Positions 1 to 64,000 of a stretch of 64,000 nucleotides of DNA are shown here, one piece after another. The DNA is from Candidatus Omnitrophota bacterium. GTDB lineage: Bacteria; Omnitrophota; Gorgyraeia; B26-G9. Each line of letters starts with the position of its first letter. Positions within the stretch are counted from its first letter, which is position 1. The notes below the pieces were generated by a model. It did no database searches. It worked only from the letters and a program-made list of their open reading frames with translations, and had not been told where the DNA came from. The position numbers and the translations under genes are program-made. Where the stretch lies: NCBI GenBank assembly GCA_043814605.1, contig JBDRJV010000016.1, positions 16,218 through 80,217 on the forward strand, written 5' to 3'.

Positions 1-155
1 TGGTGGGCGCGGTAGGACTCGCCTACTTCGTTTGCAGCATCGTGCTGCTCACTGCGTAGGCTCCCCTGCGCTCACTTCCGTTCACAATCCTGTTCACTTT
101 TCCTCACTCTTGCTCGGCGTTTGCTTGCTTCTCGTCCTATATCCATGAAAATTCA

Positions 156-232
156 TGGTGGGCGCGGTAGGACTCGAACCTACGACCCCCTCCTTGTAAG
201 GGAGGTGCTCTAACCAACTGTGCTACGCGCCC
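156..232 (-). tRNA. tRNA-Val (anticodon TAC), 77 nt with encoded CCA
   Basis: Reverse complement reads GGGCGCGTAGCACAGTTGGTTAGAGCACCTCCCTTACAAGGAGGGGGTCGTAGGTTCGAGTCCTACCGCGCCCACCA. Cloverleaf with 7-bp acceptor, anticodon stem CCTCC/GGAGG, loop CTTACAA, T-loop TTCGAGT. Confidence 0.8.
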
Positions 233-336
233 TAGTCTGTTAGAGGTTAAAGTTTACAACATTTAATTTGTTTTGTCAATAGGCCAAATTTTTAAATAAG
301 TAATAAGTTAGAACTTAATAAAATTAGCTATCCTCC

Positions 337-365
337 TTGATTTTCATGAATAAATTTGTTATAAT
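337..365 (+). promoter_or_regulatory. sigma70-type promoter TTGATT-17-TGnTATAAT upstream of PEPCK gene
   Basis: -35 TTGATT at 337-342, 17-nt spacer, extended -10 TGTTATAAT ending at 365; about 45 nt upstream of the ATG at 411. Confidence 0.45.
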
Positions 366-410
366 CACACACTAATATAAAGGAAACAAATTAAAAAATG
401 AAAGGAAAAT

Positions 411-2282
411 ATGGATACGAAACTGATGAATTTATTAGAAAAAAAATGTGCTGCGGATAATTATCAAAAACTAACCCAGCTTAATAATTCTGAAGCTATG
501 GAATTTATTGCTAAATATGTAGAATTGTGTAATCCTGATTCTGTTTTTGTGCGCACAGATTCTGATGCGGATATTCAATACATCCGTAATCGAGCTATAG
601 AATTAGGCGAGGAAAAGCCCCTGAAAACTAAAGGGCATACAGTTCATTTTGATGGGATAAATGACCAGGGCCGGGATAAATTTAGCACAAGGTTTTTTAT
701 GGTCAAAGGCGTAGAATTCGGTTCGCATATCCATGCGATTGACCGGGATCAAGGGGCTGAGGAAATAAACAAGTTGCTTAAAAATATTATGTCCGGGAAG
801 CAGATGTACGTGGCGTTTTTCTGTTTAGGCCCGGTAAATTCGGATTTTTCCGTATATGCGGTACAGCTTACTGATTCTACTTATGTTAGCCATTCCGAAG
901 ATATCCTTTACCGCTCTGGATATGAGGCGTTTAAAAAGGAAGGCAAGAAAAAAGGTTTTTTTAAATTTGTGCATTCTGCCGGAGAACTGGAAAATAATGT
1001 AAGTAAAAATTGGGAAAGCCGCCGGGTCTATATAAATTTAAATGAAAATATTGTCTACAGTGCTAATACTCAATATGCGGGTAATACCGTGGGGTTAAAA
1101 AAACTTGCTTTACGTTTAGCAATTAATAAAGCCGATAAGGAAGGCTGGCTAGCCGAACACATGTTTGTCATGGGGGTTAACGGCCCGAATAAACGAAAAA
1201 CATATTTTACCGGTGCTTATCCCAGTTCCTGCGGAAAAACATCAACTTGTATGGTGGAAGGAGAAAGTATTATTGGCGATGATATTGCTTATTTGAGGAA
1301 AAAAGACGGGAAGATTTTTGCGGTGAATGTAGAAAGAGGAATTTTTGGGATAATTAAGGATGTCAATCCGGAGGATGATTTAAAAATATGGAATGTGCTG
1401 AATAGTCCGGGAGAAGTGATTGTTTCCAATATTTTAGTTAAAGACGGAAAAGCTTATTGGCAAGGGGACGGACGGGAAGTTCCGGATACAGGTTATAACT
1501 TTTCCGGGTTATGGACAAAAGGAAAAAAAGATAAATCGGGAAATGAAATAAAACATGCGCATAATAATGCCAGATATACAATAAGATTAGGCGAATTGGA
1601 TAATTGCGATCAGAACCTGGAAAATCTGAACGGCGTAGAAATAAAAGGAATCATTTATGGCGGACGCGATTCTAATACCTGGGTGCCTGTTTTTCAAAGT
1701 TTTGATTGGGATCATGGGGTGGTATGTGTGGCCAGTTCCTTAGAATCAGAAACAACAGCCGCTACCTTGGGCAAAGAAGGAGTCCGGAAATTTAACCTTA
1801 TGGCTAATCTGGATTTTCTGGCTATTCCTATCGGGAAGTATATTCAGAATCATCTCAGCTTTGCTAAAGGATTAGATTTTGTACCTATAATTTTTGGAGT
1901 GAATTATTTTATTAAAGATAAAAAGGGTAATTATTTAAGCGGCATGCATGATAAGAGGGTGTGGCTAAAGTGGATGGAATTACGGATTCATAATAATGTG
2001 GGAGCAATCACTACTCCGCTGGGCATGATTCCGCGTTATGAGGATTTAGAGAAACTGTTTAAAGATGTTTTAGGACAAGATTATCCGGAAACATTATATA
2101 ACGAACAATTTATGATTCGGATTCCGGAGAATTTAGAAAAAATTGAACGGATTTTTGAAGTTTATGAAGCGAATGTGATTAATATCCCGGATATGATTTT
2201 TGCTAAACTTGACGGGCAACGCAAAAGATTGGAAGCATTAAGGGCAAAAATCGGTGATTATGTTATTCCTAACCAGCTTTAA
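411..2282 (+). CDS. pckG: phosphoenolpyruvate carboxykinase (GTP-dependent)
   Basis: 623 aa. P-loop-like AYPSSCGKTS and the GDDIAYL...NVERGIFG block typical of the GTP-PEPCK family; the length fits. Confidence 0.75.
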   Translation: MDTKLMNLLEKKCAADNYQKLTQLNNSEAMEFIAKYVELCNPDSVFVRTDSDADIQYIRNRAIELGEEKPLKTKGHTVHFDGINDQGRDKFSTRFFMVKGVEFGSHIHAIDRDQGAEEINKLLKNIMSGKQMYVAFFCLGPVNSDFSVYAVQLTDSTYVSHSEDILYRSGYEAFKKEGKKKGFFKFVHSAGELENNVSKNWESRRVYINLNENIVYSANTQYAGNTVGLKKLALRLAINKADKEGWLAEHMFVMGVNGPNKRKTYFTGAYPSSCGKTSTCMVEGESIIGDDIAYLRKKDGKIFAVNVERGIFGIIKDVNPEDDLKIWNVLNSPGEVIVSNILVKDGKAYWQGDGREVPDTGYNFSGLWTKGKKDKSGNEIKHAHNNARYTIRLGELDNCDQNLENLNGVEIKGIIYGGRDSNTWVPVFQSFDWDHGVVCVASSLESETTAATLGKEGVRKFNLMANLDFLAIPIGKYIQNHLSFAKGLDFVPIIFGVNYFIKDKKGNYLSGMHDKRVWLKWMELRIHNNVGAITTPLGMIPRYEDLEKLFKDVLGQDYPETLYNEQFMIRIPENLEKIERIFEVYEANVINIPDMIFAKLDGQRKRLEALRAKIGDYVIPNQL

Positions 2283-2360
2283 TAAAAAGACATCCTATAA
2301 TGGAAAAGTAGGAGGATGTCTTGATTATATAGATTAAAGTTATTTTATGAGGAGATTACA

Positions 2361-2732
2361 GTGATTAAGGAGAGGGATCTGTTAACTGAGAAAATAATCG
2401 CTTGTGCGTATAATGTGCATAGTAAGCTTGGTCCTGGATTTAGCGAAAGCATATACCATAAGGCATTAAAAATAACCTTAAAAGAACAGGGTTTAAAGTA
2501 TCAAACTGAGAAAAGTTTTGATGTTTGTTTTCATGGTAAAAACATTGGTAAATGTAGGCTCGATTTAGTCATCGCCGACAAGATTGTAACAGAACTGAAA
2601 GCTTTTAGCGGAAATATTCTTGCTGTATTTGAATCACAGGTTTTATCTTATCTAAAAGCATCAGGATACAAAGTGGGGTTATTGATAAACTTTGGCAACA
2701 AGAGTTGTCAAGTCAGAAGATTAATGGTTTAA
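2361..2732 (+). CDS. GxxExxY family small protein (PD-(D/E)XK-like fold)
   Basis: 123 aa; contains [14 protein letters not shown], i.e. the G-x-x-E-x-x-Y signature, followed by a D...E.K core typical of this family. Confidence 0.5.
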
Positions 2733-2808
2733 TCTTCGTAATCTATTGTTAATCGTTGTAATCAGGGATAATCCAATCCAGGACTTAGGATTATACCAGG
2801 AGAGTGTG

Positions 2809-3714
2809 ATGAGTAAAAATTTATTGCCGGATTTAAAAGGCATAGAATTTTTAAAACGCGGAAAGGTGAGAGAAATATATGATTTGAATAAGTATTTACT
2901 AATTATTTCTAGTGATAGGATTTCCTGCTTTGATGTGATTTTACCTACACAAATACCGGATAAAGGCAAAGTGCTTACACAAATTTCCCAGTTTTGGTTT
3001 GATTTCACAAAAAACATTATTAGCAATCATTTAATTAGTTCTGATATTGATGAAATTTATAATCTGTCCGGGTTCTCCGATAAACTTAAAATGTATGAAG
3101 ATGTTTTGCAAGACCGGACAATGCTGGTTAAAAAGGCACAGCCTCTGCCAGTGGAATGTATAGTGCGGGGTTATTTATCCGGCTCAGGCTGGAAAGATTA
3201 TCAAAAAACCGGTTCGATTTGCGGGATTAAATTGCCTAAAGGATTAAAAGAATCAGAAAAGCTGCCGGAAATAATTTTTACGCCTTCAACCAAAGCAGAT
3301 GTCGGCCATGACCTGAATGTAACCCAAGACTATATTGAAGACTTGATTGGAAAAGAGGCTGCGGGTAAAATTAAAGCAGCGAGTATTGCAATTTATAAAA
3401 AAGCCAGTGAATACGCACGTTCTAAAGGTATAATTATTGCCGATACAAAATTTGAATTTGGGAAAATCAAGGATGAAATTATTCTTATCGATGAAGTATT
3501 AACGCCTGATTCTTCCCGGTTTTGGCCGCTGTCTGAATATACTCCGGGAAAATCCCAGCCTAGTTTTGATAAACAGTTTGTGCGGGATTATCTGGAAACT
3601 CTAGATTGGGACAAAACTTATCCCGGCCCGGAATTGCCCGAAGAAATAGTTAATAAAACTCATGATAAATATCAGCAAGCTTTAAAAATTCTCACAGGAT
3701 TAAAACGGAGATAA
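2809..3714 (+). CDS. purC: phosphoribosylaminoimidazole-succinocarboxamide (SAICAR) synthase
   Basis: Motifs GKVREIYDL and [27 protein letters not shown] typical of PurC. The ORF is open from 2746, but the ATG at 2809 follows a GGAGAG RBS, so the start was placed there. Confidence 0.85.
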
Positions 3715-3722
3715 AATAGGTA

Positions 3723-4058
3723 ATGAAAAGAAAGGATCGTTGCTGGGAATATATGCGTTGCGGTGAAGAGATCACCTGTTCTGTTTTTCCGGACGGAGGA
3801 GAAACGTGTTGGGAAATAGCGGGCACAATGCGCTCTAATGAAGCAGAAAAAAGGCTGGAAAAACTAAGCCAAATAGCGCAGGAAAGCGGCACAGATATAA
3901 CCGAAGAACAATTACAGCAGCAATTTAAATCTGTAAAGCAGGTAAAACTTTGTAAATATATCGAGCGCTACGGGTCTTGTAAATGCTGTCCTTATTATAA
4001 ATTTGCCGAGAAATTTGAACGCGACCGCAGGGGAAGCAGTAAATCCGATGCGTTTTAA
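3723..4058 (+). CDS. small cysteine-rich protein with paired C-W motifs (putative metal-binding), function unknown
   Basis: 111 aa. CWEYMRCGEE...CSVF...ETCWEIAGT at the N-terminus and CKYIERYGSCKCCPYY at the C-terminus, with an acidic/glutamine-rich linker. Confidence 0.4.
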   Translation: MKRKDRCWEYMRCGEEITCSVFPDGGETCWEIAGTMRSNEAEKRLEKLSQIAQESGTDITEEQLQQQFKSVKQVKLCKYIERYGSCKCCPYYKFAEKFERDRRGSSKSDAF

Positions 4059-4063
4059 AATTT

Positions 4064-4660
4064 TTAAAATGTTTTAATCTTTATCGAAAATAATTCCAAA
4101 ATAGGTTTTAATTTTTTTAAAGGCAATCCCACCACATTATAATAATCACCTTCAATTTTTTTTACTAAGATATCCATATCTTTCTGTACGGCATAGGCAC
4201 CGGCTTTATCATGATTTTTTAAAGCCAGTTTTTTAATTTTAGGGGGAGATAGTTTGCGGGTATAGATGGTTGTTCGGTCAATATCCAGGATGGTTTTATT
4301 AGTTGAGGAATCGATCACAGCAAGCGCAGTGTACACATCGTGTTTGGTATTGCTTAATTTAGTGAGAATTCTTCGGGCATCTTGCATATTGCGCGGCTTG
4401 CCAAATATTTTATTTTTATAAACAACAATTGTATCTGCGGCAATAATTATTGCATGGTTTTCTTTATTTTTCTGAGCTGCAATTTTTCGGGCTTTATTAT
4501 GGGCTAAATGCAGGGCATGGTGGGCAGGCGAAATATCACCTGTAGTTTTCTCGTTTATGCGGCTAGGCATAACCTTAAATTTAAGCCCGGCTTTTTCCAG
4601 TAATGCTTTACGCCGGAGCGATGCGGATGCGAGAATTACTTTACTTGCTTTCCGGATCAT
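4064..4660 (-). CDS. maf: Maf-like nucleoside triphosphate pyrophosphatase
   Basis: KVILASASLRRKALLEKAGLKF is the Maf/YhdE signature. Start trimmed to the internal ATG at 4660 (RBS AGAGGA upstream on the minus strand), which abuts the stop of the upstream ppiD-like gene. Confidence 0.75.
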   Translation of the reverse strand: MIRKASKVILASASLRRKALLEKAGLKFKVMPSRINEKTTGDISPAHHALHLAHNKARKIAAQKNKENHAIIIAADTIVVYKNKIFGKPRNMQDARRILTKLSNTKHDVYTALAVIDSSTNKTILDIDRTTIYTRKLSPPKIKKLALKNHDKAGAYAVQKDMDILVKKIEGDYYNVVGLPLKKLKPILELFSIKIKTF

Positions 4661-6270
4661 TGAAGCTGGTTTTCCTCTAAATAAGTTTCGGGATTGGCTT
4701 CGGCTTTGATTTGTGTAAACCAATCATTTAAAAATTCATTTTTCTTTTTAGTTAAAACTCTGGCCTGATAGTTTTCTTTTTCTTTGTTAAAAGTTTCCTC
4801 ATCAATGGGTGTTTTATTAATCAAAGCAGCAATGCAATATCCTTTAGGGGTATTTATAACCAAAGAAACCTGGCCTGCTTCCAGCTGAAATATGGTTTCG
4901 GCAAAGTCCTGGGCAAATCCCAGTTCCGGAATATATCCGTTACGGGTAAAATCTTTAGTTTCTTTTACTTCTAGATTCTTGCTTTGTCCGGCTTGCTCAA
5001 AGGATAGATTTTCACTAGTGCAGAGAGCAGCTATTTCCTCGCGAATTTGTTCAGCCTGAGCTTTGGCAATTTTTTTCGCTTCTTCTTTTTTATAATCTGC
5101 AACAACTTTATCTTTTACATCTTCATATTCAGGAATATAAGGGGCAATTTTCTTCATCGGTTTTAAAATATAATAAGCCGTGGGAGTTTGAATAATTTCG
5201 CTGATCTCGCCGATTTTAAGTGCAAAAGCGGCTTTTAAAAAAGGAAAACTTAACCCGACCTTGGGTATTTCCTCAAGCATGGAAAACGGCCCTGTTTCTT
5301 CTGCGGTTAACCCAAAACTTTCGACAACTTCACTAAAATTTTCACTGCTGTAAAGCATGCTGATTATCCGGCGGGATAAATCCAATGCATGGTTTTGCAT
5401 TTCCTTTTCAATCAGTTTTTCTTTGATTGCCGTCTTTACTTCAGCCAGGGGTTTATATTCTGGTTCTGTGATTTCTTTTTCCGCGTCATTTTTTGCTGTA
5501 ACTTTGTAAGTTTCTTTGTTATTGTTGTAATATTTTTCAATTCTTTCATCTGTAATATTGATTTCTTCCTTAAAATTTTCAAGTTTTATTTCCACATAAG
5601 TTACGTTTACTTGTTCGGGTTTTTTAAATGCTTCTGTATTTGCCTGATAATATGTTTTTAAAGCGGTTTCATTATCCAGGGAAACTGTATCTTCAAAGCC
5701 AGCGGGATCAATTAAGGCATACATCGCTTGTGCTTTTTCATTATTTTTGATGAATTCTTTTCTGATTTCAGTTTCATCAACAGTGATGTCTTTTATTAAA
5801 CCTTCCATAAGTTTATTCATAATTAAGGAATCACTAAGTCCTTTTTCAAATTCAGCCGGAGTCTGCTGGAAAATGCTCGAAATTATTAAAGCATAATTTT
5901 GCGGGGTCAAATCTTCGTATTTTAAAAAAGGCAAATTTCTGATGTATTCAAGCAATTCTTTATTGGTCACGCTAATTTTTCTTTTTTTTGCTTCGTGCAG
6001 GAGAATTAACCGGGTCCAGGTTTGCTCATCCAGATCAATAGACTGGTCGAATTTTTCTCCGTAACGCATCAGTGCATCATTACGTGCGGCGCGTTTTGCA
6101 TCAATAAATTCTCTCCATTGAATTTTTTGATTAAATATCTTACCCGCATATCCGGAACGGCGGTTTTTTACAGCGGAACCGATATTCCAGATAACAAAAG
6201 CCGGTACGATAAAAATTGCGATAACCCACATGATTGTTTTTGTGTATTTTCTTAAATTTTTAAATAACAT
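4657..6270 (-). CDS. PpiD/SurA-like periplasmic chaperone (membrane-anchored peptidyl-prolyl isomerase family)
   Basis: 537 aa. N-terminal TM anchor WVIAIFIVPAFVIWNIG, a long SurA-N-like helical region and a C-terminal parvulin-like segment; located next to maf. Confidence 0.5.
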   Translation of the reverse strand: MLFKNLRKYTKTIMWVIAIFIVPAFVIWNIGSAVKNRRSGYAGKIFNQKIQWREFIDAKRAARNDALMRYGEKFDQSIDLDEQTWTRLILLHEAKKRKISVTNKELLEYIRNLPFLKYEDLTPQNYALIISSIFQQTPAEFEKGLSDSLIMNKLMEGLIKDITVDETEIRKEFIKNNEKAQAMYALIDPAGFEDTVSLDNETALKTYYQANTEAFKKPEQVNVTYVEIKLENFKEEINITDERIEKYYNNNKETYKVTAKNDAEKEITEPEYKPLAEVKTAIKEKLIEKEMQNHALDLSRRIISMLYSSENFSEVVESFGLTAEETGPFSMLEEIPKVGLSFPFLKAAFALKIGEISEIIQTPTAYYILKPMKKIAPYIPEYEDVKDKVVADYKKEEAKKIAKAQAEQIREEIAALCTSENLSFEQAGQSKNLEVKETKDFTRNGYIPELGFAQDFAETIFQLEAGQVSLVINTPKGYCIAALINKTPIDEETFNKEKENYQARVLTKKKNEFLNDWFTQIKAEANPETYLEENQLQ

Positions 6271-6388
6271 ATTTGCCTCCGTGTTTAATTAAGTTTAATA
6301 ATAGAATATTTTAACAGTATAGCGAAAAAAACAAAACTTTGCAAATTTTTTGACAAAAGAATGGTTATATGATACAGTTCAAAATGAA

Positions 6389-7015
6389 ATGGATAAAAGA
6401 TTAGAATTAGTCAAATATGCAAAACTTACAGCACGCAATCACCTTGTGCACTGCTCTAGCGGCAACATAAGCGTCAAGGATAAATCAGCAATGCTGATAA
6501 AGGCCAGCGGTGTATATATGGAAAAAGCTAGAAAAAGTGATTTTGTGCCCGTAGATATTAAAACACTTAAATATAATCGAAAATCATCAGCCCCAAGTTG
6601 TGAGTATCGGATGCATGCTGCTTGCTATAAAGCACGTCAGGATATTGCCTGTGTTTTGCACACGCATCCTTTTTATTCAACCTTATTGCTGGTCTGTTCA
6701 ATAACGCCAAAATTTATATTGCCGGAATCTATCTTAACCGCCGGTTCAAAATTAGGTTTAATTTCTTATGTTTGTCCGGGAACAGAAAAGTTAGCTAAAA
6801 ATATAACCGCCAAAATAAAAAAACATAATATTATTTTCTTAAAAAATCATGGGCTTTTAGTTGTTGGCGCTGATTTAAAGCAAGCTTACGAGAGAACAAT
6901 ACTCACAGAACAAATGGCGAAAATGCAGGTTTTAGCTTATCTTATGGGCAGAAAAATTAGCGCGATTAGCCCGGCTCAAGCTAAAAAAATTATAAAAGAC
7001 TTAGCAAAAAAATAA
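6389..7015 (+). CDS. class II aldolase/adducin family protein
   Basis: HCSSGNISVKD and the zinc-ligand region HTHPFYST typical of fuculose-phosphate aldolase-like enzymes. Start set at the ATG at 6389 (MDKRLE); the ORF is open from a TTG at 6350. Confidence 0.6.
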   Translation: MDKRLELVKYAKLTARNHLVHCSSGNISVKDKSAMLIKASGVYMEKARKSDFVPVDIKTLKYNRKSSAPSCEYRMHAACYKARQDIACVLHTHPFYSTLLLVCSITPKFILPESILTAGSKLGLISYVCPGTEKLAKNITAKIKKHNIIFLKNHGLLVVGADLKQAYERTILTEQMAKMQVLAYLMGRKISAISPAQAKKIIKDLAKK

Positions 7016-7051
7016 TTCGGTTACTTTGATCATGGATTATGAGCTTTAACT

Positions 7052-8044
7052 ATGTTAGCTAAAAAAGTACAAGAAAAAATTGACCTTGCCCTAAATTTTC
7101 AGCAATCCGCTTCTGTACCTATCTGTGAATTTATTGATAATGAAAAAGTGTTTTATTATTTTTCCCATAAATCCAATCCGGATATTGAAGATAAAGTAAA
7201 AGCTTATCATGGATTAAGGGTGGATATTTGCTGGCGGTTTGAACAGCGCAGAGATTACCGGAAGAAGGGTTTGGGGGAAATTCTACACAGCAAATTTTTA
7301 AGAACACATAATTTAAAAGTTTTAAGCCGTGATGAACTAGAAGCGGAATTTGCTGATTTTAGAATACAGCAAAAACTATTTGAACCCTACACTTATTTAT
7401 CAATGTCTGCAGATGGATGTTTAAGCCCGGCTTACCGGAGTCTCGGTTTTGAAAGGTTTAGTCAAAAGATGTATACTGAGCCCCTGGAAATAGAAAGACT
7501 GATCGGAATTTTTGCCGAAAACCTGCATTTAAGAGCAGAGGAATTTAGCAAGCAGAATCTCGGACAGATTTTTTTTATTAAGGATTGTATTGGATATGAA
7601 AAGGGGTTAATATTCAGCCTGGATTTTTTAAAACAACACTGGCTGCCTAAAATTAAGGATGCGATAGAACATTTAAAGTCTAAAAATATAAAAGTAATCC
7701 TGCATTCATCCGGGAATATTACGGAAGCTTTAGATGCTCTTATTGATATCGGGATTGATGGTATCCATCCTGTAGACATTCAAGCCGGGATGGATATAAA
7801 CCTAATAAAAAAACAATATGCAAAAAGCTTAATTTTGTTTGGTTCTGTTGATATTTATAATAAGCAGGCAGATGAGATTTTTCAGCTAACGAAAAATTGC
7901 CTAAATAATGTTTTTTACCAAGGCGGATATTTTATGGGCACTTGTCAGGGAATTAATAGGAAATTAGATTTAAAGTCAGTTTTAGCCTTTTTTTCCTCAA
8001 TCAGGGAATTTAATAAAACCAACCCAAACCAGAATGAAAATTAA
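7052..8044 (+). CDS. uroporphyrinogen decarboxylase (URO-D)/MtaA-like family protein
   Basis: 330 aa. C-terminal TIM-barrel-like block VILHSSGNITEALDALIDIGIDGIHPVD resembles the URO-D/methylcobamide:CoM methyltransferase family. Confidence 0.4.
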   Translation: MLAKKVQEKIDLALNFQQSASVPICEFIDNEKVFYYFSHKSNPDIEDKVKAYHGLRVDICWRFEQRRDYRKKGLGEILHSKFLRTHNLKVLSRDELEAEFADFRIQQKLFEPYTYLSMSADGCLSPAYRSLGFERFSQKMYTEPLEIERLIGIFAENLHLRAEEFSKQNLGQIFFIKDCIGYEKGLIFSLDFLKQHWLPKIKDAIEHLKSKNIKVILHSSGNITEALDALIDIGIDGIHPVDIQAGMDINLIKKQYAKSLILFGSVDIYNKQADEIFQLTKNCLNNVFYQGGYFMGTCQGINRKLDLKSVLAFFSSIREFNKTNPNQNEN

Positions 8045-8132
8045 TATCCTAACTGCTTTGATTCCAAAATATTAAAATATTTGTAAAAGTATTAAATATA
8101 TGCTATACTTCTACTGAAAGGGGTTATGGGAA

Positions 8133-8681
8133 ATGGATTTTTTTTGTCTACTTAATAAAGGACTTATAAAACTAATTAAAATACTAAAAATAAGTTGTAT
8201 TTTTTTAGTTTTTCTCTCCATAAATTTTAGCAATGCGTTAGAAACTCAAGCTCAAGATACAAGTATTGTAATTGCTCAGTTAGCCAGTCAGTACCAGATA
8301 AATCCTCAGTTAATTTATAGTATGATTTCTGTAGAAAGCAGTTTTAACATAAACGCTGTAAGCCATTGCGATGCCAGAGGAATAATGCAGGTTACACGGC
8401 CGACTTGGGATTGGATTACTCAGGAGTACTTAGAAGTTAATTGGGATTTTGATGAAGATTGCTTTGATCTGGAAAAAAATATAACAGTAGGGATTAGATT
8501 TCTGAAATGGATAAGTGATTATTTGGATAACCACTCAGCAGAGCTTAATGATACAAAACTAAATTTAATGGCAGCTTGCTATAATGCCGGCCCAGGAGCA
8601 ATACAAAAATATAATTTCCAAATTCCGCCTTATGAAGAAACACAGAATTACGTAAAAAAAATCAATGATTTTCTGCAGTAA
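8133..8681 (+). CDS. lytic transglycosylase (SLT domain), secreted
   Basis: Signal peptide. SLT motifs ISVESSFN, GIMQV and AYNAGPGA. Confidence 0.7.
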   Translation: MDFFCLLNKGLIKLIKILKISCIFLVFLSINFSNALETQAQDTSIVIAQLASQYQINPQLIYSMISVESSFNINAVSHCDARGIMQVTRPTWDWITQEYLEVNWDFDEDCFDLEKNITVGIRFLKWISDYLDNHSAELNDTKLNLMAACYNAGPGAIQKYNFQIPPYEETQNYVKKINDFLQ

Positions 8682-8895
8682 TACTTGCCTATCTATCTGT
8701 TAATAAATTAGTTATAATTTAATTTAAAATTTTGTGGAAAAATAATAGTTTTTAAATTATAAATGTGTTAAAATACGTTAGGTTAAAATAGTAAATCTGC
8801 TAAATATGCAAAAAGTTATATTAAAAATTGGTAAGTTGTTTATTCTAAATAAAAAAGATAAATTTAGTATTGATTTTTTTTCATTTTGAGGTATA

Positions 8896-9564
8896 ATGAA
8901 CGACACAGGAATTCTTTATGTAGTTGCAACACCTATTGGTAATCTTAAAGATATTACTTTTAGAGCTGTGGAAATATTATCTGCTGTTGATATAATTGCT
9001 TGCGAAGACACAAGACATACGCAAATATTGTTAAAACATTACAATATTAAAAAGCCGTTACTCAGTTATTTTGAATATAATAAGCTTAAAAGAATAGACC
9101 AAATAATAAGTTCTTTAAAAGACGGTAAAAACATAGCATTAGTATCTGATGCCGGGACCCCGGGAATTTCTGATCCGGGAAGCAGCTTGATAAAACAGGT
9201 AATTGATACGGGGTTGAAATTAGAAGTGATTCCGGGCGCTTGCGCACTAATCGCCGGCTTAGTGGTTTCGGGCAGTTTAAAGCATAAATTTGTTTTTGAA
9301 GGTTTTTTACCCGTCAAATCAGGAGCACGAAAAAAAGTCCTCGAAAATTTAAAAGCCGAAAAAAGATCAATTATTTTTTATGAATCACCACACCGGCTGC
9401 TTAAAACTTTAAATGATATTGAAATTGTGCGGGGGAATTGCAGTATTGCGATAGCGCGTGAATTAACAAAAAAATTTGAGCAGATTTTTAGAGGCACAAC
9501 TCAAGAGGCAATCACATATTTTACAAAACATAAGCCTAAAGGTGAGTTTGTGATAATTATCTAG
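8896..9564 (+). CDS. rsmI: 16S rRNA (cytidine1402-2'-O)-methyltransferase
   Basis: ILYVVATPIGNLKDIT, ACEDTRHT and LVSDAGTPGISDPG match RsmI tetrapyrrole-methylase-fold motifs. Confidence 0.8.
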   Translation: MNDTGILYVVATPIGNLKDITFRAVEILSAVDIIACEDTRHTQILLKHYNIKKPLLSYFEYNKLKRIDQIISSLKDGKNIALVSDAGTPGISDPGSSLIKQVIDTGLKLEVIPGACALIAGLVVSGSLKHKFVFEGFLPVKSGARKKVLENLKAEKRSIIFYESPHRLLKTLNDIEIVRGNCSIAIARELTKKFEQIFRGTTQEAITYFTKHKPKGEFVIII

Positions 9565-9586
9565 AAAAAATAGGAAGGGTGATATT

Positions 9587-9988
9587 ATGAACGAAAATCA
9601 CAAGCATGTAATTTTATTAATGGAAGATGATGAAGTACTCAGACGGTATCTGGCAAAGCTTTTAAGAGCTGATGATTTTGAGGTTCTCGAAGCAGCCACA
9701 GTTAAAGATGCCCTTGAGTTATCAAAAAGACCGCAGCTTAATTTAGTTGTTGCGGATTTAAAAATGCCTGATGATACAGCTATTGGATTAATGAAGAAGC
9801 TCTCACAAATGCATATTGACATTCCGGTAATTATTATTACCGCCTACGGAGAATGGGAAACTTATTTGGAAGCTTTGGATTTGGGAGTGTGTGATTATCT
9901 TAATAAGCCTATTGAATATACAGAGTTTAAGGAAAAGATTAAAGCTGTTTTAACTAAAAATAAAAAGAAAAAATCAAAACAAAAATAG
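9587..9988 (+). CDS. stand-alone response regulator receiver domain protein
   Basis: 133 aa. CheY-like acidic pocket (MEDDE), phospho-acceptor region VVADLKMPD and ITAYGE...K motif, with a lysine-rich tail. Confidence 0.65.
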   Translation: MNENHKHVILLMEDDEVLRRYLAKLLRADDFEVLEAATVKDALELSKRPQLNLVVADLKMPDDTAIGLMKKLSQMHIDIPVIIITAYGEWETYLEALDLGVCDYLNKPIEYTEFKEKIKAVLTKNKKKKSKQK

Positions 9989-10033
9989 ATTTTTAAAAAA
10001 TTGATTGACGCTAATTCAGTAATTAAATAAATA

Positions 10034-19735: not shown

Positions 19736-21839
19736 ATGAGTGATACAATTCTGGTTTGGTTCACTTTTTTTGGTTCTAGTGCGGCATTGATATTTGCGGG
19801 ATTTTTAGCAATAACTATTTTAAAACAAAGTGAAGGCAATAAGAAGATGCAGGAAATTGCTCAGGCAGTACGCGAGGGAGCAGGTGCGTATCTTAAACGC
19901 CAATACTCGGTTGTGGGAGTTTTTTTTGCTATTGTTTTTTTTAGTTTTATTTTATTTAGTTTATCGAGGATATCTTGTGGTTTTTGTGCCGTTTGCTTTT
20001 TTAAGCGGAGGATTTTTTTCCGGGTTGTCCGGTTTTATCGGTATGTCTATTGCCACGCGGGCAAGTAGCAGAACAGCACAAGCAGCGAGTGAGAGTCTAA
20101 ATTCCGGCTTGCGTATTGCTTTTTCCAGCGGTGCGGTAATGGGCCTTGTTGTCGTTGGATTGGGGTTATTGGATTTAAGTATCTGGTATGCAATTTTAAA
20201 TTGGTATTACAGTTCTCATGCTTTACCGCACGGATTAGATAAAATCGGTGCAATTACTTCAACCTTGCTGACATTTGGTATGGGTGCAAGTTCTATGGCG
20301 CTTTTTGCCCGTGTGGGCGGAGGAATTTATACTAAGGGTGCGGATGTGGGTGCGGATCTTGTGGGTAAAGTAGAAGCGGGAATTCCGGAAGATGATCCGA
20401 GGAATCCTGCGGTGATTGCCGATAATGTGGGGGATAATGTCGGTGATGTTGCGGGCATGGGAGCAGACCTTTATGAATCATATGTTGGTTCAATTGTGGC
20501 AACCATGGCTTTAGCTTCTGCTGCGGGATTAGGGATTCGAGGCATTACCGTACCGATGATTATAGCGACTTTAGGAGTTATTGCTTCGATTATCGGAACG
20601 TTTTTTGTCCGCTCCGGGGAAGAAGCAAACCAGCATGTTCTATTAAAAGCTTTACGCAGAGGAGTGTTTACCAGCGCGATAATTATTGCGGTTGCTGGTT
20701 TTTTTGTGGTTAAGAAAACTTTGGGAATTGAAAATATTGGTGTTTATTGGGCGATTATTTCGGGTTTATTTGCAGGAATTATTATCGGCCTTTCCACAGA
20801 ATATTTTACTTCGCATAAGTATAACCCGACAAAAGTTATTGCGGAAAGTTCTCAGACAGGTCCAGCGACAGTTGTAATTTCCGGAATGGCTGTGGGAATG
20901 ATTTCAACCGCAATTCCAGTGTGTTGTGTGGGAGGAGCAATTTTAGCCAGTTTTTATTTGTCCGGCGGGGCAACCAATTTCAATATCGGTCTTTACGGAA
21001 TCGGTATTTCCGCAGTAGGCATGTTAAGTACTTTGGGTATTACCTTAGCTACGGATGCTTATGGCCCGGTTGCAGATAATGCAGGGGGAATTGCGGAAAT
21101 GGCGGGATTAGATCCTGAGGTGAGAAAGCGAACAGATGCATTGGATGCTTTAGGCAATACAACTGCAGCAACTGGAAAAGGTTTTGCGATTGGTTCTGCG
21201 GCATTAACAGCACTGGCATTAATTGTTGCCTATCGGGATGAATTAAATATTTTGGGAAAGACTTTAGAACTAAGTTTGCTAAACCCCAGGGTATTGGTGG
21301 GTCTTTTTATCGGAGGCATGATGCCGTTTGTGTTCTCGGCTTTAACTATGAGGGCTGTCGGCCGGGTAGCGGAAAAGATTGTTAAAGAAGTCAGGAGACA
21401 GTTTAAAGAAATTAAAGGATTAATGGAAGGTGAAACTAAAGCGGATTATACAGAATGCGTAAAGATTGCAACCAGCGGAGCGCAGCAAGAAATGATTATT
21501 CCTTCTCTTTTGGCGATAATTACCCCAGTTTTAGTGGGTTTGTCAATGGGTGTAGAAGCAGTTGTGGGGTTGCTTACTGGCGGAACTGTTTGCGGTTTTG
21601 TGCTGGCGGTGATGATGGCTAACTCAGGCGGAGCTTGGGATAATGCAAAAAAATATATTGAAGAAGGAAATTTAGGGGGGAAAGGAAGTTTCGCACATAA
21701 GGCTGCAGTTGTCGGCGATACCGTGGGGGACCCGTTTAAAGATACGTCCGGGCCTTCAATTAATATTTTGATTAAGCTGATGTCTATGGTTTCTATTGTA
21801 TTTGCATCATTTGTTGTGGCAAATAGTTTATTTAAATAA
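19736..21839 (+). CDS. hppA: K+-insensitive H+-translocating pyrophosphatase, interrupted by an apparent +1 frameshift in a T6 run at 19997-20002
   Basis: The N-terminus ([27 protein letters not shown]...) is in the frame of ORF 19736. The rest (GMSIATRAS..., [51 protein letters not shown]) is in the frame of ORF 19830. Removing one T from the TTTTTT run yields a continuous [17 protein letters not shown] junction that matches H+-PPases. Confidence 0.8.
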
Positions 21840-21922
21840 TAAAATAGTCAGAAGATCCCGCAGTAACGGGATCCCGATGAGAGGCTCAAAGAAGTAACTT
21901 CATTCGGGACTGAAGACTAAAG

Positions 21923-21959
21923 ACCACAGGCAAAGCTTTTAGTGCTTGTGGTTTTTTTG
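21923..21959 (+). terminator. Rho-independent terminator after hppA
   Basis: ACCACAGGCA-AAGCTTTTAG-TGCTTGTGGT hairpin (10 bp with one G-U pair) followed by TTTTTTT. Confidence 0.65.
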
Positions 21960-21976
21960 TTTCAGGGAAGTAGTGT

Positions 21977-23383
21977 ATGAATAAATTAATTGAAAAAATT
22001 CAAAAAAATATATTTGAAAAAAATCTTTTTAAGAAAAGAGATAAAATTTTGATTTGTGTATCCGGAGGGCCGGACTCTGTCTTTTTATTAAATATGTTAA
22101 TGGCATTAGAAAAAGAGTTTAAATTAAATCTAAGTATTGCACATATAAACCATAATTTAAGAACTAAAGAATCGGATAAAGATGAGTTGTTCGTAAGAAA
22201 GTTATCAAAAATTTATAATATTCCAGTATATGTTCAGAGTGTTGATACTAAAAAATTTGCAAAAACAGAAAAAATGAGTTTAGAAGATGCCGCACGAAAA
22301 TTAAGGTATGATTTTTTCTTAAAAGTCTGTAATGAGAATGGAATTAAGCGAATTATTACGGCTCACACAAAAGACGATCAAGCGGAAACAATCCTTATGC
22401 GGATTTTACGAGGAGCCGGGATTAAAGGTTTATGCGGGATTAGTTTTAAGGGTGATTTTTGCGGAAAAAGTTTAATTCGTCCTTTGCTGGAGATTAACAA
22501 GAAAGATATCCTTAAATATTTAAAAGTTAATAAAATTAAATATCGCATTGATAAAAGTAATCTGCGGACAGATTTTTTCCGCAATAAGGTGCGGCTTAAA
22601 ATTCTGCCTGAACTTGAAAAAAATAATCCGCAATTAAAAAATAATTTATTTAATCTGAGTCAAAATGCCAAAGAGATCGAAGCGTATATCCAGAATGAAA
22701 CAGCGCAGATTTTTAAGAAAATCACCCAAAGAGAAAAAAAAGTAATTATTTTAAATAAAAATAAATATTTAAAACTAGAGTCAGTGTTATGTAAAGCGAT
22801 TTTAAGAAAAATCATTGAAAATCTAACTGGAGATTTAAAAAGCATTGATTTTAAACATATTCAAATTTTGGATGATTTTATTAAAGGGGATATTGTTTGC
22901 GGGAAAAGTATCGATTTGCCGCGAGGGATAAAAGCGGAAAAACAAAGATTAAATATTATTATTAGACTGGCAAAACACAAAAAAAATAAAAAAATCAAAA
23001 AAACATACAAACTCAGTTTAAATAAAAAAGTTGTTATTAAAGAGCTGGGGGTTTCTCTTTGTGCCGGAATTGTGGCAAAAAGGGTTAACCTTAAAAAACA
23101 TGCAAAGTTTATAGAATATTTTGATTTAGCTAAAATGAAATTTCCGCTTTTAATCCGTACCCGGCAATCCGGCGACCGGTTTTATCCTTTGGGCTTGAGC
23201 GGGAGTAAAAAATTAAAAAAATTTTTTACAGACCAAAAAATTAATGATGATCAAAAAGACTTAATCCCCTTAATTGTTTCTGGGGGTAAAATCGCCTGGG
23301 TTGGGGGAATGAGGCTGAGTGAAAATTTTAAAGTGGCAAAAAGCACAAAAAAAATTTTAAAAATCCAAATCAGTAAAATATAA
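21977..23383 (+). CDS. tilS: tRNA(Ile)-lysidine synthetase
   Basis: PP-loop SGGPDS near the N-terminus; family-typical length and C-terminal domain. Confidence 0.85.
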   Translation: MNKLIEKIQKNIFEKNLFKKRDKILICVSGGPDSVFLLNMLMALEKEFKLNLSIAHINHNLRTKESDKDELFVRKLSKIYNIPVYVQSVDTKKFAKTEKMSLEDAARKLRYDFFLKVCNENGIKRIITAHTKDDQAETILMRILRGAGIKGLCGISFKGDFCGKSLIRPLLEINKKDILKYLKVNKIKYRIDKSNLRTDFFRNKVRLKILPELEKNNPQLKNNLFNLSQNAKEIEAYIQNETAQIFKKITQREKKVIILNKNKYLKLESVLCKAILRKIIENLTGDLKSIDFKHIQILDDFIKGDIVCGKSIDLPRGIKAEKQRLNIIIRLAKHKKNKKIKKTYKLSLNKKVVIKELGVSLCAGIVAKRVNLKKHAKFIEYFDLAKMKFPLLIRTRQSGDRFYPLGLSGSKKLKKFFTDQKINDDQKDLIPLIVSGGKIAWVGGMRLSENFKVAKSTKKILKIQISKI

Positions 23384-23408
23384 ATTAATTCTGGAAAAAT
23401 AATAATTA

Positions 23409-24317
23409 TTATTTCTTACGTATACCGTAGTAATTAATTTTTGGCGGGGCATCACGCCCGGGTTTCGAAATTTTTACTTCCTGATAGTGCGGTTTGTCTT
23501 TTCGGGCAAGACTGATTAAACATTTTACAAAGTTCATGTTTATCTTACCTTTTTTTGATTCTTCCAGCAATAAGTCTAAGGCTGCTCTTACTGTAAAAGG
23601 ACTGCTGCGGTAGGGCCGGGGGCTGATTAATGCATGAAAAATATCACAAGGAATAATTGTTTGCACGTATTTATTTAATCGCTTTACCCCGCACGGATAA
23701 CCGCTGCCGTCAGAGCGTTCGTGATGTGCAAAAGAGGCTTTAGCAATAATTGAACGGGAATTGTTTAAATAATGTGAAATTAGCAGGTAATCAATTAAGG
23801 GATGTTCTTGAATTATTTTAAATTCATAATCCGTTAAGGGAGTTTTCTTTTCCAGAACTTTTTTTGGAATCCGAGATTTACCGATATCATGCACTAATCC
23901 AATGCGGGCAATTTTATAAATATCAAAGTGCGGATCCTTAAATTCTAAACTTACTTTTATGGAAAGGGCAGATACAATAAGGATATGATTGTAAGTAAGG
24001 GGAAGTGTTTGCTTCATAGAGATTAATTCATTAATTATTGGCTCTGTAAATTCAATCTGGTCAATAATGTTAAGTACTTGTAAAGTGCTTTCACAGTTTG
24101 AAAAAAATGTTCTGTAAGTATCTTTATCGAAAAGAGTTATAAGATCATTAATAATTGTAGTTTTGGAAAGATTTACTTTTTTAATTTGAATATGCTTAGT
24201 TTTAACAATTTTCTGGACTAAATATTTAGTAATTCTTTGCTTGGCTTTTAACAGGATTTTTCCTTCAATATTATAGACATTATATGGCCATTTTGGGCTA
24301 ACCATTTCTTTATCCAT
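23409..24317 (-). CDS. HD-GYP domain protein (putative c-di-GMP phosphodiesterase)
   Basis: HD motif (VHDIGK), HHERSDGSGYP signature, and the downstream conserved residues of the HD-GYP family. Confidence 0.7.
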   Translation of the reverse strand: MDKEMVSPKWPYNVYNIEGKILLKAKQRITKYLVQKIVKTKHIQIKKVNLSKTTIINDLITLFDKDTYRTFFSNCESTLQVLNIIDQIEFTEPIINELISMKQTLPLTYNHILIVSALSIKVSLEFKDPHFDIYKIARIGLVHDIGKSRIPKKVLEKKTPLTDYEFKIIQEHPLIDYLLISHYLNNSRSIIAKASFAHHERSDGSGYPCGVKRLNKYVQTIIPCDIFHALISPRPYRSSPFTVRAALDLLLEESKKGKINMNFVKCLISLARKDKPHYQEVKISKPGRDAPPKINYYGIRKK

Positions 24318-24485
24318 TCTTTATAAAAGATTTAAACATTTAAGCAAAAAAAAAGAAATTACGGATTTAGTCTATCTAATTAAGTTTATCATAACTTATT
24401 AGACTGCGCAAATTTGAGAATAAACCAGAGGATGAAAAAATGATTTAAATCTATGTTATGGCTAATGTTAAAGCAGGTATTTTCC

Positions 24486-24514
24486 TTGACAGTGAATGCC
24501 TTTAGTTATATAAT
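24486..24514 (+). promoter_or_regulatory. consensus sigma70 promoter TTGACA-17-TATAAT upstream of lysS
   Basis: TTGACA at 24486-24491, 17-nt spacer, TATAAT at 24509-24514. Confidence 0.6.
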
Positions 24515-24579
24515 CTACAAATAAACTTCTTTTATACTATAAACTAAAGATAAAGTTAATTATCAGAAAAGGAAAGATA

Positions 24580-26040
24580 ATGATTGATGAGTTTATGGAA
24601 CAACGTATAAAAAAATTAGAGGAATTAAAGCAGGAAGGGATAGACGTTTATATTTCCCGCTTTCCTAAAAAACACACAGCTTTATGGATCAGGGAAAATT
24701 TTAAAGAAAAGGAAGTTGTTTGTACTGCCGGAAGAATTGTTGCTTTAAGAGCTCACGGAAAAAGTATGTTTGGCGATATAAAAGATAATACCGGCCGCGT
24801 ACAATTTTATGTAAAGAAGGATATTATCGGTGAGAAAATATTTTTATTACTGAAAAAACTTGATATCGGGGACATTGTGGGTATTGAAGGCGAATTATTC
24901 ATGACCCATACCCAGGAACCGACAATATCCGCAACGCAAGTAACAATCTTGGCCAAGGGATTGCGGCCGCTGCCGGAAAAATGGCACGGGTTAAAGGATG
25001 TTGAATTAAGGTATCGTAAACGTTATTTAGATTTAATCGCTAATGAAAAAGTCAGGGATGTGTTTTTCCTGCGGAGTAAAATTGTACGCAGTATCCGTGA
25101 TTTTTTAGACGATAAAGGATATTTAGAAGTGGAAACTCCGATGATGCATGCGATTGCCGGAGGTGCCGCCGGAAAACCTTTTAAGACGCATTTAGATGCT
25201 TTAAATATGGATTTAGTATTACGCATTGCCCCGGAATTGTATCTAAAAAAATTACTCGTGGGAGATTTGGAAAAAGTTTATGAGATAAACAGAAGTTTTA
25301 GAAACGAAGGGATTTCCACCCGCCATAATCCGGAATTCACGATGCTGGAAGTATATACAGCTTACGCTGATTATAAAGATATGATGGATCTGGTAAGGGG
25401 AATTATTGAAAATATTGCCAGTAATGTTTTAAGCAAAACAGAACTTGAATTTAACGGGCAAAAAATTGATTTAACCAAATGGCCGGAAGTTTCTTTTGCT
25501 AATCTGATGCAGGAAAATTTTGATATTAACCCGGATGATTCGGAAAAAGTCTGGCTTAAAAAACTAAATGAGAAAGGTATTAAAGTTGAGCTAAAAGAGG
25601 GAAAAATCAGCCGGACGTTTATTTTGAATTTAGTCAGTGATTTGATCGAAGAAAAATTGGCAGTAAATTGCCCAGTATTTGTGACAGATATTTATACGGA
25701 GTTATGCCCTTTAGCAAAAAAGAAAAAAGATAATCCGCTTTTGAGCGAAAGGTTTGAACTTTTCATGGGCGGGATGGAAATAGCTAATGCCTATTCTGAG
25801 CTGAATGATCCGCAGGAACAAAGAGAACGCTTTCTTTTACAGGCAAAAGATGAGGGTAAAGCCAATATTGATGAGAGTTTTGTCGAGGCATTAGAATATG
25901 GAATGCCGCCGGCCGGAGGATTGGGGATTGGAATTGACAGATTAGTAATGTTGTTTGCTAATCAGCCTTCAATTAAAGATGTGATTTTGTTTCCGCAGCT
26001 TAAGCCGGAAATCCAGGAAGAAATAAAAGAAGAGAAATAA
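24580..26040 (+). CDS. lysS: lysyl-tRNA synthetase (class II)
   Basis: N-terminal OB fold; class II motifs including FRNEG and the GGLGIGIDRLVM motif 3. Confidence 0.9.
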   Translation: MIDEFMEQRIKKLEELKQEGIDVYISRFPKKHTALWIRENFKEKEVVCTAGRIVALRAHGKSMFGDIKDNTGRVQFYVKKDIIGEKIFLLLKKLDIGDIVGIEGELFMTHTQEPTISATQVTILAKGLRPLPEKWHGLKDVELRYRKRYLDLIANEKVRDVFFLRSKIVRSIRDFLDDKGYLEVETPMMHAIAGGAAGKPFKTHLDALNMDLVLRIAPELYLKKLLVGDLEKVYEINRSFRNEGISTRHNPEFTMLEVYTAYADYKDMMDLVRGIIENIASNVLSKTELEFNGQKIDLTKWPEVSFANLMQENFDINPDDSEKVWLKKLNEKGIKVELKEGKISRTFILNLVSDLIEEKLAVNCPVFVTDIYTELCPLAKKKKDNPLLSERFELFMGGMEIANAYSELNDPQEQRERFLLQAKDEGKANIDESFVEALEYGMPPAGGLGIGIDRLVMLFANQPSIKDVILFPQLKPEIQEEIKEEK

Positions 26041-26080
26041 GAGATGAGGATTGCAACTTATAACTTAAGGTGATAAATGT

Positions 26081-27265
26081 ATGTTTTATGAATTAAAAAT
26101 AGCACTAAGATATTTTTTAGGCAGCAGAAAAGAAAAATTTATTTCTTTAATCAGTATTATTTCAATCTTAGGTGTTGCTACGGGTGTGGCTACTTTGATT
26201 ATTGTTATCGGAGTTATGACGGGATTTGACCATGAACTCAGAGACAGGATAATCGGCACGAATAGTCATATTGTAATTGACAAAATCGGCGGCTTAGATA
26301 ATGCAGATTATGTCCGCAAAAGTATTGCTCAAATAGATGGGGTCCAAGCCAGTGCCCCTTTTGTTAATACGCAGGCATTATTAGTAACTCCGGATAGGAT
26401 GCATGCTGTAGTCGTGCGGGGAATAGATACAGATCTTGAGAAAAATGTCACAGGATTAAAAGATTTTATAAAAGAGGGAAAGCTTGATTTAACTGACCCC
26501 GGAACAATTATTATCGGTAAAGTCTTAGCCTCGGATATGTTCTTGAAAGTCGGGGATGAAGTAAAATTAGTAACTAAAAAAAATACTAACGGGGATAAAG
26601 TCCAGGTTGGGGCAGTTTTTTCCAGTGACATGTATGATTATGATTCCGGGGTGATTTTAACGTCAATAGATAAAGCTAAAATTTTAACCGATACCCCTGA
26701 AATTGTCAGCGGCGTAAGCGTAAAAATAAAAAATGTTTATGATGCAGAAAAGATACAAAAAAAGATCCAAAATACTTTAGGGTTCCCGTATTACAGCCGG
26801 ACATGGATGCAATTAAACAAAAATTTATTCGAAGCTTTGAAATTAGAAAAAACAGCAATGTTTGTAATTTTAACTTTAATAGTTTTAGTCGCATCGTTTA
26901 ATATTGCCAGTACTTTGATTATGATGGTTATGGAAAAAACAAAAGATATCGGCATAATCAAAGCAATCGGCGGCAGCCCTTATAGTGTGCTGTGGATTTT
27001 TATCATCGTGGGAACTTTGATTGGATTTATGGGGACAGCGCTGGGTGTTTTTGGCGGATTTGGCCTGGCCCATATTTTGCGCACCTTTGAGTTTATCAAA
27101 CTGCCGGAAGATGTTTACTATATGAGTAATTTACCCGTCGAAATTAATATAACTGATGTTATTTGGATTACAGCTGCGGCAATGATGATCAGCTTATTTT
27201 CAACTTTGTACCCGGCAATCAAAGCATGCCAATTGGATGCAGTGGAAGCTTTAAGATACGAATAA
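26081..27265 (+). CDS. lipoprotein-releasing system permease (LolC/LolE/LolF family, FtsX-like)
   Basis: N-terminal TM, large periplasmic loop, three C-terminal TMs with FtsX-family conservation; adjacent to the LolD-like ATPase. Confidence 0.75.
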   Translation: MFYELKIALRYFLGSRKEKFISLISIISILGVATGVATLIIVIGVMTGFDHELRDRIIGTNSHIVIDKIGGLDNADYVRKSIAQIDGVQASAPFVNTQALLVTPDRMHAVVVRGIDTDLEKNVTGLKDFIKEGKLDLTDPGTIIIGKVLASDMFLKVGDEVKLVTKKNTNGDKVQVGAVFSSDMYDYDSGVILTSIDKAKILTDTPEIVSGVSVKIKNVYDAEKIQKKIQNTLGFPYYSRTWMQLNKNLFEALKLEKTAMFVILTLIVLVASFNIASTLIMMVMEKTKDIGIIKAIGGSPYSVLWIFIIVGTLIGFMGTALGVFGGFGLAHILRTFEFIKLPEDVYYMSNLPVEINITDVIWITAAAMMISLFSTLYPAIKACQLDAVEALRYE

Positions 27266-27346
27266 TTTTTGGTAGCAGGCAGCAAGCAACACGTAACAGG
27301 CAATTTATAATCTGAAACTTGTCACTTGTAACTTGGAACGTGAAAT

Positions 27347-28021
27347 ATGTCACTGATTGCAAAAAATATTTATAAATCTTATAAAATTAATTCGCAAAAA
27401 TTAGATGTATTAAATGGGATTTCCTTGAATATAAACCCGGGTGAGTTCATTGCTTTATTGGGAGCGTCCGGAGCCGGAAAATCTACTTTATTACATATTT
27501 TAGGGGGATTGGATGAACCATCAACAGGAGAAGTCTTGCTTAATCATAAAAATATATATAAAATAAGAAGCAAACAATGTGCTTTGTTAAGGAACCAGGA
27601 AATCGGGTTTGTTTTTCAGTTTTACCATCTTTTGTCGGATTTTACTGCTTGTGAAAATGTGATGATGCCGGGAATGATTGCCCGCGCTAAAAAATCACAG
27701 CTTAAACAAAAAGCACAAGATCTTTTAGATCAAGTTGGTTTAGGCAAAAGAATGACTCATTATCCGCATCAATTATCCGGTGGGGAACAGCAAAGAGTAG
27801 CGATTGCCCGGGCTTTAATTAATAAACCCCGCTTTCTTTTCTGTGATGAACCGACGGGTAACCTGGATTCTGTGAACGGAGAAAAAATTTGTGAAATTTT
27901 AATACAGTTGAATAAAGTGAATAATTACACAATGGTTATTGCTACACACTCAAAAGATATTGCAAAAATAGCGGCAAAAGTGATTTATATAAAAGACGGA
28001 TTAATCGTAGATAATCATTAA
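27347..28021 (+). CDS. lolD: lipoprotein-releasing system ATP-binding protein
   Basis: Walker [13 protein letters not shown] signature [15 protein letters not shown], Walker [12 protein letters not shown]. Confidence 0.8.
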
Positions 28022-28034
28022 AGATGGAGGATAT

Positions 28035-28913
28035 ATGTCTCTTAAGATTTATATTGATGGAAAATTTTATGATAAAGAAAATGCAAAAATTTCTGTATTT
28101 GACCATGGGCTTTTATACGGTGACGGTGTATTTGAAGGTATCCGTTCTTATAATTGCTTAGTTTTCAAAATGGAAGAACATATTGACCGCCTTTATGAAA
28201 GTGCGCATACAATTATGCTGGAGCCGGGAATTTCTAAAAAACAAATGATCCAGGCAGTTCTGGACACATTAAAAACTAATGAATTAAAAGATGCATATAT
28301 CCGATTAGTTATTACGCGGGGAGTAGGGGGCCTGGGCCTTGATCCGAGAAAATGTAAAAAAGCTTCAATTATTATTATTACAGATAAAATTGTTCTCTAT
28401 CCCCAAGAGTTTTATCAAAAGGGGCTTAAAATAATTACTGTGCCAACAGTGCGTAATGTTCCGGAAGCATTAAACCCGCAAATTAAATCGCTGAATTATT
28501 TAAATAATATTTTGGCTAAAATTGAAGCGGCTAATTCCGGATACGAAGAAGCAATAATGCTGGATTCCTTAGGGTTTGTAGCCGAATGTACGGGTGATAA
28601 TATTTTTATTATTAAAAATAAAAAACTGATTACGCCGCCGCATACAATTGGCACATTGAAAGGAATTACCCGGGATGCGGTAATTAATCTGGCAGAAAAA
28701 ATAAAAATATCAACTCACCAGCAGATGTTAAGCCGGCATGAAATATTTAATGCGGATGAAGTTTTCTTAACTGGAACAGCGGCTGAAATTATTCCGGTAG
28801 TTTTTGTCGATGGCCGAAAAATCGGCAATGGAAAACCGGGGAAGATGACATTATCTTTGATGAAAGATTTTAAGAAAATTACACGCACCGATGGAGTAAA
28901 GTATAAAGTATAA
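28035..28913 (+). CDS. ilvE: branched-chain amino acid aminotransferase (PLP fold type IV)
   Basis: YGDGVFEGIRSY, catalytic lysine region LNYLNN, and the family-typical length. Confidence 0.8.
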   Translation: MSLKIYIDGKFYDKENAKISVFDHGLLYGDGVFEGIRSYNCLVFKMEEHIDRLYESAHTIMLEPGISKKQMIQAVLDTLKTNELKDAYIRLVITRGVGGLGLDPRKCKKASIIIITDKIVLYPQEFYQKGLKIITVPTVRNVPEALNPQIKSLNYLNNILAKIEAANSGYEEAIMLDSLGFVAECTGDNIFIIKNKKLITPPHTIGTLKGITRDAVINLAEKIKISTHQQMLSRHEIFNADEVFLTGTAAEIIPVVFVDGRKIGNGKPGKMTLSLMKDFKKITRTDGVKYKV

Positions 28914-29059
28914 AGTATAAACAAAATCAATAAATGGGGATGGATTATCCCGCCAAAAAACAGCCCCGCTTAAAAATGGCGGGACAAGCGGGATTAAATT
29001 CACACAGTAACTTATGAGTGCTTTGCTCCATAAGTTACGTGTTCATTTAAGGAGGGAGT

Positions 29060-29560
29060 ATGGTTTGTCAGGTTTGCAATAAAAACCCTGCGACTGTTCA
29101 TTTAACGGAAATAATAAATGAACAAATGACCGAATTGCATATTTGCGAACAATGTGCAAAAGACAAAGGGATTGCCGGGTTAGGACAGCCTTTTGGTCTG
29201 CAGGATTTATTAGCCGGGCTGGTTGATTTTGGTGCGCCGGTAACAAAAGATAAAAAAGTAGTTTTGCAATGCGATAATTGTAAAATGACTTATGAGGATT
29301 TTCGTAAAGCCGGCCGTTTTGGCTGCAGCCAATGTTATGATACTTTTAAAGACAGTTTGGAGCCTTTATTAAAAAAAATACACGGTTCGGTACGGCATTT
29401 TGGTAAAGGGCCAATGCTTGATGGAGCGGAATTTAAAGTTAAAAAAGATTTACAGAATTTACATCTTAAATTGCAACGGGCAATTCAATCTGAAGCTTTT
29501 GAAGAAGCAGCTAAGATTAGAGATGAGATTAAAAATTTGGAAAAAAGGGGTGAGCAATGA
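29060..29560 (+). CDS. mcsA: McsA-like activator of protein-arginine kinase (four CxxC zinc fingers plus UVR-like motif)
   Basis: CQVCNK, CEQCAK, CDNCKM and CSQCYD pairs, with a C-terminal EAFEEAAKIRDEIKNLE UVR-like helix; 4-bp overlap with mcsB. Confidence 0.7.
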   Translation: MVCQVCNKNPATVHLTEIINEQMTELHICEQCAKDKGIAGLGQPFGLQDLLAGLVDFGAPVTKDKKVVLQCDNCKMTYEDFRKAGRFGCSQCYDTFKDSLEPLLKKIHGSVRHFGKGPMLDGAEFKVKKDLQNLHLKLQRAIQSEAFEEAAKIRDEIKNLEKRGEQ

Positions 29561-30609
29561 AAATTAACGACTTGATTAAACAAACTAGCGGTTGGTTAAA
29601 AGGTACAGGTGCTCATTCTGAAATCGTATTTTCCAGTCGTATTAGACTGGCGAGAAATTTAGAAAAAATGATTTTTTCCGGCTGGGCAAAAAGGGAACAG
29701 CTGGAACAAACCCGGGCTGTTTTGGAACCCGTGGTAAATGAACTCGAAGAAATTAAAAAAGATGGTTTGTATTTGAAAATGGATGATATTTCTGATGTGG
29801 ATAGACAAATGTTAGTGGAGAGGCATTTGATTAGCCGGGAACTGATCAATAATCATCAATCCCGGGCGGTATCTTTAAGCCGGGATGAAACAGTCTCAAT
29901 TATGCTTAATGAAGAGGATCATTTAAGAATACAAGTGCTTTTGCCGGGATTTGCCTTAGACGATTGCTGGGATAAAATAGAAAGTATTGATGGCCGGCTT
30001 GAGAAAAAATTAAATTTTGCTTTTTCCGGTAAATGGGGATATCTTTCTGCTTGTCCGACCAATACCGGAACCGGAATCCGCGCATCAGTAATGCTGCATT
30101 TGCCGGCCTTGGTTTTAACCAAACAAATTAACCGGGTGATTCAAGCAATTGTTAAATTAGGTTTAACCGTTAGGGGCCTTTTTGGCGAAGGCACAGAAGC
30201 GGCAGGAAATTTTTTTCAAATTTCTAATCAGGTTTCATTAGGACGAAGCGAGTTGGAAATTGTGGATAATATTAAGCGGATTATTAATCAGGTGTTAGAA
30301 TATGAACAAAACGCGAGAAAATCTTTAACCAACAAAAATAAAAGCAGCTTAGAAGATCAAGTCTGGCGTTCTTACGGAATTTTAAAAAATGCCTATATTA
30401 TTTCCAGTGCAGAATCAATAGAACTTCTTTCTAATGTCTGTTTAGGTATTGATTTGGGATTAATTAAAAAAGGGGTAACTCGAGAAGTAGTCAATGAACT
30501 TTTTATCCTGACGCAACCGGCACATTTGCAAAAACTTGAATCAAAAACACTTAATGCTAAGCAAAGAGATATAAAACGTGCGGAATTAGTCAGAAAAAAA
30601 TTAAAATAA
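29557..30609 (+). CDS. mcsB: protein arginine kinase (ATP:guanido phosphotransferase)
   Basis: SRIRLARNL and the phosphagen-kinase active-site block [13 protein letters not shown]. Confidence 0.85.
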
Positions 30610-30641
30610 TAAAATTATTTCGTGAGAAAGGGGATCAGATT

Positions 30642-33086
30642 ATGTTTGACCGTTTTACGGAGCGAGCTAGAAAAGTGATTTTGCTGGCCAAAGAGGAGGC
30701 AAAAAGATTTAATCACGATTATATCGGAACCGAACATGTTTTGTTAGGTTTGATAAAAGAAGGAGAAGGAGTGGCGGCAGCTGTTTTGCAAAACTTGGGG
30801 CTTAACTTGGATATGATTCGTTTAGAGGTTGAAAAACTTGTTCAACCCGGGCCCAGCACTGTTACCTCCGGAGATATCCCATTTACACCAAAAGCAAAGA
30901 AAGTTATTGAATTAGCTATGGATGAAGCCAGAAGTTTAGGCCATAACTATATTGGTACAGAACATCTTTTACTCGGTCTAATCCGGGAAAATGAAGGAGT
31001 TGCTTCTCAAGTATTATTAAATCTGGGGCTTGATTTGAATAAAGTGCGTAAAGAAATAATGGATCTGCTCGGGACAACTGCGGCTAATTATGACGGCACT
31101 CAAACTCAGTCTCAAGCAGCACATGCAAAGGCTAAAACCCCGGCGCTGGATGCTTTTGGCCGGGATTTAAATAAGTTAGCCCATGATGAGAAATTAGACC
31201 CGGTAATCGGCCGGGCTAAAGAAATTGACCGCCTAATTCGTATTTTGAGCCGCAGGACAAAAAACAATCCGGTTTTATTAGGAGAAGCCGGAGTAGGAAA
31301 AACAGCGATTGTAGAAGGATTAGCACAGCAAATTGTTTTGGGTAATGTTCCGGAAGTTCTAAGAGATAAACGTGTGGTTGTTTTGGATTTGGCCCTGATG
31401 GTTGCGGGAACCAAATACCGCGGGCAGTTTGAGGAAAGAATTAAGGCAGTAATGGATGAAATTAAACGTTCAGAAAATGTTATAATTTTTGTTGATGAGC
31501 TGCACACAATTGTCGGAGCCGGCGGCGCCGAAGGAGCAATTGATGCCTCTAATATTTTAAAGCCGGCATTAGCGCGCGGAGAAATTCAGTGTATTGGAGC
31601 TACGACAATGGATGAGTACAGAAAATATATTGAAAAAGATGCCGCGCTAGAAAGACGTTTTCAAACAGTATTGGTTGAACCGCCTTCAATATTAGAAACA
31701 ATTGAGATTTTAAAGGGATTAAGAGAAAGATATGAAGCGCATCATCGGGTTAAATACTCTGATATTGCTCTGGAAGCCGCAGCAAAATTATCCGAAAGAT
31801 ATATCAGCGGAAGGTTTTTACCGGATAAAGCTGTAGATATAATTGATGAAGCTGGTTCCCGGGCCCGGTTATTAGTAATGACCGCGCCGCCGGATTTAAA
31901 AGATATGGAGAAAGAAATTGAAAACTTACGTAAGAAAAAAGAAGCAGCCGTAAAAGCTCAGGATTTTGAAAAAGCCGCTTCTTATCGGGATAAAGAAAGA
32001 GAGTCTCGTACTCAATTAGATAAGATTAGAAGTAATTGGAACGAAAGCCGGATGGAAATGAACGTTGAAGTAAAAGAAGAGGATATTGCTGAAATTATTT
32101 CTCAATGGACCGGAGTTCCGATTTCACGTTTGGAAGAAAAAGAAAGTGAAAGACTTATTAAAATGGAAGAGGAATTGCATAAACGTGTAGTGGGACAGGA
32201 TGAAGCCCTTAAGGCAATTACCCATGCTGTGCGCCGTTCGCGTGCAGGATTGAAAGATCCCAAACGCCCGATTGGCTCTTTTGTTTTTCTGGGTCCGACC
32301 GGGGTGGGGAAAACACTATTAGGTAAAGCCCTGGCAGAATTTTTGTTTGGAGATGCGGATTCGATTATTCAAATTGATATGTCTGAATATATGGAAAAAT
32401 TTAATGTTTCTCGTTTAGTGGGAGCGCCTCCCGGTTATGTGGGGTATGAGGAGGGCGGACAATTAACAGAAAGAGTCAGGAGAAAACCTTATTCAGTTAT
32501 TCTTTTAGATGAAATTGAAAAGGCACATCCGGATGTATTTAATTTGTTACTTCAGGTGTTAGAAGAGGGAAGACTTACCGATAGCTTCGGCCGCAAAGTT
32601 GATTTTAGAAATACTGTTCTGATCATGACCAGCAATATTGGAGCAAGTTTACTGCGTAAACAGGGATCAATCGGGTTTAGTTCTAATGACGAGGATGAAA
32701 TGAATTATAAATCAATGAAAGCTAAACTTCTGGATGAGGTTAAAAAGTCTTTTAAACCTGAATTTTTAAATCGTATTGATGATTTAATTGTTTTTCGGCC
32801 GCTGACGAAAAAAGATCTTTATAATATTATTGAAATTGAAATTAAAGATGTTATCGGACGTTTAAACGAACAGGAAATAAACATTGAACTTAACCAAGAA
32901 GCTAAAGATGTTTTAATCACCAAGGGATTTGACCAGGTGTTTGGAGCCCGGCCTTTAAAAAGAACAATCCAGAGATACTTGGAAAATCCTTTAGCGGAAG
33001 AAATTTTAGCCAAGAAGGTTGATAAGTCCAAGACAATTAAAATTTCTGCGGATAAAACAAAAGAAGCTTTAGTTTTTTCAACTTAA
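30642..33086 (+). CDS. clpC: ATP-dependent Clp protease ATP-binding subunit ClpC
   Basis: Two Clp-N repeats, two AAA modules ([10 protein letters not shown] and GPTGVGKT), and a UVR motif between them; 814 aa. Confidence 0.9.
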
Positions 33087-33120
33087 TTTTTAAAAATTAA
33101 AATTTAAAAGAGGTCTTTGC

Positions 33121-33906
33121 GTGTTTAATTCAAATAATTCTTTATTGCTTAAGCAGAAACTAACCGTATTGATTGAGTATGTTGGCGGGCTTGCACTTTT
33201 ATTTTTTCAAACAATATTTTGGGCTTTTTCCCGCCCCTTTAAGCGTAAGCCGGTAATTGAGCAAATGAGCAAGACAGGAGTAGACAGTTTTTTGATTGTT
33301 TTTCTTACGGCATTTTTTACCGGGATTGTATTGGCTTTTCAAACTGCTTATACCATGAAGCAGATGTCTGCCGAAATCTATATTGCCAGCTTGGTAAGTT
33401 TATCTATGACCCGGGAATTAGGTCCTGTCCTTACCGCTTTAGTTGTGGCGGCTCGGGTAGGAGCTTCAATTACTGCGGAAGTGGGAACAATGAAAGTTAC
33501 GGAGCAGATAGATGCATTAGAAACACTGGCAACGAATCCGATAAAATATCTGGTTGTACCGCGTTATTTAGCATTATCGATTATGCTGCCGATTTTAACA
33601 ATCTATGCTGATTTTGTAGGAATTTTAGGCGGTTTTATTGTCGGCGTATCCAAACTGCATATTTCTCCGTATCTTTACATGAAAAAAACATTTGATTCTT
33701 TGGTGTTTAAAGATGTTTTTACCGGGCTGCTAAAATCGCTTATATTTGCTGCAGTAATTTCATTAGTTGCTTGTTATGAAGGTATGCGTACACGCGGGGG
33801 AGCAGAGGGAGTAGGAAAATCAACAACTTTATCTGTGGTTACCTCCTGTGTTTTAGTAATTGCTTTAGATTGTTTTTTTACAGCAGTGTTTTATTTTATT
33901 TGGTAA
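33121..33906 (+). CDS. mlaE: Mla pathway ABC transporter permease
   Basis: GTG start. MlaE/YrbE-family TM topology and conserved EQIDALE block. Confidence 0.75.
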   Translation: MFNSNNSLLLKQKLTVLIEYVGGLALLFFQTIFWAFSRPFKRKPVIEQMSKTGVDSFLIVFLTAFFTGIVLAFQTAYTMKQMSAEIYIASLVSLSMTRELGPVLTALVVAARVGASITAEVGTMKVTEQIDALETLATNPIKYLVVPRYLALSIMLPILTIYADFVGILGGFIVGVSKLHISPYLYMKKTFDSLVFKDVFTGLLKSLIFAAVISLVACYEGMRTRGGAEGVGKSTTLSVVTSCVLVIALDCFFTAVFYFIW

Positions 33907-34090
33907 CTTATTTTGATAGAGCAAGATAATTTACTTCGAGAAAAGGCAAGAAGTTTTCGAAAAAACTATTATGAATATATGTGGAAAAATTTTAATGGGT
34001 AGGATGAATATCTTTTGCCTTGTAAAAGGTTTGAGATAAATTCCGCCATTTATTTTACATCATTATATTCTGTAAAATAAGGTGTCATTT

Positions 34091-34849
34091 ATGATCGATG
34101 TAAAAAATTTGTATAAAACATTTGAAGAACAAAAAGTTCTTGAGGGTTTGGATTTGCATATTGATAAGGGAGAAACGCTGGTTATTATCGGCAGATCTGG
34201 CTGCGGGAAGAGTGTATTACTAAAACACATTATTGGAATTATGCAGCCGGATAGTGGTGAAGTAAAGGTTGATGGGGAAAAAATTGCAAATTTAAAAGGA
34301 AAAGAGCTTATTGATTTACGGATGAAGTTTGGCATGCTTTTTCAGGGAGCGGCACTCTTTGATTCTCTAAATGTCTATGAAAATGTGGGATTTGCCCTGC
34401 GTGAGCACACAAATATTGACCCGGAAGAGATAAAGAAACGGGTAGCGAATTCTTTAAAGAGCGTTGACCTTGAGAATGTCGAAGAAAAAAAACCCGCAGA
34501 ACTGAGCGGCGGCATGAAAAAAAGAGTGGGCCTGGCGCGGGCAATTTGTAATGAGCCTCAGATAATTCTTTATGATGAACCAACTACCGGGCTTGATCCG
34601 ATTATGGCCGATATGATTAATGAGCTGATTATTCGATTAAGTGAACAATTAAAAGTCACTTCAATTGTGGTAACGCATGATATGGTTTCTGCCTATAAGG
34701 TGGGCACGCGTATTGCGATGCTTTATGAAGGTAAAATTATTGAGCAAGGGACGCCGGATGAAATTAGAAATTCTCAAAATCCGATCGTGCAGCAATTTAT
34801 TACTGGTGCGGCACATGGCCCGATAACGGACAACAGATTTAATAAATAA
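34091..34849 (+). CDS. mlaF: Mla pathway ABC transporter ATP-binding protein
   Basis: Walker A GRSGCGKS, signature LSGGMKKRVGLARA, Walker B ILYDEPTTGLD. Start trimmed to the ATG at 34091. Confidence 0.8.
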   Translation: MIDVKNLYKTFEEQKVLEGLDLHIDKGETLVIIGRSGCGKSVLLKHIIGIMQPDSGEVKVDGEKIANLKGKELIDLRMKFGMLFQGAALFDSLNVYENVGFALREHTNIDPEEIKKRVANSLKSVDLENVEEKKPAELSGGMKKRVGLARAICNEPQIILYDEPTTGLDPIMADMINELIIRLSEQLKVTSIVVTHDMVSAYKVGTRIAMLYEGKIIEQGTPDEIRNSQNPIVQQFITGAAHGPITDNRFNK

Positions 34850-34918
34850 TAAATGAAAGGATTTTTCGGATTTTAGTTTCAAAATTATTAAAACTAGATT
34901 TTAACCGGGGGAAATAAA

Positions 34919-35743
34919 ATGAAGGGAATTAGCATAGAGTTTAAAGTGGGATTTTTTATTGTAATTGCGGTGATTATTTTATCCGTGATTGTTTTTCAAA
35001 TTGGCGGCATTAATATTTTTAGCGCAAATATGTATACAGTGTTTGTTATTTTTGATTTTGTTAATGGCGTAGCTAAAGATGCACCGGTGCATGTTGCCGG
35101 AGTTGCCGTAGGTGATGTCAAGGATGTTTTAATATTCTATGATGCGGCGGAACGAAAAACACAGGTTAAATTAGTTTTGTATATTAAAAATAATGTTAAA
35201 ATTCCTAAAGATTCAGTGGCTTATATTAATACATTAGGAATTCTGGGAGAAAAATATATAGAGATTGTTCCCGGGGAAGACCGGGAAAATTTTCTGGGTA
35301 ATGAAGATTATATTATCGGGAATAATCCGGTGCAGCTGGAAAAATTAACCGAATCGCTTGTCGATGTGATCGGAGATCAGACTGTGCGGGATTCTTTACG
35401 GGAGAGTTTTTATAATCTGAGAATCACTACAGAAAATTTAAAAGAAGCAAGTGAAATATTAAATACAACGGTAGAAGAGATTAAAGGGGGTAAAGGGACA
35501 ATAGGTAAATTTCTTAACGATGATTCTATTTATTTAAAAACTGAAGCAATGGTGGTTAACCTTAATCAAAAACTGGATAAAACTGTTGTTGATCTGAATG
35601 CTTCTCTTAATGATTTAGTCGGTGATTTAAAACAGCATCCGTGGAAATTGTTCAGTAAACCGCCGAAGAAAAAAGATAAAGAAACAAAAGAAAAAGATAT
35701 TATAAAAGAAACTAACCGGGGTTTTATTTTAAATCAAAAATGA
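34919..35743 (+). CDS. mlaD: MCE-domain protein of the Mla system
   Basis: N-terminal TM anchor then MCE domain (GVAKDAPVHVAGVAVGDV...); 4-bp overlap with radA. Confidence 0.75.
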   Translation: MKGISIEFKVGFFIVIAVIILSVIVFQIGGINIFSANMYTVFVIFDFVNGVAKDAPVHVAGVAVGDVKDVLIFYDAAERKTQVKLVLYIKNNVKIPKDSVAYINTLGILGEKYIEIVPGEDRENFLGNEDYIIGNNPVQLEKLTESLVDVIGDQTVRDSLRESFYNLRITTENLKEASEILNTTVEEIKGGKGTIGKFLNDDSIYLKTEAMVVNLNQKLDKTVVDLNASLNDLVGDLKQHPWKLFSKPPKKKDKETKEKDIIKETNRGFILNQK

Positions 35744-37113
35744 AAACTAAAACTGTTTTTGTCTGTCAAGAATGTGGATATAGTTCGGTGAAATGGATCG
35801 GCCGATGCCCGGAATGCAATAACTGGAACTCTCTGGTTGAGGAAATGGGCCGGTCGAAAAAAGAAAATTTGCACGGATTTGATTTAGGCGTTTTTGCCAA
35901 GCCGGAACGTTTATCAGAGGTTCAGATTAGTTCTCAGGTAAGATTAACAACAGATATTAGGGAGCTTGACCATGTTTTAGGGGGAGGGATTGTTCAAGGC
36001 TCTGTTATCCTGATTGGCGGAGCTCCCGGGATTGGTAAATCTACATTATTATTACAGGTTTGCGCTAATTTGAGCAAAAAAAATAAAAAGATTTTGTACA
36101 TAACTGCTGAGGAATCGCCCCAACAAACAAAGTTACGGGCTGAGCGTTTAGGATCTGTAGGAAATAATCTTTTTCTAGTATGTGAAACTAATCTGGATAT
36201 AATTTTAGAACATATTAAAAATATTAAACCGGATATTATTGTTGCCGATTCTATACAGGTTTTATATTTGGAAGATGTAACCAGCGCAGCCGGCAGCGTA
36301 TCTCAGGTTAGAGAATGCGCATCAAAACTGACAATCCTGGCTAAAAATTCCGGGATTGCAGTTTTTTTGGTAGGGCATGTGACAAAAGAAGGGTCTTTAG
36401 CCGGGCCGCGGGTACTGGAGCATCTGGTAGATTGCGTTCTTTATTTTGAAGGAGAAAGCAGTACAAATTTTAGAATAATTAGAGCCGTTAAAAACAGGTT
36501 TGGTTCAACTAATGAGATTGGTATTTTTGAGATGACCTCTAGCGGGCTCAAAGAGGTTGAAAACCCTTCACAGATGTTTTTATCGCAAAGGGCTGTACAA
36601 ATTTCCGGTTCAGCGGTTGTTGCCACAATGGAGGGGTCAAGGCCGTTACTGGTGGAGATTCAAGCCTTAGTCAGTCCGACCAGTTTTGGCTTGCCCCGGC
36701 GCCGAACAACAGGTATTGATTTTAACAGAACGTCTTTATTGATTGCTGTCTTAGAGAAAAGAGCACGTTGTGCTTTACAGACACAGGATATTTTTGTTAA
36801 TGTTGCCGGCGGAGTAAAGGTTGTTGAGCCAGCAGCAGATTTAGCTTCAGTTTGTGCGATTGCTTCTAATTTTAAAGATAAGCCAATTGACAATCTAGAT
36901 GTAATTTTTGGTGAAGTCGGCTTAGGCGGTGAGGTCAGAGCTGTACCCCAGGCAGATTTGAGAATTAATGAAGCTAAAAAATTGGGTTTTAAACGGGTAA
37001 TTTTACCGACGGGGAATTTAAAAAATTTGAAAAAAAATTTTAAAGATACAGAAATTGAATTAATTGGCGTGGGAACAGTAGCCGAAGCTTTAAAAATAAT
37101 TTTTAGAAGTTGA
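35740..37113 (+). CDS. radA: DNA repair protein RadA/Sms
   Basis: CxxC-x-CxxC zinc finger, RecA-like Walker A GGAPGIGKSTLLLQ, KNRFG motif, and Lon-protease-like C-terminal domain. Confidence 0.9.
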   Translation: MKTKTVFVCQECGYSSVKWIGRCPECNNWNSLVEEMGRSKKENLHGFDLGVFAKPERLSEVQISSQVRLTTDIRELDHVLGGGIVQGSVILIGGAPGIGKSTLLLQVCANLSKKNKKILYITAEESPQQTKLRAERLGSVGNNLFLVCETNLDIILEHIKNIKPDIIVADSIQVLYLEDVTSAAGSVSQVRECASKLTILAKNSGIAVFLVGHVTKEGSLAGPRVLEHLVDCVLYFEGESSTNFRIIRAVKNRFGSTNEIGIFEMTSSGLKEVENPSQMFLSQRAVQISGSAVVATMEGSRPLLVEIQALVSPTSFGLPRRRTTGIDFNRTSLLIAVLEKRARCALQTQDIFVNVAGGVKVVEPAADLASVCAIASNFKDKPIDNLDVIFGEVGLGGEVRAVPQADLRINEAKKLGFKRVILPTGNLKNLKKNFKDTEIELIGVGTVAEALKIIFRS

Positions 37114-37167
37114 TAAAAAAAATTATACGGATTCATACATAACTTATATTAAATAGGAGAATTAAAA

Positions 37168-38175
37168 ATGACTATATTTTTTGTGCGTTCATTTTTCTGC
37201 TTGATTAGTATGTTAGTGGGGTATCAAATCGGAGCATTACTGGGTTCTCCGAGTTCAAACACCGCTTTTGCCGGCCTGGGTTTAGGTTTAGCCGTAAGTA
37301 TTGTGATTATTGTGGTGGAACGGGGTTTGCGCAGGATTTCTGTGCGCGGATTATCCAGTGCAGTATTTGGGTTGATTTTCGGATTGCTTGCCGCAAAACT
37401 TTTAACAGATGCGGTGATGTTATTACCGGTGGATGAAGTTACTGCACGCACAATGCGCGTAATTTTCACTTTAATCTTATGCTATTTAGGGATGATTGTT
37501 GCAATTCGCGGCCGGGATGAATTTAATCTGATTATTCCTTATATAAAATTTACACGTCATGATCAAGTGCAGCAAAATATACTTTTAGATACAAGCGTGA
37601 TAATTGACGGACGGATCATTGATTTGTGCCAGACTAAATTTGTGGAAGGAAGATTGGTAATTGCACGGTTTGTGCTGAAAGAATTACAGCAGATTTCAGA
37701 TTCTTCTGATGCGTTAAAAAGAAACCGGGGCCGGCGGGGGTTAGATATTTTAAATAAGATTCAAAAATTAGAAAAAGTTGCCGTAAAAATTCACGATGAA
37801 GATTTTCCGGAAATCGGTGAAGTCGATGCGAAATTAGTAAAATTAGCCCGGGTTTTAGATGCGAAGATTTTTACTAATGATTATAATCTAAATAAAGTTG
37901 CGGAGCTTGAAGGAGTCACTGTTTTAAATATTAATGATTTAGCGAATGCTTTAAAAACAGTTGTCTTACCCGGCGAATTATTAGAGGTAAAAATTGTTAA
38001 AGAAGGCAAGGAATTAAATCAAGGCGTAGCTTATTTAGATGATGGGACGATGGTTGTAGTCGAAGAAGGCCGTAGAATTATCGGCCAGACAAAACAAGTT
38101 GCGGTTACAAGTGTATTACAAACATCAGCCGGCCGGATGATTTTTGGAAAAATCAATAATGGCCATAAAAATTAA
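37168..38175 (+). CDS. PIN/TRAM domain membrane protein (YacL-like)
   Basis: Four N-terminal TM helices, a PIN domain (ILLDTSVIIDGRI...DAKLV) and a C-terminal TRAM-like OB segment. Gene order radA-yacL-ispD matches Bacillus. Confidence 0.7.
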   Translation: MTIFFVRSFFCLISMLVGYQIGALLGSPSSNTAFAGLGLGLAVSIVIIVVERGLRRISVRGLSSAVFGLIFGLLAAKLLTDAVMLLPVDEVTARTMRVIFTLILCYLGMIVAIRGRDEFNLIIPYIKFTRHDQVQQNILLDTSVIIDGRIIDLCQTKFVEGRLVIARFVLKELQQISDSSDALKRNRGRRGLDILNKIQKLEKVAVKIHDEDFPEIGEVDAKLVKLARVLDAKIFTNDYNLNKVAELEGVTVLNINDLANALKTVVLPGELLEVKIVKEGKELNQGVAYLDDGTMVVVEEGRRIIGQTKQVAVTSVLQTSAGRMIFGKINNGHKN

Positions 38176-38203
38176 AAAAAATTAACGTAAAAAAACTTAT
38201 TTG

Positions 38204-38911
38204 ATGAAAATGGTAAAAATTGTTGCGATAGTTCCGGCGGCAGGCTCAGGTATTCGTTTAGGGCATAAAATATCAAAACCTTATATTCAGATTAATAATC
38301 ATCCCCTATTATCATATTCGTTGCGTCTTTTACAGAAATCCCCTAAGATAAACGAAATAATTGTTGTTGTGGAAAAGGGAAAAACAGCTCAGGCTAAGAA
38401 GCTGATAAAACGCTATAAAATTAATAAGGTAAAAAAAATTGTCCTGGGCGGGCCAACCCGGAGTGAATCAGTTAAGAACGGGCTAAAAGTTGTTGAGCCA
38501 GGGACTGATTTTGTGTTAATTCATGATGGGGCCAGGCCTTTTTTAACAAAAAGCATTTTAGACCGCTGTCTGAAGGAAGTGATTAAACATAAAGCAGTAA
38601 TTTGTGCGGTAAAATGTTCATCAACAATAAAATCTGCGGATAGAAATTTATATGTAACTTCTACATTGGATAGAAATTCCTTATGGGAAGTGCAAACACC
38701 ACAAGTTTTTAGTTATGACTTAATTATGCGTGCTTATGAGAAAGTTCAAAACAAAAGTAAAAATTTTTTTGATGATGCTTCTTTAGTAGAAAAATTATCT
38801 GGCGGGAAAAGAGTAAAAATTGTTGAGGGGACCAGAACAAATATTAAGATTACAACGACAGATGACTTAAAGATAGCTAAAGCACTACTAAAAACAGCGT
38901 TTAGCGTTTAG
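38204..38911 (+). CDS. ispD: 2-C-methyl-D-erythritol 4-phosphate cytidylyltransferase
   Basis: AIVPAAGSGIRLG nucleotide-binding motif; IspD family. Confidence 0.85.
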   Translation: MKMVKIVAIVPAAGSGIRLGHKISKPYIQINNHPLLSYSLRLLQKSPKINEIIVVVEKGKTAQAKKLIKRYKINKVKKIVLGGPTRSESVKNGLKVVEPGTDFVLIHDGARPFLTKSILDRCLKEVIKHKAVICAVKCSSTIKSADRNLYVTSTLDRNSLWEVQTPQVFSYDLIMRAYEKVQNKSKNFFDDASLVEKLSGGKRVKIVEGTRTNIKITTTDDLKIAKALLKTAFSV

Positions 38912-39004
38912 CGATTAGCGGTTAGAAGAAAAATAAGAGATAAAAATTTTTCCCGCTACTTGCTTGTACCCGTAAGGGTGCTTGTACCCGTAAGGGCGCT
39001 ACTC
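38896..39004. repeat. cluster of short tandem repeats in the ispD-ispF intergenic region
   Basis: AGCGTTT x4 (imperfect, 38896-38925, overlapping the ispD stop). 18-bp CTTGTACCCGTAAGGG(T/C)G x2 at 38963-38998. CGCTACT x3 dispersed. Confidence 0.7.
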
Positions 39005-39040
39005 TTTACTCGCTACTAATTGAATATAGGAGCATTTATT

Positions 39041-39514
39041 ATGCGTATAGGTTATGGATATGACATTCACAGATTAGTCAAAGGGAGAAAGTTAATTCTG
39101 GGGGGAGTAGAATTGGTGTGTGACTGGGGTCTCCTGGGCTATTCTGATGCAGATGTGCTTTTGCATGCGGTTTCTGATGCTTTACTGGGAGCAGCTGGGT
39201 TAGGGGATATCGGAGAACATTTTCCGGATACAGATCCCCAGTATAAAGACAGCGATAGTAAAATTTTATTAAAGAAATGCCGGGAATTAGTAAAAGCACA
39301 AGGTTATAAAATAATAAATATAGATTGTACAATTTTTTGCGAAATTATAAAAATTTTGCCCTATAAAATTAAAATGAAAAAACAGATCAGCAGTATATTA
39401 AGCCTTAATGAAAAAAATATTAATATTAAAGCAAAGACCAAAGAAGGGCTTGATGCCGTAGGCCAGAAAAAAGCGATTGCGGCTGCTTGTGTGGTATTGC
39501 TAACAAGTACGTAA
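39041..39514 (+). CDS. ispF: 2-C-methyl-D-erythritol 2,4-cyclodiphosphate synthase
   Basis: IGYGYDIHRL, GYSDADVLLHAVSDALLGA and GDIGEHFPDTD motifs. ATG at 39041 preceded by AGGAG. Confidence 0.85.
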   Translation: MRIGYGYDIHRLVKGRKLILGGVELVCDWGLLGYSDADVLLHAVSDALLGAAGLGDIGEHFPDTDPQYKDSDSKILLKKCRELVKAQGYKIINIDCTIFCEIIKILPYKIKMKKQISSILSLNEKNINIKAKTKEGLDAVGQKKAIAAACVVLLTST

Positions 39515-39539
39515 TATATCAGTGAAAAAATAGTTATTA

Positions 39540-40229
39540 GTGAAGGGAAGGGGAATGATGTTGGAAATATTATTAATTATTGTTATTGCCTTTATCCTGG
39601 GATTAGCGATAATTTCGGTTATTTTTAAAGATGAGATAATATCGACTAAAGACCGGGATCCAGCGGCTCGGAGTACGCTAGAAATTTTATTAACATATTC
39701 TGGCATGCATGCTTTAATTTTATACAGAGTGGCAAACTTGTTATGCCGGCTAAAAATCCCTTTTTTGCCGCGCTGGCTTTCACAGGTAAACCGGTTTTTT
39801 ACCGGGATTGAAATCCATCCGGCGGCAAAAATCGGCAAGGGGCTGTTTATTGACCATGGTATGGGTGTGGTGATCGGAGAAACAACAGTTATCCTTGATA
39901 ATGTTACTTTGTACCAAGGCGTAACATTAGGCGGCACAGGAAAAGAAAAAGGTAAACGTCATCCTAATATTGGCAATAATGTTGTAATTGGAGCCGGGGC
40001 AAAAGTATTGGGTAATATTACCATCGGAGATAATTCTTATGTGGGCGCAAATGCTGTGGTAATTAAAGATGTGCCGCCAAATTCAACTGTAGTCGGTGTT
40101 CCGGGAACGATTACCAAACAAGACGGCCAAAAAATGGAAAGGATGCTTGACCATATACATGTTTTTGATCCCATAATGCAGAAGATAGAAAATCTGCAAA
40201 AGCAAATAGATGAAATCAAAAGAAAATAA
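39540..40229 (+). CDS. cysE: serine O-acetyltransferase
   Basis: Left-handed beta-helix hexapeptide repeats ([27 protein letters not shown]...) and the typical CysE N-terminal helical region. Confidence 0.8.
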
Positions 40230-40588
40230 TAATTAAATAACAAAATAAAATAACCAAACAATTTGTATAATTCGGAATCTGTGTTAACAGTTTTACTTGC
40301 TTTTTAAGATATCTGAGTCACTTATTTTTGCTCATTCTCATCCCGCTTCCTGCGGGACTGCGAGGCAGCCCGCGGATTTATTACATCTGTGTAAAATCAG
40401 CTAGTCTAATCCGCAAAAACAATTGCCTCATATGTCTTAATGTAAACAAATATTACGTAGATACAATAAATCCCAACATTTTATAACCAAGACAAATAAA
40501 AATCTTATTTATTAATTTTATTTAAGTCTAAATTATTAACATAATAATTGATTAGGGGAATTTATTAAATTATGTATAAGGGAAAAAA

Positions 40589-42034
40589 ATGGCTGTTAAA
40601 ATAAACAATTCATTAAATAATAAAAAGGAAGAGTTTAAACCTATAAATTCAAACAAAGTTAAAATGTATGACTGCGGGGTTACGGTGTATGATCACTGTC
40701 ATATTGGCCATGCGCGGAGCTTATATATTTTTGAGATAATTAGAAGATATCTCAAATATAAAGGGTTTGATGTTGAGTTTGTGAGAAATATCACGGATGT
40801 TGATGATAAAATTATTAATAAAGCACGCGAATGGGCTAAGGAACAGAATATTTCCTTAAAAGAAGCTTTTGATTCTGTGCGCAATTTTTATATTGATGAT
40901 TATTACCAGGATTTAGCAGGGATGAGAATTCCTCCGGCAGATATTGAGCCTAAGGCTACGGAAAATATTAATGAGATTATAAAATACATATCCGATTTAA
41001 GGGAAAAGGGATTTGCTTATGAGAAAGAGGGTAATGTTTATTTTTCTCCTAAAAAAGTGCCTGGTTACGGAGAGCTTTCCGGTAATTCTTTGGAAGAAGT
41101 TTTAGAAAGCGTCCGGATTGATTCTGATCCTTTTAAACAGGATCCGGTTGATTTTGCGCTTTGGAAAACAGCCAAACGTGATGAACCTTGCTGGGAAAGC
41201 CCCTGGGGCAAGGGAAGGCCGGGTTGGCATATTGAATGCTCAGTAATGAGCCAAAAATATCTTAAAACTGATACATTAGATATTCATGGCGGCGGCAGGG
41301 ATTTAATTTTTCCGCATCATGAGAATGAACGGGCCCAGTCGGAAGCGCTGACGGGAAAACCGTTTGCCAATTATTGGATACATCACGGATTATTAACGAT
41401 TAACGGGCAGAAAATGTCCAAATCTTTAGGTAATTTTGTGACGATTAAAGGTTTTTTAAACAATTATAGGGATCCGGATTTACTAAAATTATTTTTTCTC
41501 TCTGCGCATTATGCTCATTCTATTGATTTTAGCGAGTCAAAGATAGAAACAGTAAAAAAACAGAAGAAAAGTTTTTATGATTTTTTTGACCGTGTGGATA
41601 ATCGTTACTATCTAGAATCAAAGAAGATACAAGCAGAAAATTTTAAAAAAGATAAAAGTAAAATAGATACTTTATGTGATAAATTTGAGCAGGCAATGGA
41701 TGATGATTTTAATACTGCCCGCGCACTCGGCTGCTTATTTGAATTAGTTGATTTAGGTTCTAAATTTACATCCAGTGATAAAACAGAGGCTTCTAATTAT
41801 GTTAATGAAAAACTGAGTATATTTTTTGATATTCTCTGTCTAAAAAGGAAAGTAAAACAACAAATATCTCAGGAAATTGTTTCTTTAATCAACCAAAGAA
41901 ATGAAGCTAGGGTTCAGAAGGATTTTAAAAAAGCGGATAAAATTAGGGCAGAAATTGAAATGAATAGTGCCTATTTTCTCTCTGATAGTGCTAATGCGGT
42001 TAGTTTAATATCTAAAGAATTAAGCTTAGATTAG
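40589..42034 (+). CDS. cysS: cysteinyl-tRNA synthetase
   Basis: HIGHAR and KMSKS class I motifs, zinc-binding Cys in CGVTVYDHCH context. Confidence 0.9.
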   Translation: MAVKINNSLNNKKEEFKPINSNKVKMYDCGVTVYDHCHIGHARSLYIFEIIRRYLKYKGFDVEFVRNITDVDDKIINKAREWAKEQNISLKEAFDSVRNFYIDDYYQDLAGMRIPPADIEPKATENINEIIKYISDLREKGFAYEKEGNVYFSPKKVPGYGELSGNSLEEVLESVRIDSDPFKQDPVDFALWKTAKRDEPCWESPWGKGRPGWHIECSVMSQKYLKTDTLDIHGGGRDLIFPHHENERAQSEALTGKPFANYWIHHGLLTINGQKMSKSLGNFVTIKGFLNNYRDPDLLKLFFLSAHYAHSIDFSESKIETVKKQKKSFYDFFDRVDNRYYLESKKIQAENFKKDKSKIDTLCDKFEQAMDDDFNTARALGCLFELVDLGSKFTSSDKTEASNYVNEKLSIFFDILCLKRKVKQQISQEIVSLINQRNEARVQKDFKKADKIRAEIEMNSAYFLSDSANAVSLISKELSLD

Positions 42035-42156
42035 CTTTTAATCCCTTTTTTGGAAATCTCCGGGCTTTAGCTCCCAGATGAACAGGGATTGTTTGGAGCG
42101 GAAACGAGTCCCGGCCTTTAGGCCGAGGGGTCTCTACGTTTACTTTTTTCATATTT

Positions 42157-42185
42157 CTTGACACTAAAAATTAAAAGTGTTATAC
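42157..42185 (+). promoter_or_regulatory. consensus sigma70 promoter TTGACA-17-TATACT upstream of ROK gene
   Basis: TTGACA at 42157-42162, 17-nt spacer, TATACT at 42180-42185. Confidence 0.55.
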
Positions 42186-42326
42186 TTTTTTTGTAAATTA
42201 GAAATGCTTTAAATAGATATTTTTAAAAAGGCTTTAATTGCTGTATTTAGCGCAGTTAAAAATAAAAAATATCTTTAAAAAGAGTTTGCATATAATTTAA
42301 TTTATAATACAAAGTAAGGAGGAAAC

Positions 42327-43538
42327 ATGAAAGGGGCTTTATTTAAAGATCAGATTTTATCAGATAGAGAGCGAAAAAATCTGGATATTTTAGAGGTTAT
42401 CAGGAGATATGGGCCAGTAACCAGAACGGAAATCTCAAGAATCACCAAATATAATATTGTTACTGTATCCAATTATGTAAATAATTATGTTAAAAAAGAC
42501 CTGGTTGTGGAAAAAGGTTTGGATATTTCCAGCGGCGGCAGAAAACCAACGCTGGTAGAATTAAATTCCCGTAATTGTTTTGTGATTGGGATTGATATTG
42601 GGCCGGATCATATTATCGCGGCATTAACTGATCTTTCTTTAAATTTGATTACCAAAGTTAAAAAACCGCGTCCTAAAGAGTCGATGGAAGATGTAATCAG
42701 TAAATCCATAGAATTGATTTATGAGGTTATTGAAAAATCTGAAATTGAAGCAAAGAAAATTAAAGGTTTAGGTATTGGTATATCCGGGATTATTGATTCT
42801 CGTGCCGGTACAGTTAGAGATACAGATCCGCTGAGAGGAAAAACTGCAGCGAGTTATATCTCTATAAAAAATCTTATCGAACGTGAATTCGGCATTCCAA
42901 CATTTGTAGGTAATGATGCCACAGTTGCGGCTTTTGGCGAGAAAAGAATCGGGCTGGATGCAGAGATTGAAAATGTATTATACATGTTTTCTGATGTCGG
43001 GTGCGGCATAATTATTAAAGGTGAAATCTATGCCGGAGCTGGCGGCAGTGCCGGTGAGGTTCAGCTTAATGTTAGCCGGGAAGAGGATGAATTAACTAAA
43101 GAACTGGGCCTTTTTCGTCCGGGAAGTGTAAATTTAGGCATTGTTGATTCAGCTAAAACAGCTTTAAAGGGAAACAAAAGCAATAAAATTAAAGAATTGT
43201 GTGATAATAATCCGGATAATATTACCGCGGAAACAGTAATTGAAGCAGCACGGCAGAATGATGTTGTGGCTACTGAACTTCTAGAAAAAGCCGGGCTTAA
43301 TCTGGGGGTTAGGATTGCTTATTTAATTAATTTGTTTAACCCGGAAATTGTTATTTTAGGCGGCGGAATGGAGCGAGCCGGGGATTTGATTATTGAGCCG
43401 ATTAAGAGAATGGTACGGCGTTTGGCTTTTGAGGAGCCGGCAAGTATGGTGCGGATTATTCCTTCTCGATTAGGTGAAAATGCAGTTTCATTAGGTTCAG
43501 CAAGTTTAGTAATTAGAGAAATATTTATTCATGCTTAA
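42327..43538 (+). CDS. ROK family transcriptional regulator/sugar kinase
   Basis: N-terminal winged HTH (ILEVIRRYGPVTRTEISRITKYNIVTVSNYV) and a ROK sugar-kinase fold with glycine-rich ATP motifs. Confidence 0.75.
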   Translation: MKGALFKDQILSDRERKNLDILEVIRRYGPVTRTEISRITKYNIVTVSNYVNNYVKKDLVVEKGLDISSGGRKPTLVELNSRNCFVIGIDIGPDHIIAALTDLSLNLITKVKKPRPKESMEDVISKSIELIYEVIEKSEIEAKKIKGLGIGISGIIDSRAGTVRDTDPLRGKTAASYISIKNLIEREFGIPTFVGNDATVAAFGEKRIGLDAEIENVLYMFSDVGCGIIIKGEIYAGAGGSAGEVQLNVSREEDELTKELGLFRPGSVNLGIVDSAKTALKGNKSNKIKELCDNNPDNITAETVIEAARQNDVVATELLEKAGLNLGVRIAYLINLFNPEIVILGGGMERAGDLIIEPIKRMVRRLAFEEPASMVRIIPSRLGENAVSLGSASLVIREIFIHA

Positions 43539-43693
43539 AGATACTAAATTAGCCTATAGGATAATTTAAATAAATTTAGTTGTAATGAAAAAAAATGATT
43601 AATTAAATTGCCCGCCAAGTGTTTTCGGAGAAGCATGTTGTGGCGAGGCATAATTATCCCGCTTAAGCGGGAGAATTATGGAGATAATATATT

Positions 43694-43969
43694 ATGGATA
43701 AAGGTATTAAGTTTCTTGAGTTAGCGTCAAAGATTTTTAAAGTTTTAGCCTGGATTTCTGCAGTGTTTTTTGTGATAATATTTTTTATTGTGCTATTCGG
43801 AGCTGGGGGTGCAGATACGCCGCGGGTTGCCAGTATTATTTTCTTACTCGGTGGAGGTATTTATTTCCTGATTTTATTTAGTGCTGCTGAGATTATAACT
43901 CTCTTATTATCATTATCCTCTAAAGTTGATAAACTAACTAATCTTTTACAGGGAAAATCAGGCAGTTAA
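43694..43969 (+). CDS. small hypothetical membrane protein (two TM helices)
   Basis: 91-aa ORF with two hydrophobic helices; no motifs. Confidence 0.35.
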   Translation: MDKGIKFLELASKIFKVLAWISAVFFVIIFFIVLFGAGGADTPRVASIIFLLGGGIYFLILFSAAEIITLLLSLSSKVDKLTNLLQGKSGS

Positions 43970-44020
43970 ATTGTTAAAAGTCACATAAAATCATTCCTAA
44001 AAACCTGCTTTTTGCTTTCC

Positions 44021-44049
44021 TTGACAACCACAACTTAATGTGATATACT
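44021..44049 (+). promoter_or_regulatory. consensus sigma70 promoter TTGACA-17-TATACT driving the giant-gene operon
   Basis: TTGACA at 44021-44026, 17-nt spacer, TATACT at 44044-44049; predicted TSS near 44056, about 360 nt upstream of the first CDS. Confidence 0.6.
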
Positions 44050-44055
44050 TTTATC

Positions 44056-44417
44056 ACAAGATAAGAAAACAATTTATAAAGGTTTTCTAAGTATTTTTGT
44101 AAGTATCCGAAAATTCGCTAGTTAAGCGAAGCCATTACTAGGGGTGATGGAGGCAAACCCTGAGAAATCAGGGGGCCCATGTATTATGTAACATACATGG
44201 ACCTGAGCACTTATGTGTTCAGGGGCAAAGCTACGGGTCTAAAGCTGTTAGCTAAAATATGCTAAGATCGCCGGGCGCACCGATAACGCGATAAAAGTTA
44301 AGCTAAGATTGCCGAGTTGCCGAAGATAAAGGATAGTTGCTTGTGAATTCTATTTACAAATGACTTTCTAAATTTGGTGGGTCGGCTAATTTATTTTAGA
44401 TAATAAGGTGGTAAAAG
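44056..44417 (+). ncRNA. long GC-rich structured 5' leader (candidate riboswitch or cis-regulatory RNA)
   Basis: Several perfect hairpins: CGCTAGTTAAGCG, CCCUGA-GAAA-UCAGGG, CCAUGUAU...AUACAUGG, CCUGAGCAC-UUAU-GUGUUCAGG. GGCAAACC and GGGGCAAAGC motifs. Local GC content is far above the genome background. Confidence 0.35.
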
Positions 44418-44912
44418 ATGAAGAAAAATTACTTGTGGATACAGATTATCGCAGTGATTATAATTCAGGCCATGTTCCTGACACAGGCAGATTTTTCTCT
44501 TGCAGCATCCTATCACTCTCAAGAAACCTATCAGCAGGCAGCTTTAAAATTCCAGAAAATAGCAGATAAAAAAACAAGCCTGATCATTGGTGCAGCGTGT
44601 GTGCAAGCTACGCTTAATTCTTTATGCTTGCCAAAACTTACATTTAGCCGGATTTTTAGTATCTTAAGCAATACGAGTTTATCATTCTCAGAATTCATAT
44701 CTAAAAAAGAAGTCCGCCTAGTTTCTAACAATATTTATAAAGATTTTATTCATCATGCGGAAAATATATTTGAAATAAAATTTAATTACAAGTTGAATGA
44801 AATCAATCAAGATTTACGGGCTGAGTTAAAAACAAAAACAGACAAAGAATCAACAGCACCGCCAGTACTCGTAAAAAATACTTTTGATTGTTTTAAACAA
44901 CCGAACTGTTAA
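44418..44912 (+). CDS. hypothetical secreted protein, first gene of the operon
   Basis: 164 aa with an N-terminal signal peptide (IIAVIIIQAMFLTQADFSLAAS). Confidence 0.45.
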   Translation: MKKNYLWIQIIAVIIIQAMFLTQADFSLAASYHSQETYQQAALKFQKIADKKTSLIIGAACVQATLNSLCLPKLTFSRIFSILSNTSLSFSEFISKKEVRLVSNNIYKDFIHHAENIFEIKFNYKLNEINQDLRAELKTKTDKESTAPPVLVKNTFDCFKQPNC

Positions 44913-44931
44913 ATTGACAGTTCGGTTTTTT
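44901..44931 (+). terminator. hairpin plus T-run (partial terminator or attenuator) overlapping the stop codon of the 44418 CDS
   Basis: CCGAACTGT-TAAATTG-ACAGTTCGG followed by TTTTTT. Confidence 0.5.
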
Positions 44932-44944
44932 ATTAACACATTTT

Positions 44945-45313
44945 TTGCAGTCTAATAAAAGGATGGTGGTTCGGATGGAAGAAAGAAGAAGATATAAAAG
45001 AGAAAATAAGGAATTTTCCCTGCAGCTAAATGAGTTAAACAAAACAGACCATATAGCCATAAAGAATTCTTTTTGCCGGGATATTAGTTGTGTGGGTTTA
45101 TCAATATTTTCTTTTGATTTTTATCCGGTTAACCAGAAAGTGCATTTGAAATTATATTCAAGTACTTGGAATGAATTATTAGATACAGTAGGGAAAATTA
45201 TTTGGGTGAGGCAGCTGCCTTATCAAAATAAATATAGAATTGGTATAGAATTCACAAATACAAGCCAGGATGCAATGAAAAAAATTAAAACGATTGTTGA
45301 ATCCGGAAAATAA
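44945..45313 (+). CDS. PilZ domain protein (putative c-di-GMP receptor)
   Basis: RxxxR motif (RRRYKR) near the N-terminus and D-x-S-x-x-G motif (DISCVGLSI) about 30 residues later; 122 aa. Confidence 0.6.
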   Translation: MQSNKRMVVRMEERRRYKRENKEFSLQLNELNKTDHIAIKNSFCRDISCVGLSIFSFDFYPVNQKVHLKLYSSTWNELLDTVGKIIWVRQLPYQNKYRIGIEFTNTSQDAMKKIKTIVESGK

Positions 45314-45339
45314 GAATTAAAAACCGAAAGGAAAAGATA

Positions 45340-46062
45340 ATGAAAAACAGAAAATTTATTAAAAGTTTGATCAAAAAAACAGGATGTGTTTTATTACTGC
45401 TTGGGGTTATCGCATTTTCCTCTTTAAGTTATGGCCAGATGGATGAGGTAAGCCAGCTTAGCGAAAATAACCACAAAGCCGAATTAGCCAATGAAGATAC
45501 TGGACAGGTAAAAAATATACCTTTTACCAATTATACCGGCGATGACCTGCCTTTAATGGGGGATGCGCGTGTTTCCAGTATTAAGGAAACTGTTACTGGC
45601 TTAAAAGATGCAGGGTATAGTTTAGATGAAATTGTTGGCGTATTAAAAAATGATGATAAAAATGCGCCGGAAATCAGTATCGCTTGTTTAAATGCCGGAT
45701 TTAACGGAACAAAAATTTTTCAGGCATTAAAAAAATCCGGATTTTCAGATCGCAGTACCGAAGCGGCAATTCCGCCGGCCCTGCGTACAAGCAGCCAGAT
45801 GTTCGTAACTTTAAATAGTAATCCAGATTCTGTGGCTGCAGAAATGGCAATGATCGAAGCAAATCCGTTTACATCTAGAGGCGTTAAAGATGCGGCAATA
45901 CAAAAAATTATGCAAGGTGAGCCAGAGATTCAAGACGATAAAACAACAAACACTTCCGGAATTAATCCTTATGAAGTAAAGGTTAATGTGGGAGTGACTT
46001 TTAATGGTTTAGGTGATTGGAATAATTTTCAAAATCAAAGGTTTGAAAACAATAAACAATAA
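45340..46062 (+). CDS. hypothetical secreted protein
   Basis: 240 aa with a signal peptide (VLLLLGVIAFSSLSYGQ); no catalytic motifs. Confidence 0.45.
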   Translation: MKNRKFIKSLIKKTGCVLLLLGVIAFSSLSYGQMDEVSQLSENNHKAELANEDTGQVKNIPFTNYTGDDLPLMGDARVSSIKETVTGLKDAGYSLDEIVGVLKNDDKNAPEISIACLNAGFNGTKIFQALKKSGFSDRSTEAAIPPALRTSSQMFVTLNSNPDSVAAEMAMIEANPFTSRGVKDAAIQKIMQGEPEIQDDKTTNTSGINPYEVKVNVGVTFNGLGDWNNFQNQRFENNKQ

Positions 46063-46076
46063 TTTAGGGGGTAAAT

Positions 46077-49000
46077 ATGAGCAGCCTAACTGGAAAACTG
46101 TGGTTTAAAATAACCGCGTTTATTGTCTTGGAAACGTTTTTGTTTACGATTGCGGATATATCCTGGGCCGCAGATTATCGTGACCAGAAAACGCAAGCGG
46201 AAAGATTAATGGATTTACAGCCGTTAAAAGATACCCGGGAAAACCTGTCCCAGGATGCCTTAGGCGATAAAATAGTGCTAACCCAGCCGGCAGTGCCGTT
46301 TTTAGGCATAGAACATCCGCAAGGCATGCTGACACAGAAGCCCATGTCCTTAACCGAAACAACTATTTACGGGTTAACAATAGCGGGTAATGATTTAACC
46401 ACAATATTTAAGTCCTTGAAAAATTCCGGCTCATCCGTAACAGATGCTGGCTTTAGTGCAGTCCGCCAGGGATTTAACAAAAAGGAAATTTATCATGCAT
46501 TGCTTAAGGCCGGATATGACGAGAAAGAAGTGAAAACCCTTTTAGGCAGTTTATTAAAAGCCGAAGAAGAAAAGAAAAAGCAAGCCGAAGAAAACCAGGA
46601 AAAAAAGACCTCTCCTCCGGAAGAAAAAGAACAAGTCCAGGGACAAACTCCGCTTGTTAAAGAACAAGCAATATTTGAAATTCCCAAAGTTGCCACTTTA
46701 CCGGTTAAAGAAAAAGCTGTGGAAATTATCAACGACTCCCAGAAACAATTTGCATTACACAGGCAAACAGTGGAATTTGTCCGGCTGATGATTAAAGAAG
46801 GTAAACGCGGTAAGGAACTGATTAATATCCTTAAAAAAGCCGGATTAAGTAATGAAAGAATTATTACTACATTAGCCCAGTTAGGGTTTAGCCTGCAAAA
46901 TATTATCAGTATTTTAAAACAAGCAGATTTAAACTGTGAGGATATTGTAAAAGCAGTACAGAGTTCGCAGTTAACCTATTCTAATAAAGATATTTATACT
47001 GCCTTAATTCAATCCGGTTATTCGGATAAAGATATAATCAGTGCGTTTAAAGATGCCGGAATGAGCGCAGAAGATATCTTAAAGTTAACTACAGACTTAG
47101 GCCGCAATATGATTATTATCGCCCAGGCAATGCTTAATGCTGGTTTTAGCATGGCGGATGTAGCCCGAGCATATGTTTTAAAGGCAATGCAATGGTCTTA
47201 TGATCTAAGTGTGAATATCGTTAACTGTGCAGTGGAATCATTCAGTGCATTCTTGAATAATATCGGGCGAAAATTTTCCTCAAAAGAAGACCTAGCTTAT
47301 GAACTTATTCTGGATGATATTTTGGCTACCGGAGAGGTGGATTTACAGGGTAAGAACATCATGACTTCTATGCTGGCGATAAAAAATATAGCCACTAAAT
47401 ACGGGATTGATTTACAAGGATATAAGTTAACTATAGATAGTTTACAAGAACTAAGTGGTATGTCCATCCTGCACCTTGATGCAGACCACTGGGTTAGCTT
47501 AGTCGGTATTGAAGGGGATAAAGCCACGATTATTGATAACGGAACACGTAAAACAATTACTCTATCTGAACTTCAGGTGCGTTGGGACGGAAATATTTTA
47601 GCTCTCAATAAAGATAAGATTAAGGAGCATAAACTTTATGATTTGCAAATGCGCCAGATTCGCGGGGCAAGCTGGCTTTCTGATGCTTGGGAAGATGCGA
47701 CAAATTGGGTAAAAGATGCAGTGGAGGGTGTGGGAGATTTTTTTGTTGATGTATATAACGGGGTTAATGATTTTGTGCAAGGTGTTAACAATTTAATCGT
47801 GAGTTTTTATTATACTGCTTGTGGCAATCAGCAAAAAGCAGATTATTACTGGAATAAAGGAATGCAGCTTATTGATCAAGTTGTCTTGAAGATAATTAAG
47901 GCAATCCCAAATAACGGTATTCAACATGTTCTTGAATCTGTTTGGTCTGGTATAAGGATGTATGTACAAGGAGTGGGTAATGTTATTAAAGGGTCAATAA
48001 TGATGCTCCGGGGTGATTTTAAAGAAGGATTCTATCTTATGACTGCAGGCTTTACGCAGATGGCCGTTTCGGGTTTGGTTGCTTTATACAAGGTTTGCGG
48101 AGAAGATGGAGGCAGATTCATAGGACGATTTATTCAATGGGTAGTACGGATTGTTGCGGCTATCTTAACCTTTATTTTTACCAAAATTCTTGGTTGGACT
48201 GTAGTTGGCATGATTGTTGGAATGATCATTGCATTTATAGCAACAATGATTATTTGTATGGTTGATTATGATTTTGTTCAGTATGTTTCCACTGCTGATG
48301 CGGCGGGGATTAGTAAAGTTATGGGGAAAGTATTGGCTGCGGCTTGTATTTCAGCAGCAGTTGCAGCAGTAGGTTTTTTTGTTGGATATGCGCTTGATGG
48401 CCTCTTTAGCAGTACAGGAAGCGAATTAGCAACCACAACAAACACAGGAACCACAACAACAGCAAGTTCAGTCACAAGCCAAGTAGGAACAGGACTATCT
48501 ATAGGAACAACCAGTATGGTATCAACTACAGCACAGGCTTTTAGTACTATAGCAACTAACTTAGCTACAATAGGAACTAGTTTAGCGACTGCAGCATATA
48601 ATTTAGGAGTTTCTTTATATCTGGCGGTAATTAGTTTTAGTATCACTAATATAATCGGATCTTTACTTATGTTTGTCGATGCATTTATAGAGTTCGTTAT
48701 TGCTGTCAAGGACTCATTCAAAGGATTTTTTTCAGAATTTTCGAAAAATGTTAGTGCTGACATATCGCAAAATTGTGCAAATTCCGGAGTTACTGTCAAT
48801 CAAGAGGTACTAAAGGAAGCACTGGACAGTGGATTAAAAAATATGCTGGTTCAGCAGGCTGTTATGACCGGTGTTGTTTATGGCTGTGAGGCCGCAGGAA
48901 TTGATGATCCTTATCTTAAAGCTGTAATTGTTGGCGTTGCTGGTGCATTAGCGGGTAGTTATGGTGGCCCAGGGGGTTGGGAGGAGACGTTTAAAGAAAT

Positions 49001-52000
49001 GGCTGTTGCTGCGGGCTCAATGGTGGCAGAAGAATCGATCAGGCAAATGGGGTACCACGAAAATTGGGATCCTTTACTTACAAATAGCCTAGCTTCAATA
49101 ACTGGGTTTACAGTCCAGGCAGGTTTTGGAGCAGCTTTAGGCGCGGATTATTCAATACAAGATGATCCTGATACCAAAAAAATAGAAACTGCATATAACA
49201 ATACAAATCCTTTTTTCACAAGGTTGGGACATAATTTAAGAGCAGGATTAGGAAATGTGGTGGGAGATATTGCTTCGGATTATGTAGCTAGAATTTGTCA
49301 GGAAAATGAAGTAGACCCAACAATTACTGCAGTACTTAGTTCATGGGCTGGAACATTTACGACATCTTCTGTAGATTATATGACCGGTCAGACAGATTTG
49401 GGTTATTTAAATACTTTGGGAAAAGCAGCGGAACAAGGTACTTACGATGCTGTTTCAATTGTTACTTTTATGGAAACTAAAAAGTTATTAATGAACGAGC
49501 TTGATTTTACAGAAACCCAGGCTACAGGCATGGCCTATGGCATGACTTTACCCATGAGATTTATGTTTAGCCATAATAAAGTTGCAGAGGAAAATAAAGA
49601 TGGTTATATTGGCGGTGAATTTAAAGATGGGAAAGTATCATATGAAGGAATAACAATTAAGGATGAGTTTATTCGCGAGCAAGTAGGTGAGTTTTTTGAG
49701 AGCTTAGGGTATGGCAGCAAGCTTAGCGGTAATACATATGAACGGCATGATTATAATAGTAATTATAGTAATAAAGTATCATCTTTTGAATATATGTTAT
49801 TTGGCCAAGGCCTTACCCAGGATTTAGAGGGTAATTTTTATAGCAATGACGGCAGCATCAGTAATTACGGTACGCTAAATAAAAATAAGTTAGAGTATTT
49901 AAATTATTGGGCAGAAAAAAATCCCGAAATATTTGGCGAGAAATTTGATAGTAATACTGATGTAGAAAAAACAACGGATACCAATACTGATACTAAAGCT
50001 TCTAATTTAAGTTACGGCGATGCCTTGTTTACTACGGTTTCTGATGCACAGCTCAGTTATTATAATAAAAAAGGCATGACAAATATTAGTCAGGGACTCT
50101 CTGATGCGAGTGCTCACTACAAATATCAAAATAAAATAGACAGGTTAAATAAAATGGAGGGCGTTGACGTAAAGCTGGGAGAAGAATATGGGACTAAGAT
50201 TGTAGTAACTAATAATTCAGGGCAGGCAACAGAAGAATTATCATCAGAATTAAACAAAAATGTGGGAGAAGGAGACAGTGCTTTTTATGATTCTGCAGAC
50301 GCTTTTATCAATAATAATCCTTTGGTAATTACAAAGGCAGAAGGTACGAATTTTAGTACTGAATTAAGCAATGGAATGGAAGTTAAGTTTAATAGTTCTG
50401 ACAATGTATTTGAAGGACAAGGAGTTATAACAACACCAGTAAATTCGACTAACATAAATCAACTTTGCCCCAGTTTGAATGTTAATGCCAATTTACTAAA
50501 TGCTAACCAATATAATAATTATTCTTTAGTTGCGCAAGTAACTGTAGATTTGAAAAGCAAGACAATCATCCAAACAACCGATATGAAATTAACTGCAACT
50601 GCTACATCAACTAAAAACGTGATCCTGCCGGTCAATATCGGTAACCACACAGCTTATATTGGTGTTGAAACAAATGTAAATTTCAGTAATCAGGATTTAG
50701 TTTTAAAAAGTGATTCTCAGCTGAAAAATGATTATCAGCCTACAAATGATAATATTAAGGCAACAAATACCAGCGAAAAAGCAGCGGATGTTATTGTAAA
50801 ATACGACGCCGAAAATAAAGTTACGCTGAGTGTAAACAATATGGGACAAATAGGGATATCGAAAGAGACAATTAAAAATTTTAATGATTCAAAACAGTTA
50901 GTTAGTGATGTGATTGATTTACCGAATGGCTGCGATACAACCAAGACAGAGTTTGAACTTGTCTATAATACAACAGAAGGTTTGCAATTAACCGCAGTTG
51001 AAAATATTGCTGCGGGTAAAAAAATAAATTATGATGGCGAAGATGCATTCATAACCAGCAGCTCGGCACAGCTTATCTATAACGAGTCAGGAACAATAAC
51101 ATCGATTAAGGGGGAAGATACAAGGTCAAATCGATCAGGGAAAGATGTTACAGGGGTAGAAATTAAAACTTCCAAGGGTAATATTCTGCTGGAAAATAAA
51201 AACCAGATTTCTTTTGCCAATGAAAAAAGTGGTTTTCTTTCAGGTTTAAGTTCCTACTTTGGTATCGGCGGCGGAAATGAGTTTGTGATTGAAAACGGCA
51301 ATGTTTTGATGCTTACTAAGTACAACCTTGGCCAAAAAACAGAATATGAAATAATCCGCAATGGCCAAGAAGGCGGAACAAGCCAGGAAACAAGAGAATT
51401 AAACGAGATAATAATTGGCGAAGATAAAGCTTCGGGTAATTTGTTTATAGCCGAAGGGTGTGTTGTGAACATGGTAAAAAATGATGTTGCATTCACAAAT
51501 AATGATGTAATCCATAATCAGGCGGGAAGGGCTATTAATGTTGGCGGCTTGCAAATTAAACAGGGTGAAAATACTGCGATTCATAATAATCAAGCATTTA
51601 AGTGTATAGAAGTGACAAAACCTGTTGCTGAGGCTCGAGGGGATCTTAAATATCTGCTTGTAGTAAATAATTTAAAATCTAAGGAAAGTTATGATTTTCA
51701 AGTAGAAAATAATAATGTAAATTTACCTTTAGGTGATATTGATAGTAATGACATTTATTTAACTCAGAATGGTTCTCTGTCGTTTTTAACAGATAAAGCG
51801 TTTCAGGGTTCAGAAACAAAAAATCTTGATTTAAATGCAAAAACCACTACTTTTAATTTGAATCCTACAGAAATTAAAGGTCAGGTTGAAATAGATTTTA
51901 CACAAATCGGGCTAAAAGGCAAGACAGAAGGCAAAGGGTTACTTATTGGAGATAAATATGTAACCGGAGCAACCCAGCTAAGTGGAACAGGCAGCGGTAC

Positions 52001-55000
52001 CATAGATGAAACAAACACAATTATAATAAATGTTGATAAGCAAAATAATGAATCTTATTACAAGGGAGGAGAAGTAGTTTTAAGTGAAAACGGGTTAGTG
52101 TATAAACCCGGAGATAAACTTGAGATCACTGGTTTAGACAAAGGCAATACTTATGATCCAGGTCAGGGTCAATATACAGGAGCTTATGTTTCTACAGGTA
52201 ATGTAAAAATAATAAATGATGGAACTTACAATGTTAATCAAAATTATGTTACCAGTGAGAATCAAAATAGCCAAATCATATTCACGCTTACTAATGCTAA
52301 TGATCAAAAAATAGATTGTTTAATGAGTTTAAATCAGCCTATAGGAGAAGCAAAGGCTGGCCAGCAGCAACAATATACATTTAATTTTGCTAAAGAACAT
52401 GAAGGGTTGTCTTTAAATAGTGCATCTGGCAGAAAATACACCATTACACTGGATGAATCTAAATATATTCCTTTAAGTCAATCAGTGGCTTGTACAGGTC
52501 AGATTGAAACAGTAGAAATTAATGGGAATTCAAGATTAACAATCAATCAACAGGGTAATGAAGTTACAGCGGATAAGATTATTTTAACAGGTTCTAAAAG
52601 TACAATTGATGCTGGAGCGCAGATTGGCAAACAGACTGAAGATAAAGTAGAAATTATTGCCGGTGATTTGCATATTGATGCTTCGGATAAGCGTTTTGTT
52701 GGTACGGATACAGTGGCTACTTCTAAAATTGACCCTTCTCTTCAAGATAAAAAAGATCAAGAAACCCCAAAGACAATCACTTTTTCTAAAGATAATAAAC
52801 AAGCAACTATTCATTACACGGGTAATTGTGAATATTACTTAACCGGTGATGTTAGTTTTAATAAAGAAGGTCTTTATCTGGATAATGGAACTATATTTAA
52901 GGTTGCTGGTTCTGAAAATATTACTGGCTTTAATAATGCCGTAACAGTTTGTGATACAAAAGTCATTGAGGGGAAATTTCTCATTAATAATAATACTTTA
53001 GTTGCCCTTGATTCAAGTTGTCTTACCGTTGATGACCGGGCGCAAAGCGTTAATGGAAGTGAGAATTTATTTACGGTTAGTTATAAAGTAGAACTTACGG
53101 AGAAAGAAGGGATTTCTACTGTAAAAAGCATTGAAAAAAATTATATGTTTAATCGGGAGAACATTAATAGCCAAATTATATTTGATCAGGATTTAGGTAT
53201 AATCGGTAAAGTTGTAGAGAATAAAAAGGGAGAAATTTCCCTAAGTATTAATACTGCTGGGGGTAAAGAAGTATTAACAAATAAATATGTGGATGTATCA
53301 GTAAAGGAAACAACCCATGGTACAGGCAAGATTGTTACTTTAACAGATTCTAAAAATAGCATTATTGCTACAGCTGGTAAGATCCAGACAAGTGATGGGA
53401 AAAATCTTACTATGTGGAGTACTCAAAACGCTACCACTTATTTGCTTGAGGGTAAATCTCTAGCCCAGGGGCAGCAAATTTCTATTGGCAAATTTGACTA
53501 TACTGCAGGAAAAGATTTAGCTCCGATGCGTATTGAAACCATGAGTTTTACAACAAAAAATAGCACAGCTTTTAATTTTCAAGGAAACAAACTAAATCTT
53601 TCCGGCAATGTGAATTTGCACATCAATGCTTTTGAGCAGCAGCTGGGCATATCGGGTACAGATAAGCGCGGTAAATTAACGGGTATTGAGTTTACAAAAG
53701 CCAACAATGAGCAGTTTCTTTTAGTTAATGGCGCCCAGGCCCAGATAGTTAAAATAGATGAAAATAAATATGAATTGATTGTGACCAGCGGAACAGCCTA
53801 TGCGATTACGGATAATACTATTGGCAAGAAGACTGATTTTAAAACAGATAAACAACTCGGAAAAGATGGAGGCAAAACTACTGGTTTAAATGAAATTGTA
53901 ATAATCGATAAACCAAATGGCGATATTGCGATTGAAAAAGGGTCTCAATATACGGTTGCTCGTAATAATGAAACCGGACAGACAGAGGTTGTATTTAAAG
54001 AAAACGATAAGATTATTAATAATAGTAAACAAAAGATTACAATTAATGGGTTTACAGTGGCAGAGGGGAAAACCGCAGCCATAAAATTTGATCATGTTTA
54101 TATCCAAGGCAATACTTACAGTTTTCAAGGCAAGGATTACACCTTAACTAATTTTAATGACTTTGATTTAATCTGGACAGATACCCGCAATATCCAGGGC
54201 ACAATATCTGAAGCTAATTTACACGCAGATAAAAATGCAGTTAACTTTATTTTTAAAACTGATAAAGCAACTTATGAAGTAAAAAGCGGTAAAGAAGTTG
54301 GGTTAAAAGGTAATGCTTATTATCATATTAATGACATTGATGTTTGGGCTACTGGGATTGAAGATAAGTTTATTAAAGATGAAAACGGCAATACAGGCTG
54401 GAAGTTTGAAAAATTAGTGAACGGATCTACGTATAAAACAAAAGTTAACGGTGTTGAGGTTGTATTTATTGTTAAAGACAATAAATTAATGGCCAGTAAC
54501 GGTAGAGAAATTGGCCCGCAAAATTTAGGAAAGAATAAAAATTATAAAGATTCTGAAGGTATTACACATGATGATGTAGATATTTATGTTACTCAGGCAC
54601 TGGCTAACGGCCAGTTTGTTTTGGGTACAGACAAGCAGGGTGCAAACGCTTGGGGTCAGGTTCAAGCAGGAGTTAGTGAAGGGGTGTCTGATCTGACAAT
54701 TCAAGGCAATACTCATGCGAGTATTACTTCTGAGCAGGTAACCAGAAAAGACGGTACGCAGCAAACCGTGAATATTTATAGTACAGCTGCTGACGGGAAT
54801 TTCAAGATAGTATTTACTGCAGATAAAGACCTGAATAATACGGTTATTAAAGATAATCTCAAGGGAAGCCATTTAGATGTTTTGGGAGAAGCAGTGATAA
54901 ACGGAAAAACAGTTCTTGACGGTGCAGCAATAGATTATGTTGAGAAAAACGGTAATATTGTGCCTGAATTTTCTCAAGGTTCAAGAATATTAGAACATGA

Positions 55001-58000
55001 TTTTGGCTCAGGCCAGCAGATAATCAGTGTTTACCAGGGTAAAGATATTAAAGGCAATGATTTGGGCTGGAAATGGCATGCGGATAGTTCTCTGGTAGAT
55101 AAAGAATGGAATAATAATATTTATATTGATGGTAAAGCTAACCCAGTAACCTGTAAATTATCTGCTACAGAAACAGGGTTTGAAGTATTGATAAAAAATG
55201 GACAAGGGGTAAATTTAGGAAGGTCTGAAAATTTTGTAGATTCTCAAGGCATAAAACATAAAGATGTGGATATTTGGGTTACCCAGAAACTGCCTAATGG
55301 CGAATATGTATTTATGGTAAAAGATAAGGGGAAAAATGACTGGCAGCAGGAGCAATTAGATTTAAAAGGCGGTTCTCAGGAATCCATACATGGATCAACT
55401 TATGCAAAAGTTACTGATCAGGAAATTAACGGAAAAACAATCCGTAATTATTCAGAAAAATCTAATGGTCAATTCCAGTTAATATTTACGGCAGATAATC
55501 AGCTTAAGAACATGGGCATAAAAGATAATTTAGATGGCAGCAGCTTAGAAGTTGTTAATGCAAAAATCGGGGATAAATTTATTGTTAAAGGAGGGGTAAA
55601 TTTTATCCGGGATAAGCAGGGCAATGTCCAGGCGAATTTTGATAATGGCACTGTATTTCTTAATGCAGACGGCACACAAGGGGTTGTTACCGAAGGGGAG
55701 ATTCCTGCGCCAAAGGCTCCGGAAAAGAGTTATCTTGATAACTTACAAGAGAGATTTGGCCCGGAGGTAAAAGGAGCATCTTTAAAATCAGATAGCTGGC
55801 AGCAAATTAATAGTGAGAAAACCGGGCTCTTTGGTGAATACAAGTATGATTCTAAAACCGATACTTACACATTTAAAGGAACATATATTGTTTCTGAAAG
55901 CATTGAGATTTGGCAGGCAGAGTTGAATTTTACTAGTGATTTTCAGATGAAATCTGCTTCCGGCAGGGTTTTTGCCAATGTGGAGAATGCAAAGATAAAT
56001 ATTGCAGGAGATAATTTTGTGATTAAGACTGATCAAGCTGTCTCCGGTATGATTGAAATAGGTAAATATACTAACCAAGGAACAATTATCCTGGATCCAT
56101 ATTCTGATTTGCAGCTTTATAACCAGGTTAAAAATAATCAGGTTTTTATTTTTGGCAATGAGCAGGGTAAAAATGCAGAGTTTTTTATTAATAAGGAAAA
56201 GAATTTAGTTTTATGGAACGGCGTTATCGATGAAAGTAACGGGAGCTTTAGCTATTCCAGTACTGATCAGACCCAAACTAAAACTAAAACACAAGAACAA
56301 AAACCCCAGCAGCAGCAAAAACAAATACAGACTGGAGTAATTACTGATATTAAAATTTCCGGGAATGAAAAAAATGGCTATAACTATTCCGGAATTGTGG
56401 AAGTAAGGCAAGGGGAAAAGCAGATTTTAAATTGTGAAGGTGCAAGATTAATCGTAGAAAAAAGCGGATTCCAGTTTGGCAATATTGATTATGATTATAA
56501 TTCTTTATTAATCGGGGATAAAAGCGGTAATTTAGTGGCTCAGGACGGCTCAAGCGGAACAAAGCATCTTAGTTTTGAGGGATCTGATAAAAAGGTAGAT
56601 GTTAATTTTACTATGGCAAACGGCGGAATGAATATTACAAACATCAGCGGAGATACACACATAGATTCACAAGTAAAGACAGACTGTGGGGAAATTTCTT
56701 ATGAATATGATTTAGTTGTAGTAAAAAATCAGCTGATCAGTATAAATCATACGACTTCCTGGATTGAGAATAATCAGGAACCTGTAATTATTAATGAAAA
56801 AAATGCAAAAACAGTAACTTTTGAAGATCAGGGCAGGGATTACAGTTTTGAAAAAAAAGGCGATATCTATGTGCCTTATGCAGAGGTTAAGACGACTAAC
56901 TCAATTAATAGTTTGGTATTGGGAAAAGATGCTGAATCCTCTATAACGATACAACTTACTCCGACAAAAGAATTAACTTGTGTGTATGATTTACAGGGCA
57001 ACTATACTACCAAAGCTGGGCAAGATACGCTTGAAGGCCAAAAAGGCACTGTATTTAATTATGTGTATAACAATGAAACAAAAGAAGTGTTTGTCCCTGA
57101 TGGAACCATTTTTACTGCAGACGTAGAGAATTCAGGGGTTGTGATTACCGGAAAATTAAATATATTAAAAGAGGGTCATTTTAATCTTAATATTGGAAAA
57201 GACCAAGTTCACATTATGCCAAGCTTAGGAGGTACTGATAAAACCACAACTGATGATCGGGCAAACAAGATCAAGGTGAATGTCGATGTGCAGAATATGC
57301 TTTATGCAGAAGAGGGCTGGATAAGTTTGTATCAGGGTAATTTTTTGCCTGGGGAAAATGATTGTTTAGTGAATAATAGCGCAAGTTCAATTACGCTGCT
57401 TACTCCGGGACAAGACAGTAAACCCGTAGTGGTTAAAACAGGACAAGAAGCAATAATTAAAAATAACCAGGCCTATATTATTGGTAGTCAGGTTACCGCA
57501 GAAAAAAATTATATAGATAAAAACAATAGAATTTGGGTTGAGGGAACCTATGATATTTCCGCAGAAGGTAAATTTGTAGTAGTTGATGGTTATTTTATGC
57601 AGCAGGATTATCAAGCTAAAGATGGAACGATGTTCAGATTAAAAGATGATCAGTTTTTAACTGGCTACTCAGATAATACCGGACAAATTTGTTATGATCA
57701 GGGGCAAGATGTTGTCGCTTCTAATGTGTTAACGGATCAGCAGAATAATCAGCTTTCTTTGTTTACTAATTTAAAAACAGACCAAGATGGCATGCTTACT
57801 GAGCAGAATTATTATAAATTAGATAATCAGCTGCTTGAAACAGGTCAAAAATTCATTTTTGATGAAAAGCCCTATGTTATGCAAGAGCATAATGGGGAAG
57901 TTATGCCTTTATTTAAATCAAATAAGAATTTTACTAATGATAACCCGTTAATTTATTATAAAAATGGAAATAAAATTGAATTAGTCGGAGAAACTACTTT

Positions 58001-61000
58001 ATTGTATAACATTAAAGACCAGATGGTTGGTATCGAAGGCCAAACGCTGATAAAAGGAGAAAATGGTAAGATTAGCGGTACCTTATTTACAACAAATGAT
58101 GATTCTCAGAGCCAGTTTATAATTGAAAATAATAATAAGGTTACGCTGAAAGATGGCCAGCTGAATATTGGTTTTGCGCACCTTTATGCTGTAGATAATT
58201 ATAATACTTATCAAAAAGAAACCCTAGATTTAATTTCTAATGCAAGCTTAGGAAACTTAAAATCCGATACCAAAGAAAATCATATCTATTTAACCAGTGA
58301 TGCCGACAAAAATATCATCATAGAAAAAGGCAGTAAATTTACCGTACAAGATAACAACTTTGTAATTACTAATAATGATGTAATTTATACCGATAAAAAT
58401 TTATGGGTTACAATTTTAGTCGGATCAGGCGCAGCACAAGAAAAAATAGATCTCGGCCCTAATTCCGGAGGAATGGTCAAGGACGGGAAATTTTATGAAG
58501 CCGGAGATAGATTTGCGACAAATAACAAAAATATTCAAGGCAAAGTCGCGATTAATGCTACAACAAACAAGATTGAACTTGTTTACGAGGTGGTGGGGGT
58601 AGAAAATTCAGGAGATATCAAAGGAAACGGTAAAATCTTAAAGATGAATGATGATTATGTGATCAGTATCCAAAAAACTGATGAGGGCGATACAGAAAAA
58701 CGTTTATATGAGGTGGTCACTTCTCCTAATGGGCAAAAAAGCTTAAAGCAAGTTGATCAGATTTCTGTCCAGCAAGAATATAGTGTTGATTTTGGGCAAC
58801 GGACTTTAATCGAAAGCACTACCGTCAGTGTAGATGAAAAAGATATTGAGATAGAGACTGATTATAAGCTGATGGGGCATAAGCTAGCAGTAGGAGAAAG
58901 TGTAGATGTTCGCGCAATAAGTTTTCAGCAAGATCAAGATCCAGAATTTATTTATAATGGGCGTAAATATGTACTTACAAAGTTAGAAAATGGAAAGTTT
59001 ACTCCGGAAAGTTATGATGTATATGAAGCAAACAGTGAATTTATTCAGGGGCTGGTAGTTTTAGATAGTAAGGGAAGACAAGGCCAGATCGATCCTGAGA
59101 GGAATAAAAAAGTTACTGTAATGTTTAATCTTCAGGGAGAGGCCGTGGCTTTAATCGGAGATGGTTTTACCAGAGATGAAAGAGGAGAAAAATATTACGG
59201 TGTTGTTCTCACTGCAGAACATGGGGATCTATTAATTAAAAATGGGAAAAATTCGATTAGTATTAAAGATAATACGCTGACACTTATCCAGGCAGATGCG
59301 ATTACGATGACGCTTTGGGATAGCGGCCGGGAAATAACCCAGGTAAAGGATTCAGATCCGGGTTTAGGCAAGAGTGAGGCTCCTAAAGAAAACAAGATTT
59401 CTGTTACTAAAAGTCAAGGGATTGTTTTTGTTAATTTAAAACAAAACATTACGCTTTTTAATAATGATTGGTTTTTAACAGCGGGAGATGTTCTGGTGAA
59501 TAATTCTCCACAAGCTGAGCAAATACATATTTTATCAGCTGATGGGCGGACAATGTACAGTGTGGAACACGGACAAGAAGCAGCTGTAGAAAATGGAGGT
59601 ATTAAGTTAACCAAAGGTATCAATGCAATTGATTTGAATAACGCGAATATTGTTCAATTAGATAAAAACGGACAGCCCACAAAAACGATCACTAATCCCG
59701 GAGAAGATACTAGCTGGGTAAATGGTAATTATTTGGTTGCCACCAAAGGGGAGAATGGAAATTTTGAATTTACATCTGCGACAGGAGAGAAGTTAGGCTG
59801 GAACATGGCTAGTTTATATAATGTTCAAGCAGATAAAAATATTGTGGAAGTATCTTATCTTGGGAAAAAGATTTCATTAGATTCAACACAGTTTACTAAT
59901 GAGAATGACGGCGAGAGTTTTGGCTCTAGTTACTGGGCTAATGAATATGGGGTTAATGATACAGTATTATTAGAGCAAAGTGATTCATTCTCAACTTCTT
60001 TAAATACATTTTGGCAAACAAATAAAGCAGCAATTGGTGAAGCTGCTTTAGTAATCGGTATAGGTTTAGCAGCAGCAGCGGCTATAGTTGTTTTGCCAGC
60101 ATCTGTTTATATTACTGCGGCTACTTATGGTTCGGTTTTAGGTGTAATGGCTTTAACGGTATCTCTCAGCACCGATAGTTACATGGAATTAGGTAATATC
60201 TTAGCTAATGCTGAGGATACAAATAGTACTGAGAATCTATTCTGGGGCCGCGTTCTTTTTGAGACGGCATCAGCTTTTAGAACAGTGGCAGGGAATTTGG
60301 GAGTGGGGGGTCAGGTACACGGGGAAAGCAATATAGAAACGCCGATTATTGGAGGAGTTAATGCCGGCCATGTTATCGCAGCTGCTACAATTATATGCAT
60401 GGTATACACTGCCGGAGGGCTTGGATTTATAAAGGCATTAAAAGGGCCTTTAGTTTCTCTTTCCAATATTAATCTTGGATTAGTAGGAGAACAAATGTTT
60501 ACCTTAGGAAAAAATTTAATAGGGAAAGGTTTGAACGGAAAAGAAACTTTGGTTAAATCTTGGACTGGCTTGTTAAAATCTTTTGGGGCGATAAAGGGTT
60601 TGCATGTGGGTTTGTGGACAGCAGGGCATATGGCTAATATGCTGCCTGATCATAATCCAGCCTCAGAGTTATATCAATTAGTGCTTTCTCCATTTGCAAT
60701 GGGTGCAGAGTTTACACCAGAGGGATTATGGACAACTGTAAAAGGAGGAGAAAATTGGGATGATATAATCATGACTAACCTACACTTAGCGGGGTTTGCC
60801 GGGCTGATGTATTTTAGTGGGCCGATTCTAGAGTTATTGGCAAGTTCTAGAATTGGTAATTTTAGCGGTCAGTTTTTAGAGGTTTCATTTGGCGAAGGTG
60901 CTGCGGCAAGACTTTCAAGCAGAATGATAAACGGGTTAATTGAAGAAGGCGTCAAAGAGCAGGCATTAGGGGTAATTTTACGTCCTATTTTTGGCAATCA

Positions 61001-64000
61001 GCTGACAGAGTATCTTGTAGAATTCTGTTTTCCAAATTCTGGGGCTTTGATGAACGGTAATGCCTATACCCAGACTGAGTCTGTAGCTAAGCACCAAATG
61101 GTTTCTCAGGATGTGGTGCTGGGAAAAGCCGGCATAGAAACTGTGGATGATTTAAATGCTTATTTATCTAGTCGTAGTCAGGATGGACTAACCGCTACTA
61201 GTGGCGAATATAAGTCTCCATTACAACAGACAACAAATGAAGAACAAACAAATCTTGAATCTGCTTTTCAGGAATTAAATCAATATATTAATGAAAGAAA
61301 AGAAAGTGGTATAGGGTCAATGTCGTTAAAAGAATTTTTTGCTAAGCATAATTTGACAGCTGACCAGATCGATATTGTCTTGAGTGAATTATCTGGAGGA
61401 GAAGGGATCTCTTTGGGAAGTATTAGTGAGTATAGGGATACTGAAATAGAGACTTTGTCTGCTTCTGTTGGGGTAAGATACAATATTCCATTTGCAGTTA
61501 CTAAAAATACACTTACAGAGATTGCCAAAGGCACTGGCCAGAGTGTTGAAAATATTATTAAAAAATTGAATTTAGAAAATAATCAAAATGTAACTGGTCA
61601 AACTAAGCTTTCTGAGCTGGCGACACTAACCGGCCAGGATATTGAGGAAGTTACAGAAACAATCGGTGTATCTATTGCCTATGCAAGTATTACTGATTCC
61701 ACAGAGCTTAGCAGTATTGCTCAAGAGTTAGGTAAAAAAGAAGAGGAAGTAGTTAAAGAACTAGATCAACAACTAAAAACACAAGATATGCAACATATAT
61801 CAACAAGTAATATCTCAAACTCAGCTACTTTACAAAGCTTAGCGCAGTTATATGGGGTCAGTTCGGCAGAGATTACGGATACTCTTGGCCTAAAATATAA
61901 TCCGACTGTATTAGTAGATAGAATGTCTATAGCTCAAATAGCGCAAAAATTAGGCTGGGATTTAAATAATTTCGAAACAGAATTTGAATTAGGAGAGATT
62001 ACTATTGACCAAATAGCCCAAGTGACCGAACAAGAAGTTCAGGTGCTTATTCAACCACTAAACAAAGATAATAATATAACCGGTCAAACAAAAATCAGCG
62101 AGATTACAGGTAAAAGTATAATTGATACTTTAGATTTCTTAGGAGTAAATCTAAATACCTTAGCGCAAATAAAGGGATTTAGCAGTACGGAAGAGTTTGT
62201 CTCGCAAGAGTTAAATGCTGATTACAGCAAATTACGCACGGTTGAGGTTAATATTGATCAGCAGGATGGCGCGATTAGCCTGAATAATTTTAATAATGTA
62301 AACTTCAAAATAGACAGGACTGCAGAAAGCGATCAAGGCCTTACTTTAATCACGCCGAATTATTCCTCAAGATGGCTGAAGCTTTTTCATTCTCTTGATT
62401 CTCTTGTGGGAGGTAATTTTACAAAGAATTATTTATTCAAGGTCACTATTAATAATATTGATTCACAGGAAAATCAGCAAGCATATTATTTTAACAGCGC
62501 AAATAATCTAAAAATTAAAAAACTTGCAAATGTCAACGCTAATGATAGAAACAGCCAAGAAAGTCCGGCTTATGTACTGGCTGCGTATAAAGGCAATGCT
62601 AATGTGCGCACAATCCAGGTTTCTCATCAGCCAAAACCTGAAGTGTTAAGTGAGGTAGAAAATCTGGCTGCGGATGATATTTTTGAGCAATTAGCAGGAG
62701 CTTTAAATTTAGATAATGTTTCGGGCACTAATATATCAAGATTATTGGATAAAAATGGGATTGTACCGGATTTTTATACACCCGGTGATATTATTTCCAG
62801 TAATTCTGCAATAGGTTTTAGTTTTGTGATAAATACTATGAGTGATAATTACACAAAACTAAATGAAAATCAAAAACAACAACTAAAAGAGTTTGTCGAT
62901 AAACTAAATGTTGTCATTTCCTCTTTTGTCGCGGTTAAAACAGTGCAAGACATTGATATTTTGGTAAAGGAAATTAATGCTAACATTAAAAATAGTCAAA
63001 TTAGTACTGCGGATTTAACAATAATCTTATCAAAATCAGGACTGGTTACGGTAGAAGGAGATAAGCTGGATGCGTTAGTCAATAAAATATTAGAGCCTCT
63101 CAATAAATCTTTAAGTGATCATAATGGAAAACTTGACCGAGAGTCTTTACATCAAGTGCTTAGAAATGCCAATGCTCTGGGTGAAGACGGAGTAGAATTT
63201 TTAGGTTTTAGAGAAGATAAAGCAGAAGCTTTCATGAGTTTTATTAATGACCCGACCTTAGGCCATGAAATTAAAACTGGTGCGGGAAAGACCGAATATC
63301 TGATCCATTTAAATGCCCTGGCAGGTTTAATTTGCGGGCGAGAAAGAAGCGTAGTAGTTCTTTCTGATTCAGGAAAGTTAAATGAGGCCTATAACACAAA
63401 TGACCGAAGCAAAGAGCTTTATAATAGTCTGTTAGGTGAGGATTCTGTGGTAGTGATTGATAGTACTACAGAGCGAAACCAAAAAACTAAAGAAACTGTT
63501 GAGAAGATTAATAATCCTAAGACCAGGGTAATTTTTACAGAAAGTTCTGTGCTGGGATTTTTAACTGATTCTAGCCGAAATGGCAAACCCGAGCAAAAAG
63601 AATTGTTTAAATTATTAACTGAAAATATCCAGCTGGTACAGGATGAAATCCATACCATGCGTGGTCAAAATTATATTCGCAGCCATGGCAATGGCAATGA
63701 TAAGCCATTAACCCAATCACAAATAAAAGCAACCCAAACCCTGCGTGATTTTATAATAGCAAATAAAGACTCTCTTGGCGGAATTATAAATGAAAAGGAA
63801 TACATTGATTTAAGTGCATTGGTTTTAACTACTGACTCCGCAGGAGCGCAAGCTGCGCCTGTTTTTAATGACAAGTTTTTTGAAAGCTTGGCAGCTTATT
63901 TGACTAAAATTGAATTTCTGGGTGAGGGTAAAACAATAAAAACAGATATGTTAAATGGCTCTGATTATTTAAGTTCCCCAGAGTTAAAAGAGATCCGTTG
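46077..64000 (+). CDS. giant multidomain membrane/surface protein, 3'-partial (over 5,970 codons within the window; continues past the window end)
   Basis: Frame 0 is open from the ATG at 46077 (RBS GGGGGT upstream) to position 64000. Spot translations at 48420, 55620, 60000 and 63960 are stop-free and protein-like. No other plus-strand ORF of 60 aa or more exists across 18 kb of ~35% GC DNA. Contains a hydrophobic N-terminal anchor, helical repeats, a C39-like peptidase, two TM clusters, a huge beta-rich repetitive middle, and a C-terminal SecA-like Walker A/DExH region. Confidence 0.85.
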   Translation, partial: MSSLTGKLWFKITAFIVLETFLFTIADISWAADYRDQKTQAERLMDLQPLKDTRENLSQDALGDKIVLTQPAVPFLGIEHPQGMLTQKPMSLTETTIYGLTIAGNDLTTIFKSLKNSGSSVTDAGFSAVRQGFNKKEIYHALLKAGYDEKEVKTLLGSLLKAEEEKKKQAEENQEKKTSPPEEKEQVQGQTPLVKEQAIFEIPKVATLPVKEKAVEIINDSQKQFALHRQTVEFVRLMIKEGKRGKELINILKKAGLSNERIITTLAQLGFSLQNIISILKQADLNCEDIVKAVQSSQLTYSNKDIYTALIQSGYSDKDIISAFKDAGMSAEDILKLTTDLGRNMIIIAQAMLNAGFSMADVARAYVLKAMQWSYDLSVNIVNCAVESFSAFLNNIGRKFSSKEDLAYELILDDILATGEVDLQGKNIMTSMLAIKNIATKYGIDLQGYKLTIDSLQELSGMSILHLDADHWVSLVGIEGDKATIIDNGTRKTITLSELQVRWDGNILALNKDKIKEHKLYDLQMRQIRGASWLSDAWEDATNWVKDAVEGVGDFFVDVYNGVNDFVQGVNNLIVSFYYTACGNQQKADYYWNKGMQLIDQVVLKIIKAIPNNGIQHVLESVWSGIRMYVQGVGNVIKGSIMMLRGDFKEGFYLMTAGFTQMAVSGLVALYKVCGEDGGRFIGRFIQWVVRIVAAILTFIFTKILGWTVVGMIVGMIIAFIATMIICMVDYDFVQYVSTADAAGISKVMGKVLAAACISAAVAAVGFFVGYALDGLFSSTGSELATTTNTGTTTTASSVTSQVGTGLSIGTTSMVSTTAQAFSTIATNLATIGTSLATAAYNLGVSLYLAVISFSITNIIGSLLMFVDAFIEFVIAVKDSFKGFFSEFSKNVSADISQNCANSGVTVNQEVLKEALDSGLKNMLVQQAVMTGVVYGCEAAGIDDPYLKAVIVGVAGALAGSYGGPGGWEETFKEMAVAAGSMVAEESIRQMGYHENWDPLLTNSLASITGFTVQAGFGAALGADYSIQDDPDTKKIETAYNNTNPFFTRLGHNLRAGLGNVVGDIASDYVARICQENEVDPTITAVLSSWAGTFTTSSVDYMTGQTDLGYLNTLGKAAEQGTYDAVSIVTFMETKKLLMNELDFTETQATGMAYGMTLPMRFMFSHNKVAEENKDGYIGGEFKDGKVSYEGITIKDEFIREQVGEFFESLGYGSKLSGNTYERHDYNSNYSNKVSSFEYMLFGQGLTQDLEGNFYSNDGSISNYGTLNKNKLEYLNYWAEKNPEIFGEKFDSNTDVEKTTDTNTDTKASNLSYGDALFTTVSDAQLSYYNKKGMTNISQGLSDASAHYKYQNKIDRLNKMEGVDVKLGEEYGTKIVVTNNSGQATEELSSELNKNVGEGDSAFYDSADAFINNNPLVITKAEGTNFSTELSNGMEVKFNSSDNVFEGQGVITTPVNSTNINQLCPSLNVNANLLNANQYNNYSLVAQVTVDLKSKTIIQTTDMKLTATATSTKNVILPVNIGNHTAYIGVETNVNFSNQDLVLKSDSQLKNDYQPTNDNIKATNTSEKAADVIVKYDAENKVTLSVNNMGQIGISKETIKNFNDSKQLVSDVIDLPNGCDTTKTEFELVYNTTEGLQLTAVENIAAGKKINYDGEDAFITSSSAQLIYNESGTITSIKGEDTRSNRSGKDVTGVEIKTSKGNILLENKNQISFANEKSGFLSGLSSYFGIGGGNEFVIENGNVLMLTKYNLGQKTEYEIIRNGQEGGTSQETRELNEIIIGEDKASGNLFIAEGCVVNMVKNDVAFTNNDVIHNQAGRAINVGGLQIKQGENTAIHNNQAFKCIEVTKPVAEARGDLKYLLVVNNLKSKESYDFQVENNNVNLPLGDIDSNDIYLTQNGSLSFLTDKAFQGSETKNLDLNAKTTTFNLNPTEIKGQVEIDFTQIGLKGKTEGKGLLIGDKYVTGATQLSGTGSGTIDETNTIIINVDKQNNESYYKGGEVVLSENGLVYKPGDKLEITGLDKGNTYDPGQGQYTGAYVSTGNVKIINDGTYNVNQNYVTSENQNSQIIFTLTNANDQKIDCLMSLNQPIGEAKAGQQQQYTFNFAKEHEGLSLNSASGRKYTITLDESKYIPLSQSVACTGQIETVEINGNSRLTINQQGNEVTADKIILTGSKSTIDAGAQIGKQTEDKVEIIAGDLHIDASDKRFVGTDTVATSKIDPSLQDKKDQETPKTITFSKDNKQATIHYTGNCEYYLTGDVSFNKEGLYLDNGTIFKVAGSENITGFNNAVTVCDTKVIEGKFLINNNTLVALDSSCLTVDDRAQSVNGSENLFTVSYKVELTEKEGISTVKSIEKNYMFNRENINSQIIFDQDLGIIGKVVENKKGEISLSINTAGGKEVLTNKYVDVSVKETTHGTGKIVTLTDSKNSIIATAGKIQTSDGKNLTMWSTQNATTYLLEGKSLAQGQQISIGKFDYTAGKDLAPMRIETMSFTTKNSTAFNFQGNKLNLSGNVNLHINAFEQQLGISGTDKRGKLTGIEFTKANNEQFLLVNGAQAQIVKIDENKYELIVTSGTAYAITDNTIGKKTDFKTDKQLGKDGGKTTGLNEIVIIDKPNGDIAIEKGSQYTVARNNETGQTEVVFKENDKIINNSKQKITINGFTVAEGKTAAIKFDHVYIQGNTYSFQGKDYTLTNFNDFDLIWTDTRNIQGTISEANLHADKNAVNFIFKTDKATYEVKSGKEVGLKGNAYYHINDIDVWATGIEDKFIKDENGNTGWKFEKLVNGSTYKTKVNGVEVVFIVKDNKLMASNGREIGPQNLGKNKNYKDSEGITHDDVDIYVTQALANGQFVLGTDKQGANAWGQVQAGVSEGVSDLTIQGNTHASITSEQVTRKDGTQQTVNIYSTAADGNFKIVFTADKDLNNTVIKDNLKGSHLDVLGEAVINGKTVLDGAAIDYVEKNGNIVPEFSQGSRILEHDFGSGQQIISVYQGKDIKGNDLGWKWHADSSLVDKEWNNNIYIDGKANPVTCKLSATETGFEVLIKNGQGVNLGRSENFVDSQGIKHKDVDIWVTQKLPNGEYVFMVKDKGKNDWQQEQLDLKGGSQESIHGSTYAKVTDQEINGKTIRNYSEKSNGQFQLIFTADNQLKNMGIKDNLDGSSLEVVNAKIGDKFIVKGGVNFIRDKQGNVQANFDNGTVFLNADGTQGVVTEGEIPAPKAPEKSYLDNLQERFGPEVKGASLKSDSWQQINSEKTGLFGEYKYDSKTDTYTFKGTYIVSESIEIWQAELNFTSDFQMKSASGRVFANVENAKINIAGDNFVIKTDQAVSGMIEIGKYTNQGTIILDPYSDLQLYNQVKNNQVFIFGNEQGKNAEFFINKEKNLVLWNGVIDESNGSFSYSSTDQTQTKTKTQEQKPQQQQKQIQTGVITDIKISGNEKNGYNYSGIVEVRQGEKQILNCEGARLIVEKSGFQFGNIDYDYNSLLIGDKSGNLVAQDGSSGTKHLSFEGSDKKVDVNFTMANGGMNITNISGDTHIDSQVKTDCGEISYEYDLVVVKNQLISINHTTSWIENNQEPVIINEKNAKTVTFEDQGRDYSFEKKGDIYVPYAEVKTTNSINSLVLGKDAESSITIQLTPTKELTCVYDLQGNYTTKAGQDTLEGQKGTVFNYVYNNETKEVFVPDGTIFTADVENSGVVITGKLNILKEGHFNLNIGKDQVHIMPSLGGTDKTTTDDRANKIKVNVDVQNMLYAEEGWISLYQGNFLPGENDCLVNNSASSITLLTPGQDSKPVVVKTGQEAIIKNNQAYIIGSQVTAEKNYIDKNNRIWVEGTYDISAEGKFVVVDGYFMQQDYQAKDGTMFRLKDDQFLTGYSDNTGQICYDQGQDVVASNVLTDQQNNQLSLFTNLKTDQDGMLTEQNYYKLDNQLLETGQKFIFDEKPYVMQEHNGEVMPLFKSNKNFTNDNPLIYYKNGNKIELVGETTLLYNIKDQMVGIEGQTLIKGENGKISGTLFTTNDDSQSQFIIENNNKVTLKDGQLNIGFAHLYAVDNYNTYQKETLDLISNASLGNLKSDTKENHIYLTSDADKNIIIEKGSKFTVQDNNFVITNNDVIYTDKNLWVTILVGSGAAQEKIDLGPNSGGMVKDGKFYEAGDRFATNNKNIQGKVAINATTNKIELVYEVVGVENSGDIKGNGKILKMNDDYVISIQKTDEGDTEKRLYEVVTSPNGQKSLKQVDQISVQQEYSVDFGQRTLIESTTVSVDEKDIEIETDYKLMGHKLAVGESVDVRAISFQQDQDPEFIYNGRKYVLTKLENGKFTPESYDVYEANSEFIQGLVVLDSKGRQGQIDPERNKKVTVMFNLQGEAVALIGDGFTRDERGEKYYGVVLTAEHGDLLIKNGKNSISIKDNTLTLIQADAITMTLWDSGREITQVKDSDPGLGKSEAPKENKISVTKSQGIVFVNLKQNITLFNNDWFLTAGDVLVNNSPQAEQIHILSADGRTMYSVEHGQEAAVENGGIKLTKGINAIDLNNANIVQLDKNGQPTKTITNPGEDTSWVNGNYLVATKGENGNFEFTSATGEKLGWNMASLYNVQADKNIVEVSYLGKKISLDSTQFTNENDGESFGSSYWANEYGVNDTVLLEQSDSFSTSLNTFWQTNKAAIGEAALVIGIGLAAAAAIVVLPASVYITAATYGSVLGVMALTVSLSTDSYMELGNILANAEDTNSTENLFWGRVLFETASAFRTVAGNLGVGGQVHGESNIETPIIGGVNAGHVIAAATIICMVYTAGGLGFIKALKGPLVSLSNINLGLVGEQMFTLGKNLIGKGLNGKETLVKSWTGLLKSFGAIKGLHVGLWTAGHMANMLPDHNPASELYQLVLSPFAMGAEFTPEGLWTTVKGGENWDDIIMTNLHLAGFAGLMYFSGPILELLASSRIGNFSGQFLEVSFGEGAAARLSSRMINGLIEEGVKEQALGVILRPIFGNQLTEYLVEFCFPNSGALMNGNAYTQTESVAKHQMVSQDVVLGKAGIETVDDLNAYLSSRSQDGLTATSGEYKSPLQQTTNEEQTNLESAFQELNQYINERKESGIGSMSLKEFFAKHNLTADQIDIVLSELSGGEGISLGSISEYRDTEIETLSASVGVRYNIPFAVTKNTLTEIAKGTGQSVENIIKKLNLENNQNVTGQTKLSELATLTGQDIEEVTETIGVSIAYASITDSTELSSIAQELGKKEEEVVKELDQQLKTQDMQHISTSNISNSATLQSLAQLYGVSSAEITDTLGLKYNPTVLVDRMSIAQIAQKLGWDLNNFETEFELGEITIDQIAQVTEQEVQVLIQPLNKDNNITGQTKISEITGKSIIDTLDFLGVNLNTLAQIKGFSSTEEFVSQELNADYSKLRTVEVNIDQQDGAISLNNFNNVNFKIDRTAESDQGLTLITPNYSSRWLKLFHSLDSLVGGNFTKNYLFKVTINNIDSQENQQAYYFNSANNLKIKKLANVNANDRNSQESPAYVLAAYKGNANVRTIQVSHQPKPEVLSEVENLAADDIFEQLAGALNLDNVSGTNISRLLDKNGIVPDFYTPGDIISSNSAIGFSFVINTMSDNYTKLNENQKQQLKEFVDKLNVVISSFVAVKTVQDIDILVKEINANIKNSQISTADLTIILSKSGLVTVEGDKLDALVNKILEPLNKSLSDHNGKLDRESLHQVLRNANALGEDGVEFLGFREDKAEAFMSFINDPTLGHEIKTGAGKTEYLIHLNALAGLICGRERSVVVLSDSGKLNEAYNTNDRSKELYNSLLGEDSVVVIDSTTERNQKTKETVEKINNPKTRVIFTESSVLGFLTDSSRNGKPEQKELFKLLTENIQLVQDEIHTMRGQNYIRSHGNGNDKPLTQSQIKATQTLRDFIIANKDSLGGIINEKEYIDLSALVLTTDSAGAQAAPVFNDKFFESLAAYLTKIEFLGEGKTIKTDMLNGSDYLSSPELKEIR

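Follow-up and report, generated by a model that had tools for sequence, protein, structure and literature searches.

A candidate c-di-GMP-I riboswitch with twin-hairpin insertions in the leader of an Omnitrophota giant-gene locus

The stretch of DNA analysed here (64 kb from a Candidatus Omnitrophota metagenome-assembled genome, referred to below as the window) contains a giant open reading frame that lies downstream of a promoter and a long leader. The question raised by this locus is whether the leader senses a ligand and, if so, which ligand it is and how it acts on the genes that follow. The initial annotation had proposed a candidate riboswitch resembling the c-di-GMP-I (GEMM) class, and our analysis makes it highly probable that the leader is a class I c-di-GMP (GEMM-I) riboswitch controlling transcription read-through from a strong promoter. 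This reading builds on family membership established with a covariance model, on orthology of the leader, on covariation of P2 and of the extra hairpins, and on a conserved overlap between the aptamer and a terminator. The riboswitch class itself is already known; what is new is the structural form, with twin hairpins and an extended P3. The features of the locus are collected in Table 1.

Table 1. Features of the leader and of the genes downstream (positions in the window)
Feature	Position	Strand	Details
Sigma-70-type promoter	44021..44049	+	TTGACA (44021-44026), 17-nt spacer, TG-n-TATACT (TATACT 44044-44049); 11/12 matches
P1 5' strand CCG (44107-09) and AAAA of J1-2	44107..44113	+	CCGAAAA(U) conserved in all relatives
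Twin-hairpin insertion in J1-2	44114..44150	+	hp1 44114-44130 (UUCGCU/AGCGAA), hp2 44132-44150 (CCAUUACU/GGUGAUGG); RNAfold
Aptamer 5' core	44151..44176	+	A19, G20 (44152), G21-C22 (44153-54), AAA, P2, linker GGC
P2	44158-63/44168-73	+	CCCUGA-GAAA-UCAGGG, GAAA tetraloop 44164-67
Linker GGC after P2	ends in C44 (44176)	+	canonical three-base linker length
Twin-hairpin insertion, C44 to G45	44177..44224	+	hpA 44177-84/44193-200, hpB 44202-10/44215-23; RNAfold
G45-C46, A47 (44227), P3 5' strand (44229-39), CUAAAG receptor half	44225..44245	+	21-mer invariant in family
P3 apical extension	44246..44306	+	hairpin 44248-65 (window-specific), 22-nt element, helix Px
Near-invariant 22-nt element GAUCGCCGGGCGCACCGAUAAC	44266-87	+	pseudo-copy of P3 3' strand
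Helix Px	44267-71 with 44288-92	+	duplex energies vs shuffles, mean z = -1.95
True P3 3' strand	44307-18	+	bulged G83 equivalent 44311
G91, C92 (44320), P1 3' strand C93 G94 (44321-22), G97 (44325)	within 44307..44325	+	cmscan
Terminator-like hairpin and U-rich tract UAAUUUAUUUU	44306..44399	+	hairpin 44306-44392, 87 nt, -29 kcal/mol alone
Ribosome-binding site AAGGUGG and ATG (44418) of first gene	44405..44420	+	164 aa, signal-peptide-like N-terminus
Second intrinsic terminator T2	44899..44933	+	13-bp stem (44899-44927) then U-run; overlaps first-gene stop codon
PilZ-domain gene	44945..45313	+	PF07238, E = 1.4e-9; RxxxR (RRYKR), DxSxxG (DISCVG) in translation
Giant open reading frame	46068..64000	+	>5977 codons, runs off window; C39 peptidase-like domain

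The leader and its family assignment

The consensus promoter described in the initial annotation is borne out by the matches listed in Table 1 and by the TG element, and it is also present in the leaders of the relatives L001, L002 and L009. Transcription would start near position 44056, and the leader of about 360 nt that had been reported ahead of the first gene does extend over this length up to the ATG. The density of consecutive perfect hairpins was reproduced by folding: the minimum free energy (MFE) structure of 44056-44425 reached -113.5 kcal/mol (z = -6.4; none of 100 shuffled sequences was as stable), and perfect hairpins were located at 44132-50, 44158-73 (with the GAAA loop), 44177-44200 and 44202-23. 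The quoted motifs GGAGGCAAACC, CCCUGA-GAAA-UCAGGG and GGGGCAAAGCUACGGG were all found in place. The GC-richness attributed to the leader holds for the aptamer (44107-44325), whose GC content of 47.5% lies in the top 1.3% among 219-nt windows, but not for the whole stretch 44021-44417, where it is 38% as compared with 36% in the 64-kb window.

A scan against Rfam had been proposed as a check of the riboswitch assignment, and the c-di-GMP-I model RF01051 passed it. With cmscan this model matched 44142-44324 on the + strand over its full length (model positions 1-87) with 41.9 bits, the curated gathering score of the family being 35 bits, and with an E-value of 8.4e-5 when the whole window was searched and of 7.9e-7 when the search covered 601 nt. 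The score exceeds the cut-off by just 7 bits because of insertions: two 52-nt blocks are left unaligned, and it is these blocks, not mismatches in the core, that account for the deficit. The c-di-GMP-II model (RF01786) gave no match in the scan of the window or in a permissive scan of the leader (E <= 10). A loose likeness of the first hairpin region to the fluoride riboswitch had also been suggested and finds no support, as a permissively filtered search of 43900-44500 for crcB (RF01734) gave no match even at E <= 10. No other credible Rfam family besides RF01051 was detected in the leader under the same settings (E <= 10, permissive filters).

A search for homologs of the first gene (164 aa) returned just the protein itself. 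Since this gene is an orphan, relatives of the locus were reached via the N-terminus of the giant protein and via the ROK-family neighbour. The ROK-family gene, 0.9 kb upstream, is conserved and gave 18 loci from GTDB species genomes, with a syntenic order of ROK gene, gene for a membrane protein of about 90 aa, leader, homolog of the 164-aa protein, PilZ gene and further genes. The conservation of the leader in relatives, on which the initial annotation had made its proposal depend, was found in the corresponding syntenic position: the leader passes the cut-off in 11 further Omnitrophota loci, nine with RF01051 and two with RF03167, and the L002 leader gave an additional RF01051 match of 38.4 bits. 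Syntenic leaders with ordinary spacing score 60-77 bits and those with extra hairpins 38-44 bits, while L011 and L017 are below the cut-off or truncated. The 21-mer GCAAAGCUACGGGUCUAAAGC does not vary among the syntenic loci with a P3 5' strand, of which there are 15, and these loci had been found independently of it. Scanning metagenomes for the same 21-mer yielded 116 more stretches, among which there were 36 distinct leaders of the Omnitrophota type, defined by a near-invariant 22-nt element in the P3 apex.

The aptamer core and the twin hairpins at its junction

Comparison with the 36 related leaders places the start of the aptamer at 44107 and not at about 44142, so that the aptamer spans 44107-44325, a length of about 219 nt where about 90 nt is normal. 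The CCG at 44107-09 is predicted to pair with C44321, G44322 and G44325, in a P1 geometry (5' C-x-C-G, 3' C-G-A-A-G) that was read from the RF03167 consensus structure; covariation is absent from P1 because its bases are nearly invariant. Covariation across related leaders, a further check that had been proposed, was found in P2, where both-side changes occur at all six pairs, 97% of the cells are paired (28 leaders) and the covariation score was reached by none of 500 shuffles. In the same 28 leaders P3 formed with the distal strand is paired to 99.6%, with GC/GU alternation in place of double changes because its 5' strand is invariant. The whole structure is 94.4% paired in these leaders, as compared with 27-37% after a shift of the partners by 1-3 columns.

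In the class I aptamer C22 pairs with G45, C44 with the bulged G83, and G14-C93 forms the top of P1, while A47 intercalates and C92 pairs with the ligand (PMC3764141). The equivalents of the ligand-contacting positions are G44152 (G20), A44227 (A47), C44320 (C92) and the pair C44154-G44225 (C22-G45). G20, G21, C44, A47, the bulged G and C92 are invariant columns in the 28 leaders and C22 is kept in at least 90%; the core bases are invariant in leaders with and without insertions alike. The bases of the C44 (44176)-G83 (44311) tertiary pair are likewise invariant and the pair itself is predicted. When the inserted hairpins are removed, the 5' core of the window (44151-44176) differs by one base from that of L007, an ortholog scoring 77 bits. 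The expected ligand of the window leader is c-di-GMP.

In the cmscan alignment P2 is formed by its 5' strand and the 3' strand from the second extra hairpin (44158-63 with 44219-24). We rejected this pairing, as relatives show a local GAAA hairpin, then G(A/G)C, then the insertion; the misalignment arises from a CCUGA...UCAGG resemblance between P2 and hpB that is specific to the window. In L002 cmscan misaligned the entire 5' half. The non-canonical spacing noted at the outset, with GCAAACC, the GAAA hairpin, two extra hairpins and GCAAAGC following one another, thus proved more correct than the cmscan alignment. A hairpin P0 that would replace P1 was also rejected: leaders with twin hairpins in J1-2 had seemed to be without a P1 strand, but they read CCGAAAAU-hp1-hp2-A-GGCAAAC, so that CCGAAAAU sits farther upstream and two hairpins are inserted after it.

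The junction of the aptamer is interrupted at two sites, by 37 nt of hairpins in J1-2 and by a separation of 48 nt between C44 (44176) and G45 (44225), the latter insertion lying two bases from the intercalating A47. Folding of 44177-44224 with RNAfold gave two hairpins with -24.3 kcal/mol (z = -7.1). Insertions of 39-95 nt with the same architecture but unrelated sequence are found at the C44/G45 site of 18 distinct relatives. When the 17 real distinct insertions at this site were folded unconstrained, all of them formed exactly two abutting hairpins that reach right to both ends of the insertion (z from -2.1 to -8.3); for the eighteenth, in L011, the architecture was read by eye. Within a homologous subgroup the stems at C44/G45 are kept through the series U.G->C-G->A-U and G-C->G.U->A-U, and at J1-2 RNAalifold of 11 leaders predicted a pair of abutting hairpins, 11 of whose 14 base pairs have compensatory changes. 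Among the leaders in which both sites could be read, seven have neither insertion, 12 have C44/G45 alone, seven have J1-2 alone and five, including the window, have both. In total, insertion-bearing forms were observed as 18 distinct sequences for C44/G45 and 12 for J1-2. Ordinary GEMM-I leaders sharing the 21-mer have no C44/G45 insertion, and none was found in those J1-2 flanks that were inspected. A geometric rationale for the twin form can be suggested. Two abutting hairpins, if coaxially stacked, would have their entry and exit meet at the nick, and would thus add helical mass to the junction strand without separating the flanking pocket nucleotides by more than one backbone step; a single hairpin would force these nucleotides a helix width apart.

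Any function of the insertions is conjectural, and we give a substantial chance, somewhat short of even, to the explanation that they are neutral or selfish elements (REP- or MITE-like palindromes, or local duplications) that are tolerated and play no regulatory role, which would be compatible with a functional riboswitch. Their distribution on the ROK protein tree is patchy, leaders with an insertion being placed close to leaders without one, and the two insertions occur in every one of the four possible combinations. Their sequences are unrelated across sub-lineages, and inside P2 of L011 there is a second, diverged copy of the insertion of that leader. Against this stand their occurrence at just these two sites, in each case as a flush pair of hairpins, and the preservation of the stems by compensatory changes. 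Moreover, blastn-short and motif searches detected no further copy of any insertion, either in the 64-kb window or across the related loci (about 0.9 Mb), and an origin as dispersed repeats was rejected on this ground. Helices placed 0-2 nt from nucleotides of the pocket might in principle interfere with binding, and the leader might then be a decayed, non-functional relic with a pocket broken by the insertions, expression being constitutive or controlled elsewhere. The lower score of the window as compared with the 60-77 bits of insertion-free orthologs fits such decay, and one relative, L001, is truly degenerate, having lost the P3 5' strand. We nevertheless find decay of the window leader very improbable: its core positions are all intact, the missing bits come from the unaligned blocks, and the insertion-bearing forms recur in as many distinct sequences as counted above.

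A GEMM-I-fold aptamer for another ligand, for instance 3'3'-cGAMP or whichever ligand the GGC/UAU variants recognize, has hardly any probability. It is suggested by two relatives for which RF03167 (c-di-GMP-I-GGC), a model sharing the fold and the clan, scores best. The RF03167 consensus reads GCGAAG with G47, whereas the window and all relatives, including those two, read GCAAAG, and the GGC variant was rejected because of this A47. Aptamers of the cGAMP-selective GEMM-Ib type have A at position 20. The 3'3'-cGAMP riboswitch was likewise rejected, because position 20 is G (44152), invariant in 28 leaders; position 92 is C. Except for the compact junction, the leader agrees with the c-di-GMP-I class in every feature of sequence and structure that could be tested, and since J1-2 and the C44-G45 link are interrupted we class it as a structural variant rather than a standard member.

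The P3 pseudo-copy, the terminator and the direction of switching

The 22-nt element (consensus GAUCGCCGrGCGyAyCGAyAAC) is present in all leaders of the Omnitrophota type. The first half is a copy of the P3 3' strand, capable of nine of the ten P3 pairs, and the second half is similar to CCGAUAA, the usual 5' flank. The 5' part of the element also pairs with the downstream linker to form helix Px, in a variable register with several compensatory examples. Two strands could thus close P3, the proximal copy in the element and the distal strand (U)AGCCGAGCUGC, which comprises the P3 3' strand, G91 and C92.

The distal strand pairs with GCAGUUCGGCU, with a U-run directly after, in 29 of 32 leaders (mean z = -4.1), and in relatives this terminator is compact, with a stem of 10-13 bp that shares the P3 3' strand and is followed by the U-run. 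In full-length MFE folds the distal strand belonged to the terminator for 25 of the 28 leaders; when transcripts were cut before the terminator 3' arm, it was found in P3 in 15 of 28. The 5' arm of the window terminator also overlaps the P3 3' strand and C92, but its predicted form is atypical, being an 87-nt hairpin with a loop expanded by about 57 nt and an interrupted U tract, and a simple terminator scan did not call it. Before ligand and tertiary terms are counted, the calculated energies for the window are -95.9 for the terminator state and -89.9 for the aptamer state, a gap of 6 kcal/mol.

Because aptamer and terminator are mutually exclusive, c-di-GMP should favour read-through. In the proposed mechanism the strand 44307-20 (P3 3' strand, G91 and C92) would double as the 5' arm of the downstream terminator. 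Without ligand the terminator would form and transcription would stop ahead of the first gene; with c-di-GMP bound, P3, P1 and C92 would be locked in the aptamer, the terminator would be blocked and the polymerase would read on. Read-through would yield the 164-aa secreted-type protein and, past the second terminator, the PilZ protein, a 240-aa protein and the giant protein. The leader is thus probably an ON switch, with transcription raised by c-di-GMP, a direction that we deduce from the terminator overlap alone.

The opposite direction would follow if the proximal copy (44266-87) closed a compact binding aptamer. Locked by c-di-GMP, this aptamer would leave the distal copy free for the terminator; without ligand the distal copy would displace the proximal one, which Px would take up, and would antiterminate. 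Such an OFF switch agrees with the position of the proximal copy, which in most relatives follows a canonical P3b stem of 2-4 bp with a loop of about 4 nt, with the nine P3 pairs that it can form, and with helix Px, which supplies the four-strand exchange required; its tail ACCGAU also resembles the tail of the V. cholerae Vc2 aptamer. We still hold the OFF switch to be unlikely. The C92 equivalent of the proximal copy is U in about 40% of leaders, whereas the distal C is invariant; 27 of 28 proximal copies have G in place of the conserved U with which P3 is closed opposite A49; and the C47 pair is broken in three leaders. Furthermore, cmscan favours the distal strand despite the penalty for about 40 inserted nt, and in transcripts cut after the proximal copy the MFE structure pairs it with P3 in just nine of 28. 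The C92-equivalent variation and the change of the closing U are the reasons why the distal strand was taken as the real aptamer strand, and together with the folds they disfavour the proximal strand as the binding-competent one.

With the ON switch as the preferred reading, the proximal copy may serve as a decoy in the OFF state or, as far as its sequence indicates, may be left over from a tandem aptamer. In a four-strand exchange the OFF state would combine the P3 5' strand paired with the decoy and the terminator, and the ON state the P3 5' strand paired with the true strand and the decoy paired with the linker. A more far-reaching proposal, which we consider speculative and rather improbable, is that the twin hairpins are a recurrent, selected expansion, placed as coaxially stacked pairs next to the ligand pocket at two sites in any combination and tuning the kinetics of folding or ligand response, and that together with a P3 pseudo-copy acting as decoy in the four-strand exchange they define a mechanistically distinct GEMM-I sub-class coupling c-di-GMP to the giant-gene locus.

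The N-terminus of the first gene product is signal-like and resembles that of the giant protein. A second intrinsic terminator, T2, is kept after the homologous gene in all 17 relatives checked. T2 resembles the first terminator. The initial annotation had regarded the leader as that of a giant-gene operon with a PilZ c-di-GMP receptor gene. The PilZ assignment is supported by the PF07238 match together with the RxxxR and DxSxxG motifs, and the genes do lie downstream, with that of the 240-aa protein between PilZ and the giant gene, but this is not a plain operon leader, as T2 (44899-44927) intervenes. As T2 follows the first gene and there is no room for a promoter from T2 to the PilZ gene, the PilZ and giant genes would be reached just by read-through of T2, and so strong a terminator after the first gene weakens the link between riboswitch and giant gene.

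These findings provide a concrete candidate signal, c-di-GMP, for expression at an Omnitrophota giant-gene locus, and the conserved pseudo-strand together with T2 suggests that control is layered. A well-studied aptamer appears to tolerate large helical insertions 0-2 nt from its pocket, always as two flush hairpins. The twin hairpins amount to a natural experiment on junction geometry that could guide riboswitch engineering and the design of covariance models; standard models lose 20-35 bits on such variants, misalign them and miss some (L011 and L017, below the cut-off).

Comparison with known systems

Full-text searches of a limited literature collection returned no description of junction insertions in the c-di-GMP-I class and no riboswitch at Omnitrophota (Omnitrophica) giant-gene loci. 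A preprint on Omnitrophota giant genes mentions pilZ neighbours and GGDEF domains, and the word riboswitch is absent from it.

With RF01051 and its structural reference, Vc2 of Vibrio cholerae, the window aptamer shares GGCAAAC with G20, the 6-bp P2 with GAAA, the linker ending in C44, GCAAAGC with A47, the P3 receptor CUAAAG...UAAGAU with the bulged G, and C92 followed by the CG of P1. It differs in its length, in the twin hairpins in J1-2 and between C44 and G45, in a P3 apex enlarged by about 60 nt that holds the near-invariant pseudo-copy of the P3 3' strand, and in the linker, which is GGC instead of GAC. Compared with tandem c-di-GMP-I riboswitches (PMC12452182), the 22-nt element looks as if one aptamer had contributed its 3' strand and the next one its 5' flank CCGAUAA; the window has one complete aptamer, whereas the second lacks G20, P2 and the P3 5' strand. 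From this likeness in sequence the element could be the relic of a tandem aptamer pair.

In the Bacillus cereus group, Bc2 is an ON-type c-di-GMP-I riboswitch ahead of adhesin or surface-protein genes. Vc1 of V. cholerae, also of the ON type, precedes the adhesin/surface-protein gene gbpA (PMC4744006). The genes downstream of the window leader differ from these, being those of an orphan secreted-type protein, a PilZ protein and the Omnitrophota giant protein, with a second terminator between them, and the ON direction of the window leader is a deduction from its terminator overlap. The logic would nevertheless be the same as in Vc1 and Bc2, the ligand blocking a terminator or repressing structure so that expression of surface or attachment functions is increased.

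Riboswitches of the same type at other loci

Ten of the loci and metagenome stretches that we compared with the window's leader (L033, L050, L052, L066, L067, L071, L096, L097, L118 and L134) were found to carry an Omnitrophota-type c-di-GMP-I riboswitch, including the 22-nt element, a pseudo-copy of the P3 3' strand. The genes behind the riboswitch in these ten loci showed no similarity to the operon of the window. This type of riboswitch is not confined to the giant-gene locus.

The metagenome contig L047 contained two ordinary c-di-GMP-I aptamers, at 1542 and 6575, 5 kb apart. Both included the 21-mer, an invariant stretch of the aptamer, and neither was of the Omnitrophota type.

Leader variation among relatives

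The leader's 5' end (AAGAAAACAAUUUAUAAAG...) was conserved between the window and L007, L009 and L098. In some relatives this end folded into a long A/U hairpin, which stopped directly ahead of the P1 sequence CCGAAAA. A degenerate form of the leader was observed in L001 (9330-9460; GCA_016213925.1, on the contig shared with L024). Deletions had removed the 5' strand of P3 as well as the 22-nt element, and P2, one hairpin and an intact terminator were retained; PilZ was missing from the operon of this locus. The leader of L011 (5700-5880) contained a diverged third copy of the twin hairpin, two abutting inserted hairpins, within the P2 5' strand, in addition to those present in J1-2 and at C44/G45.

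The first gene and its terminator

In the window, a strong intrinsic terminator overlapped the first gene's stop codon. Such a terminator was also present in L002, L007-L013, L015, L019, L022, L023, L025, L086, L098, L101 and L117, at roughly +480 to +860 nt relative to the 21-mer of the riboswitch. The sequence (G)CCGAAyUGUU...AACAGUUCGG(C)UUUUUU was conserved, and the 3' arm of this terminator was similar to that of the riboswitch terminator (GCAGUUCGGCUUUUU).

The N-termini of the 164-aa first protein (LWIQIIAVIIIQAMFLTQADFSLAA) and the giant protein (LWFKITAFIVLETFLFTIADISWAA) were alike, and the N-terminus of the L006 giant protein was a tblastn match to the small protein. Elsewhere in the window, a near-perfect inverted repeat (AATTATCCCGCTTAAGCGGGAGAATTAT) lay directly upstream of a gene for a 91-aa membrane protein.

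Features located in the window
Feature	Positions	Strand	Source
tRNA gene	159-232	-	Rfam scan
tRNA gene	15035-15108	+	Rfam scan
tRNA gene	16680-16753	+	Rfam scan
Inverted repeat	43650-43678		
Leader 5' end	44056-44106		
N-terminus, 164-aa protein	44418-44540		
First-gene-end terminator	44899-44933		
N-terminus, giant protein	46077-46200		

Tandem modules ahead of the start codon

Downstream of the riboswitch terminator and still ahead of the start codon, L011, L022, L071, L085, L086 (about 1058-1170), L089 and L101 contained tandem modules of ~55 nt in 1 to 3 or more copies. The leader of the window contained none, and the only near matches in the window (three, with at most 2 mismatches) were located elsewhere. 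Each module was built as AGGAUGAAAUAAUCCCGC, a hairpin with the loop ACAGGAUGU, and GCGGGAUAAAU; the GGA motif in the loop resembles the CsrA binding consensus.

Follow-up and report, generated by a model that had tools for sequence, protein, structure and literature searches.

We suggest that a giant gene of Candidatus Omnitrophota, occupying positions 46077-63998 (+) of a 64-kb window (the whole stretch of DNA analysed here) and running off its end, encodes a membrane-anchored surface protein of a class already described for this phylum, and we consider this reading, taken together with the mechanism proposed below, to be reasonably probable. The identity as a surface protein is, on its own, very likely; the mechanism on its own is tentative. 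The visible part of the product is made up of a signal-peptide-like leader, helix-turn repeats, a C39 peptidase domain, a cluster of transmembrane (TM) helices, a ~3,770-aa all-beta region, a second TM cluster, a ~1,000-aa helical region and an SF2 ATPase with a remote relationship to SecA. The core reading of the initial annotation, which had described a giant mosaic membrane protein with an anchor, a C39 domain, two TM clusters, a beta-rich middle and an ATPase at the window edge, holds. The locus is notable mainly for a predicted c-di-GMP riboswitch and a PilZ gene located just upstream of the giant gene.

Domain order and predicted topology of the giant protein

The signal-peptide-like N-terminus (aa 1-31, ...ISWA/AD; 46077..46169, +) contains the hydrophobic anchor noted earlier, visible as a hydropathy peak at aa 8-30, and is kept in the relative L021 as well as in ORF164, a small gene upstream. 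It is followed by helix-turn repeats of the form xAG[FYLM]Sxx[DE]I (aa ~100-370; 46374..47186, +), with six strict motif matches at aa 145-365 compared to 0.96 expected from shuffles of the whole protein. Helical repeats of the form xAGxSxxDIxxL had been reported here with a 28-aa unit; the repeats are real, but their unit is ~14-16 aa.

The Peptidase C39-like domain (aa ~375-515; 47199..47621, +), also recognised in the initial annotation, matches Pfam PF03412 (Peptidase_C39) at aa 430-513 with 40.3 bits (cut-off 22; E 3.3e-10), the match covering profile positions 45-131 of 133. A candidate triad of Cys384, His471 and Asp487 is kept in full in L021. The His and Asp residues have aligned counterparts in the PCAT protease 6mpz, while Cys384 was assigned by visual inspection, as the motif NCAVESFSAFLNNIG matches the CGxxxLxxxLxxxG spacing and the Pfam alignment starts only at profile position 45. 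The domain thus resembles the C39 peptidases of PCAT and RTX exporters in its above-threshold score, its aligned His and Asp motifs and the expected spacing of its Cys, whereas the Cys-bearing N-terminal third of the Pfam model is left unaligned by HMMER and neither a double-glycine leader-type cleavage motif nor a GG-leader substrate was identified. There is also no fusion to an ABC transporter, a domain absent by Pfam from both the giant protein and its neighbourhood. C39 of ABC transporters is cytoplasmic, whereas the domain described here comes after a signal-peptide-like segment, which counts against the topology proposed below.

A conserved N-terminal C39 with a plausible Cys/His/Asp triad would also suit a polyprotein, from which this or another protease would release three products: a peptidase with its helical repeats, destined for export, a fibre at the surface and an ATPase complex in the cytoplasm. 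The size of the gene would then reflect gene fusion. Cleavage of giant proteins into several polypeptides has been proposed by West-Roberts 2023 (10.1101/2023.11.21.568195). Rates differ strongly between modules: aa 1-530 share 59% identity with L021, with no similarity beyond that point, whereas the cytoplasmic module shows 30-35% identity across relatives and the middle is conserved in patches only. In addition, ORF164, ORF240 and, in L021, a gene of 470 aa encode stand-alone products that resemble pieces of the N-terminal module. However, C39 in its known families cuts short N-terminal leaders and not internal linkers, and this specificity, together with the lack of identified double-glycine motifs, makes such processing unlikely in our opinion. 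It would be compatible with the surface-protein reading rather than exclusive of it.

TM cluster 1 (~4-6 helices, aa ~650-881; 48024..48719, +) shows Kyte-Doolittle 19-residue peaks of 1.6-2.8 at aa 682-881 and includes a Thr/Ser-rich linker at 48414-48599, in agreement with the cluster and linker described previously. TM cluster 2 (~3-4 helices, aa ~4651-4925; 60027..60851, +) coincides with the one annotated at 60030-60900, and a TM cluster is kept at this position in the relatives P0001, P0002, P0003 and L016. Together the two clusters comprise ~8-10 hydropathy peaks, the number of helices per cluster being ambiguous by hydropathy.

Between the two clusters lies a Pfam-dark middle region of ~3,770 aa (48720..60026, +), presumed extracytoplasmic, rich in Asn, Thr, Gly and Lys and with a hydropathy of -0.3 to -0.7. 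We conclude that it is all-beta and repeat-containing, as the huge beta-type middle of the initial annotation had implied. The ~240-aa tandem repeats claimed there exist, but as one pair only, with a period of ~230 aa (aa 2781-2980 and 3031-3202; 54417..55682, +; 40% identity over 160 aa, E 9e-29). In addition, iterated HMM searches revealed five dispersed beta super-repeats of ~290 aa each, at aa ~1570-1845 (50784..51611, +), ~2412-2676 (53310..54104, +), ~3505-3805 (56589..57491, +), ~3875-4145 (57699..58511, +) and ~4205-4515 (58689..59621, +), the last of which was used for modelling. A poly-Q/TK patch, previously placed at 56270-56330, was found at 56265-56330. The ~3,770-aa middle had no match in Pfam, NCBIfam, PHROG or PADLOC, an adhesin, lectin, dockerin, glycoside-hydrolase or other functional domain was undetectable in it, and its best model, that of a beta super-repeat, had no PDB match; adhesion is therefore attributed to this region by analogy.

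Beyond TM cluster 2, a helical-repeat region and a further domain, both predicted to be cytoplasmic, precede the ATPase (61074..63146, +). This module has internal repeats (aa 5139-5200 versus 5303-5359), carries N[IV]TGQTK[IL]SE twice, agreeing with the recurring NITGQTKISE motifs seen before, and is 30-35% identical to Omnitrophota relatives along its whole extent. The N-terminal part of a divergent, putatively SecA-related SF2 ATPase follows (63147..63998, +), cut by the window end, with Walker A TGAGKT at 63276-63293 and motif II DEIH at 63642-63653; these motifs are invariant in our alignment A1. An AlphaFold2 model of the relative P0001 shows two RecA-like domains, a ~230-aa insertion between DEIH and MTGT, of which the window holds just the first ~110 aa, and a 44-residue helix directly past the second RecA domain.

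Two RecA-like domains with Walker A and a DEAD-type motif II are shared with the SecA family. In hhalign comparisons, a profile of seven SecA and SecA2 sequences matched the ATPase with E 2e-4 (2.1e-4) and a probability of 46%, and E. coli SecA alone with E 2e-3 and 13%, its PPXD end aligning to the insertion. SecA2 sequences were included in profile A5. Two local matches to SecA are collinear, one at YGTNNEFGF and the other extending from RRwSdGLHQAvEAKEGv to the MTGT stretch. Unlike in SecA proper, there was no gathering-level Pfam score for the giant protein: SecA_DEAD gave no match even at E <=10 in it or in eight relatives. A PDB sequence search with the ATPase returned no match, and the scaffold and wing of SecA likewise had no counterpart by sequence, the corresponding part of the giant ORF lying off-window. 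We conclude that the motor belongs to the SF2 ATPases of the DEAD/DExH type and that only remote homology connects it to SecA. The ATPase motifs reported at the window edge are thus real, but the 'clear' likeness to SecA is not.

This leaves room for a membrane-tethered nucleic-acid helicase or translocase of the DExH type, coupling surface contact to DNA/RNA uptake or defence. Motif II (DEIH) is DExH-like, the weak Pfam matches in relatives are to DEAD and ResIII and not to SecA_DEAD, the top PDB matches of the ATPase model in Foldseek are RIG-I, MDA5 and LGP2 (E ~1e-4), and P0006, a distant member of the family, adjoins an AbiEii gene. At the same time, the large insertion between motifs II and III is placed as in SecA, whereas in RIG-I-like helicases the insertion is located within the second RecA domain; motif III is MTGT (compare GMTGTA in SecA), the SecA-specific segments align collinearly, and neither PADLOC nor PHROG gave a match. 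We therefore regard a nucleic-acid role as quite improbable and favour an export-type motor.

In the relatives the ~2,000 aa past the ATPase are helical or TPR-like (the P0001 tail carries TPR repeats), with neither a toxin domain nor a TM segment, and further large ORFs are found downstream of the gene. Giants that deliver toxins typically start with an export signal at the N-terminus and carry a long stalk rich in beta structure as well as a variable region; these traits, the large size and the downstream ORFs could fit a contact-dependent, polymorphic-toxin-like protein with its cargo in the unseen C-terminal part. We give this very little credence, as the relatives' C-terminal parts lack such cargo, this part would lie on the cytoplasmic side together with the ATPase, and RHS, filamentous-haemagglutinin, VENN or immunity-gene signatures were not seen in the window or in the related locus L002.

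In close relatives of the giant protein a TM cluster precedes the ATPase, and none of them has a TM segment past it. Since the enzyme depends on ATP, this arrangement would place the C-terminal module in the cytoplasm. The beta-rich region, flanked by the two TM clusters, would in that case form a huge loop on the far side of the cytoplasmic membrane, anchored there at either end.

The reading frame, its relatives and the host

The stop-free frame containing the giant ORF spans 46068-63998 (+), or 5,977 codons, and is open at the window end, while the second-longest frame of the window has 841 codons. The ORF itself starts at ATG 46077, with a GGGGG Shine-Dalgarno sequence 6 nt before it, and 5,974 codons are seen, the 3' end being beyond the window. 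At a per-codon stop probability of 0.079, the absence of a stop by chance has P ~1e-213, and the frame was preferred in 17/17 one-kb tiles by codon-usage log-likelihood (model trained on 14 housekeeping genes from the same window), as expected from the earlier description of a single uninterrupted ~18-kb ORF. No DNA-level tandem or long direct repeats able to collapse the assembly were found in the ORF, a result that bears on the concern over collapsed repeats raised by the initial annotation. The same start is used in L021, an independent assembly, with 59% identity over aa 1-530. Collinearity extends to three independent relatives, with P0002 covering aa 968-5974 and P0003 aa 4214-5974, and one alignment runs for 1,920 aa in an ungapped frame. 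We conclude that the ORF is genuine and codes for protein.

The exact 5,974-aa translation matches no protein on record, so the window end is not the annotated end of the gene. The giant product is also absent from protein collections that contain its neighbours' products, which could mean that the source record treats the gene as a pseudogene. That absence, with all neighbouring products of the same contig present, is what a misassembled frame or a decaying, untranslated gene would lead one to expect, but zero stops in 5,974 codons, codon bias in each 1-kb tile, the lack of collapsible repeats, collinearity with three relatives, the start and first 530 aa kept in L021 and the speed at which a decaying gene at 36% GC would gather stops leave such an artefact with hardly any probability.

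The window holds roughly the 5' three quarters of the gene. Since homologues end 1,740-2,200 aa past the P-loop, the full protein is probably ~7,500-8,000 aa long by comparison with these relatives, ending in a helical/TPR tail; <=41 kb of contig remains beyond the window.

The host is Candidatus Omnitrophota, a lineage of the uncultivated ultra-small or episymbiotic kind from which, according to the initial annotation, most reported genes of this sort come. Six products of the window (ClpC, CysS, ROK, ORF164, PilZ and ORF240) are identical to NCBI proteins labelled 'MAG: ... [Candidatus Omnitrophota bacterium]', all from one 105,240-bp contig with ABIG64 tags, and among the best ClpC matches listed (74-89% identity) the named organisms are almost all Omnitrophota/Omnitrophica. 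Relatives of the giant protein are few: nine matches among 1.84 billion (1.84e9) representative proteins, the closest in four Omnitrophota MAGs, and nine loci in 185,579 species genomes, four of them in Omnitrophota, two in Auribacterota, two unclassified and one under an isolate name pointing to UBP3. The rarity claimed for such genes is correct across bacteria; within Omnitrophota, however, they are common and already catalogued (PMC10066038; 10.1101/2023.11.21.568195; 10.64898/2026.06.07.730766). A SurA-like protein encoded in the window hints at a diderm cell.

The upstream cluster and its predicted c-di-GMP riboswitch

A sigma-70-like promoter (44021..44049, +; TTGACA, 17-nt spacer, TATACT, extended-10 TG) matches the consensus at 11/12 positions, and both hexamers are kept in L021. 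It is followed by a ~370-nt leader (folding z = -6.4) containing an aptamer of the c-di-GMP-I class (Rfam clan CL00126; 44142..44324, +), which matches RF01051 at 41.9 bits (gathering 35) over model positions 1-87, with E 3.7e-6 in the local scan and 8.4e-5 for the whole window. At the orthologous position, L021 and L023 match RF03167 with 60.5 bits for a gathering threshold of 59. Based on these profile matches, the structured leader is classified as a c-di-GMP-I-class riboswitch conserved in a relative. In the relative the best-scoring model is the variant RF03167 (c-di-GMP-I-GGC), and c-di-GMP or a related dinucleotide is the putative ligand. Similarly to GEMM-I riboswitches, which precede adhesin, pilus and motility genes, the aptamer is full-length, scores above gathering, and lies past a near-consensus promoter and before genes for exported proteins and PilZ, but differs from them in the very long insertions in both hairpins. 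An insertion of ~48 nt, in or next to P2 and flanked by TCAGGGG, is absent from the relative's aptamer and may impair the window's copy. The stretch from the aptamer to ORF164 contains neither an obvious terminator nor an obvious expression platform of the anti-SD kind.

ORF164 (44418..44912, +; MFH1459535.1) encodes a small protein with a signal-peptide-like N-terminus that is paralogous to aa 8-94 of the giant protein (28% identity over 87 aa, E 3e-10); an identical copy is present on an ENA contig and a homologue in L021. The PilZ-domain protein (112 aa; 44975..45313, +; MFH1459536.1) matches Pfam PF07238 at 38.6 bits against 22.5, and its translation includes RRYKR (RxxxR) and DISCVG (DxSxxG). 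ORF240, a signal-peptide protein (45340..46062, +; MFH1459537.1, ABIG64_04100) with a homologue in L021, shares with the N-terminal region of the giant protein the AG[FY]S..[DE]I helix-turn repeats, with two strict motifs. Neither ORF164 nor ORF240 had a Pfam match.

A terminator scan detected a hairpin with a 13-bp stem and a U-run (44899..44937, +; dG -20.1 kcal/mol, z -6.7), overlapping the ORF164 stop codon and standing between ORF164 and PilZ; at 91% identity in L021 it is the best-conserved non-coding stretch. According to the initial annotation, the giant gene and its neighbours share one transcript, which begins at a consensus promoter and carries a structured leader. Both elements exist and are conserved, the leader being the predicted riboswitch, but because of this terminator-like hairpin read-through to the giant gene is unproven.

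Proposed mechanism and comparison with known systems

In the mechanism we tentatively propose, at least the first gene of the cluster would respond to c-di-GMP (or a related dinucleotide) via the riboswitch, with the PilZ protein as a possible second, post-translational c-di-GMP input. By analogy, the beta-rich loop may serve for adhesion to, or contact with, host or prey cells, and the C39 domain may process either the giant protein itself or the co-encoded small leader-bearing ORF164 and ORF240 products. The SecA-like motor, membrane-tethered by TM cluster 2, could power export or remodelling of this or neighbouring giant proteins, probably acting in trans because it is translated last. A C-terminally encoded motor cannot aid export of the earlier-made part of its own chain.

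Omnitrophota giants with a signal peptide, an N-terminal C39, many TM helices, a divergent SecA DEAD domain without scaffold and wing, pilZ neighbours and a role in attachment or predation were described by West-Roberts 2023 (10.1101/2023.11.21.568195), and Nielsen & Lui 2026 (10.64898/2026.06.07.730766) reported C39-only and SecA_DEAD-only architecture clusters, with 94% membrane targeting. In Velamenicoccus archaeovorus, whose giant protein has 39,678 aa, giant-protein peptides were 3-fold higher in attached than in unattached cells (Seymour 2023, PMC10066038). The protein described here very likely belongs to this class of huge membrane proteins, to which a role in attachment to host or prey is attributed. 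It shares with them the phylum, a signal peptide followed by an N-terminal C39, multiple TM helices, long beta-rich stretches with little annotation that presumably lie outside the cell, a divergent SecA-type DEAD motor beside a TM anchor, a pilZ gene nearby, and diverged protein repeats with no tandem repeats at the DNA level.

Differences are also apparent. The window protein is probably smaller (>=5,974 aa seen, ~7,500-8,000 predicted) than those catalogued at >=10,000 aa by Nielsen & Lui or the >30,000 aa on which West-Roberts focused, and its motor is too divergent for Pfam SecA_DEAD. Unlike the 'Archaeovorin' type, it has no glycosyl transferase, methyltransferase, glycoside hydrolase or NUDIX domains, and unlike the 'Dockerin' type, no dockerin, TSP3 or discoidin repeats: Pfam and NCBIfam gave no such match in the 5,974 aa seen, and none was found in P0001-P0003. 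PilZ is encoded upstream here and downstream there, and, in contrast to most published giant-gene loci, genes for type II secretion or pili are absent from the 46 kb that precede the ORF. A c-di-GMP-class riboswitch, as predicted at the head of this cluster, is unmentioned in West-Roberts 2023, Seymour 2023 and Nielsen & Lui 2026.

Among better-known systems, the closest model for a second motor is SecA2/SecY2, in which a divergent SecA paralogue is likewise tied genetically to a very large surface adhesin. This accessory Sec pathway exports giant serine-rich-repeat adhesins in Gram-positive bacteria. Here, however, the motor is part of the giant chain itself, on its C-terminal side, and is much more distantly homologous to SecA than SecA2 proteins are (34-39% identical to E. 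coli SecA), and SecY2, Asp partners and glycosyltransferases were not seen. LapA of Pseudomonas is a giant adhesin under c-di-GMP control via LapD. A type I system exports it, an outer-membrane pore retains it, and its dedicated cysteine protease is the periplasmic LapG. There is no homology between the two systems, with LapG there and C39 here as the protease, and LapD there and the riboswitch and PilZ here as the putative sensors. Nevertheless, in each of them a giant surface protein rich in repeats is paired with a cysteine protease and with c-di-GMP sensing, and LapA offers a plausible analogy for the switching of surface display.

The giant reading frame and its host

The plus-strand frame that opens at 46068 is free of stops up to the window end at 63998 (5,977 codons, the next longest frame in the window having 841), and starting from the ATG at 46077, located 6 nt downstream of GGGGG, it yields a product of 5,974 codons with the 3' end still to come. 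With the base composition of the window a stop is expected every ~13 codons, and the probability of none occurring in this frame is ~1e-213. A codon-usage model whose training set was 14 housekeeping genes from the window gives the giant frame a higher log-likelihood than both shifted frames in 17 out of 17 consecutive 1-kb tiles, with margins like those of clpC. Two antisense ORFs inside the gene, 48278–48799 (−, 173 aa) and 54525–54872 (−, 115 aa), are most likely spurious, because the codon statistics prefer the plus frame throughout. Collapsed repeats, a concern raised with the initial annotation, are unlikely since neither Tandem Repeats Finder nor a direct-repeat search revealed repeats of consequence in the DNA of the gene.

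The frame has counterparts in other assemblies. A relative with ~70–75% DNA identity (locus L021, Logan ERR1950819) carries a giant homologue with the same start and 59% identity over aa 1–530, the database protein P0003 aligns with aa 4214–5974 in one alignment of 1,920 columns, and a second database protein, P0002, is collinear with the product over aa 968–5974. As far as sequence comparison goes, these independent assemblies support the reading frame; together with the absence of stops and the codon bias, such collinear relatives confirm the ~18-kb uninterrupted coding ORF proposed initially. The exact 5,974-aa translation is not among recorded proteins; the product had no self-match in protein collections, either by HMMER against 1.84 billion representatives or by word-indexed search with its C-terminal 1,338 aa and 285 aa, and the window's own contig was not among the matches when GTDB genomes and JGI metagenomes were scanned with the C-terminal 399 aa or with a nine-sequence alignment of the motor region (A1). 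ORF240 and ClpC likewise had no exact match in a gene-position index.

Ordinary chromosomal genes fill the first 46 kb of the window (PEPCK, purine genes, enolase, H+-PPase, tilS, lysS, mcsB-clpC, radA, a PIN-TRAM protein gene, ispD, ispF, cysE, cysS and a ROK protein gene). At 29557–33086 the genes for a McsB-type arginine kinase and ClpC come before radA and the PIN-TRAM protein gene, a gene order familiar from Firmicutes that is seen here in an Omnitrophota genome. The window ClpC is 100% identical to MFH1459523.1 of a Candidatus Omnitrophota bacterium MAG at NCBI, encoded on a contig of 105,240 bp, and among the further matches listed (74–89% identity) those with a named organism are almost all from Omnitrophota/Omnitrophica. 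CysS, ROK, ORF164, PilZ and ORF240 are exact copies of MFH1459532, -533, -535, -536 and -537, encoded on the same Omnitrophota contig (locus tags ABIG64_04090, ABIG64_04100). These exact matches overrule the Firmicutes origin hinted at by the mcsB-clpC-radA-ispDF-cysES order. A phage or defence-island origin can be dismissed, as PHROG and PADLOC gave no matches and the context is one of housekeeping genes. A PocR-GAF sensory protein is encoded at 15240–16217, near tRNA genes at 15035–15108 and 16680–16753, and a third tRNA gene lies at 159–232 (−).

Modules of the protein and its C-terminal motor

The product begins with a signal-peptide-like hydrophobic segment (aa 1–31, ending ISWA/AD), which is conserved in L021, and its N-terminus is paralogous to that of the small upstream protein ORF164 (28% identity over 87 aa, E 3e-10). 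At aa ~100–370 there are helix-turn repeats (xAG[FYLM]Sxx[DE]I, period ~14–16 aa; six strict matches in the giant protein vs 0.96 expected), and ORF240 carries the same motif twice. They are followed at aa ~375–515 by a C39 peptidase domain (Pfam 40.3 bits, gathering threshold 22), in which the His and Asp motifs align to PCAT protease 6mpz and the spacing of Cys384 fits the family by eye; the candidate Cys, His and Asp are all three kept in L021. TM cluster 1 (aa ~650–881, including a Thr/Ser-rich linker) and TM cluster 2 (aa ~4651–4925) enclose a beta-rich middle of ~3,770 residues (aa 882–4650) rich in Asn, Thr, Gly and Lys. Helical repeats and then an unassigned domain cover aa 5000–5690, with N[IV]TGQTK[IL]SE occurring twice, and a P-loop ATPase runs from aa 5691 to the window end (TGAGKT at 63276–63293, DEIH at 63642–63653).

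Pfam, NCBIfam, PHROGs and PADLOC gave no match to the middle region (aa 882–4650), and whole-protein self-BLAST returned the self-match alone. Tiled BLAST detected one tandem pair (aa 2816–2975 vs 3046–3198, 40% identity, period 230), and iterated HMM searches uncovered a dispersed super-repeat of ~290 aa, the five copies of which have their starts near aa 1570, 2412, 3505, 3875 and 4205. This super-repeat is also found immediately upstream of the TM cluster in the relatives P0001, P0003 and L016. The beta-rich repetitive character noted initially is upheld by these repeats. A fold search with a beta-repeat model gave no credible match, and adhesion is at present a putative function of the region.

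Among 1.84 billion representatives, HMMER matched nine proteins to the last 1,200 aa. Three of them (P0001, P0002 and P0003) share the entire module from TM cluster 2 onward at ~30–37% identity, and the remaining six, among them the 408-aa fragment P0004, match within the ATPase region alone. When 185,579 species genomes were scanned with the motor alignment, nine loci emerged (four from Candidatus Omnitrophota MAGs, two from Auribacterota, one from a MAG with an isolate name pointing to UBP3 and two unclassified), and JGI metagenomes provided four more. Walker A and DEIHT are invariant across the nine sequences of A1. Downstream of DEIH the relatives show an insertion of ~230 aa, then MTGT, and beyond it a second RecA-like domain (…GDVFGLDLK…QGFGRxRGY…) that is followed by a long helix.

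We suggest that the motor is most likely an SF2 ATPase derived from SecA, at a similarity below family-level thresholds. Aligned by hhalign, A1 matches E. coli SecA over the end of its preprotein cross-linking domain and on up to GMTGTA (E 2e-3, probability 13%) and a profile of seven SecA/SecA2 sequences from Walker A through YGTNNEFGF (E 2.1e-4, probability 46%), and the two matches are collinear. At the same time, Pfam SecA_DEAD matched neither the motor nor any A1 member even at E ≤10, neither the sequence of the ATPase region, searched against the PDB, nor the A1 profile gave a SecA or helicase match, and NCBIfam, PADLOC and PHROGs gave nothing useful on the giant protein. Of the SecA-like ATPase motifs called clear in the initial annotation, Walker A and DEIH are present, but the relationship to SecA is a remote one. 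A nucleic-acid helicase is a live alternative: Foldseek on the motor model favours RIG-I-like helicases (E ~1e-4, TM-scores 0.2–0.3), and Pfam at E ≤10 gives weak DEAD and ResIII matches in two relatives. Against it stand the insertion between motifs II and III, the MTGT form of motif III and the alignment of SecA-specific segments, and because of these features derivation from SecA is favoured. Beyond Omnitrophota, a SecA-like motor is embedded in a further large protein: a 13.8-kb Legionella geestiana plasmid (NZ_CP041715.1) is largely taken up by a CDS (453–9296) for a hypothetical protein of 2,947 aa, a region of which is 25% identical to E. coli SecA residues 98–602.

Promoter, riboswitch and small genes upstream

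A near-consensus promoter lies at 44021–44049 (TTGACA, 17 nt, TATACT; 11 of 12 matches, with an extended −10 TG), and the ~370-nt leader behind it folds far better than shuffled sequences (z −6.4). The leader contains a complete c-di-GMP-I aptamer (44142–44324; Rfam 41.9 bits, gathering threshold 35), the sole non-tRNA Rfam family above gathering in the whole window; weak matches to Yfr11 and SL1 fell below gathering and were rejected. L021 has conserved both promoter and aptamer in the corresponding position. The orthologous aptamer in this relative (L021 8101–8224, L023 2126–2249) scores best as the variant c-di-GMP-I-GGC (RF03167, 60.5 bits) rather than as canonical c-di-GMP-I, and its ligand may thus be something other than c-di-GMP itself. 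Compared with L021, the window aptamer has a 48-nt insertion (~44178–44225) with two small hairpins, flanked by a TCAGGGG direct repeat. The segment looks like a small insertion or duplication event, which may alter or disable the aptamer. Rfam detected no riboswitch at six distant homologue loci, one alone of which covers the gene start.

The aptamer is followed by ORF164 (44418–44912, the leader paralogue), the PilZ gene (44975–45313), ORF240 (45340–46062, the repeat paralogue) and the giant gene, with gaps of 14–62 nt between the genes. In the PilZ protein both RxxxR and DxSxxG are intact. A hairpin with a 13-bp stem and a U-run (44899–44937; dG −20.1 kcal/mol, z −6.7) overlaps the ORF164 stop codon and is the best-conserved non-coding stretch, with 91% identity in L021; no good promoter-like site was found between the hairpin and the giant gene. 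The riboswitch certainly precedes ORF164. Transcription may read through from there into PilZ, ORF240 and the giant gene. The promoter and structured leader described initially are real, the leader being a riboswitch, whereas the proposed co-transcription is qualified by the hairpin between ORF164 and PilZ.

In the relative, a further gene of 470 aa (L021 9947–11359) separates the ORF240 homologue from the giant gene. It encodes a signal peptide and the AGY..[DE] helix-turn repeats, and the set of small repeat proteins in this cluster seems to grow and shrink. A small ORF for a hydrophobic, two-TM-like peptide (~43690–43970, +) is situated between the ROK gene and the promoter and is kept in L021 and L023 as a 114-aa gene.

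Proposed role and the wider family

Giant genes occupy a large share of the small Omnitrophota genomes and are believed to lie behind the attachment of these bacteria to other microbes or their predation on them; we know of no Omnitrophota giant gene with a demonstrated mechanism. Giant ORFs are a documented hallmark of the phylum (PMC10066038). Full-length giants have been described with signal peptides, N-terminal C39 domains, many TM helices and pilZ neighbours, and with divergent SecA DEAD domains lacking scaffold and wing (10.1101/2023.11.21.568195), and 916 proteins of at least 10 kAA, 94% of them membrane-targeted, have been catalogued (10.64898/2026.06.07.730766). The window gene fits this picture as a smaller new example, a further case of a known class and not a new class, and its protein is probably below the catalogue size cut-offs. 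It differs in that its pilZ gene lies upstream, its motor is too diverged for Pfam, T2SS/pilus genes are absent nearby, at least upstream, the enzyme and dockerin domains that mark the named subtypes are missing from the part seen, and the cluster is headed by a c-di-GMP-class riboswitch. The three surveys cited here make no mention of a riboswitch, and our literature search found no paper tying one of this class to Omnitrophota.

We are confident of the identity of the giant protein, and the initial interpretation was largely right in that a mosaic membrane protein is borne out. The mechanism proposed here, put forward as a hypothesis for the whole class by West-Roberts et al. (10.1101/2023.11.21.568195), is tentative, with the odds somewhat against it. 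What the data show directly is the domain order, the organism, the conserved TM anchor-helical region-motor cassette and the upstream dinucleotide-sensing elements. The motor and everything past TM cluster 2 would reside in the cytoplasm, and the 3,770-aa beta-rich part, held at both ends by the TM clusters, would form a contact or attachment structure outside. The C39 domain would mature the giant protein or the small leader-sharing proteins. As the motor is translated after the exported part, it would act in trans and power export or remodelling of further copies or of neighbouring giant proteins, and c-di-GMP-class signalling would set the timing of cluster use. Seymour et al. (PMC10066038) cite an enrichment of V. 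archaeovorus giant-protein peptides in attached cells, with which this mechanism agrees. It seems improbable that the double-anchored beta loop and the cis-fused, membrane-tethered SecA-like motor make up a new kind of ATP-powered surface machine, whose deployment or retraction would be controlled by a dinucleotide of the c-di-GMP class and whose maturation would involve its own C39 peptidase and the small leader-sharing proteins. If true, this would be a self-contained attachment/export organelle of essentially one gene, apart from all numbered secretion systems.

The window gene introduces no new principle and leaves the picture of these proteins unchanged; it is a tractable, cleanly modular representative, comparatively small, without DNA-level repeats and with clean bounds between leader, C39, TM cluster, beta repeats, TM cluster and motor. 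Its family is tiny and clearly delimited: among 1.84 billion representatives it has nine relatives, which share a conserved cytoplasmic cassette of TM anchor, helical region and SecA-like motor. The riboswitch and PilZ offer a concrete, testable regulatory handle on the timing of giant-protein production.

In the Omnitrophota relatives L002, L010 and L016 the ORF stops 1,740–2,200 aa past the P-loop, from which a total of ~7,500–8,000 aa is predicted for the full giant protein. The tail of P0001 has TPR repeats, and no TM segment was found in the relatives' tails past the motor. A very large ORF (1,350 aa to >2,600 aa) lies directly 3' of the giant gene at the majority of the motor-family loci (same strand in L002, L011, L012, L013, L015, L017 and L018), which suggests that giant genes occur in pairs or arrays. 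P0006 is a complete family member of 7,458 aa with an AbiEii gene downstream. On its contig (ENA ERZ24794666), a 3,331-codon open frame (3–9995, +) is situated upstream on the same strand, at a place where the deposited gene calls are small opposite-strand genes alone; it may be a second giant gene overlooked by the gene caller.

Follow-up and report, generated by a model that had tools for sequence, protein, structure and literature searches.

Organization of the locus

The window, which is the whole 64,000-nucleotide stretch of Candidatus Omnitrophota DNA that was analysed, contains on its plus strand the beginning of a giant open reading frame (ORF) with two small ORFs directly upstream. 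The genes and the main regions of the giant protein are as follows.

44418-44912, plus strand: ORF of 164 aa, a paralogue of residues 8-94 of the giant protein with the same leader (BLASTP E 3e-9)
45340-46062, plus strand: ORF of 240 aa that combines a canonical Sec-type signal peptide with the helical repeats of giant-protein residues 71-372 (BLASTP E 6e-8)
46077-64000, plus strand: giant ORF, 5,974 aa or longer, that runs past the end of the window (open frame, ribosome-binding site and homologues)
46092-46175, plus strand: hydrophobic, signal-peptide-like leader, residues 6-33, GKLWFKITAFIVLETFLFTIADISWAADY, ending in the AxA-type site S-W-A (hydropathy maximum at residues 8-32 by Kyte-Doolittle)
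46740-47210, plus strand: array of short-helix repeats, xxLKxAG[FY]SxxxI, with a period of about 14 residues, leading into the C39 domain (AlphaFold2)
47208-47615, plus strand: Peptidase C39 (papain-fold cysteine peptidase) domain, residues 378-513 (Pfam, profile search of the PDB, AlphaFold2/Foldseek, hhalign)
48117-48719, plus strand: first cluster of transmembrane-like segments, residues 681-881, C-terminal of the predicted cut site (hydropathy)

The giant ORF begins at an ATG at position 46077, 7 nt downstream of an AGGGGG ribosome-binding site. Its whole frame on the plus strand was read and contains no stop codon up to the end of the window at position 64000, and the encoded protein is therefore at least 5,974 aa long. 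Giant proteins of Omnitrophota are 10^4 to 10^5 aa in length. The N-terminal ~530 residues share 51-61% identity with giant proteins from Candidatus Omnitrophota, some of them partial sequences, and the closest homologues come from organisms named Candidatus Omnitrophota or PVC group. NCBI names the homologues 'cysteine peptidase family C39 domain-containing protein'.

Hydropathy places transmembrane clusters at residues 681-881 and 4650-4785, and a further hydrophobic stretch, the leader (residues 8-32), lies before the C39 domain. Within the first cluster, Kyte-Doolittle 19-residue windows exceed 1.6 at residues 681-735, 745-778 and 842-881, which corresponds to 4 or 5 helices by hydropathy, with flanking charges that are not decisive. 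The C39 domain (residues 378-513) thus lies N-terminal to the first transmembrane cluster (residues 681-881), the position that the original prediction had given it. The leader is conserved in the giant-protein homologues and recurs in a looser form in distant C39-bearing long proteins. It was also considered as a prepilin (class III) or KxYKxGKxW signal, and this assignment was rejected since neither NCBIfam nor Pfam returned a match.

The first block of the xxLKxAG[FY]SxxxI repeat occupies residues ~95-165 (46359-46571). The AlphaFold2 model of the repeat array has a pLDDT of 89 and contains ten helices, each of about 10 residues or longer. Only designed helical-repeat proteins match the repeat fold (residues 222-378), and these matches are weak (TM ~0.24), so that no functional inference is drawn for the repeats. 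The last repeats before the C39 domain are kept even in distant relatives.

A divergent SecA_DEAD domain further downstream is typical of the Omnitrophota giant proteins that carry a C39 domain (West-Roberts et al. 2023). In the protein studied here the resemblance to SecA is confined to a Walker-A patch, EIKTGAGKT..LNALAG, at residues ~5731-5750 (BLASTP E 0.16, obtained with an approximate E. coli SecA query). This C-terminal part of the ORF inside the window has no Pfam match, no PDB sequence match and no homologue among 5.8 billion proteins, and no SecA_DEAD domain was confirmed there.

The arrangement upstream of the giant ORF recurs elsewhere. At the position of ORF 44418 both related loci carry an ORF of comparable length (154 and 158 aa) that has the same type of leader, and one of these loci, L002, has a 223-aa ORF with the same repeats at the position of ORF 45340. 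The small ORFs 43694, 44418 and 45340 do not match any Pfam family.

Identity of the C39 domain

The original prediction was of a C39-like peptidase domain assembled from a Cys block and a His/Asp block. The two strings quoted for these blocks are in frame at 47220-47615 on the plus strand and translate to VNCAVESFSAFLNNIG...HWVSLVGIEGDKATIIDNGTRKTITLSELQVRWDGNILALNKD, residues 382-513. In the suggested profile search the domain matched Pfam PF03412 (Peptidase_C39) at 41.5 bits (gathering score 22; E 1.4e-10). This match spans profile positions 45-131 of 133, which is the His/Asp half only, and therefore gives the Cys block no support. The Cys block is instead recovered in a separate profile-profile alignment, which sets N383-C384 on the canonical D-C of Q-x5-C-G-P, while the His/Asp block lies inside the Pfam match and has His471 and Asp487 on the canonical His and Asp in the profile-profile alignment. 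When the clade profile was compared with 12 canonical C39 domains using hhalign, the probability was 99.8% and the E value 7.2e-28. Four of these 12 domains come from confirmed Peptidase_C39 plus ABC_tran proteins that served as positive controls; P0088, P0094 and P0109 also have ABC_membrane and so contain all three domains, and P0101 has Peptidase_C39 and ABC_tran only.

Searching the PDB with the sequence by itself returned 6MPZ at a weak E value of 0.048, which made a profile search necessary. The profile search matched PCAT1 (3.5e-10), LahT150 (5.9e-9) and ComA (2.9e-6). The AlphaFold2 model of the domain (pLDDT 89.3, pTM 0.84) bore out the expected fold, as its top PDB matches are all solved C39 peptidase domains and its best 25 PDB matches in Foldseek are C39 or C39-like domains. 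Superposition of 6MPZ on the model gave a target-normalised TM of 0.75 and an rmsd of 2.0-3.0 Å over 129-136 columns. The structural matches include the C39 toxin domains 9L5U, 8SSK and 8SSM, together with the C39-like HlyB CLD (3ZUA) and EpsAB (4G54) domains. These results confirm that residues 378-513 form a Peptidase_C39 domain, as had been claimed.

Three residues of the domain are predicted to form the catalytic triad.

47226-47228, plus strand: Cys384, predicted nucleophile, within N-C-A at the N-terminal end of the central helix (alignment, conservation and model)
47487-47489, plus strand: His471, predicted general base in D-H-W-V (alignment, conservation and model)
47535-47537, plus strand: Asp487, predicted third triad residue in I-I-D-N-G, 16 residues past the His (alignment and conservation)

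Among 100 related copies of the domain, position 384 is Cys in 95 and Ser in 5, and the residue just before it is Asn in 90. In the AlphaFold2 model Cys384 is residue 25 and opens the helix formed by model residues 25-36. All 100 copies keep His471, which stands at the start of model strand 112-120 and matches the catalytic His in the alignments to LahT150, to PCAT1 and to the canonical domains. Position 487 is Asp in 81 copies and Glu in 14, and it aligns with the Asp of the same proteins. The two corresponding residues of LahT150, His101 and Asp117, have the same 16-residue spacing (PMC6363468). The oxyanion-hole Gln of the Q-x5-C motif is absent, the position 6 residues before the Cys being S, G or T in 25, 28 and 22 of the 100 copies, respectively; the role of this Gln has itself been questioned for LahT150 (PMC6363468).

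The conservation of the triad is best explained if the C39 domain of the giant protein is catalytically competent. HlyB-type CLD and the EpsAB/GspA domain, the latter including the periplasmic GspA, are C39-fold binders without the catalytic Cys. The domain described here differs from both in that Cys, His and Asp are conserved, and it is not an HlyB-type CLD because Cys384 is present and conserved. Neither ABC_membrane nor ABC_tran was found in a profile search of the 5,974 aa of the giant protein, and the 64-kb window contains no ABC exporter with a C39 domain. The C39 domain of the giant protein is not part of an ABC exporter. Indirect considerations suggest that it more probably lies outside the cytoplasmic membrane than in the cytoplasm.

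A double-glycine-like motif behind the domain

One further feature, located about 15 residues C-terminal of the C39 domain, bears on what the predicted peptidase may cut.

47634-47669, plus strand: double-glycine-leader-like motif, L520-Y-D-L-Q524-M525-R-Q-I528-R-G530-A531 (regular expression, conservation and model)

The double-glycine consensus is Leu(-12)-x3-Glu(-8)-Leu(-7)...Gly-Gly/Ala/Ser (PMC6363468). Residues 520-531 fit this published leader consensus, which would place the scissile bond at A531|S532, between nucleotides 47669 and 47670. The original prediction had called for a search of the giant protein for GG/GA-type sites, and a strict regular expression (the published consensus, relaxed so that Q or D may also stand at -8 and the hydrophobic positions may hold any aliphatic residue), which was devised after the site had been seen, matched this site and no other in the 5,974 aa, where 0.4 matches were expected.

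The motif is conserved among related proteins. In the 100 related copies, position 520 is hydrophobic in 91, position 524 is E, Q or D in 66, position 525 is M, L or I in 73, position 528 is I, V or L in 82, position 530 is G in 82, and position 531 is A, S or G in 81; G530 is invariant among 41 aligned sequences. A strict match lies within 55 aa downstream of the domain in 39 of 134 related C39 copies, compared with 0.003 expected per window of that size, an enrichment of ~95-fold. Canonical C39 domains of ABC exporters have no such motif behind the domain, and neither do many of the internal second C39 copies in relatives. A TM-like segment occurs within 40 aa past the motif in only 16 of 82 motif-bearing copies, and juxtamembrane 'shedding' was rejected as a general rule.

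In the AlphaFold2 model the motif forms a helix at residues 522-527 and is extended at 529-530, with a pLDDT of ~97, and confidence falls right behind it. The crystal complex of LahT150 with a leader has a two-turn helix at -4 to -11 and a linear segment at -1 to -3. The modelled motif agrees with the bound leader, as its positions -10 to -5 are helical and positions -3 and -2 extended.

The end of sequence similarity between giant proteins often coincides with the motif. Of 80 BLAST HSPs, 36 end at residues 527-536 with at least 100 aa of the subject still left. One homologue, P0010, has 61% identity up to residue 527 and no collinear similarity across its other 5,791 aa, where just two short, out-of-order matches were found.

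Predicted self-processing and its alternatives

The original prediction had offered autoprocessing as one of two roles for the domain, and this option gains support from the conserved double-glycine-type motif at residues 520-531, 15 residues past the domain. We consider it somewhat probable that the C39 domain cuts its own chain at A531|S532 and thereby detaches a conserved N-terminal cassette from a variable cargo. Residues 1-531 would constitute the cassette, which comprises the signal-like leader, the short-helix repeats, the C39 peptidase and the peptidase's own double-glycine recognition motif. The motif helix (D522-Q527) would fit L520, M525 and I528 (positions -12, -7 and -4) into the peptidase's hydrophobic groove, and G530-A531 (-2 and -1) would go into the narrow active-site cleft. 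Cys384, His471 and Asp487 would then cut the chain after A531, either in cis or between copies of the protein. The cassette would thereby come apart from the rest of the giant protein, a highly variable part embedded in the membrane, which would have S532 as its new start. The linker between the end of the domain and the motif is just ~15 residues and may or may not permit a truly intramolecular cut. Further points against the proposal are the missing oxyanion-hole Gln, the many internal second C39 copies in relatives that have no motif behind them, and the copies that keep the motif with Ser in place of the Cys. We infer four elements of this scheme, namely the cleavage itself, the bond, the intramolecular action and the location outside the cytoplasmic membrane. 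A broader version is put forward more tentatively. In it the cassette of ~531 residues, with a leader specific to the lineage, is portable and self-excising, recombination has joined it to many unrelated giant cargos, and the giant proteins of this clade would be matured by a cut exactly at the junction of cassette and cargo.

It is also conceivable, if unlikely, that the motif is a pseudo-substrate or latch that fills the groove of its own C39 domain and is left uncut, or whose cutting awaits a trigger. The motif would then auto-inhibit the protease, or the domain would mainly be a binding or chaperone module for the adjoining segment, much as the non-catalytic C39-like domain of HlyB is for its substrate. 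The very high confidence with which the motif is modelled together with the domain would suit such an arrangement, as would the existence of non-catalytic C39-like binding domains (HlyB CLD 3ZUA and EpsAB 4G54) among the fold matches. Of the five copies that have Ser for the catalytic Cys, four retain the motif, and for this reason the motif may also be a binding element without cleavage. A trigger has a precedent in StbD-CT, whose processing depends on redox state (bioRxiv 10.64898/2026.05.07.723447). On the other hand, Cys, His and Asp are conserved far beyond the need of a pure binding module, the HlyB-type domain having lost its Cys, and a motif placed where the homology of giant proteins breaks off is more in keeping with a processing boundary than with a latch.

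The remaining two readings have the peptidase acting on other proteins, and each is less probable than a latch. Peptidases of family C39 canonically remove leaders (PMC6363468), and the original prediction had suggested a partner protein as substrate, with the products of the ORFs just upstream as examples. The domain would then be a trans-acting peptidase that takes double-glycine leaders off separate small proteins such as the products of ORFs 44418 and 45340. Both ORFs lie just in front of the giant ORF, encode signal-like N-termini and recur in synteny in related loci. The idea of a partner substrate gained no support from the two ORFs: neither contains a strict motif, and both are paralogues of N-terminal parts of the giant protein, that is, of parts of the cassette, rather than leader-bearing peptides. 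The other strict matches among window ORFs of at least 40 aa number four and lie in housekeeping proteins (an ABC ATPase, in its Walker A segment, ClpC, a ROK protein and a PIN protein), and the ORFs were rejected as partner substrates. The lack of a fusion to ABC_membrane or ABC_tran and the fact that the best candidate site is in cis also speak against leader removal in trans. It is similarly improbable that the domain is an effector or toxin protease which enters prey or competitors and cleaves proteins there, in the manner of the Tox-PL-C39 domains found in polymorphic toxins (StbD-CT, 9L5U). Omnitrophota giant proteins have been proposed as predation factors (West-Roberts et al. 2023), and the toxin domains 9L5U, 8SSK and 8SSM are among the structural matches. 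The domain is found, however, in a conserved N-terminal cassette beside the leader and not at a polymorphic C-terminal tip, it is followed in cis by its own recognition motif, and no immunity gene is callable just upstream because the Pfam search assigned no family to ORFs 43694, 44418 and 45340. Self-processing at A531|S532 is the preferred reading.

Relation to known systems

N-terminal C39 domains in giant proteins of Omnitrophota have already been published (West-Roberts et al. 2023, bioRxiv 10.1101/2023.11.21.568195), and a cluster of giant proteins with a PF03412 architecture has been described (bioRxiv 10.64898/2026.06.07.730766). The protein described here is like the published Omnitrophota giants in being encoded by a giant ORF with multiple TM segments and in having its C39 domain near the N-terminus beside a signal-peptide-like segment. 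The authors of the former study suggested that the C39 domain may cut the giant protein itself or other substrates (bioRxiv 10.1101/2023.11.21.568195). Neither that study nor bioRxiv 10.64898/2026.06.07.730766 mentions a double-glycine motif or a cleavage site. The C39 domain itself is therefore not new, and what is added here is the motif in cis, its enrichment and the boundary between cassette and cargo.

The domain has the same fold, the same order of Cys, His and Asp and the same His-Asp spacing of 16 as LahT150 (6MPZ), PCAT1 (4RY2) and ComA (3K8U), and the motif behind it follows the pattern that AMS/PCAT exporters recognise, L(-12) x3 E(-8) L(-7) .. hydrophobic(-4). G G/A/S. Unlike these exporters, the giant protein has no ABC transmembrane or ATPase domain. 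In AMS/PCAT systems the motif lies at the N-terminus of a separate peptide, whereas here it is in the same chain and C-terminal to the protease. The giant-protein domain also has an insertion of ~14 residues after the first helix, has N-C-A in place of Q-x5-C-G-P, and is probably extracytoplasmic, in contrast to the cytoplasmic C39 domains of AMS/PCAT.

A closer parallel for processing in cis is StbD-CT, a CdiA-like C39 toxin for which auto-processing after Gly157-Gly158 has been demonstrated experimentally (bioRxiv 10.64898/2026.05.07.723447; PDB 8SSK/8SSM). In both cases a C39 domain is found in a very large exported protein and a double-glycine site, a predicted one in the giant protein, in the adjoining linker. 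In StbD the site comes before the protease, and the domain is a polymorphic toxin at the C-terminus that is paired with an immunity protein and additionally cleaves GyrB/ParE. The site in the giant protein, by contrast, lies behind the protease, and the domain belongs to a conserved N-terminal cassette.

Significance

Whether the giant proteins of Omnitrophota function as single chains or as cut pieces is a question that published surveys have raised and that they could not address, since no cleavage site was known. The motif, which lies at the end of homology, yields a precise prediction, namely that the chain is cut after A531 and that this cut depends on C384. If, in addition, the cassette is portable and self-excising, A531|S532 would be the first concrete processing site for Omnitrophota giant proteins, and relatives that have two to five C39 copies, some with the motif behind them, would be genuine polyproteins of bacteria. 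For family C39 as a whole, self-processing of the giant protein would mean that these peptidases are not only leader peptidases of ABC exporters and toxins but also built-in maturation proteases of very large surface proteins.

A C39 peptidase domain in the giant protein

The giant ORF starts at an ATG at position 46077 of the forward strand, with an AGGGGG ribosome-binding site 7 nt ahead of it, and encodes at least 5,974 residues, as it is stop-free up to the window end. The stretch at 47220-47615 (forward strand), for which the original prediction proposed a C39-like peptidase domain, is in frame and corresponds to residues 382-513. These form a C39 domain with an aligned, conserved triad, whose candidate catalytic residues are the following.

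nt 47226-47228, forward strand: Cys384
nt 47487-47489, forward strand: His471
nt 47535-47537, forward strand: Asp487

Peptidase_C39 (PF03412) is the sole Pfam family above its curated cutoff across the 5,974 residues (E 1.4e-10, 41.5 bits against a cutoff of 22). The match spans only profile positions 45-131, which is the His/Asp half, and the NCBIfam matches (a bacteriocin ABC exporter peptidase model and FapD) likewise begin past the Cys; the Cys block was therefore examined separately. HMMER, run exhaustively against 1.84 billion representative proteins, recovered 129 relatives; many are thousands of residues in length, and in some the domain is detectable at least twice. When 100 domain copies were aligned with MAFFT, 95 had Cys and 5 had Ser at position 384, 90 had Asn just before it, and all had His at position 471. 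At position 487, 81 have Asp and 14 have Glu; strong conservation extends to G489, W503 and G505. The profile of this clade was compared with that of 12 canonical C39 domains, four of which are Pfam-confirmed ABC-exporter fusions (Peptidase_C39 with ABC_tran in the four, ABC_membrane in three). The match had a probability of 99.8% (E 7.2e-28) and paired N383-C384 with the D-C of the canonical domains, and His471 and Asp487 with their His and Asp.

Residues 360-545 were modelled with AlphaFold2 from a 41-sequence alignment (pLDDT 89.3, pTM 0.84); in the model Cys384 opens a helix, His471 opens a strand and Asp487 closes the next strand. The first 25 Foldseek matches in the PDB are all C39 or C39-like and include the exporter domains LahT150 (6MPZ; TM 0.75, rmsd 2-3 A, about 130 columns), PCAT1 and ComA, the toxin 9L5U, the CdiA-like C39 toxin StbD-CT, the HlyB C39-like domain and 3B79; match 26 is the EpsAB periplasmic C39-like domain. 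Both sequence blocks on which the prediction was based are in frame, and model and Foldseek agree with Pfam on the domain. Although Pfam missed the Cys, the profile alignment, the prevalence of Cys and the model uphold the predicted Cys block and place Cys384 as the canonical Cys.

The domain differs from canonical C39 domains in an insertion of about 14 residues behind the first helix, in having N-C-A where the canonical sequence is Q-x5-C-G-P, and in having S, G or T at Cys-6 instead of Gln. No ABC domains were found by Pfam in the 5,974 residues, so the domain is not part of an ABC exporter, and no ABC exporter with a C39 domain is encoded within the window.

As a class, C39 domains in giant proteins are not new and are known from the literature and from database annotation. 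C39-bearing giant proteins of Omnitrophota have been described, with a suggested role of the domain in cutting the giant protein or other substrates (West-Roberts 2023, bioRxiv 10.1101/2023.11.21.568195), and a 24-protein PF03412 architecture cluster has been listed (2026 preprint, bioRxiv 10.64898/2026.06.07.730766). For the first 900 residues, the nearest relatives are giant proteins, partial or complete, encoded in metagenome genomes of Candidatus Omnitrophota or the PVC group. They are 51-60% identical over aligned stretches (40-64% of the query), and several carry the NCBI name 'cysteine peptidase family C39 domain-containing protein'.

Leader, repeats and location of the domain

Hydrophobic segments of the giant protein lie at residues 8-32, 681-881 and 4650-4785. 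The domain was predicted to be N-terminal to the first TM cluster, and the cluster at 681-881 is indeed C-terminal to it, but the hydrophobic leader at 8-32 precedes it. Two features lie before the domain.

46092-46175, forward strand: hydrophobic leader GKLWFKITAFIVLETFLFTIADISWAADY (residues 6-33), unusually well conserved for a signal peptide
46359-46571 and 46740-47210, forward strand: short-helix repeats xxLKxAG[FY]SxxxI with a period of about 14 residues, filling most of the N-terminal cassette (residues 1-531) before the C39 domain

The leader recurs in an upstream 164-aa ORF (44418-44912; BLASTP E 3e-9), and a looser form, K.W.K.IA..V..F....[IV].WA..[DN][FY], opens many distant C39-bearing long proteins. 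It matched none of the special-signal models compared (prepilin, KxYKxGKxW), and it may be a lineage-specific sorting signal. The repeats recur in two separate signal-peptide proteins, encoded at 45340-46062 and at positions 6658-7971 of L002, one of two related loci with a giant gene (L001 and L002). Their AlphaFold2 model (pLDDT 89) has ten helices and resembles only designed helical-repeat proteins, which suggests that the repeat is a natural solenoid not described before. A K-[TE]-[ST]-x-P-P motif occurs as KTSPP at residues ~177-181 (46605-46619), as KTGPP in homologues, and as STAPP/SRAPP/TRGPP towards the C-termini of ORF 44418 and of the homologues that it has in L001 and L002.

Topology of the giant protein is not decided by hydropathy alone, a difficulty also stated by West-Roberts 2023. 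Sequence features nevertheless lean toward an extracytoplasmic C39 domain, since the N-terminus resembles a signal peptide ending S-W-A, and since the repeats before the domain recur both in ORF 45340, whose signal peptide is of the canonical Sec type, and in a 437-aa L002 neighbour with a lipobox-like N-terminus.

Beyond the second TM cluster, a second kind of short helical repeat (e.g. LSELATLTGQDIEEVTETIGVSI) occupies residues ~5090-5400 (~61350-62300), with weak IF2_N-like matches (E 2e-5) just under the Pfam cutoff. Further on, a Walker-A patch, EIKTGAGKTEYLIHLNALAG, at residues ~5731-5750 (63267-63326) resembles the SecA motif EMRTGEGKT..LNALTG. Divergent SecA_DEAD domains occur in published Omnitrophota giant proteins. 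The SecA-like reading of this patch had no Pfam match, PDB match or homologue; BLASTP of the region against an approximate SecA query gave an E-value of 0.16. The final 500 residues within the window have no detectable homologue among 5.8 billion proteins.

A double-glycine motif behind the domain

The peptide consensus recognized by double-glycine peptidases is Leu(-12)-x3-Glu(-8)-Leu(-7), a hydrophobic residue at -4, and Gly-Gly/Ala/Ser (PMC6363468). Residues 520-531 fit this consensus. No motif of this kind follows the C39 domain of canonical exporters.

47634-47669, forward strand: L520-Y-D-L-Q524-M525-R-Q-I528-R-G530-A531, followed by S532, 15 residues beyond G505, the domain's last conserved residue

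A strict regular expression, composed after the site was seen and permitting Q/D at -8, matches once in the 5,974 residues, at 520-531, with 0.4 matches expected from shuffling. The 100 copies largely keep the motif, with a hydrophobic residue at 520 in 91, E/Q/D at 524 in 66, M/L/I at 525 in 73, I/V/L at 528 in 82, G at 530 in 82 and A/S/G at 531 in 81; in the 41-sequence alignment the only invariant columns are G530, Cys384 and His471. The strict pattern occurs 50 times over 131 proteins (204,506 residues). It lies within 55 residues downstream in 39 of the 134 C39 copies that have downstream sequence, or 0.29 per such interval against 0.003 expected from the rest of the same proteins. The model gives a short helix for residues 522-527 (-10 to -5) and an extended conformation for 529-530 (-3, -2); mean pLDDT is 97 for 520-529 and falls to 67 and then 55 directly past the motif. 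The leader peptide bound to LahT150 has the same conformation: its positions -4 to -11 make a helix of two turns within a hydrophobic groove, and -1 to -3 are stretched out in the cleft.

The motif is also where homology stops. BLASTP of residues 1-1500 against the relatives gave 80 HSPs that cover the domain with at least 100 subject residues left; 36 end at query positions 527-536 and none at 520-526. The relative P0010 (6,321 aa) is 61% identical up to 527 with no collinear similarity beyond, and P0018 (7,803 aa) and P0022 (4,961 aa) stop likewise. Past the motif the relatives have heterogeneous sequence: Lys-rich amphipathic helices followed by TM segments, acidic linkers of Gly/Asp/Ser, an immediate TM segment or, in two, Hint-like sequence. 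Given the HSP ends and this heterogeneity, residues 1-531 are read as a conserved cassette to which variable cargo is joined exactly at the predicted cut site. The Hint/intein-like sequence, C[CF].AGT..LMADGS.K.IE, directly follows the motif in P0085 (~510-550) and P0090 (~607-650); these would be two different self-cleaving modules back to back.

Gene neighbourhood

Upstream of the giant gene, the window and two relative genomes have the same gene order: IspF, CysE, CysS, ROK, a small membrane protein and a ~160-aa ORF, with PilZ and a ~230-aa ORF as optional members before the giant gene itself. A two-TM protein of ~90-100 aa (..IFKVLAWISAVFF..LGAGG.DTPR..), without a Pfam family, holds the same place ahead of the giant gene in each of the three loci (43694-43969; L001:6955-7227; L002:4357-4671).

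44945-45313: PilZ-domain (c-di-GMP-binding) ORF (Pfam E 1.4e-9), flanked by the two cassette paralogues that directly precede the giant gene

The PilZ ORF is kept in L002 and missing in L001. The LapG protease releases the LapA adhesin under c-di-GMP control, and by analogy, as pure speculation, the PilZ ORF might tie processing to c-di-GMP.

Proposed self-processing

It is somewhat more probable than an even chance that the C39 domain cuts its own chain. Cleavage would fall after A531, in cis or between copies, and would free the N-terminal cassette from the rest of the chain, which is embedded in the membrane. Support comes from the domain identity, the conserved triad, the conserved and enriched substrate-like motif, the confident modelling of the motif together with the domain, and the point at which homology ends. 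There is a precedent in StbD-CT, which undergoes cis auto-processing by C39 after Gly-Gly in the adjoining linker (bioRxiv 10.64898/2026.05.07.723447). Against self-cutting are the absence of the canonical Gln at Cys-6, the Ser for Cys in five relatives, four of which retain the motif, and the second, internal C39 copies, which often have no motif. The Ser variants, together with the conditional nature of StbD-CT processing, would fit a motif that acts as a pseudo-substrate latch, or a domain that is a binding module; this is unlikely, as the triad is strongly conserved and the motif coincides with the homology boundary.

The autoprocessing role suggested in the original prediction thus gains a predicted cis site, but its other suggestion, a partner substrate, finds no support. 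ORFs 44418 and 45340 have no strict match to the motif and are paralogues of cassette parts (44418 of residues 8-94, E 3e-9; 45340 of residues 71-372, E 6e-8; BLASTP), which makes a trans-acting leader peptidase for partner proteins very unlikely. Equally little weight falls on a prey-directed toxin protease: C39 toxins are among the structural neighbours, but the domain lies inside a conserved N-terminal cassette and no neighbour is identifiable as an immunity gene.

In the subgroup P0055, P0056, P0076 and P0086, a C39-like domain lies far from the N-terminus (~1,900-2,950), with Ser replacing the catalytic Cys (G-Q-S-A-F) and the I-[RK]-G-A motif kept. A hydrophobic Gly/Ala/Ile-rich stretch follows directly past the motif, and three of the four have a TM-like score at the motif. 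These could be Ser-nucleophile variants or non-cutting binding modules just before a membrane anchor.

No mention of a cis double-glycine site was found in West-Roberts 2023 or, by term count, in the 2026 preprint. The conserved site at the cassette/cargo junction turns the question of whether these giant proteins are processed into a directly testable prediction.

Follow-up and report, generated by a model that had tools for sequence, protein, structure and literature searches.

A putative SecA-type motor domain within a giant membrane-anchored protein of Omnitrophota

The end of the window (the whole 64,000-nucleotide stretch that was analysed) encodes part of an ATPase motor. Positions 63174-63998, which translate in frame with a giant open reading frame (ORF), probably (roughly 0.6) hold the start of a highly divergent SecA-type SF2 motor in a membrane-anchored giant protein, where an inserted domain would clamp polypeptide for export or assembly. 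Motifs I and II of RecA lobe 1 and what lies between them are in the window, as is the beginning of the inserted domain. The first-pass annotation described the domain as cut by the window edge, and the insert is indeed truncated there; the peptide it quoted for 63260-63660 is the exact translation of those bases.

A six-frame scan for open stretches, with translation, gives a single open frame at 46068-63998 on the forward strand. Its product has at least 5,977 aa, and the frame runs off the window end (Table 1); there is no stop codon in 17.9 kb, and the DNA there is 36% G+C. Judged by its relatives, the full protein probably has 7,200-10,000 aa. No Pfam family matches the middle region at E <= 0.01; this region carries an internal duplication (aa 2821-2978 and 3051-3201; 39% identity, E 2e-31). 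The motor lies ~800-1,050 aa downstream of the second transmembrane-like cluster, and the relatives P0001 and P0003 align with the giant protein from that cluster onward (HMMER). The best-scoring unit of the helix-turn-helix-like repeats falls slightly below the Pfam cut-off (E 2.8e-5; 24.2 bits, cut-off 25.3). The 'LGIS..DL' unit of these repeats is found again inside the motor of relatives.

Table 1. Features of the giant ORF and its motor
Feature	Position	Strand	Basis or remark
Giant ORF	46071..63998	+	open from 46068; likely start GTG 46071 or ATG 46077; truncated by window end
N-terminal hydrophobic segment, signal-peptide-like (LWFKITAFIVLETFLFTIADISWAA)	46098..46172	+	hydropathy scan; signal peptide reading by eye
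Possible catalytic Cys upstream of C39 match, within VNCAVESFSAFLNNIGRKF	47220-47276	+	by eye only
Peptidase C39 domain, aa 433-516	47364..47615	+	Pfam PF03412, E 1.2e-10, 41.8 bits (cut-off 22)
Possible catalytic His of C39 domain, within DADHWV	47478-47507	+	by eye only
First cluster of transmembrane-like helices, aa ~691-884	48138..48719	+	Kyte-Doolittle peaks 2.1-2.8
Beta-rich, Asn/Thr/Gly-rich middle region, ~3,400 aa	49665..59987	+	without Pfam match
Second cluster of transmembrane-like helices, aa ~4659-4924	60042..60839	+	hydropathy
Short helix-turn-helix-like repeat run, aa ~5080-5400, between membrane anchor and motor; best-scoring unit	61503..61670	+	Pfam IF2_N
RecA-like lobe 1 of putative SecA-type ATPase, N-terminal half	63174..63656	+	conservation, hhalign, AF2 model
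Motif I / Walker A TGAGKT	63276-63293	+	translation
LNALAGL	63309-63329	+	translation
SVVVLSD/GKLNEAY	63348-63392	+	translation
GF-containing motif RVIFTESSVLGFLTD	63525-63569	+	translation
Motif II LVQDEIHT	63633-63656	+	translation
Large inserted domain after motif II (PPXD position in SecA), beginning only	63657..63998	+	aligns with insert of relatives; cut by window end

An exhaustive HMMER search gave nine matches to the giant protein (E 3e-116 to 4e-8). The best alignment covers aa 5703-5977, the most conserved stretch of the protein. The same motor is encoded at a further 12 genome loci and two metagenome loci, in ORFs of 2,755 to >7,487 aa. The search and contig scans thus give ~20 relatives, every one within a very long ORF, from Omnitrophota, Auribacterota, UBP3 and one MAG labelled Planctomycetia. 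Invariant among them are E, T, G, K and T of motif I, the GF pair, and D, E, I, H and T of motif II. Relatives do not share a second 'GEGKT', at aa 5952 of the giant protein, which is put down to chance. The motor had been placed at the C-terminus of the giant protein; what ends there is only the window, and in relatives the ORF runs 1,450-4,100 aa beyond Walker A.

The motor family consists of SF2 ATPases with two lobes; relatives keep Walker A, DExH and motifs III and V intact, as well as the motif VI arginines. An insert of ~250 aa separates motifs II and III, at the position of PPXD in SecA; the part in the window matches it at YIDLSALVLTT and AAPVFNDKFF. The insert ends in VVPVSFG..R.FS.PY.A.VK..FG, then MTGT; motifs V and VI lie in a second RecA lobe further on, the downstream lobe that the first-pass annotation had asked for. 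AF2 models the P0001 motor (pLDDT 74, pTM 0.75) with two RecA lobes and, past lobe 2, a helix of 44 residues; its model of the window fragment has a parallel beta-alpha-beta core. By hydropathy, Omnitrophota relatives have transmembrane-like segments at the same relative position as the second cluster of the window, and neither they nor the window have such a cluster downstream of the motor. Auribacterota and UBP3 relatives, one of them a complete 3,090-aa ORF, have no transmembrane-like segment, so membrane tethering is not universal.

Profile comparison and Pfam place SecA as the nearest known family of the motor, at a remote distance, which agrees with the SecA affinity first proposed for this P-loop DExH lobe. 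In hhalign, the motor family matches 25 diverse SecA sequences with a probability of 90% (E 1.6e-6). The N-terminal half of lobe 1 scores 63.4 against SecA (94.6%, E 6.9e-8) and 39.5 against 17 DEAD-box helicases (63.9%), in a comparison confined to these two groups; reversed-profile controls gave P of 0.2-0.9. In the family-SecA alignment, the GFDYLRD-like motif, DEVD, the PPXD signature and GMTGTA line up in the same order; the alignment reproduces the motif-for-motif correspondence claimed earlier. LNALxG after the P-loop is common to SecA and the motor family; DEAD-box helicases have a TPGR motif where the motor family has GF..D. The best Foldseek TM-score (0.34/0.43) and the longest structural overlap are also with SecA (3dl8_A).

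Other comparisons show how distant this kinship is. One relative, L007, passes the Pfam SecA_DEAD threshold (26.3 bits, cut-off 24.6); most family members reach no more than sub-threshold, generic DEAD matches, and the window fragment alone has no SecA_DEAD match. The fragment alone also has no PDB sequence match; it reaches P = 2-5e-4 against the SecA profile over only 21 columns, and its best Foldseek match (E 0.018) is to generic SF2. Searching the PDB with motor family HMMs brings up no SecA chain, and E. coli SecA reaches 2.7 bits with the family HMM. Lobe 2 alone gives no match in the profile comparison; SecA_SW and SEC-C domains are absent from the relatives searched with Pfam. The SecA-specific insert is borne out in part: it is large and sits exactly at the PPXD site, but alone it matches PPXD at only P = 0.006-0.05 (reversed control about 0.08).

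The motor could also belong to the generic SF2 helicases or nucleic-acid translocases, XPD/DinG-like or RIG-I/Hef-like, without specific SecA kinship. Its substrate would then be DNA or RNA; it might, for instance, handle nucleic acid at the membrane of a cell living as a predator or epibiont. In XPD/DinG proteins, too, an insert separates motifs II and III, and there is a DEAH box. The best Foldseek E-values go to RIG-I, MDA5 and LGP2 (2.6e-5), motif II is DExH, some relatives lack transmembrane segments, and six relatives have only sub-threshold generic Pfam matches, to DEAD (up to 25.9 bits, cut-off 26) and weakly to ResIII. This reading is nevertheless unlikely: SecA_DEAD is the sole curated threshold passed, DEAD_2, Helicase_C_2 and Helicase_C have no Pfam match, and the insert aligns at the PPXD signature columns every time. 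The hhalign scores and the LNALxG and GF..D motifs argue in the same direction.

Extreme divergence, long branches, the failure of standard profiles and the fast evolution of giant proteins (West-Roberts et al., bioRxiv 10.1101/2023.11.21.568195) might instead suggest a catalytically dead ATPase relic, retained purely as a structural or interaction scaffold. This reading is very improbable: the motor is the best-conserved segment of the whole protein, with G-K-T of Walker A, D-E-I-H-T of motif II, MTGT, GD.FG.D and Q..GR.RG with both arginines (nearly) invariant across phyla. Short motifs outside any true domain may look alike by chance, or the ORF may be an artefact; this reading would fit the unconserved second 'GEGKT' and pairwise BLASTP against E. 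coli SecA, which yields the P-loop only (E 0.15); it is refuted by the HMMER homologues, the loci of relatives and the confident two-lobe model, and the invariant motifs and 17.9-kb frame also speak against it.

The fusion had been regarded as an undescribed architecture. However, West-Roberts et al. reported in 2023 that giant proteins of Omnitrophota combine a C39 peptidase at the N-terminus with transmembrane anchors, a divergent SecA DEAD domain and preprotein-binding domains, without the scaffold/wing, and proposed self-export for them; a PF07517 architecture cluster is listed by Nielsen and Lui (2026). Architecture and export hypothesis are the same as those considered here; the motor fusion thus adds an example to a known kind of system. 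In the SecA-type reading, the motor module would be cytoplasmic, behind the second transmembrane cluster. ATP would be hydrolysed at the interface of the two lobes, and the insert would act as a polypeptide clamp, as in SecA. Simple export in cis is awkward because the motor is translated after the region to be exported. The motor may aid membrane export or assembly of the huge extracytoplasmic part of its own protein; alternatively, its cargo may be another copy of the giant protein, or a partner.

The window has a G+C content of 36% and is an ordinary stretch of bacterial chromosome. It encodes PEP carboxykinase, enolase, H+-pyrophosphatase, TilS, LysS, ClpB, RadA, IspD, IspF, CysE, CysS and a ROK protein. 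A tRNA-Val gene is found at 156-232, and two tRNA-Met (CAT) genes lie 1.6 kb apart (15035-15111 and 16680-16756). A single open frame of 5,977 codons runs from 46068 to the last base of the window and encodes the giant protein, the features of which are listed in the table.

Features of the giant protein and its SecA-like motor (aa, residue of the giant protein; other numbers, window positions)
Feature	Position	Description
Start of giant ORF		Signal-peptide-like hydrophobic segment
N-terminal part of giant ORF		Helical 'AGFS' repeats
Peptidase_C39 domain	aa 433-516	PF03412, E 1.2e-10
First cluster of transmembrane-like helices	aa ~691-884	
Beta-rich region		~3,400 aa, no Pfam match
Second cluster of transmembrane-like helices	aa ~4659-4924	
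Run of small helix-turn-helix-like units	After second transmembrane-like cluster	IF2_N, slightly below threshold
SecA-like motor	aa ~5703 onward	
Motif I	63276-63293	TGAGKT
LNALAGL	63309-63329	
RVIFTESSVLGFLTD	63525-63569	
Motif II	63633-63656	LVQDEIHT

The C39 domain (window 47220-47615) lies downstream of a signal-peptide-like start, an unusual location for a domain whose usual place, in ABC exporters, is the cytoplasm. Visual inspection points to a conserved candidate Cys for catalysis (VNCAVES..., aa 387) and a candidate His (DADHWV, aa 474); the domain may thus be an active processing protease rather than a dead C39-like domain. Within the beta-rich region, a unit of ~155 aa is duplicated (54528-55001 and 55218-55670; 39% identity, E 2e-31). 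In the visible part of the giant protein, neither glycosyl-hydrolase and dockerin domains nor any other enzyme domains were detected. The helix-turn-helix-like units ('L..LGIS..DL..') are found at 61300-62270 (aa ~5080-5400), between the membrane anchor and the motor, and score 24.2 bits against the Pfam IF2_N threshold of 25.3. The same units recur in relatives as an insertion after motif III (aa 456-500 of the segment from P0001, a relative from the Omnitrophota MAG GCA_043805415.1).

The peptide quoted in the first-pass annotation is correct and in frame with the giant ORF. The motifs in the window follow the SecA order (EIKTGAGKT...LNALAG, VLGFLTD, QDEIH), and in hhalign they align collinearly with the 'xKTGEGKT', 'LNALxG' and 'GFDYLRD'-type motifs and the DEVD box of SecA. 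The window fragment alone gives P 2-5e-4 against a SecA profile and 0.006-0.012 against a DEAD-box profile. It has no match among PDB sequences, and BLASTP against E. coli SecA matches only the P-loop (E 0.15). A word-indexed search for homologues of the last 400 aa gave no match. A model of the fragment (pLDDT 66) contains a parallel beta-alpha-beta core around the P-loop and DEIH; its best Foldseek match (E 0.018) is to generic SF2 proteins, the model being too partial for a specific fold match. A second 'GEGKT' at aa 5952 was rejected as a P-loop because it is not conserved.

Relatives were collected by an exhaustive HMMER search of 1.84 billion representatives with aa 4778-5977 as query. 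Nine proteins were found (E 3e-116 to 4e-8), and the best-aligned stretch common to them is exactly aa 5703-5977. TGxGKT and DEIH are separated by ~115-135 aa in these proteins, the exceptions being P0007 (NDEIH) and P0009 (SAGKT). The motor was found at 12 loci in a one-genome-per-species scan and at a further two in a metagenome scan, always inside open frames (2,755 to >7,487 aa); a word-indexed search with the family profile returned two fragments only. According to the records, the hosts comprise six MAGs of Candidatus Omnitrophota, two Auribacterota, one UBP3, a 'Planctomycetia' MAG, and unclassified bacteria. The relatives nearest to the window fragment, at 46-50% identity, come from Omnitrophota, except for one 408-aa fragment labelled Thermodesulfovibrionia by NCBI; judged from these relatives, the host of the window is probably an Omnitrophota bacterium as well. 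Judged by this sequence conservation, the motor region is clearly more than a chance resemblance.

The relatives carry the domain beyond the end of the window. After DEIH they have an alpha/beta insert of 250-400 aa, exactly where the preprotein cross-linking domain (PPXD) of SecA is inserted, between motifs II and III; the window holds the first ~105 aa of the insert. The insert ends in a conserved block (VVPVSFGxxDxxRxFSxPYxAxVKxxFG) and is followed by ESxQAxYxEFL, (S/T)MTGT (motif III) and a helical insertion. Lobe 2, the second RecA-like lobe, includes TVIxxxxGDvFGLDLK (motif V) and LQGFGRxRGY (motif VI, with both arginines conserved). The second lobe for which the first-pass annotation had proposed a check is seen in the relatives: GDvFGlDlK and QGFGRxRGY are found in every relative that is long enough, and its strands and helices appear in the AlphaFold2 model. 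In the window protein it would fall past base 64000. Genome, metagenome and viral contigs scanned with exact 61-nt probes from the window gave no match, as did exact-protein searches with two neighbouring genes. The AlphaFold2 model of the P0001 motor, built on a 10-sequence alignment (pLDDT 74, pTM 0.75), has two Rossmann-like lobes and the alpha/beta insert, and lobe 2 is immediately followed by a helix of 44 residues. In this model the helix could be the equivalent of the SecA scaffold helix. With a Walker A, a DExx motif II, motifs III and V, an arginine-bearing motif VI and two RecA-like lobes, the motor family belongs to the helicase-like ATPases of superfamily 2 (SF2).

The start of the insert (gYvdLsaLvvt...aPVFnd) also matches the nucleotidyltransferase region of Legionella DrrA (3nku, 6yx5) weakly, with E 0.12-0.24. 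The match recurs in PDB searches with family HMMs, at family insert profile positions ~215-261 (window ~63790-63890). The D-x-D catalytic pair is absent, and the match was rejected as probably due to chance.

Placement of the motor within SF2 depends on profile comparisons. The SecA profile comprised 24 diverse SecA genes, each sharing 44-64% identity with the E. coli gene, and authentic E. coli SecA itself, and the control profile comprised 17 DEAD-box helicases; the diverse SecA set and the DEAD-box set were gathered with degenerate DNA patterns. A search with SecA as query gave only enterobacterial SecA (at least 89% identity), too narrow for a profile, and a viral-contig scan with the enterobacterial alignment found nothing. 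In hhalign, the family matches SecA with a probability of 90% (E 1.6e-6), and the alignment is collinear through all the motifs named in the first-pass annotation and on to the PPXD signature and GMTGTA. For the N-terminal half of lobe 1, SecA (94.6%, E 6.9e-8, score 63.4) is a better match than DEAD-box helicases (63.9%, E 6.6e-5, score 39.5). Reversed-profile controls gave P 0.2-0.9 (0.59 for the N-terminal half of lobe 1). The motor is therefore nearer to SecA than to DEAD-box helicases, the one alternative SF2 family covered by the comparison. The insert alone always aligns at the PPXD signature columns (IVDefTGRxMxGRRxSdGLHQAiEAKEG), with P 0.006-0.05 where the reversed control gives ~0.08; for lobe 2 by itself there is no profile match.

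Curated families recognise little of this. SecA_DEAD is the only Pfam threshold passed by any member, and it is passed by one of the ~15 relatives scanned, at locus L007 (26.3 bits against 24.6, E 5.3e-6); the proteins P0001-P0005, P0007 and P0009 and the loci L005, L008-L011 and L013 miss it. Six relatives have only sub-threshold generic DEAD or ResIII matches. None of the relatives scanned has a Pfam match to SecA_PP_bind (PF01043), to the SecA_SW scaffold/wing (PF07516) or to the SEC-C zinc-binding motif (PF02810). Family HMMs found no SecA among PDB sequences, and the family HMM gives E. coli SecA 2.7 bits.

The main rival explanation is that the motor is an XPD/DinG-type SF2 helicase rather than a relative of SecA. 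Like the motor, XPD/DinG proteins carry an insert after motif II and before motif III; they also have a DEAH box. However, no Pfam matches to families of SF2 helicases with lobe-1 inserts (XPD/Rad3/DinG, RIG-I-like, Hef) were obtained, the structural overlap with these helicases appears shorter than that with SecA, and neither FeS-cluster cysteines nor nucleic-acid-binding accessory domains were seen. The SecA-like reading of the first-pass annotation is reasonable given the collinear motifs and the greater profile similarity to SecA than to DEAD-box helicases, although the window fragment itself has no match to SecA_DEAD (PF07517) at E <= 1. A further alternative takes the distance from SecA at face value: hhalign gives the same score of 63 for the family against SecA and for SecA against DEAD-box helicases. 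On this reading, which is improbable, the motor family would not be a SecA offshoot working with SecYEG but an SF2 clade of its own, its distance from SecA equal to that between SecA and DEAD-box helicases, with a specialisation in very long proteins across several phyla, TM-free members among them. If true, the clade could drive something undescribed: it might use ATP to thread, unfold or extrude its own giant polypeptide through the membrane helices of the same protein, or it might handle prey-derived macromolecules. Overall, the motor is a very deep branch for which 'SecA-type' is the best label, and its family membership is not secure. That it is the SecA-type ATPase module of a known giant-protein architecture is given a probability of roughly 0.6.

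The motor had been placed at the C-terminal end of the giant protein, and this has to be revised: where the frame ends within the locus, 1,450-3,300 aa follow Walker A in the relatives. The L007 frame is still open 4,100 aa past Walker A, and P0001 has TPR repeats ~1,400 aa downstream of the motor. In the window and in the Omnitrophota relatives, TM-like segments precede the motor by 800-1,100 aa and none follows it. The ATP that an ATPase requires is found in the cytoplasm; the whole part of the giant protein following the anchor, motor included, is thus predicted to be cytoplasmic. Strongly hydrophobic segments are missing from the relatives in Auribacterota and UBP3, even from a complete ORF of 3,090 aa; the motor thus occurs as a module in very long proteins generally and not only in membrane-anchored ones. 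At locus L012 (Auribacterota contig CAXXKF010000001.1; 113-2146 and 2860-3100), the gene preceding this 3,090-aa relative is built of near-perfect ~57-aa tandem repeats (TLDQISQAITDLQGISLAGIPANIQTLLNTQAGLDITGQTLTNIQAAIPAVNAL), which are identical to the N-terminus of the large ORF. The repeats could have expanded recently, or one longer gene could have been split or collapsed in assembly.

The sequences and the model show an intact set of catalytic motifs, a two-lobe SF2 scaffold and a clamp-like insert. Powered by ATP, the two lobes would open and close and so move the insert, in the manner of SecA. Polypeptide would be the substrate of the module, which would help the export or assembly of the giant extracytoplasmic region. 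Two observations call for caution about a role in export. The motor is made after the segment to be exported, and any action would therefore be post-translational or on another copy; the other is the existence of anchor-free relatives. Protein translocation as the actual job of the motor is accordingly a tentative proposal, and a somewhat doubtful one.

The region just upstream of the giant gene (44021-45313) contains a c-di-GMP riboswitch and a PilZ-domain ORF. A promoter-like site near consensus (TTGACA-17-TATACT, 44021-49) precedes a c-di-GMP-I riboswitch at 44142-44324 (RF01051; 41.9 bits against a cut-off of 35), which has unusual 52-nt insertions in both hairpin loops. A 164-aa signal-peptide ORF (44418-44912) lies 3' of the riboswitch; it is followed by a strong terminator-like hairpin (44899-44927) and a PilZ-domain ORF (44945-45313; PF07238, E 1.4e-9). 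The arrangement suggests c-di-GMP input into the neighbourhood of the giant gene, given putative read-through past the hairpin. No c-di-GMP riboswitch was found near the giant genes at six relatives' loci, and riboswitches, c-di-GMP and PilZ are unmentioned in Nielsen and Lui 2026 (bioRxiv 10.64898/2026.06.07.730766). A secreted-looking ORF of 240 aa (45340-46062) is located immediately before the giant gene. Helical repeats of ~15 aa ('xxIxxALxxAGFS') are common to this ORF and the N-terminal 400 aa of the giant protein (46077-47276; BLASTP E 6e-8); the ORF may be a paralogous fragment or a partner of the giant protein.

Full-length giant proteins of Omnitrophota have an N-terminal C39 domain near signal peptides and numerous TM helices (West-Roberts et al. 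2023, bioRxiv 10.1101/2023.11.21.568195). After the TM anchors they carry 'divergent secA DEAD helicase domains' and SecA preprotein-binding domains, without scaffold and wing; these form a long-branch clade apart from housekeeping SecA and may, the authors suggest, export the giant protein itself (West-Roberts et al. 2023). Of the architecture clusters formed by 916 long Omnitrophota proteins, the two largest are those of PF03412 and PF07517 (Nielsen and Lui 2026). The earlier claim that the architecture was undescribed is therefore wrong, both reports having it. The present protein is a member of this group: the ORF is at least 5,977 aa long and has the C39 domain (E 1.2e-10); of its two TM clusters, the second precedes the motor by ~800-1,050 aa; and its nearest relatives are in Omnitrophota MAGs. 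It shares with the giants described in 2023 the N-terminal signal peptide and C39 domain, the TM clusters, a huge unannotated beta-rich middle, and TM anchors followed by a SecA-like motor without scaffold/wing and zinc-finger domains. Whereas proteins of >30 kaa were emphasised in 2023, the present one is at least 5,977 aa and probably ~7-10 kaa; its motor subfamily is more divergent and also occurs in TM-less long proteins of Auribacterota and UBP3.

Like housekeeping SecA (E. coli b0098; PDB 2fsf, 3bxz, 3dl8), the motor has LNALxG after motif I, then a GF..D motif and an acidic motif II; a large insert separates motif II from motif III (MTGT), and the second RecA lobe carries a motif VI of the GR.GR type and is followed, in the model, by a long helix. 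The two differ in that identity is 8-14%, DEIH replaces DEVD, the insert exceeds that of SecA by ~100 aa (by far more in some relatives), there is a helical insert after motif III, and SecA_SW, wing and SEC-C are undetectable in the motor. SecA is a soluble dimer, whereas the motor, as read from its sequence, is fused inside a giant membrane protein. The accessory Sec system of Gram-positive bacteria (SecA2/SecY2) exports very large serine-rich-repeat adhesins and is similar in concept, being a dedicated SecA paralogue serving one huge surface protein. However, SecA2 is a separate and clearly recognisable SecA encoded beside its substrate; the motor here is in the same polypeptide and is far more divergent.

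The locus is a further example of a known architecture, and what it adds is modest: a shorter member, a motor subfamily mostly escaping PF07517 and PF01043, and relatives outside Omnitrophota. The picture given by the 2023 and 2026 preprints is left as it is. Together with its relatives, the locus defines a motor subfamily which is mostly missed by standard Pfam and whose hosts include Auribacterota, UBP3 and one MAG that carries the label Planctomycetia; the number of such fusions is therefore probably underestimated wherever PF07517 is the basis of a survey. As to how bacterial proteins of thousands to >100,000 residues are made, inserted and exported, the only obvious clue to a mechanism is a SecA-like ATPase built into the protein, and the locus provides a compact example with intact catalytic motifs.
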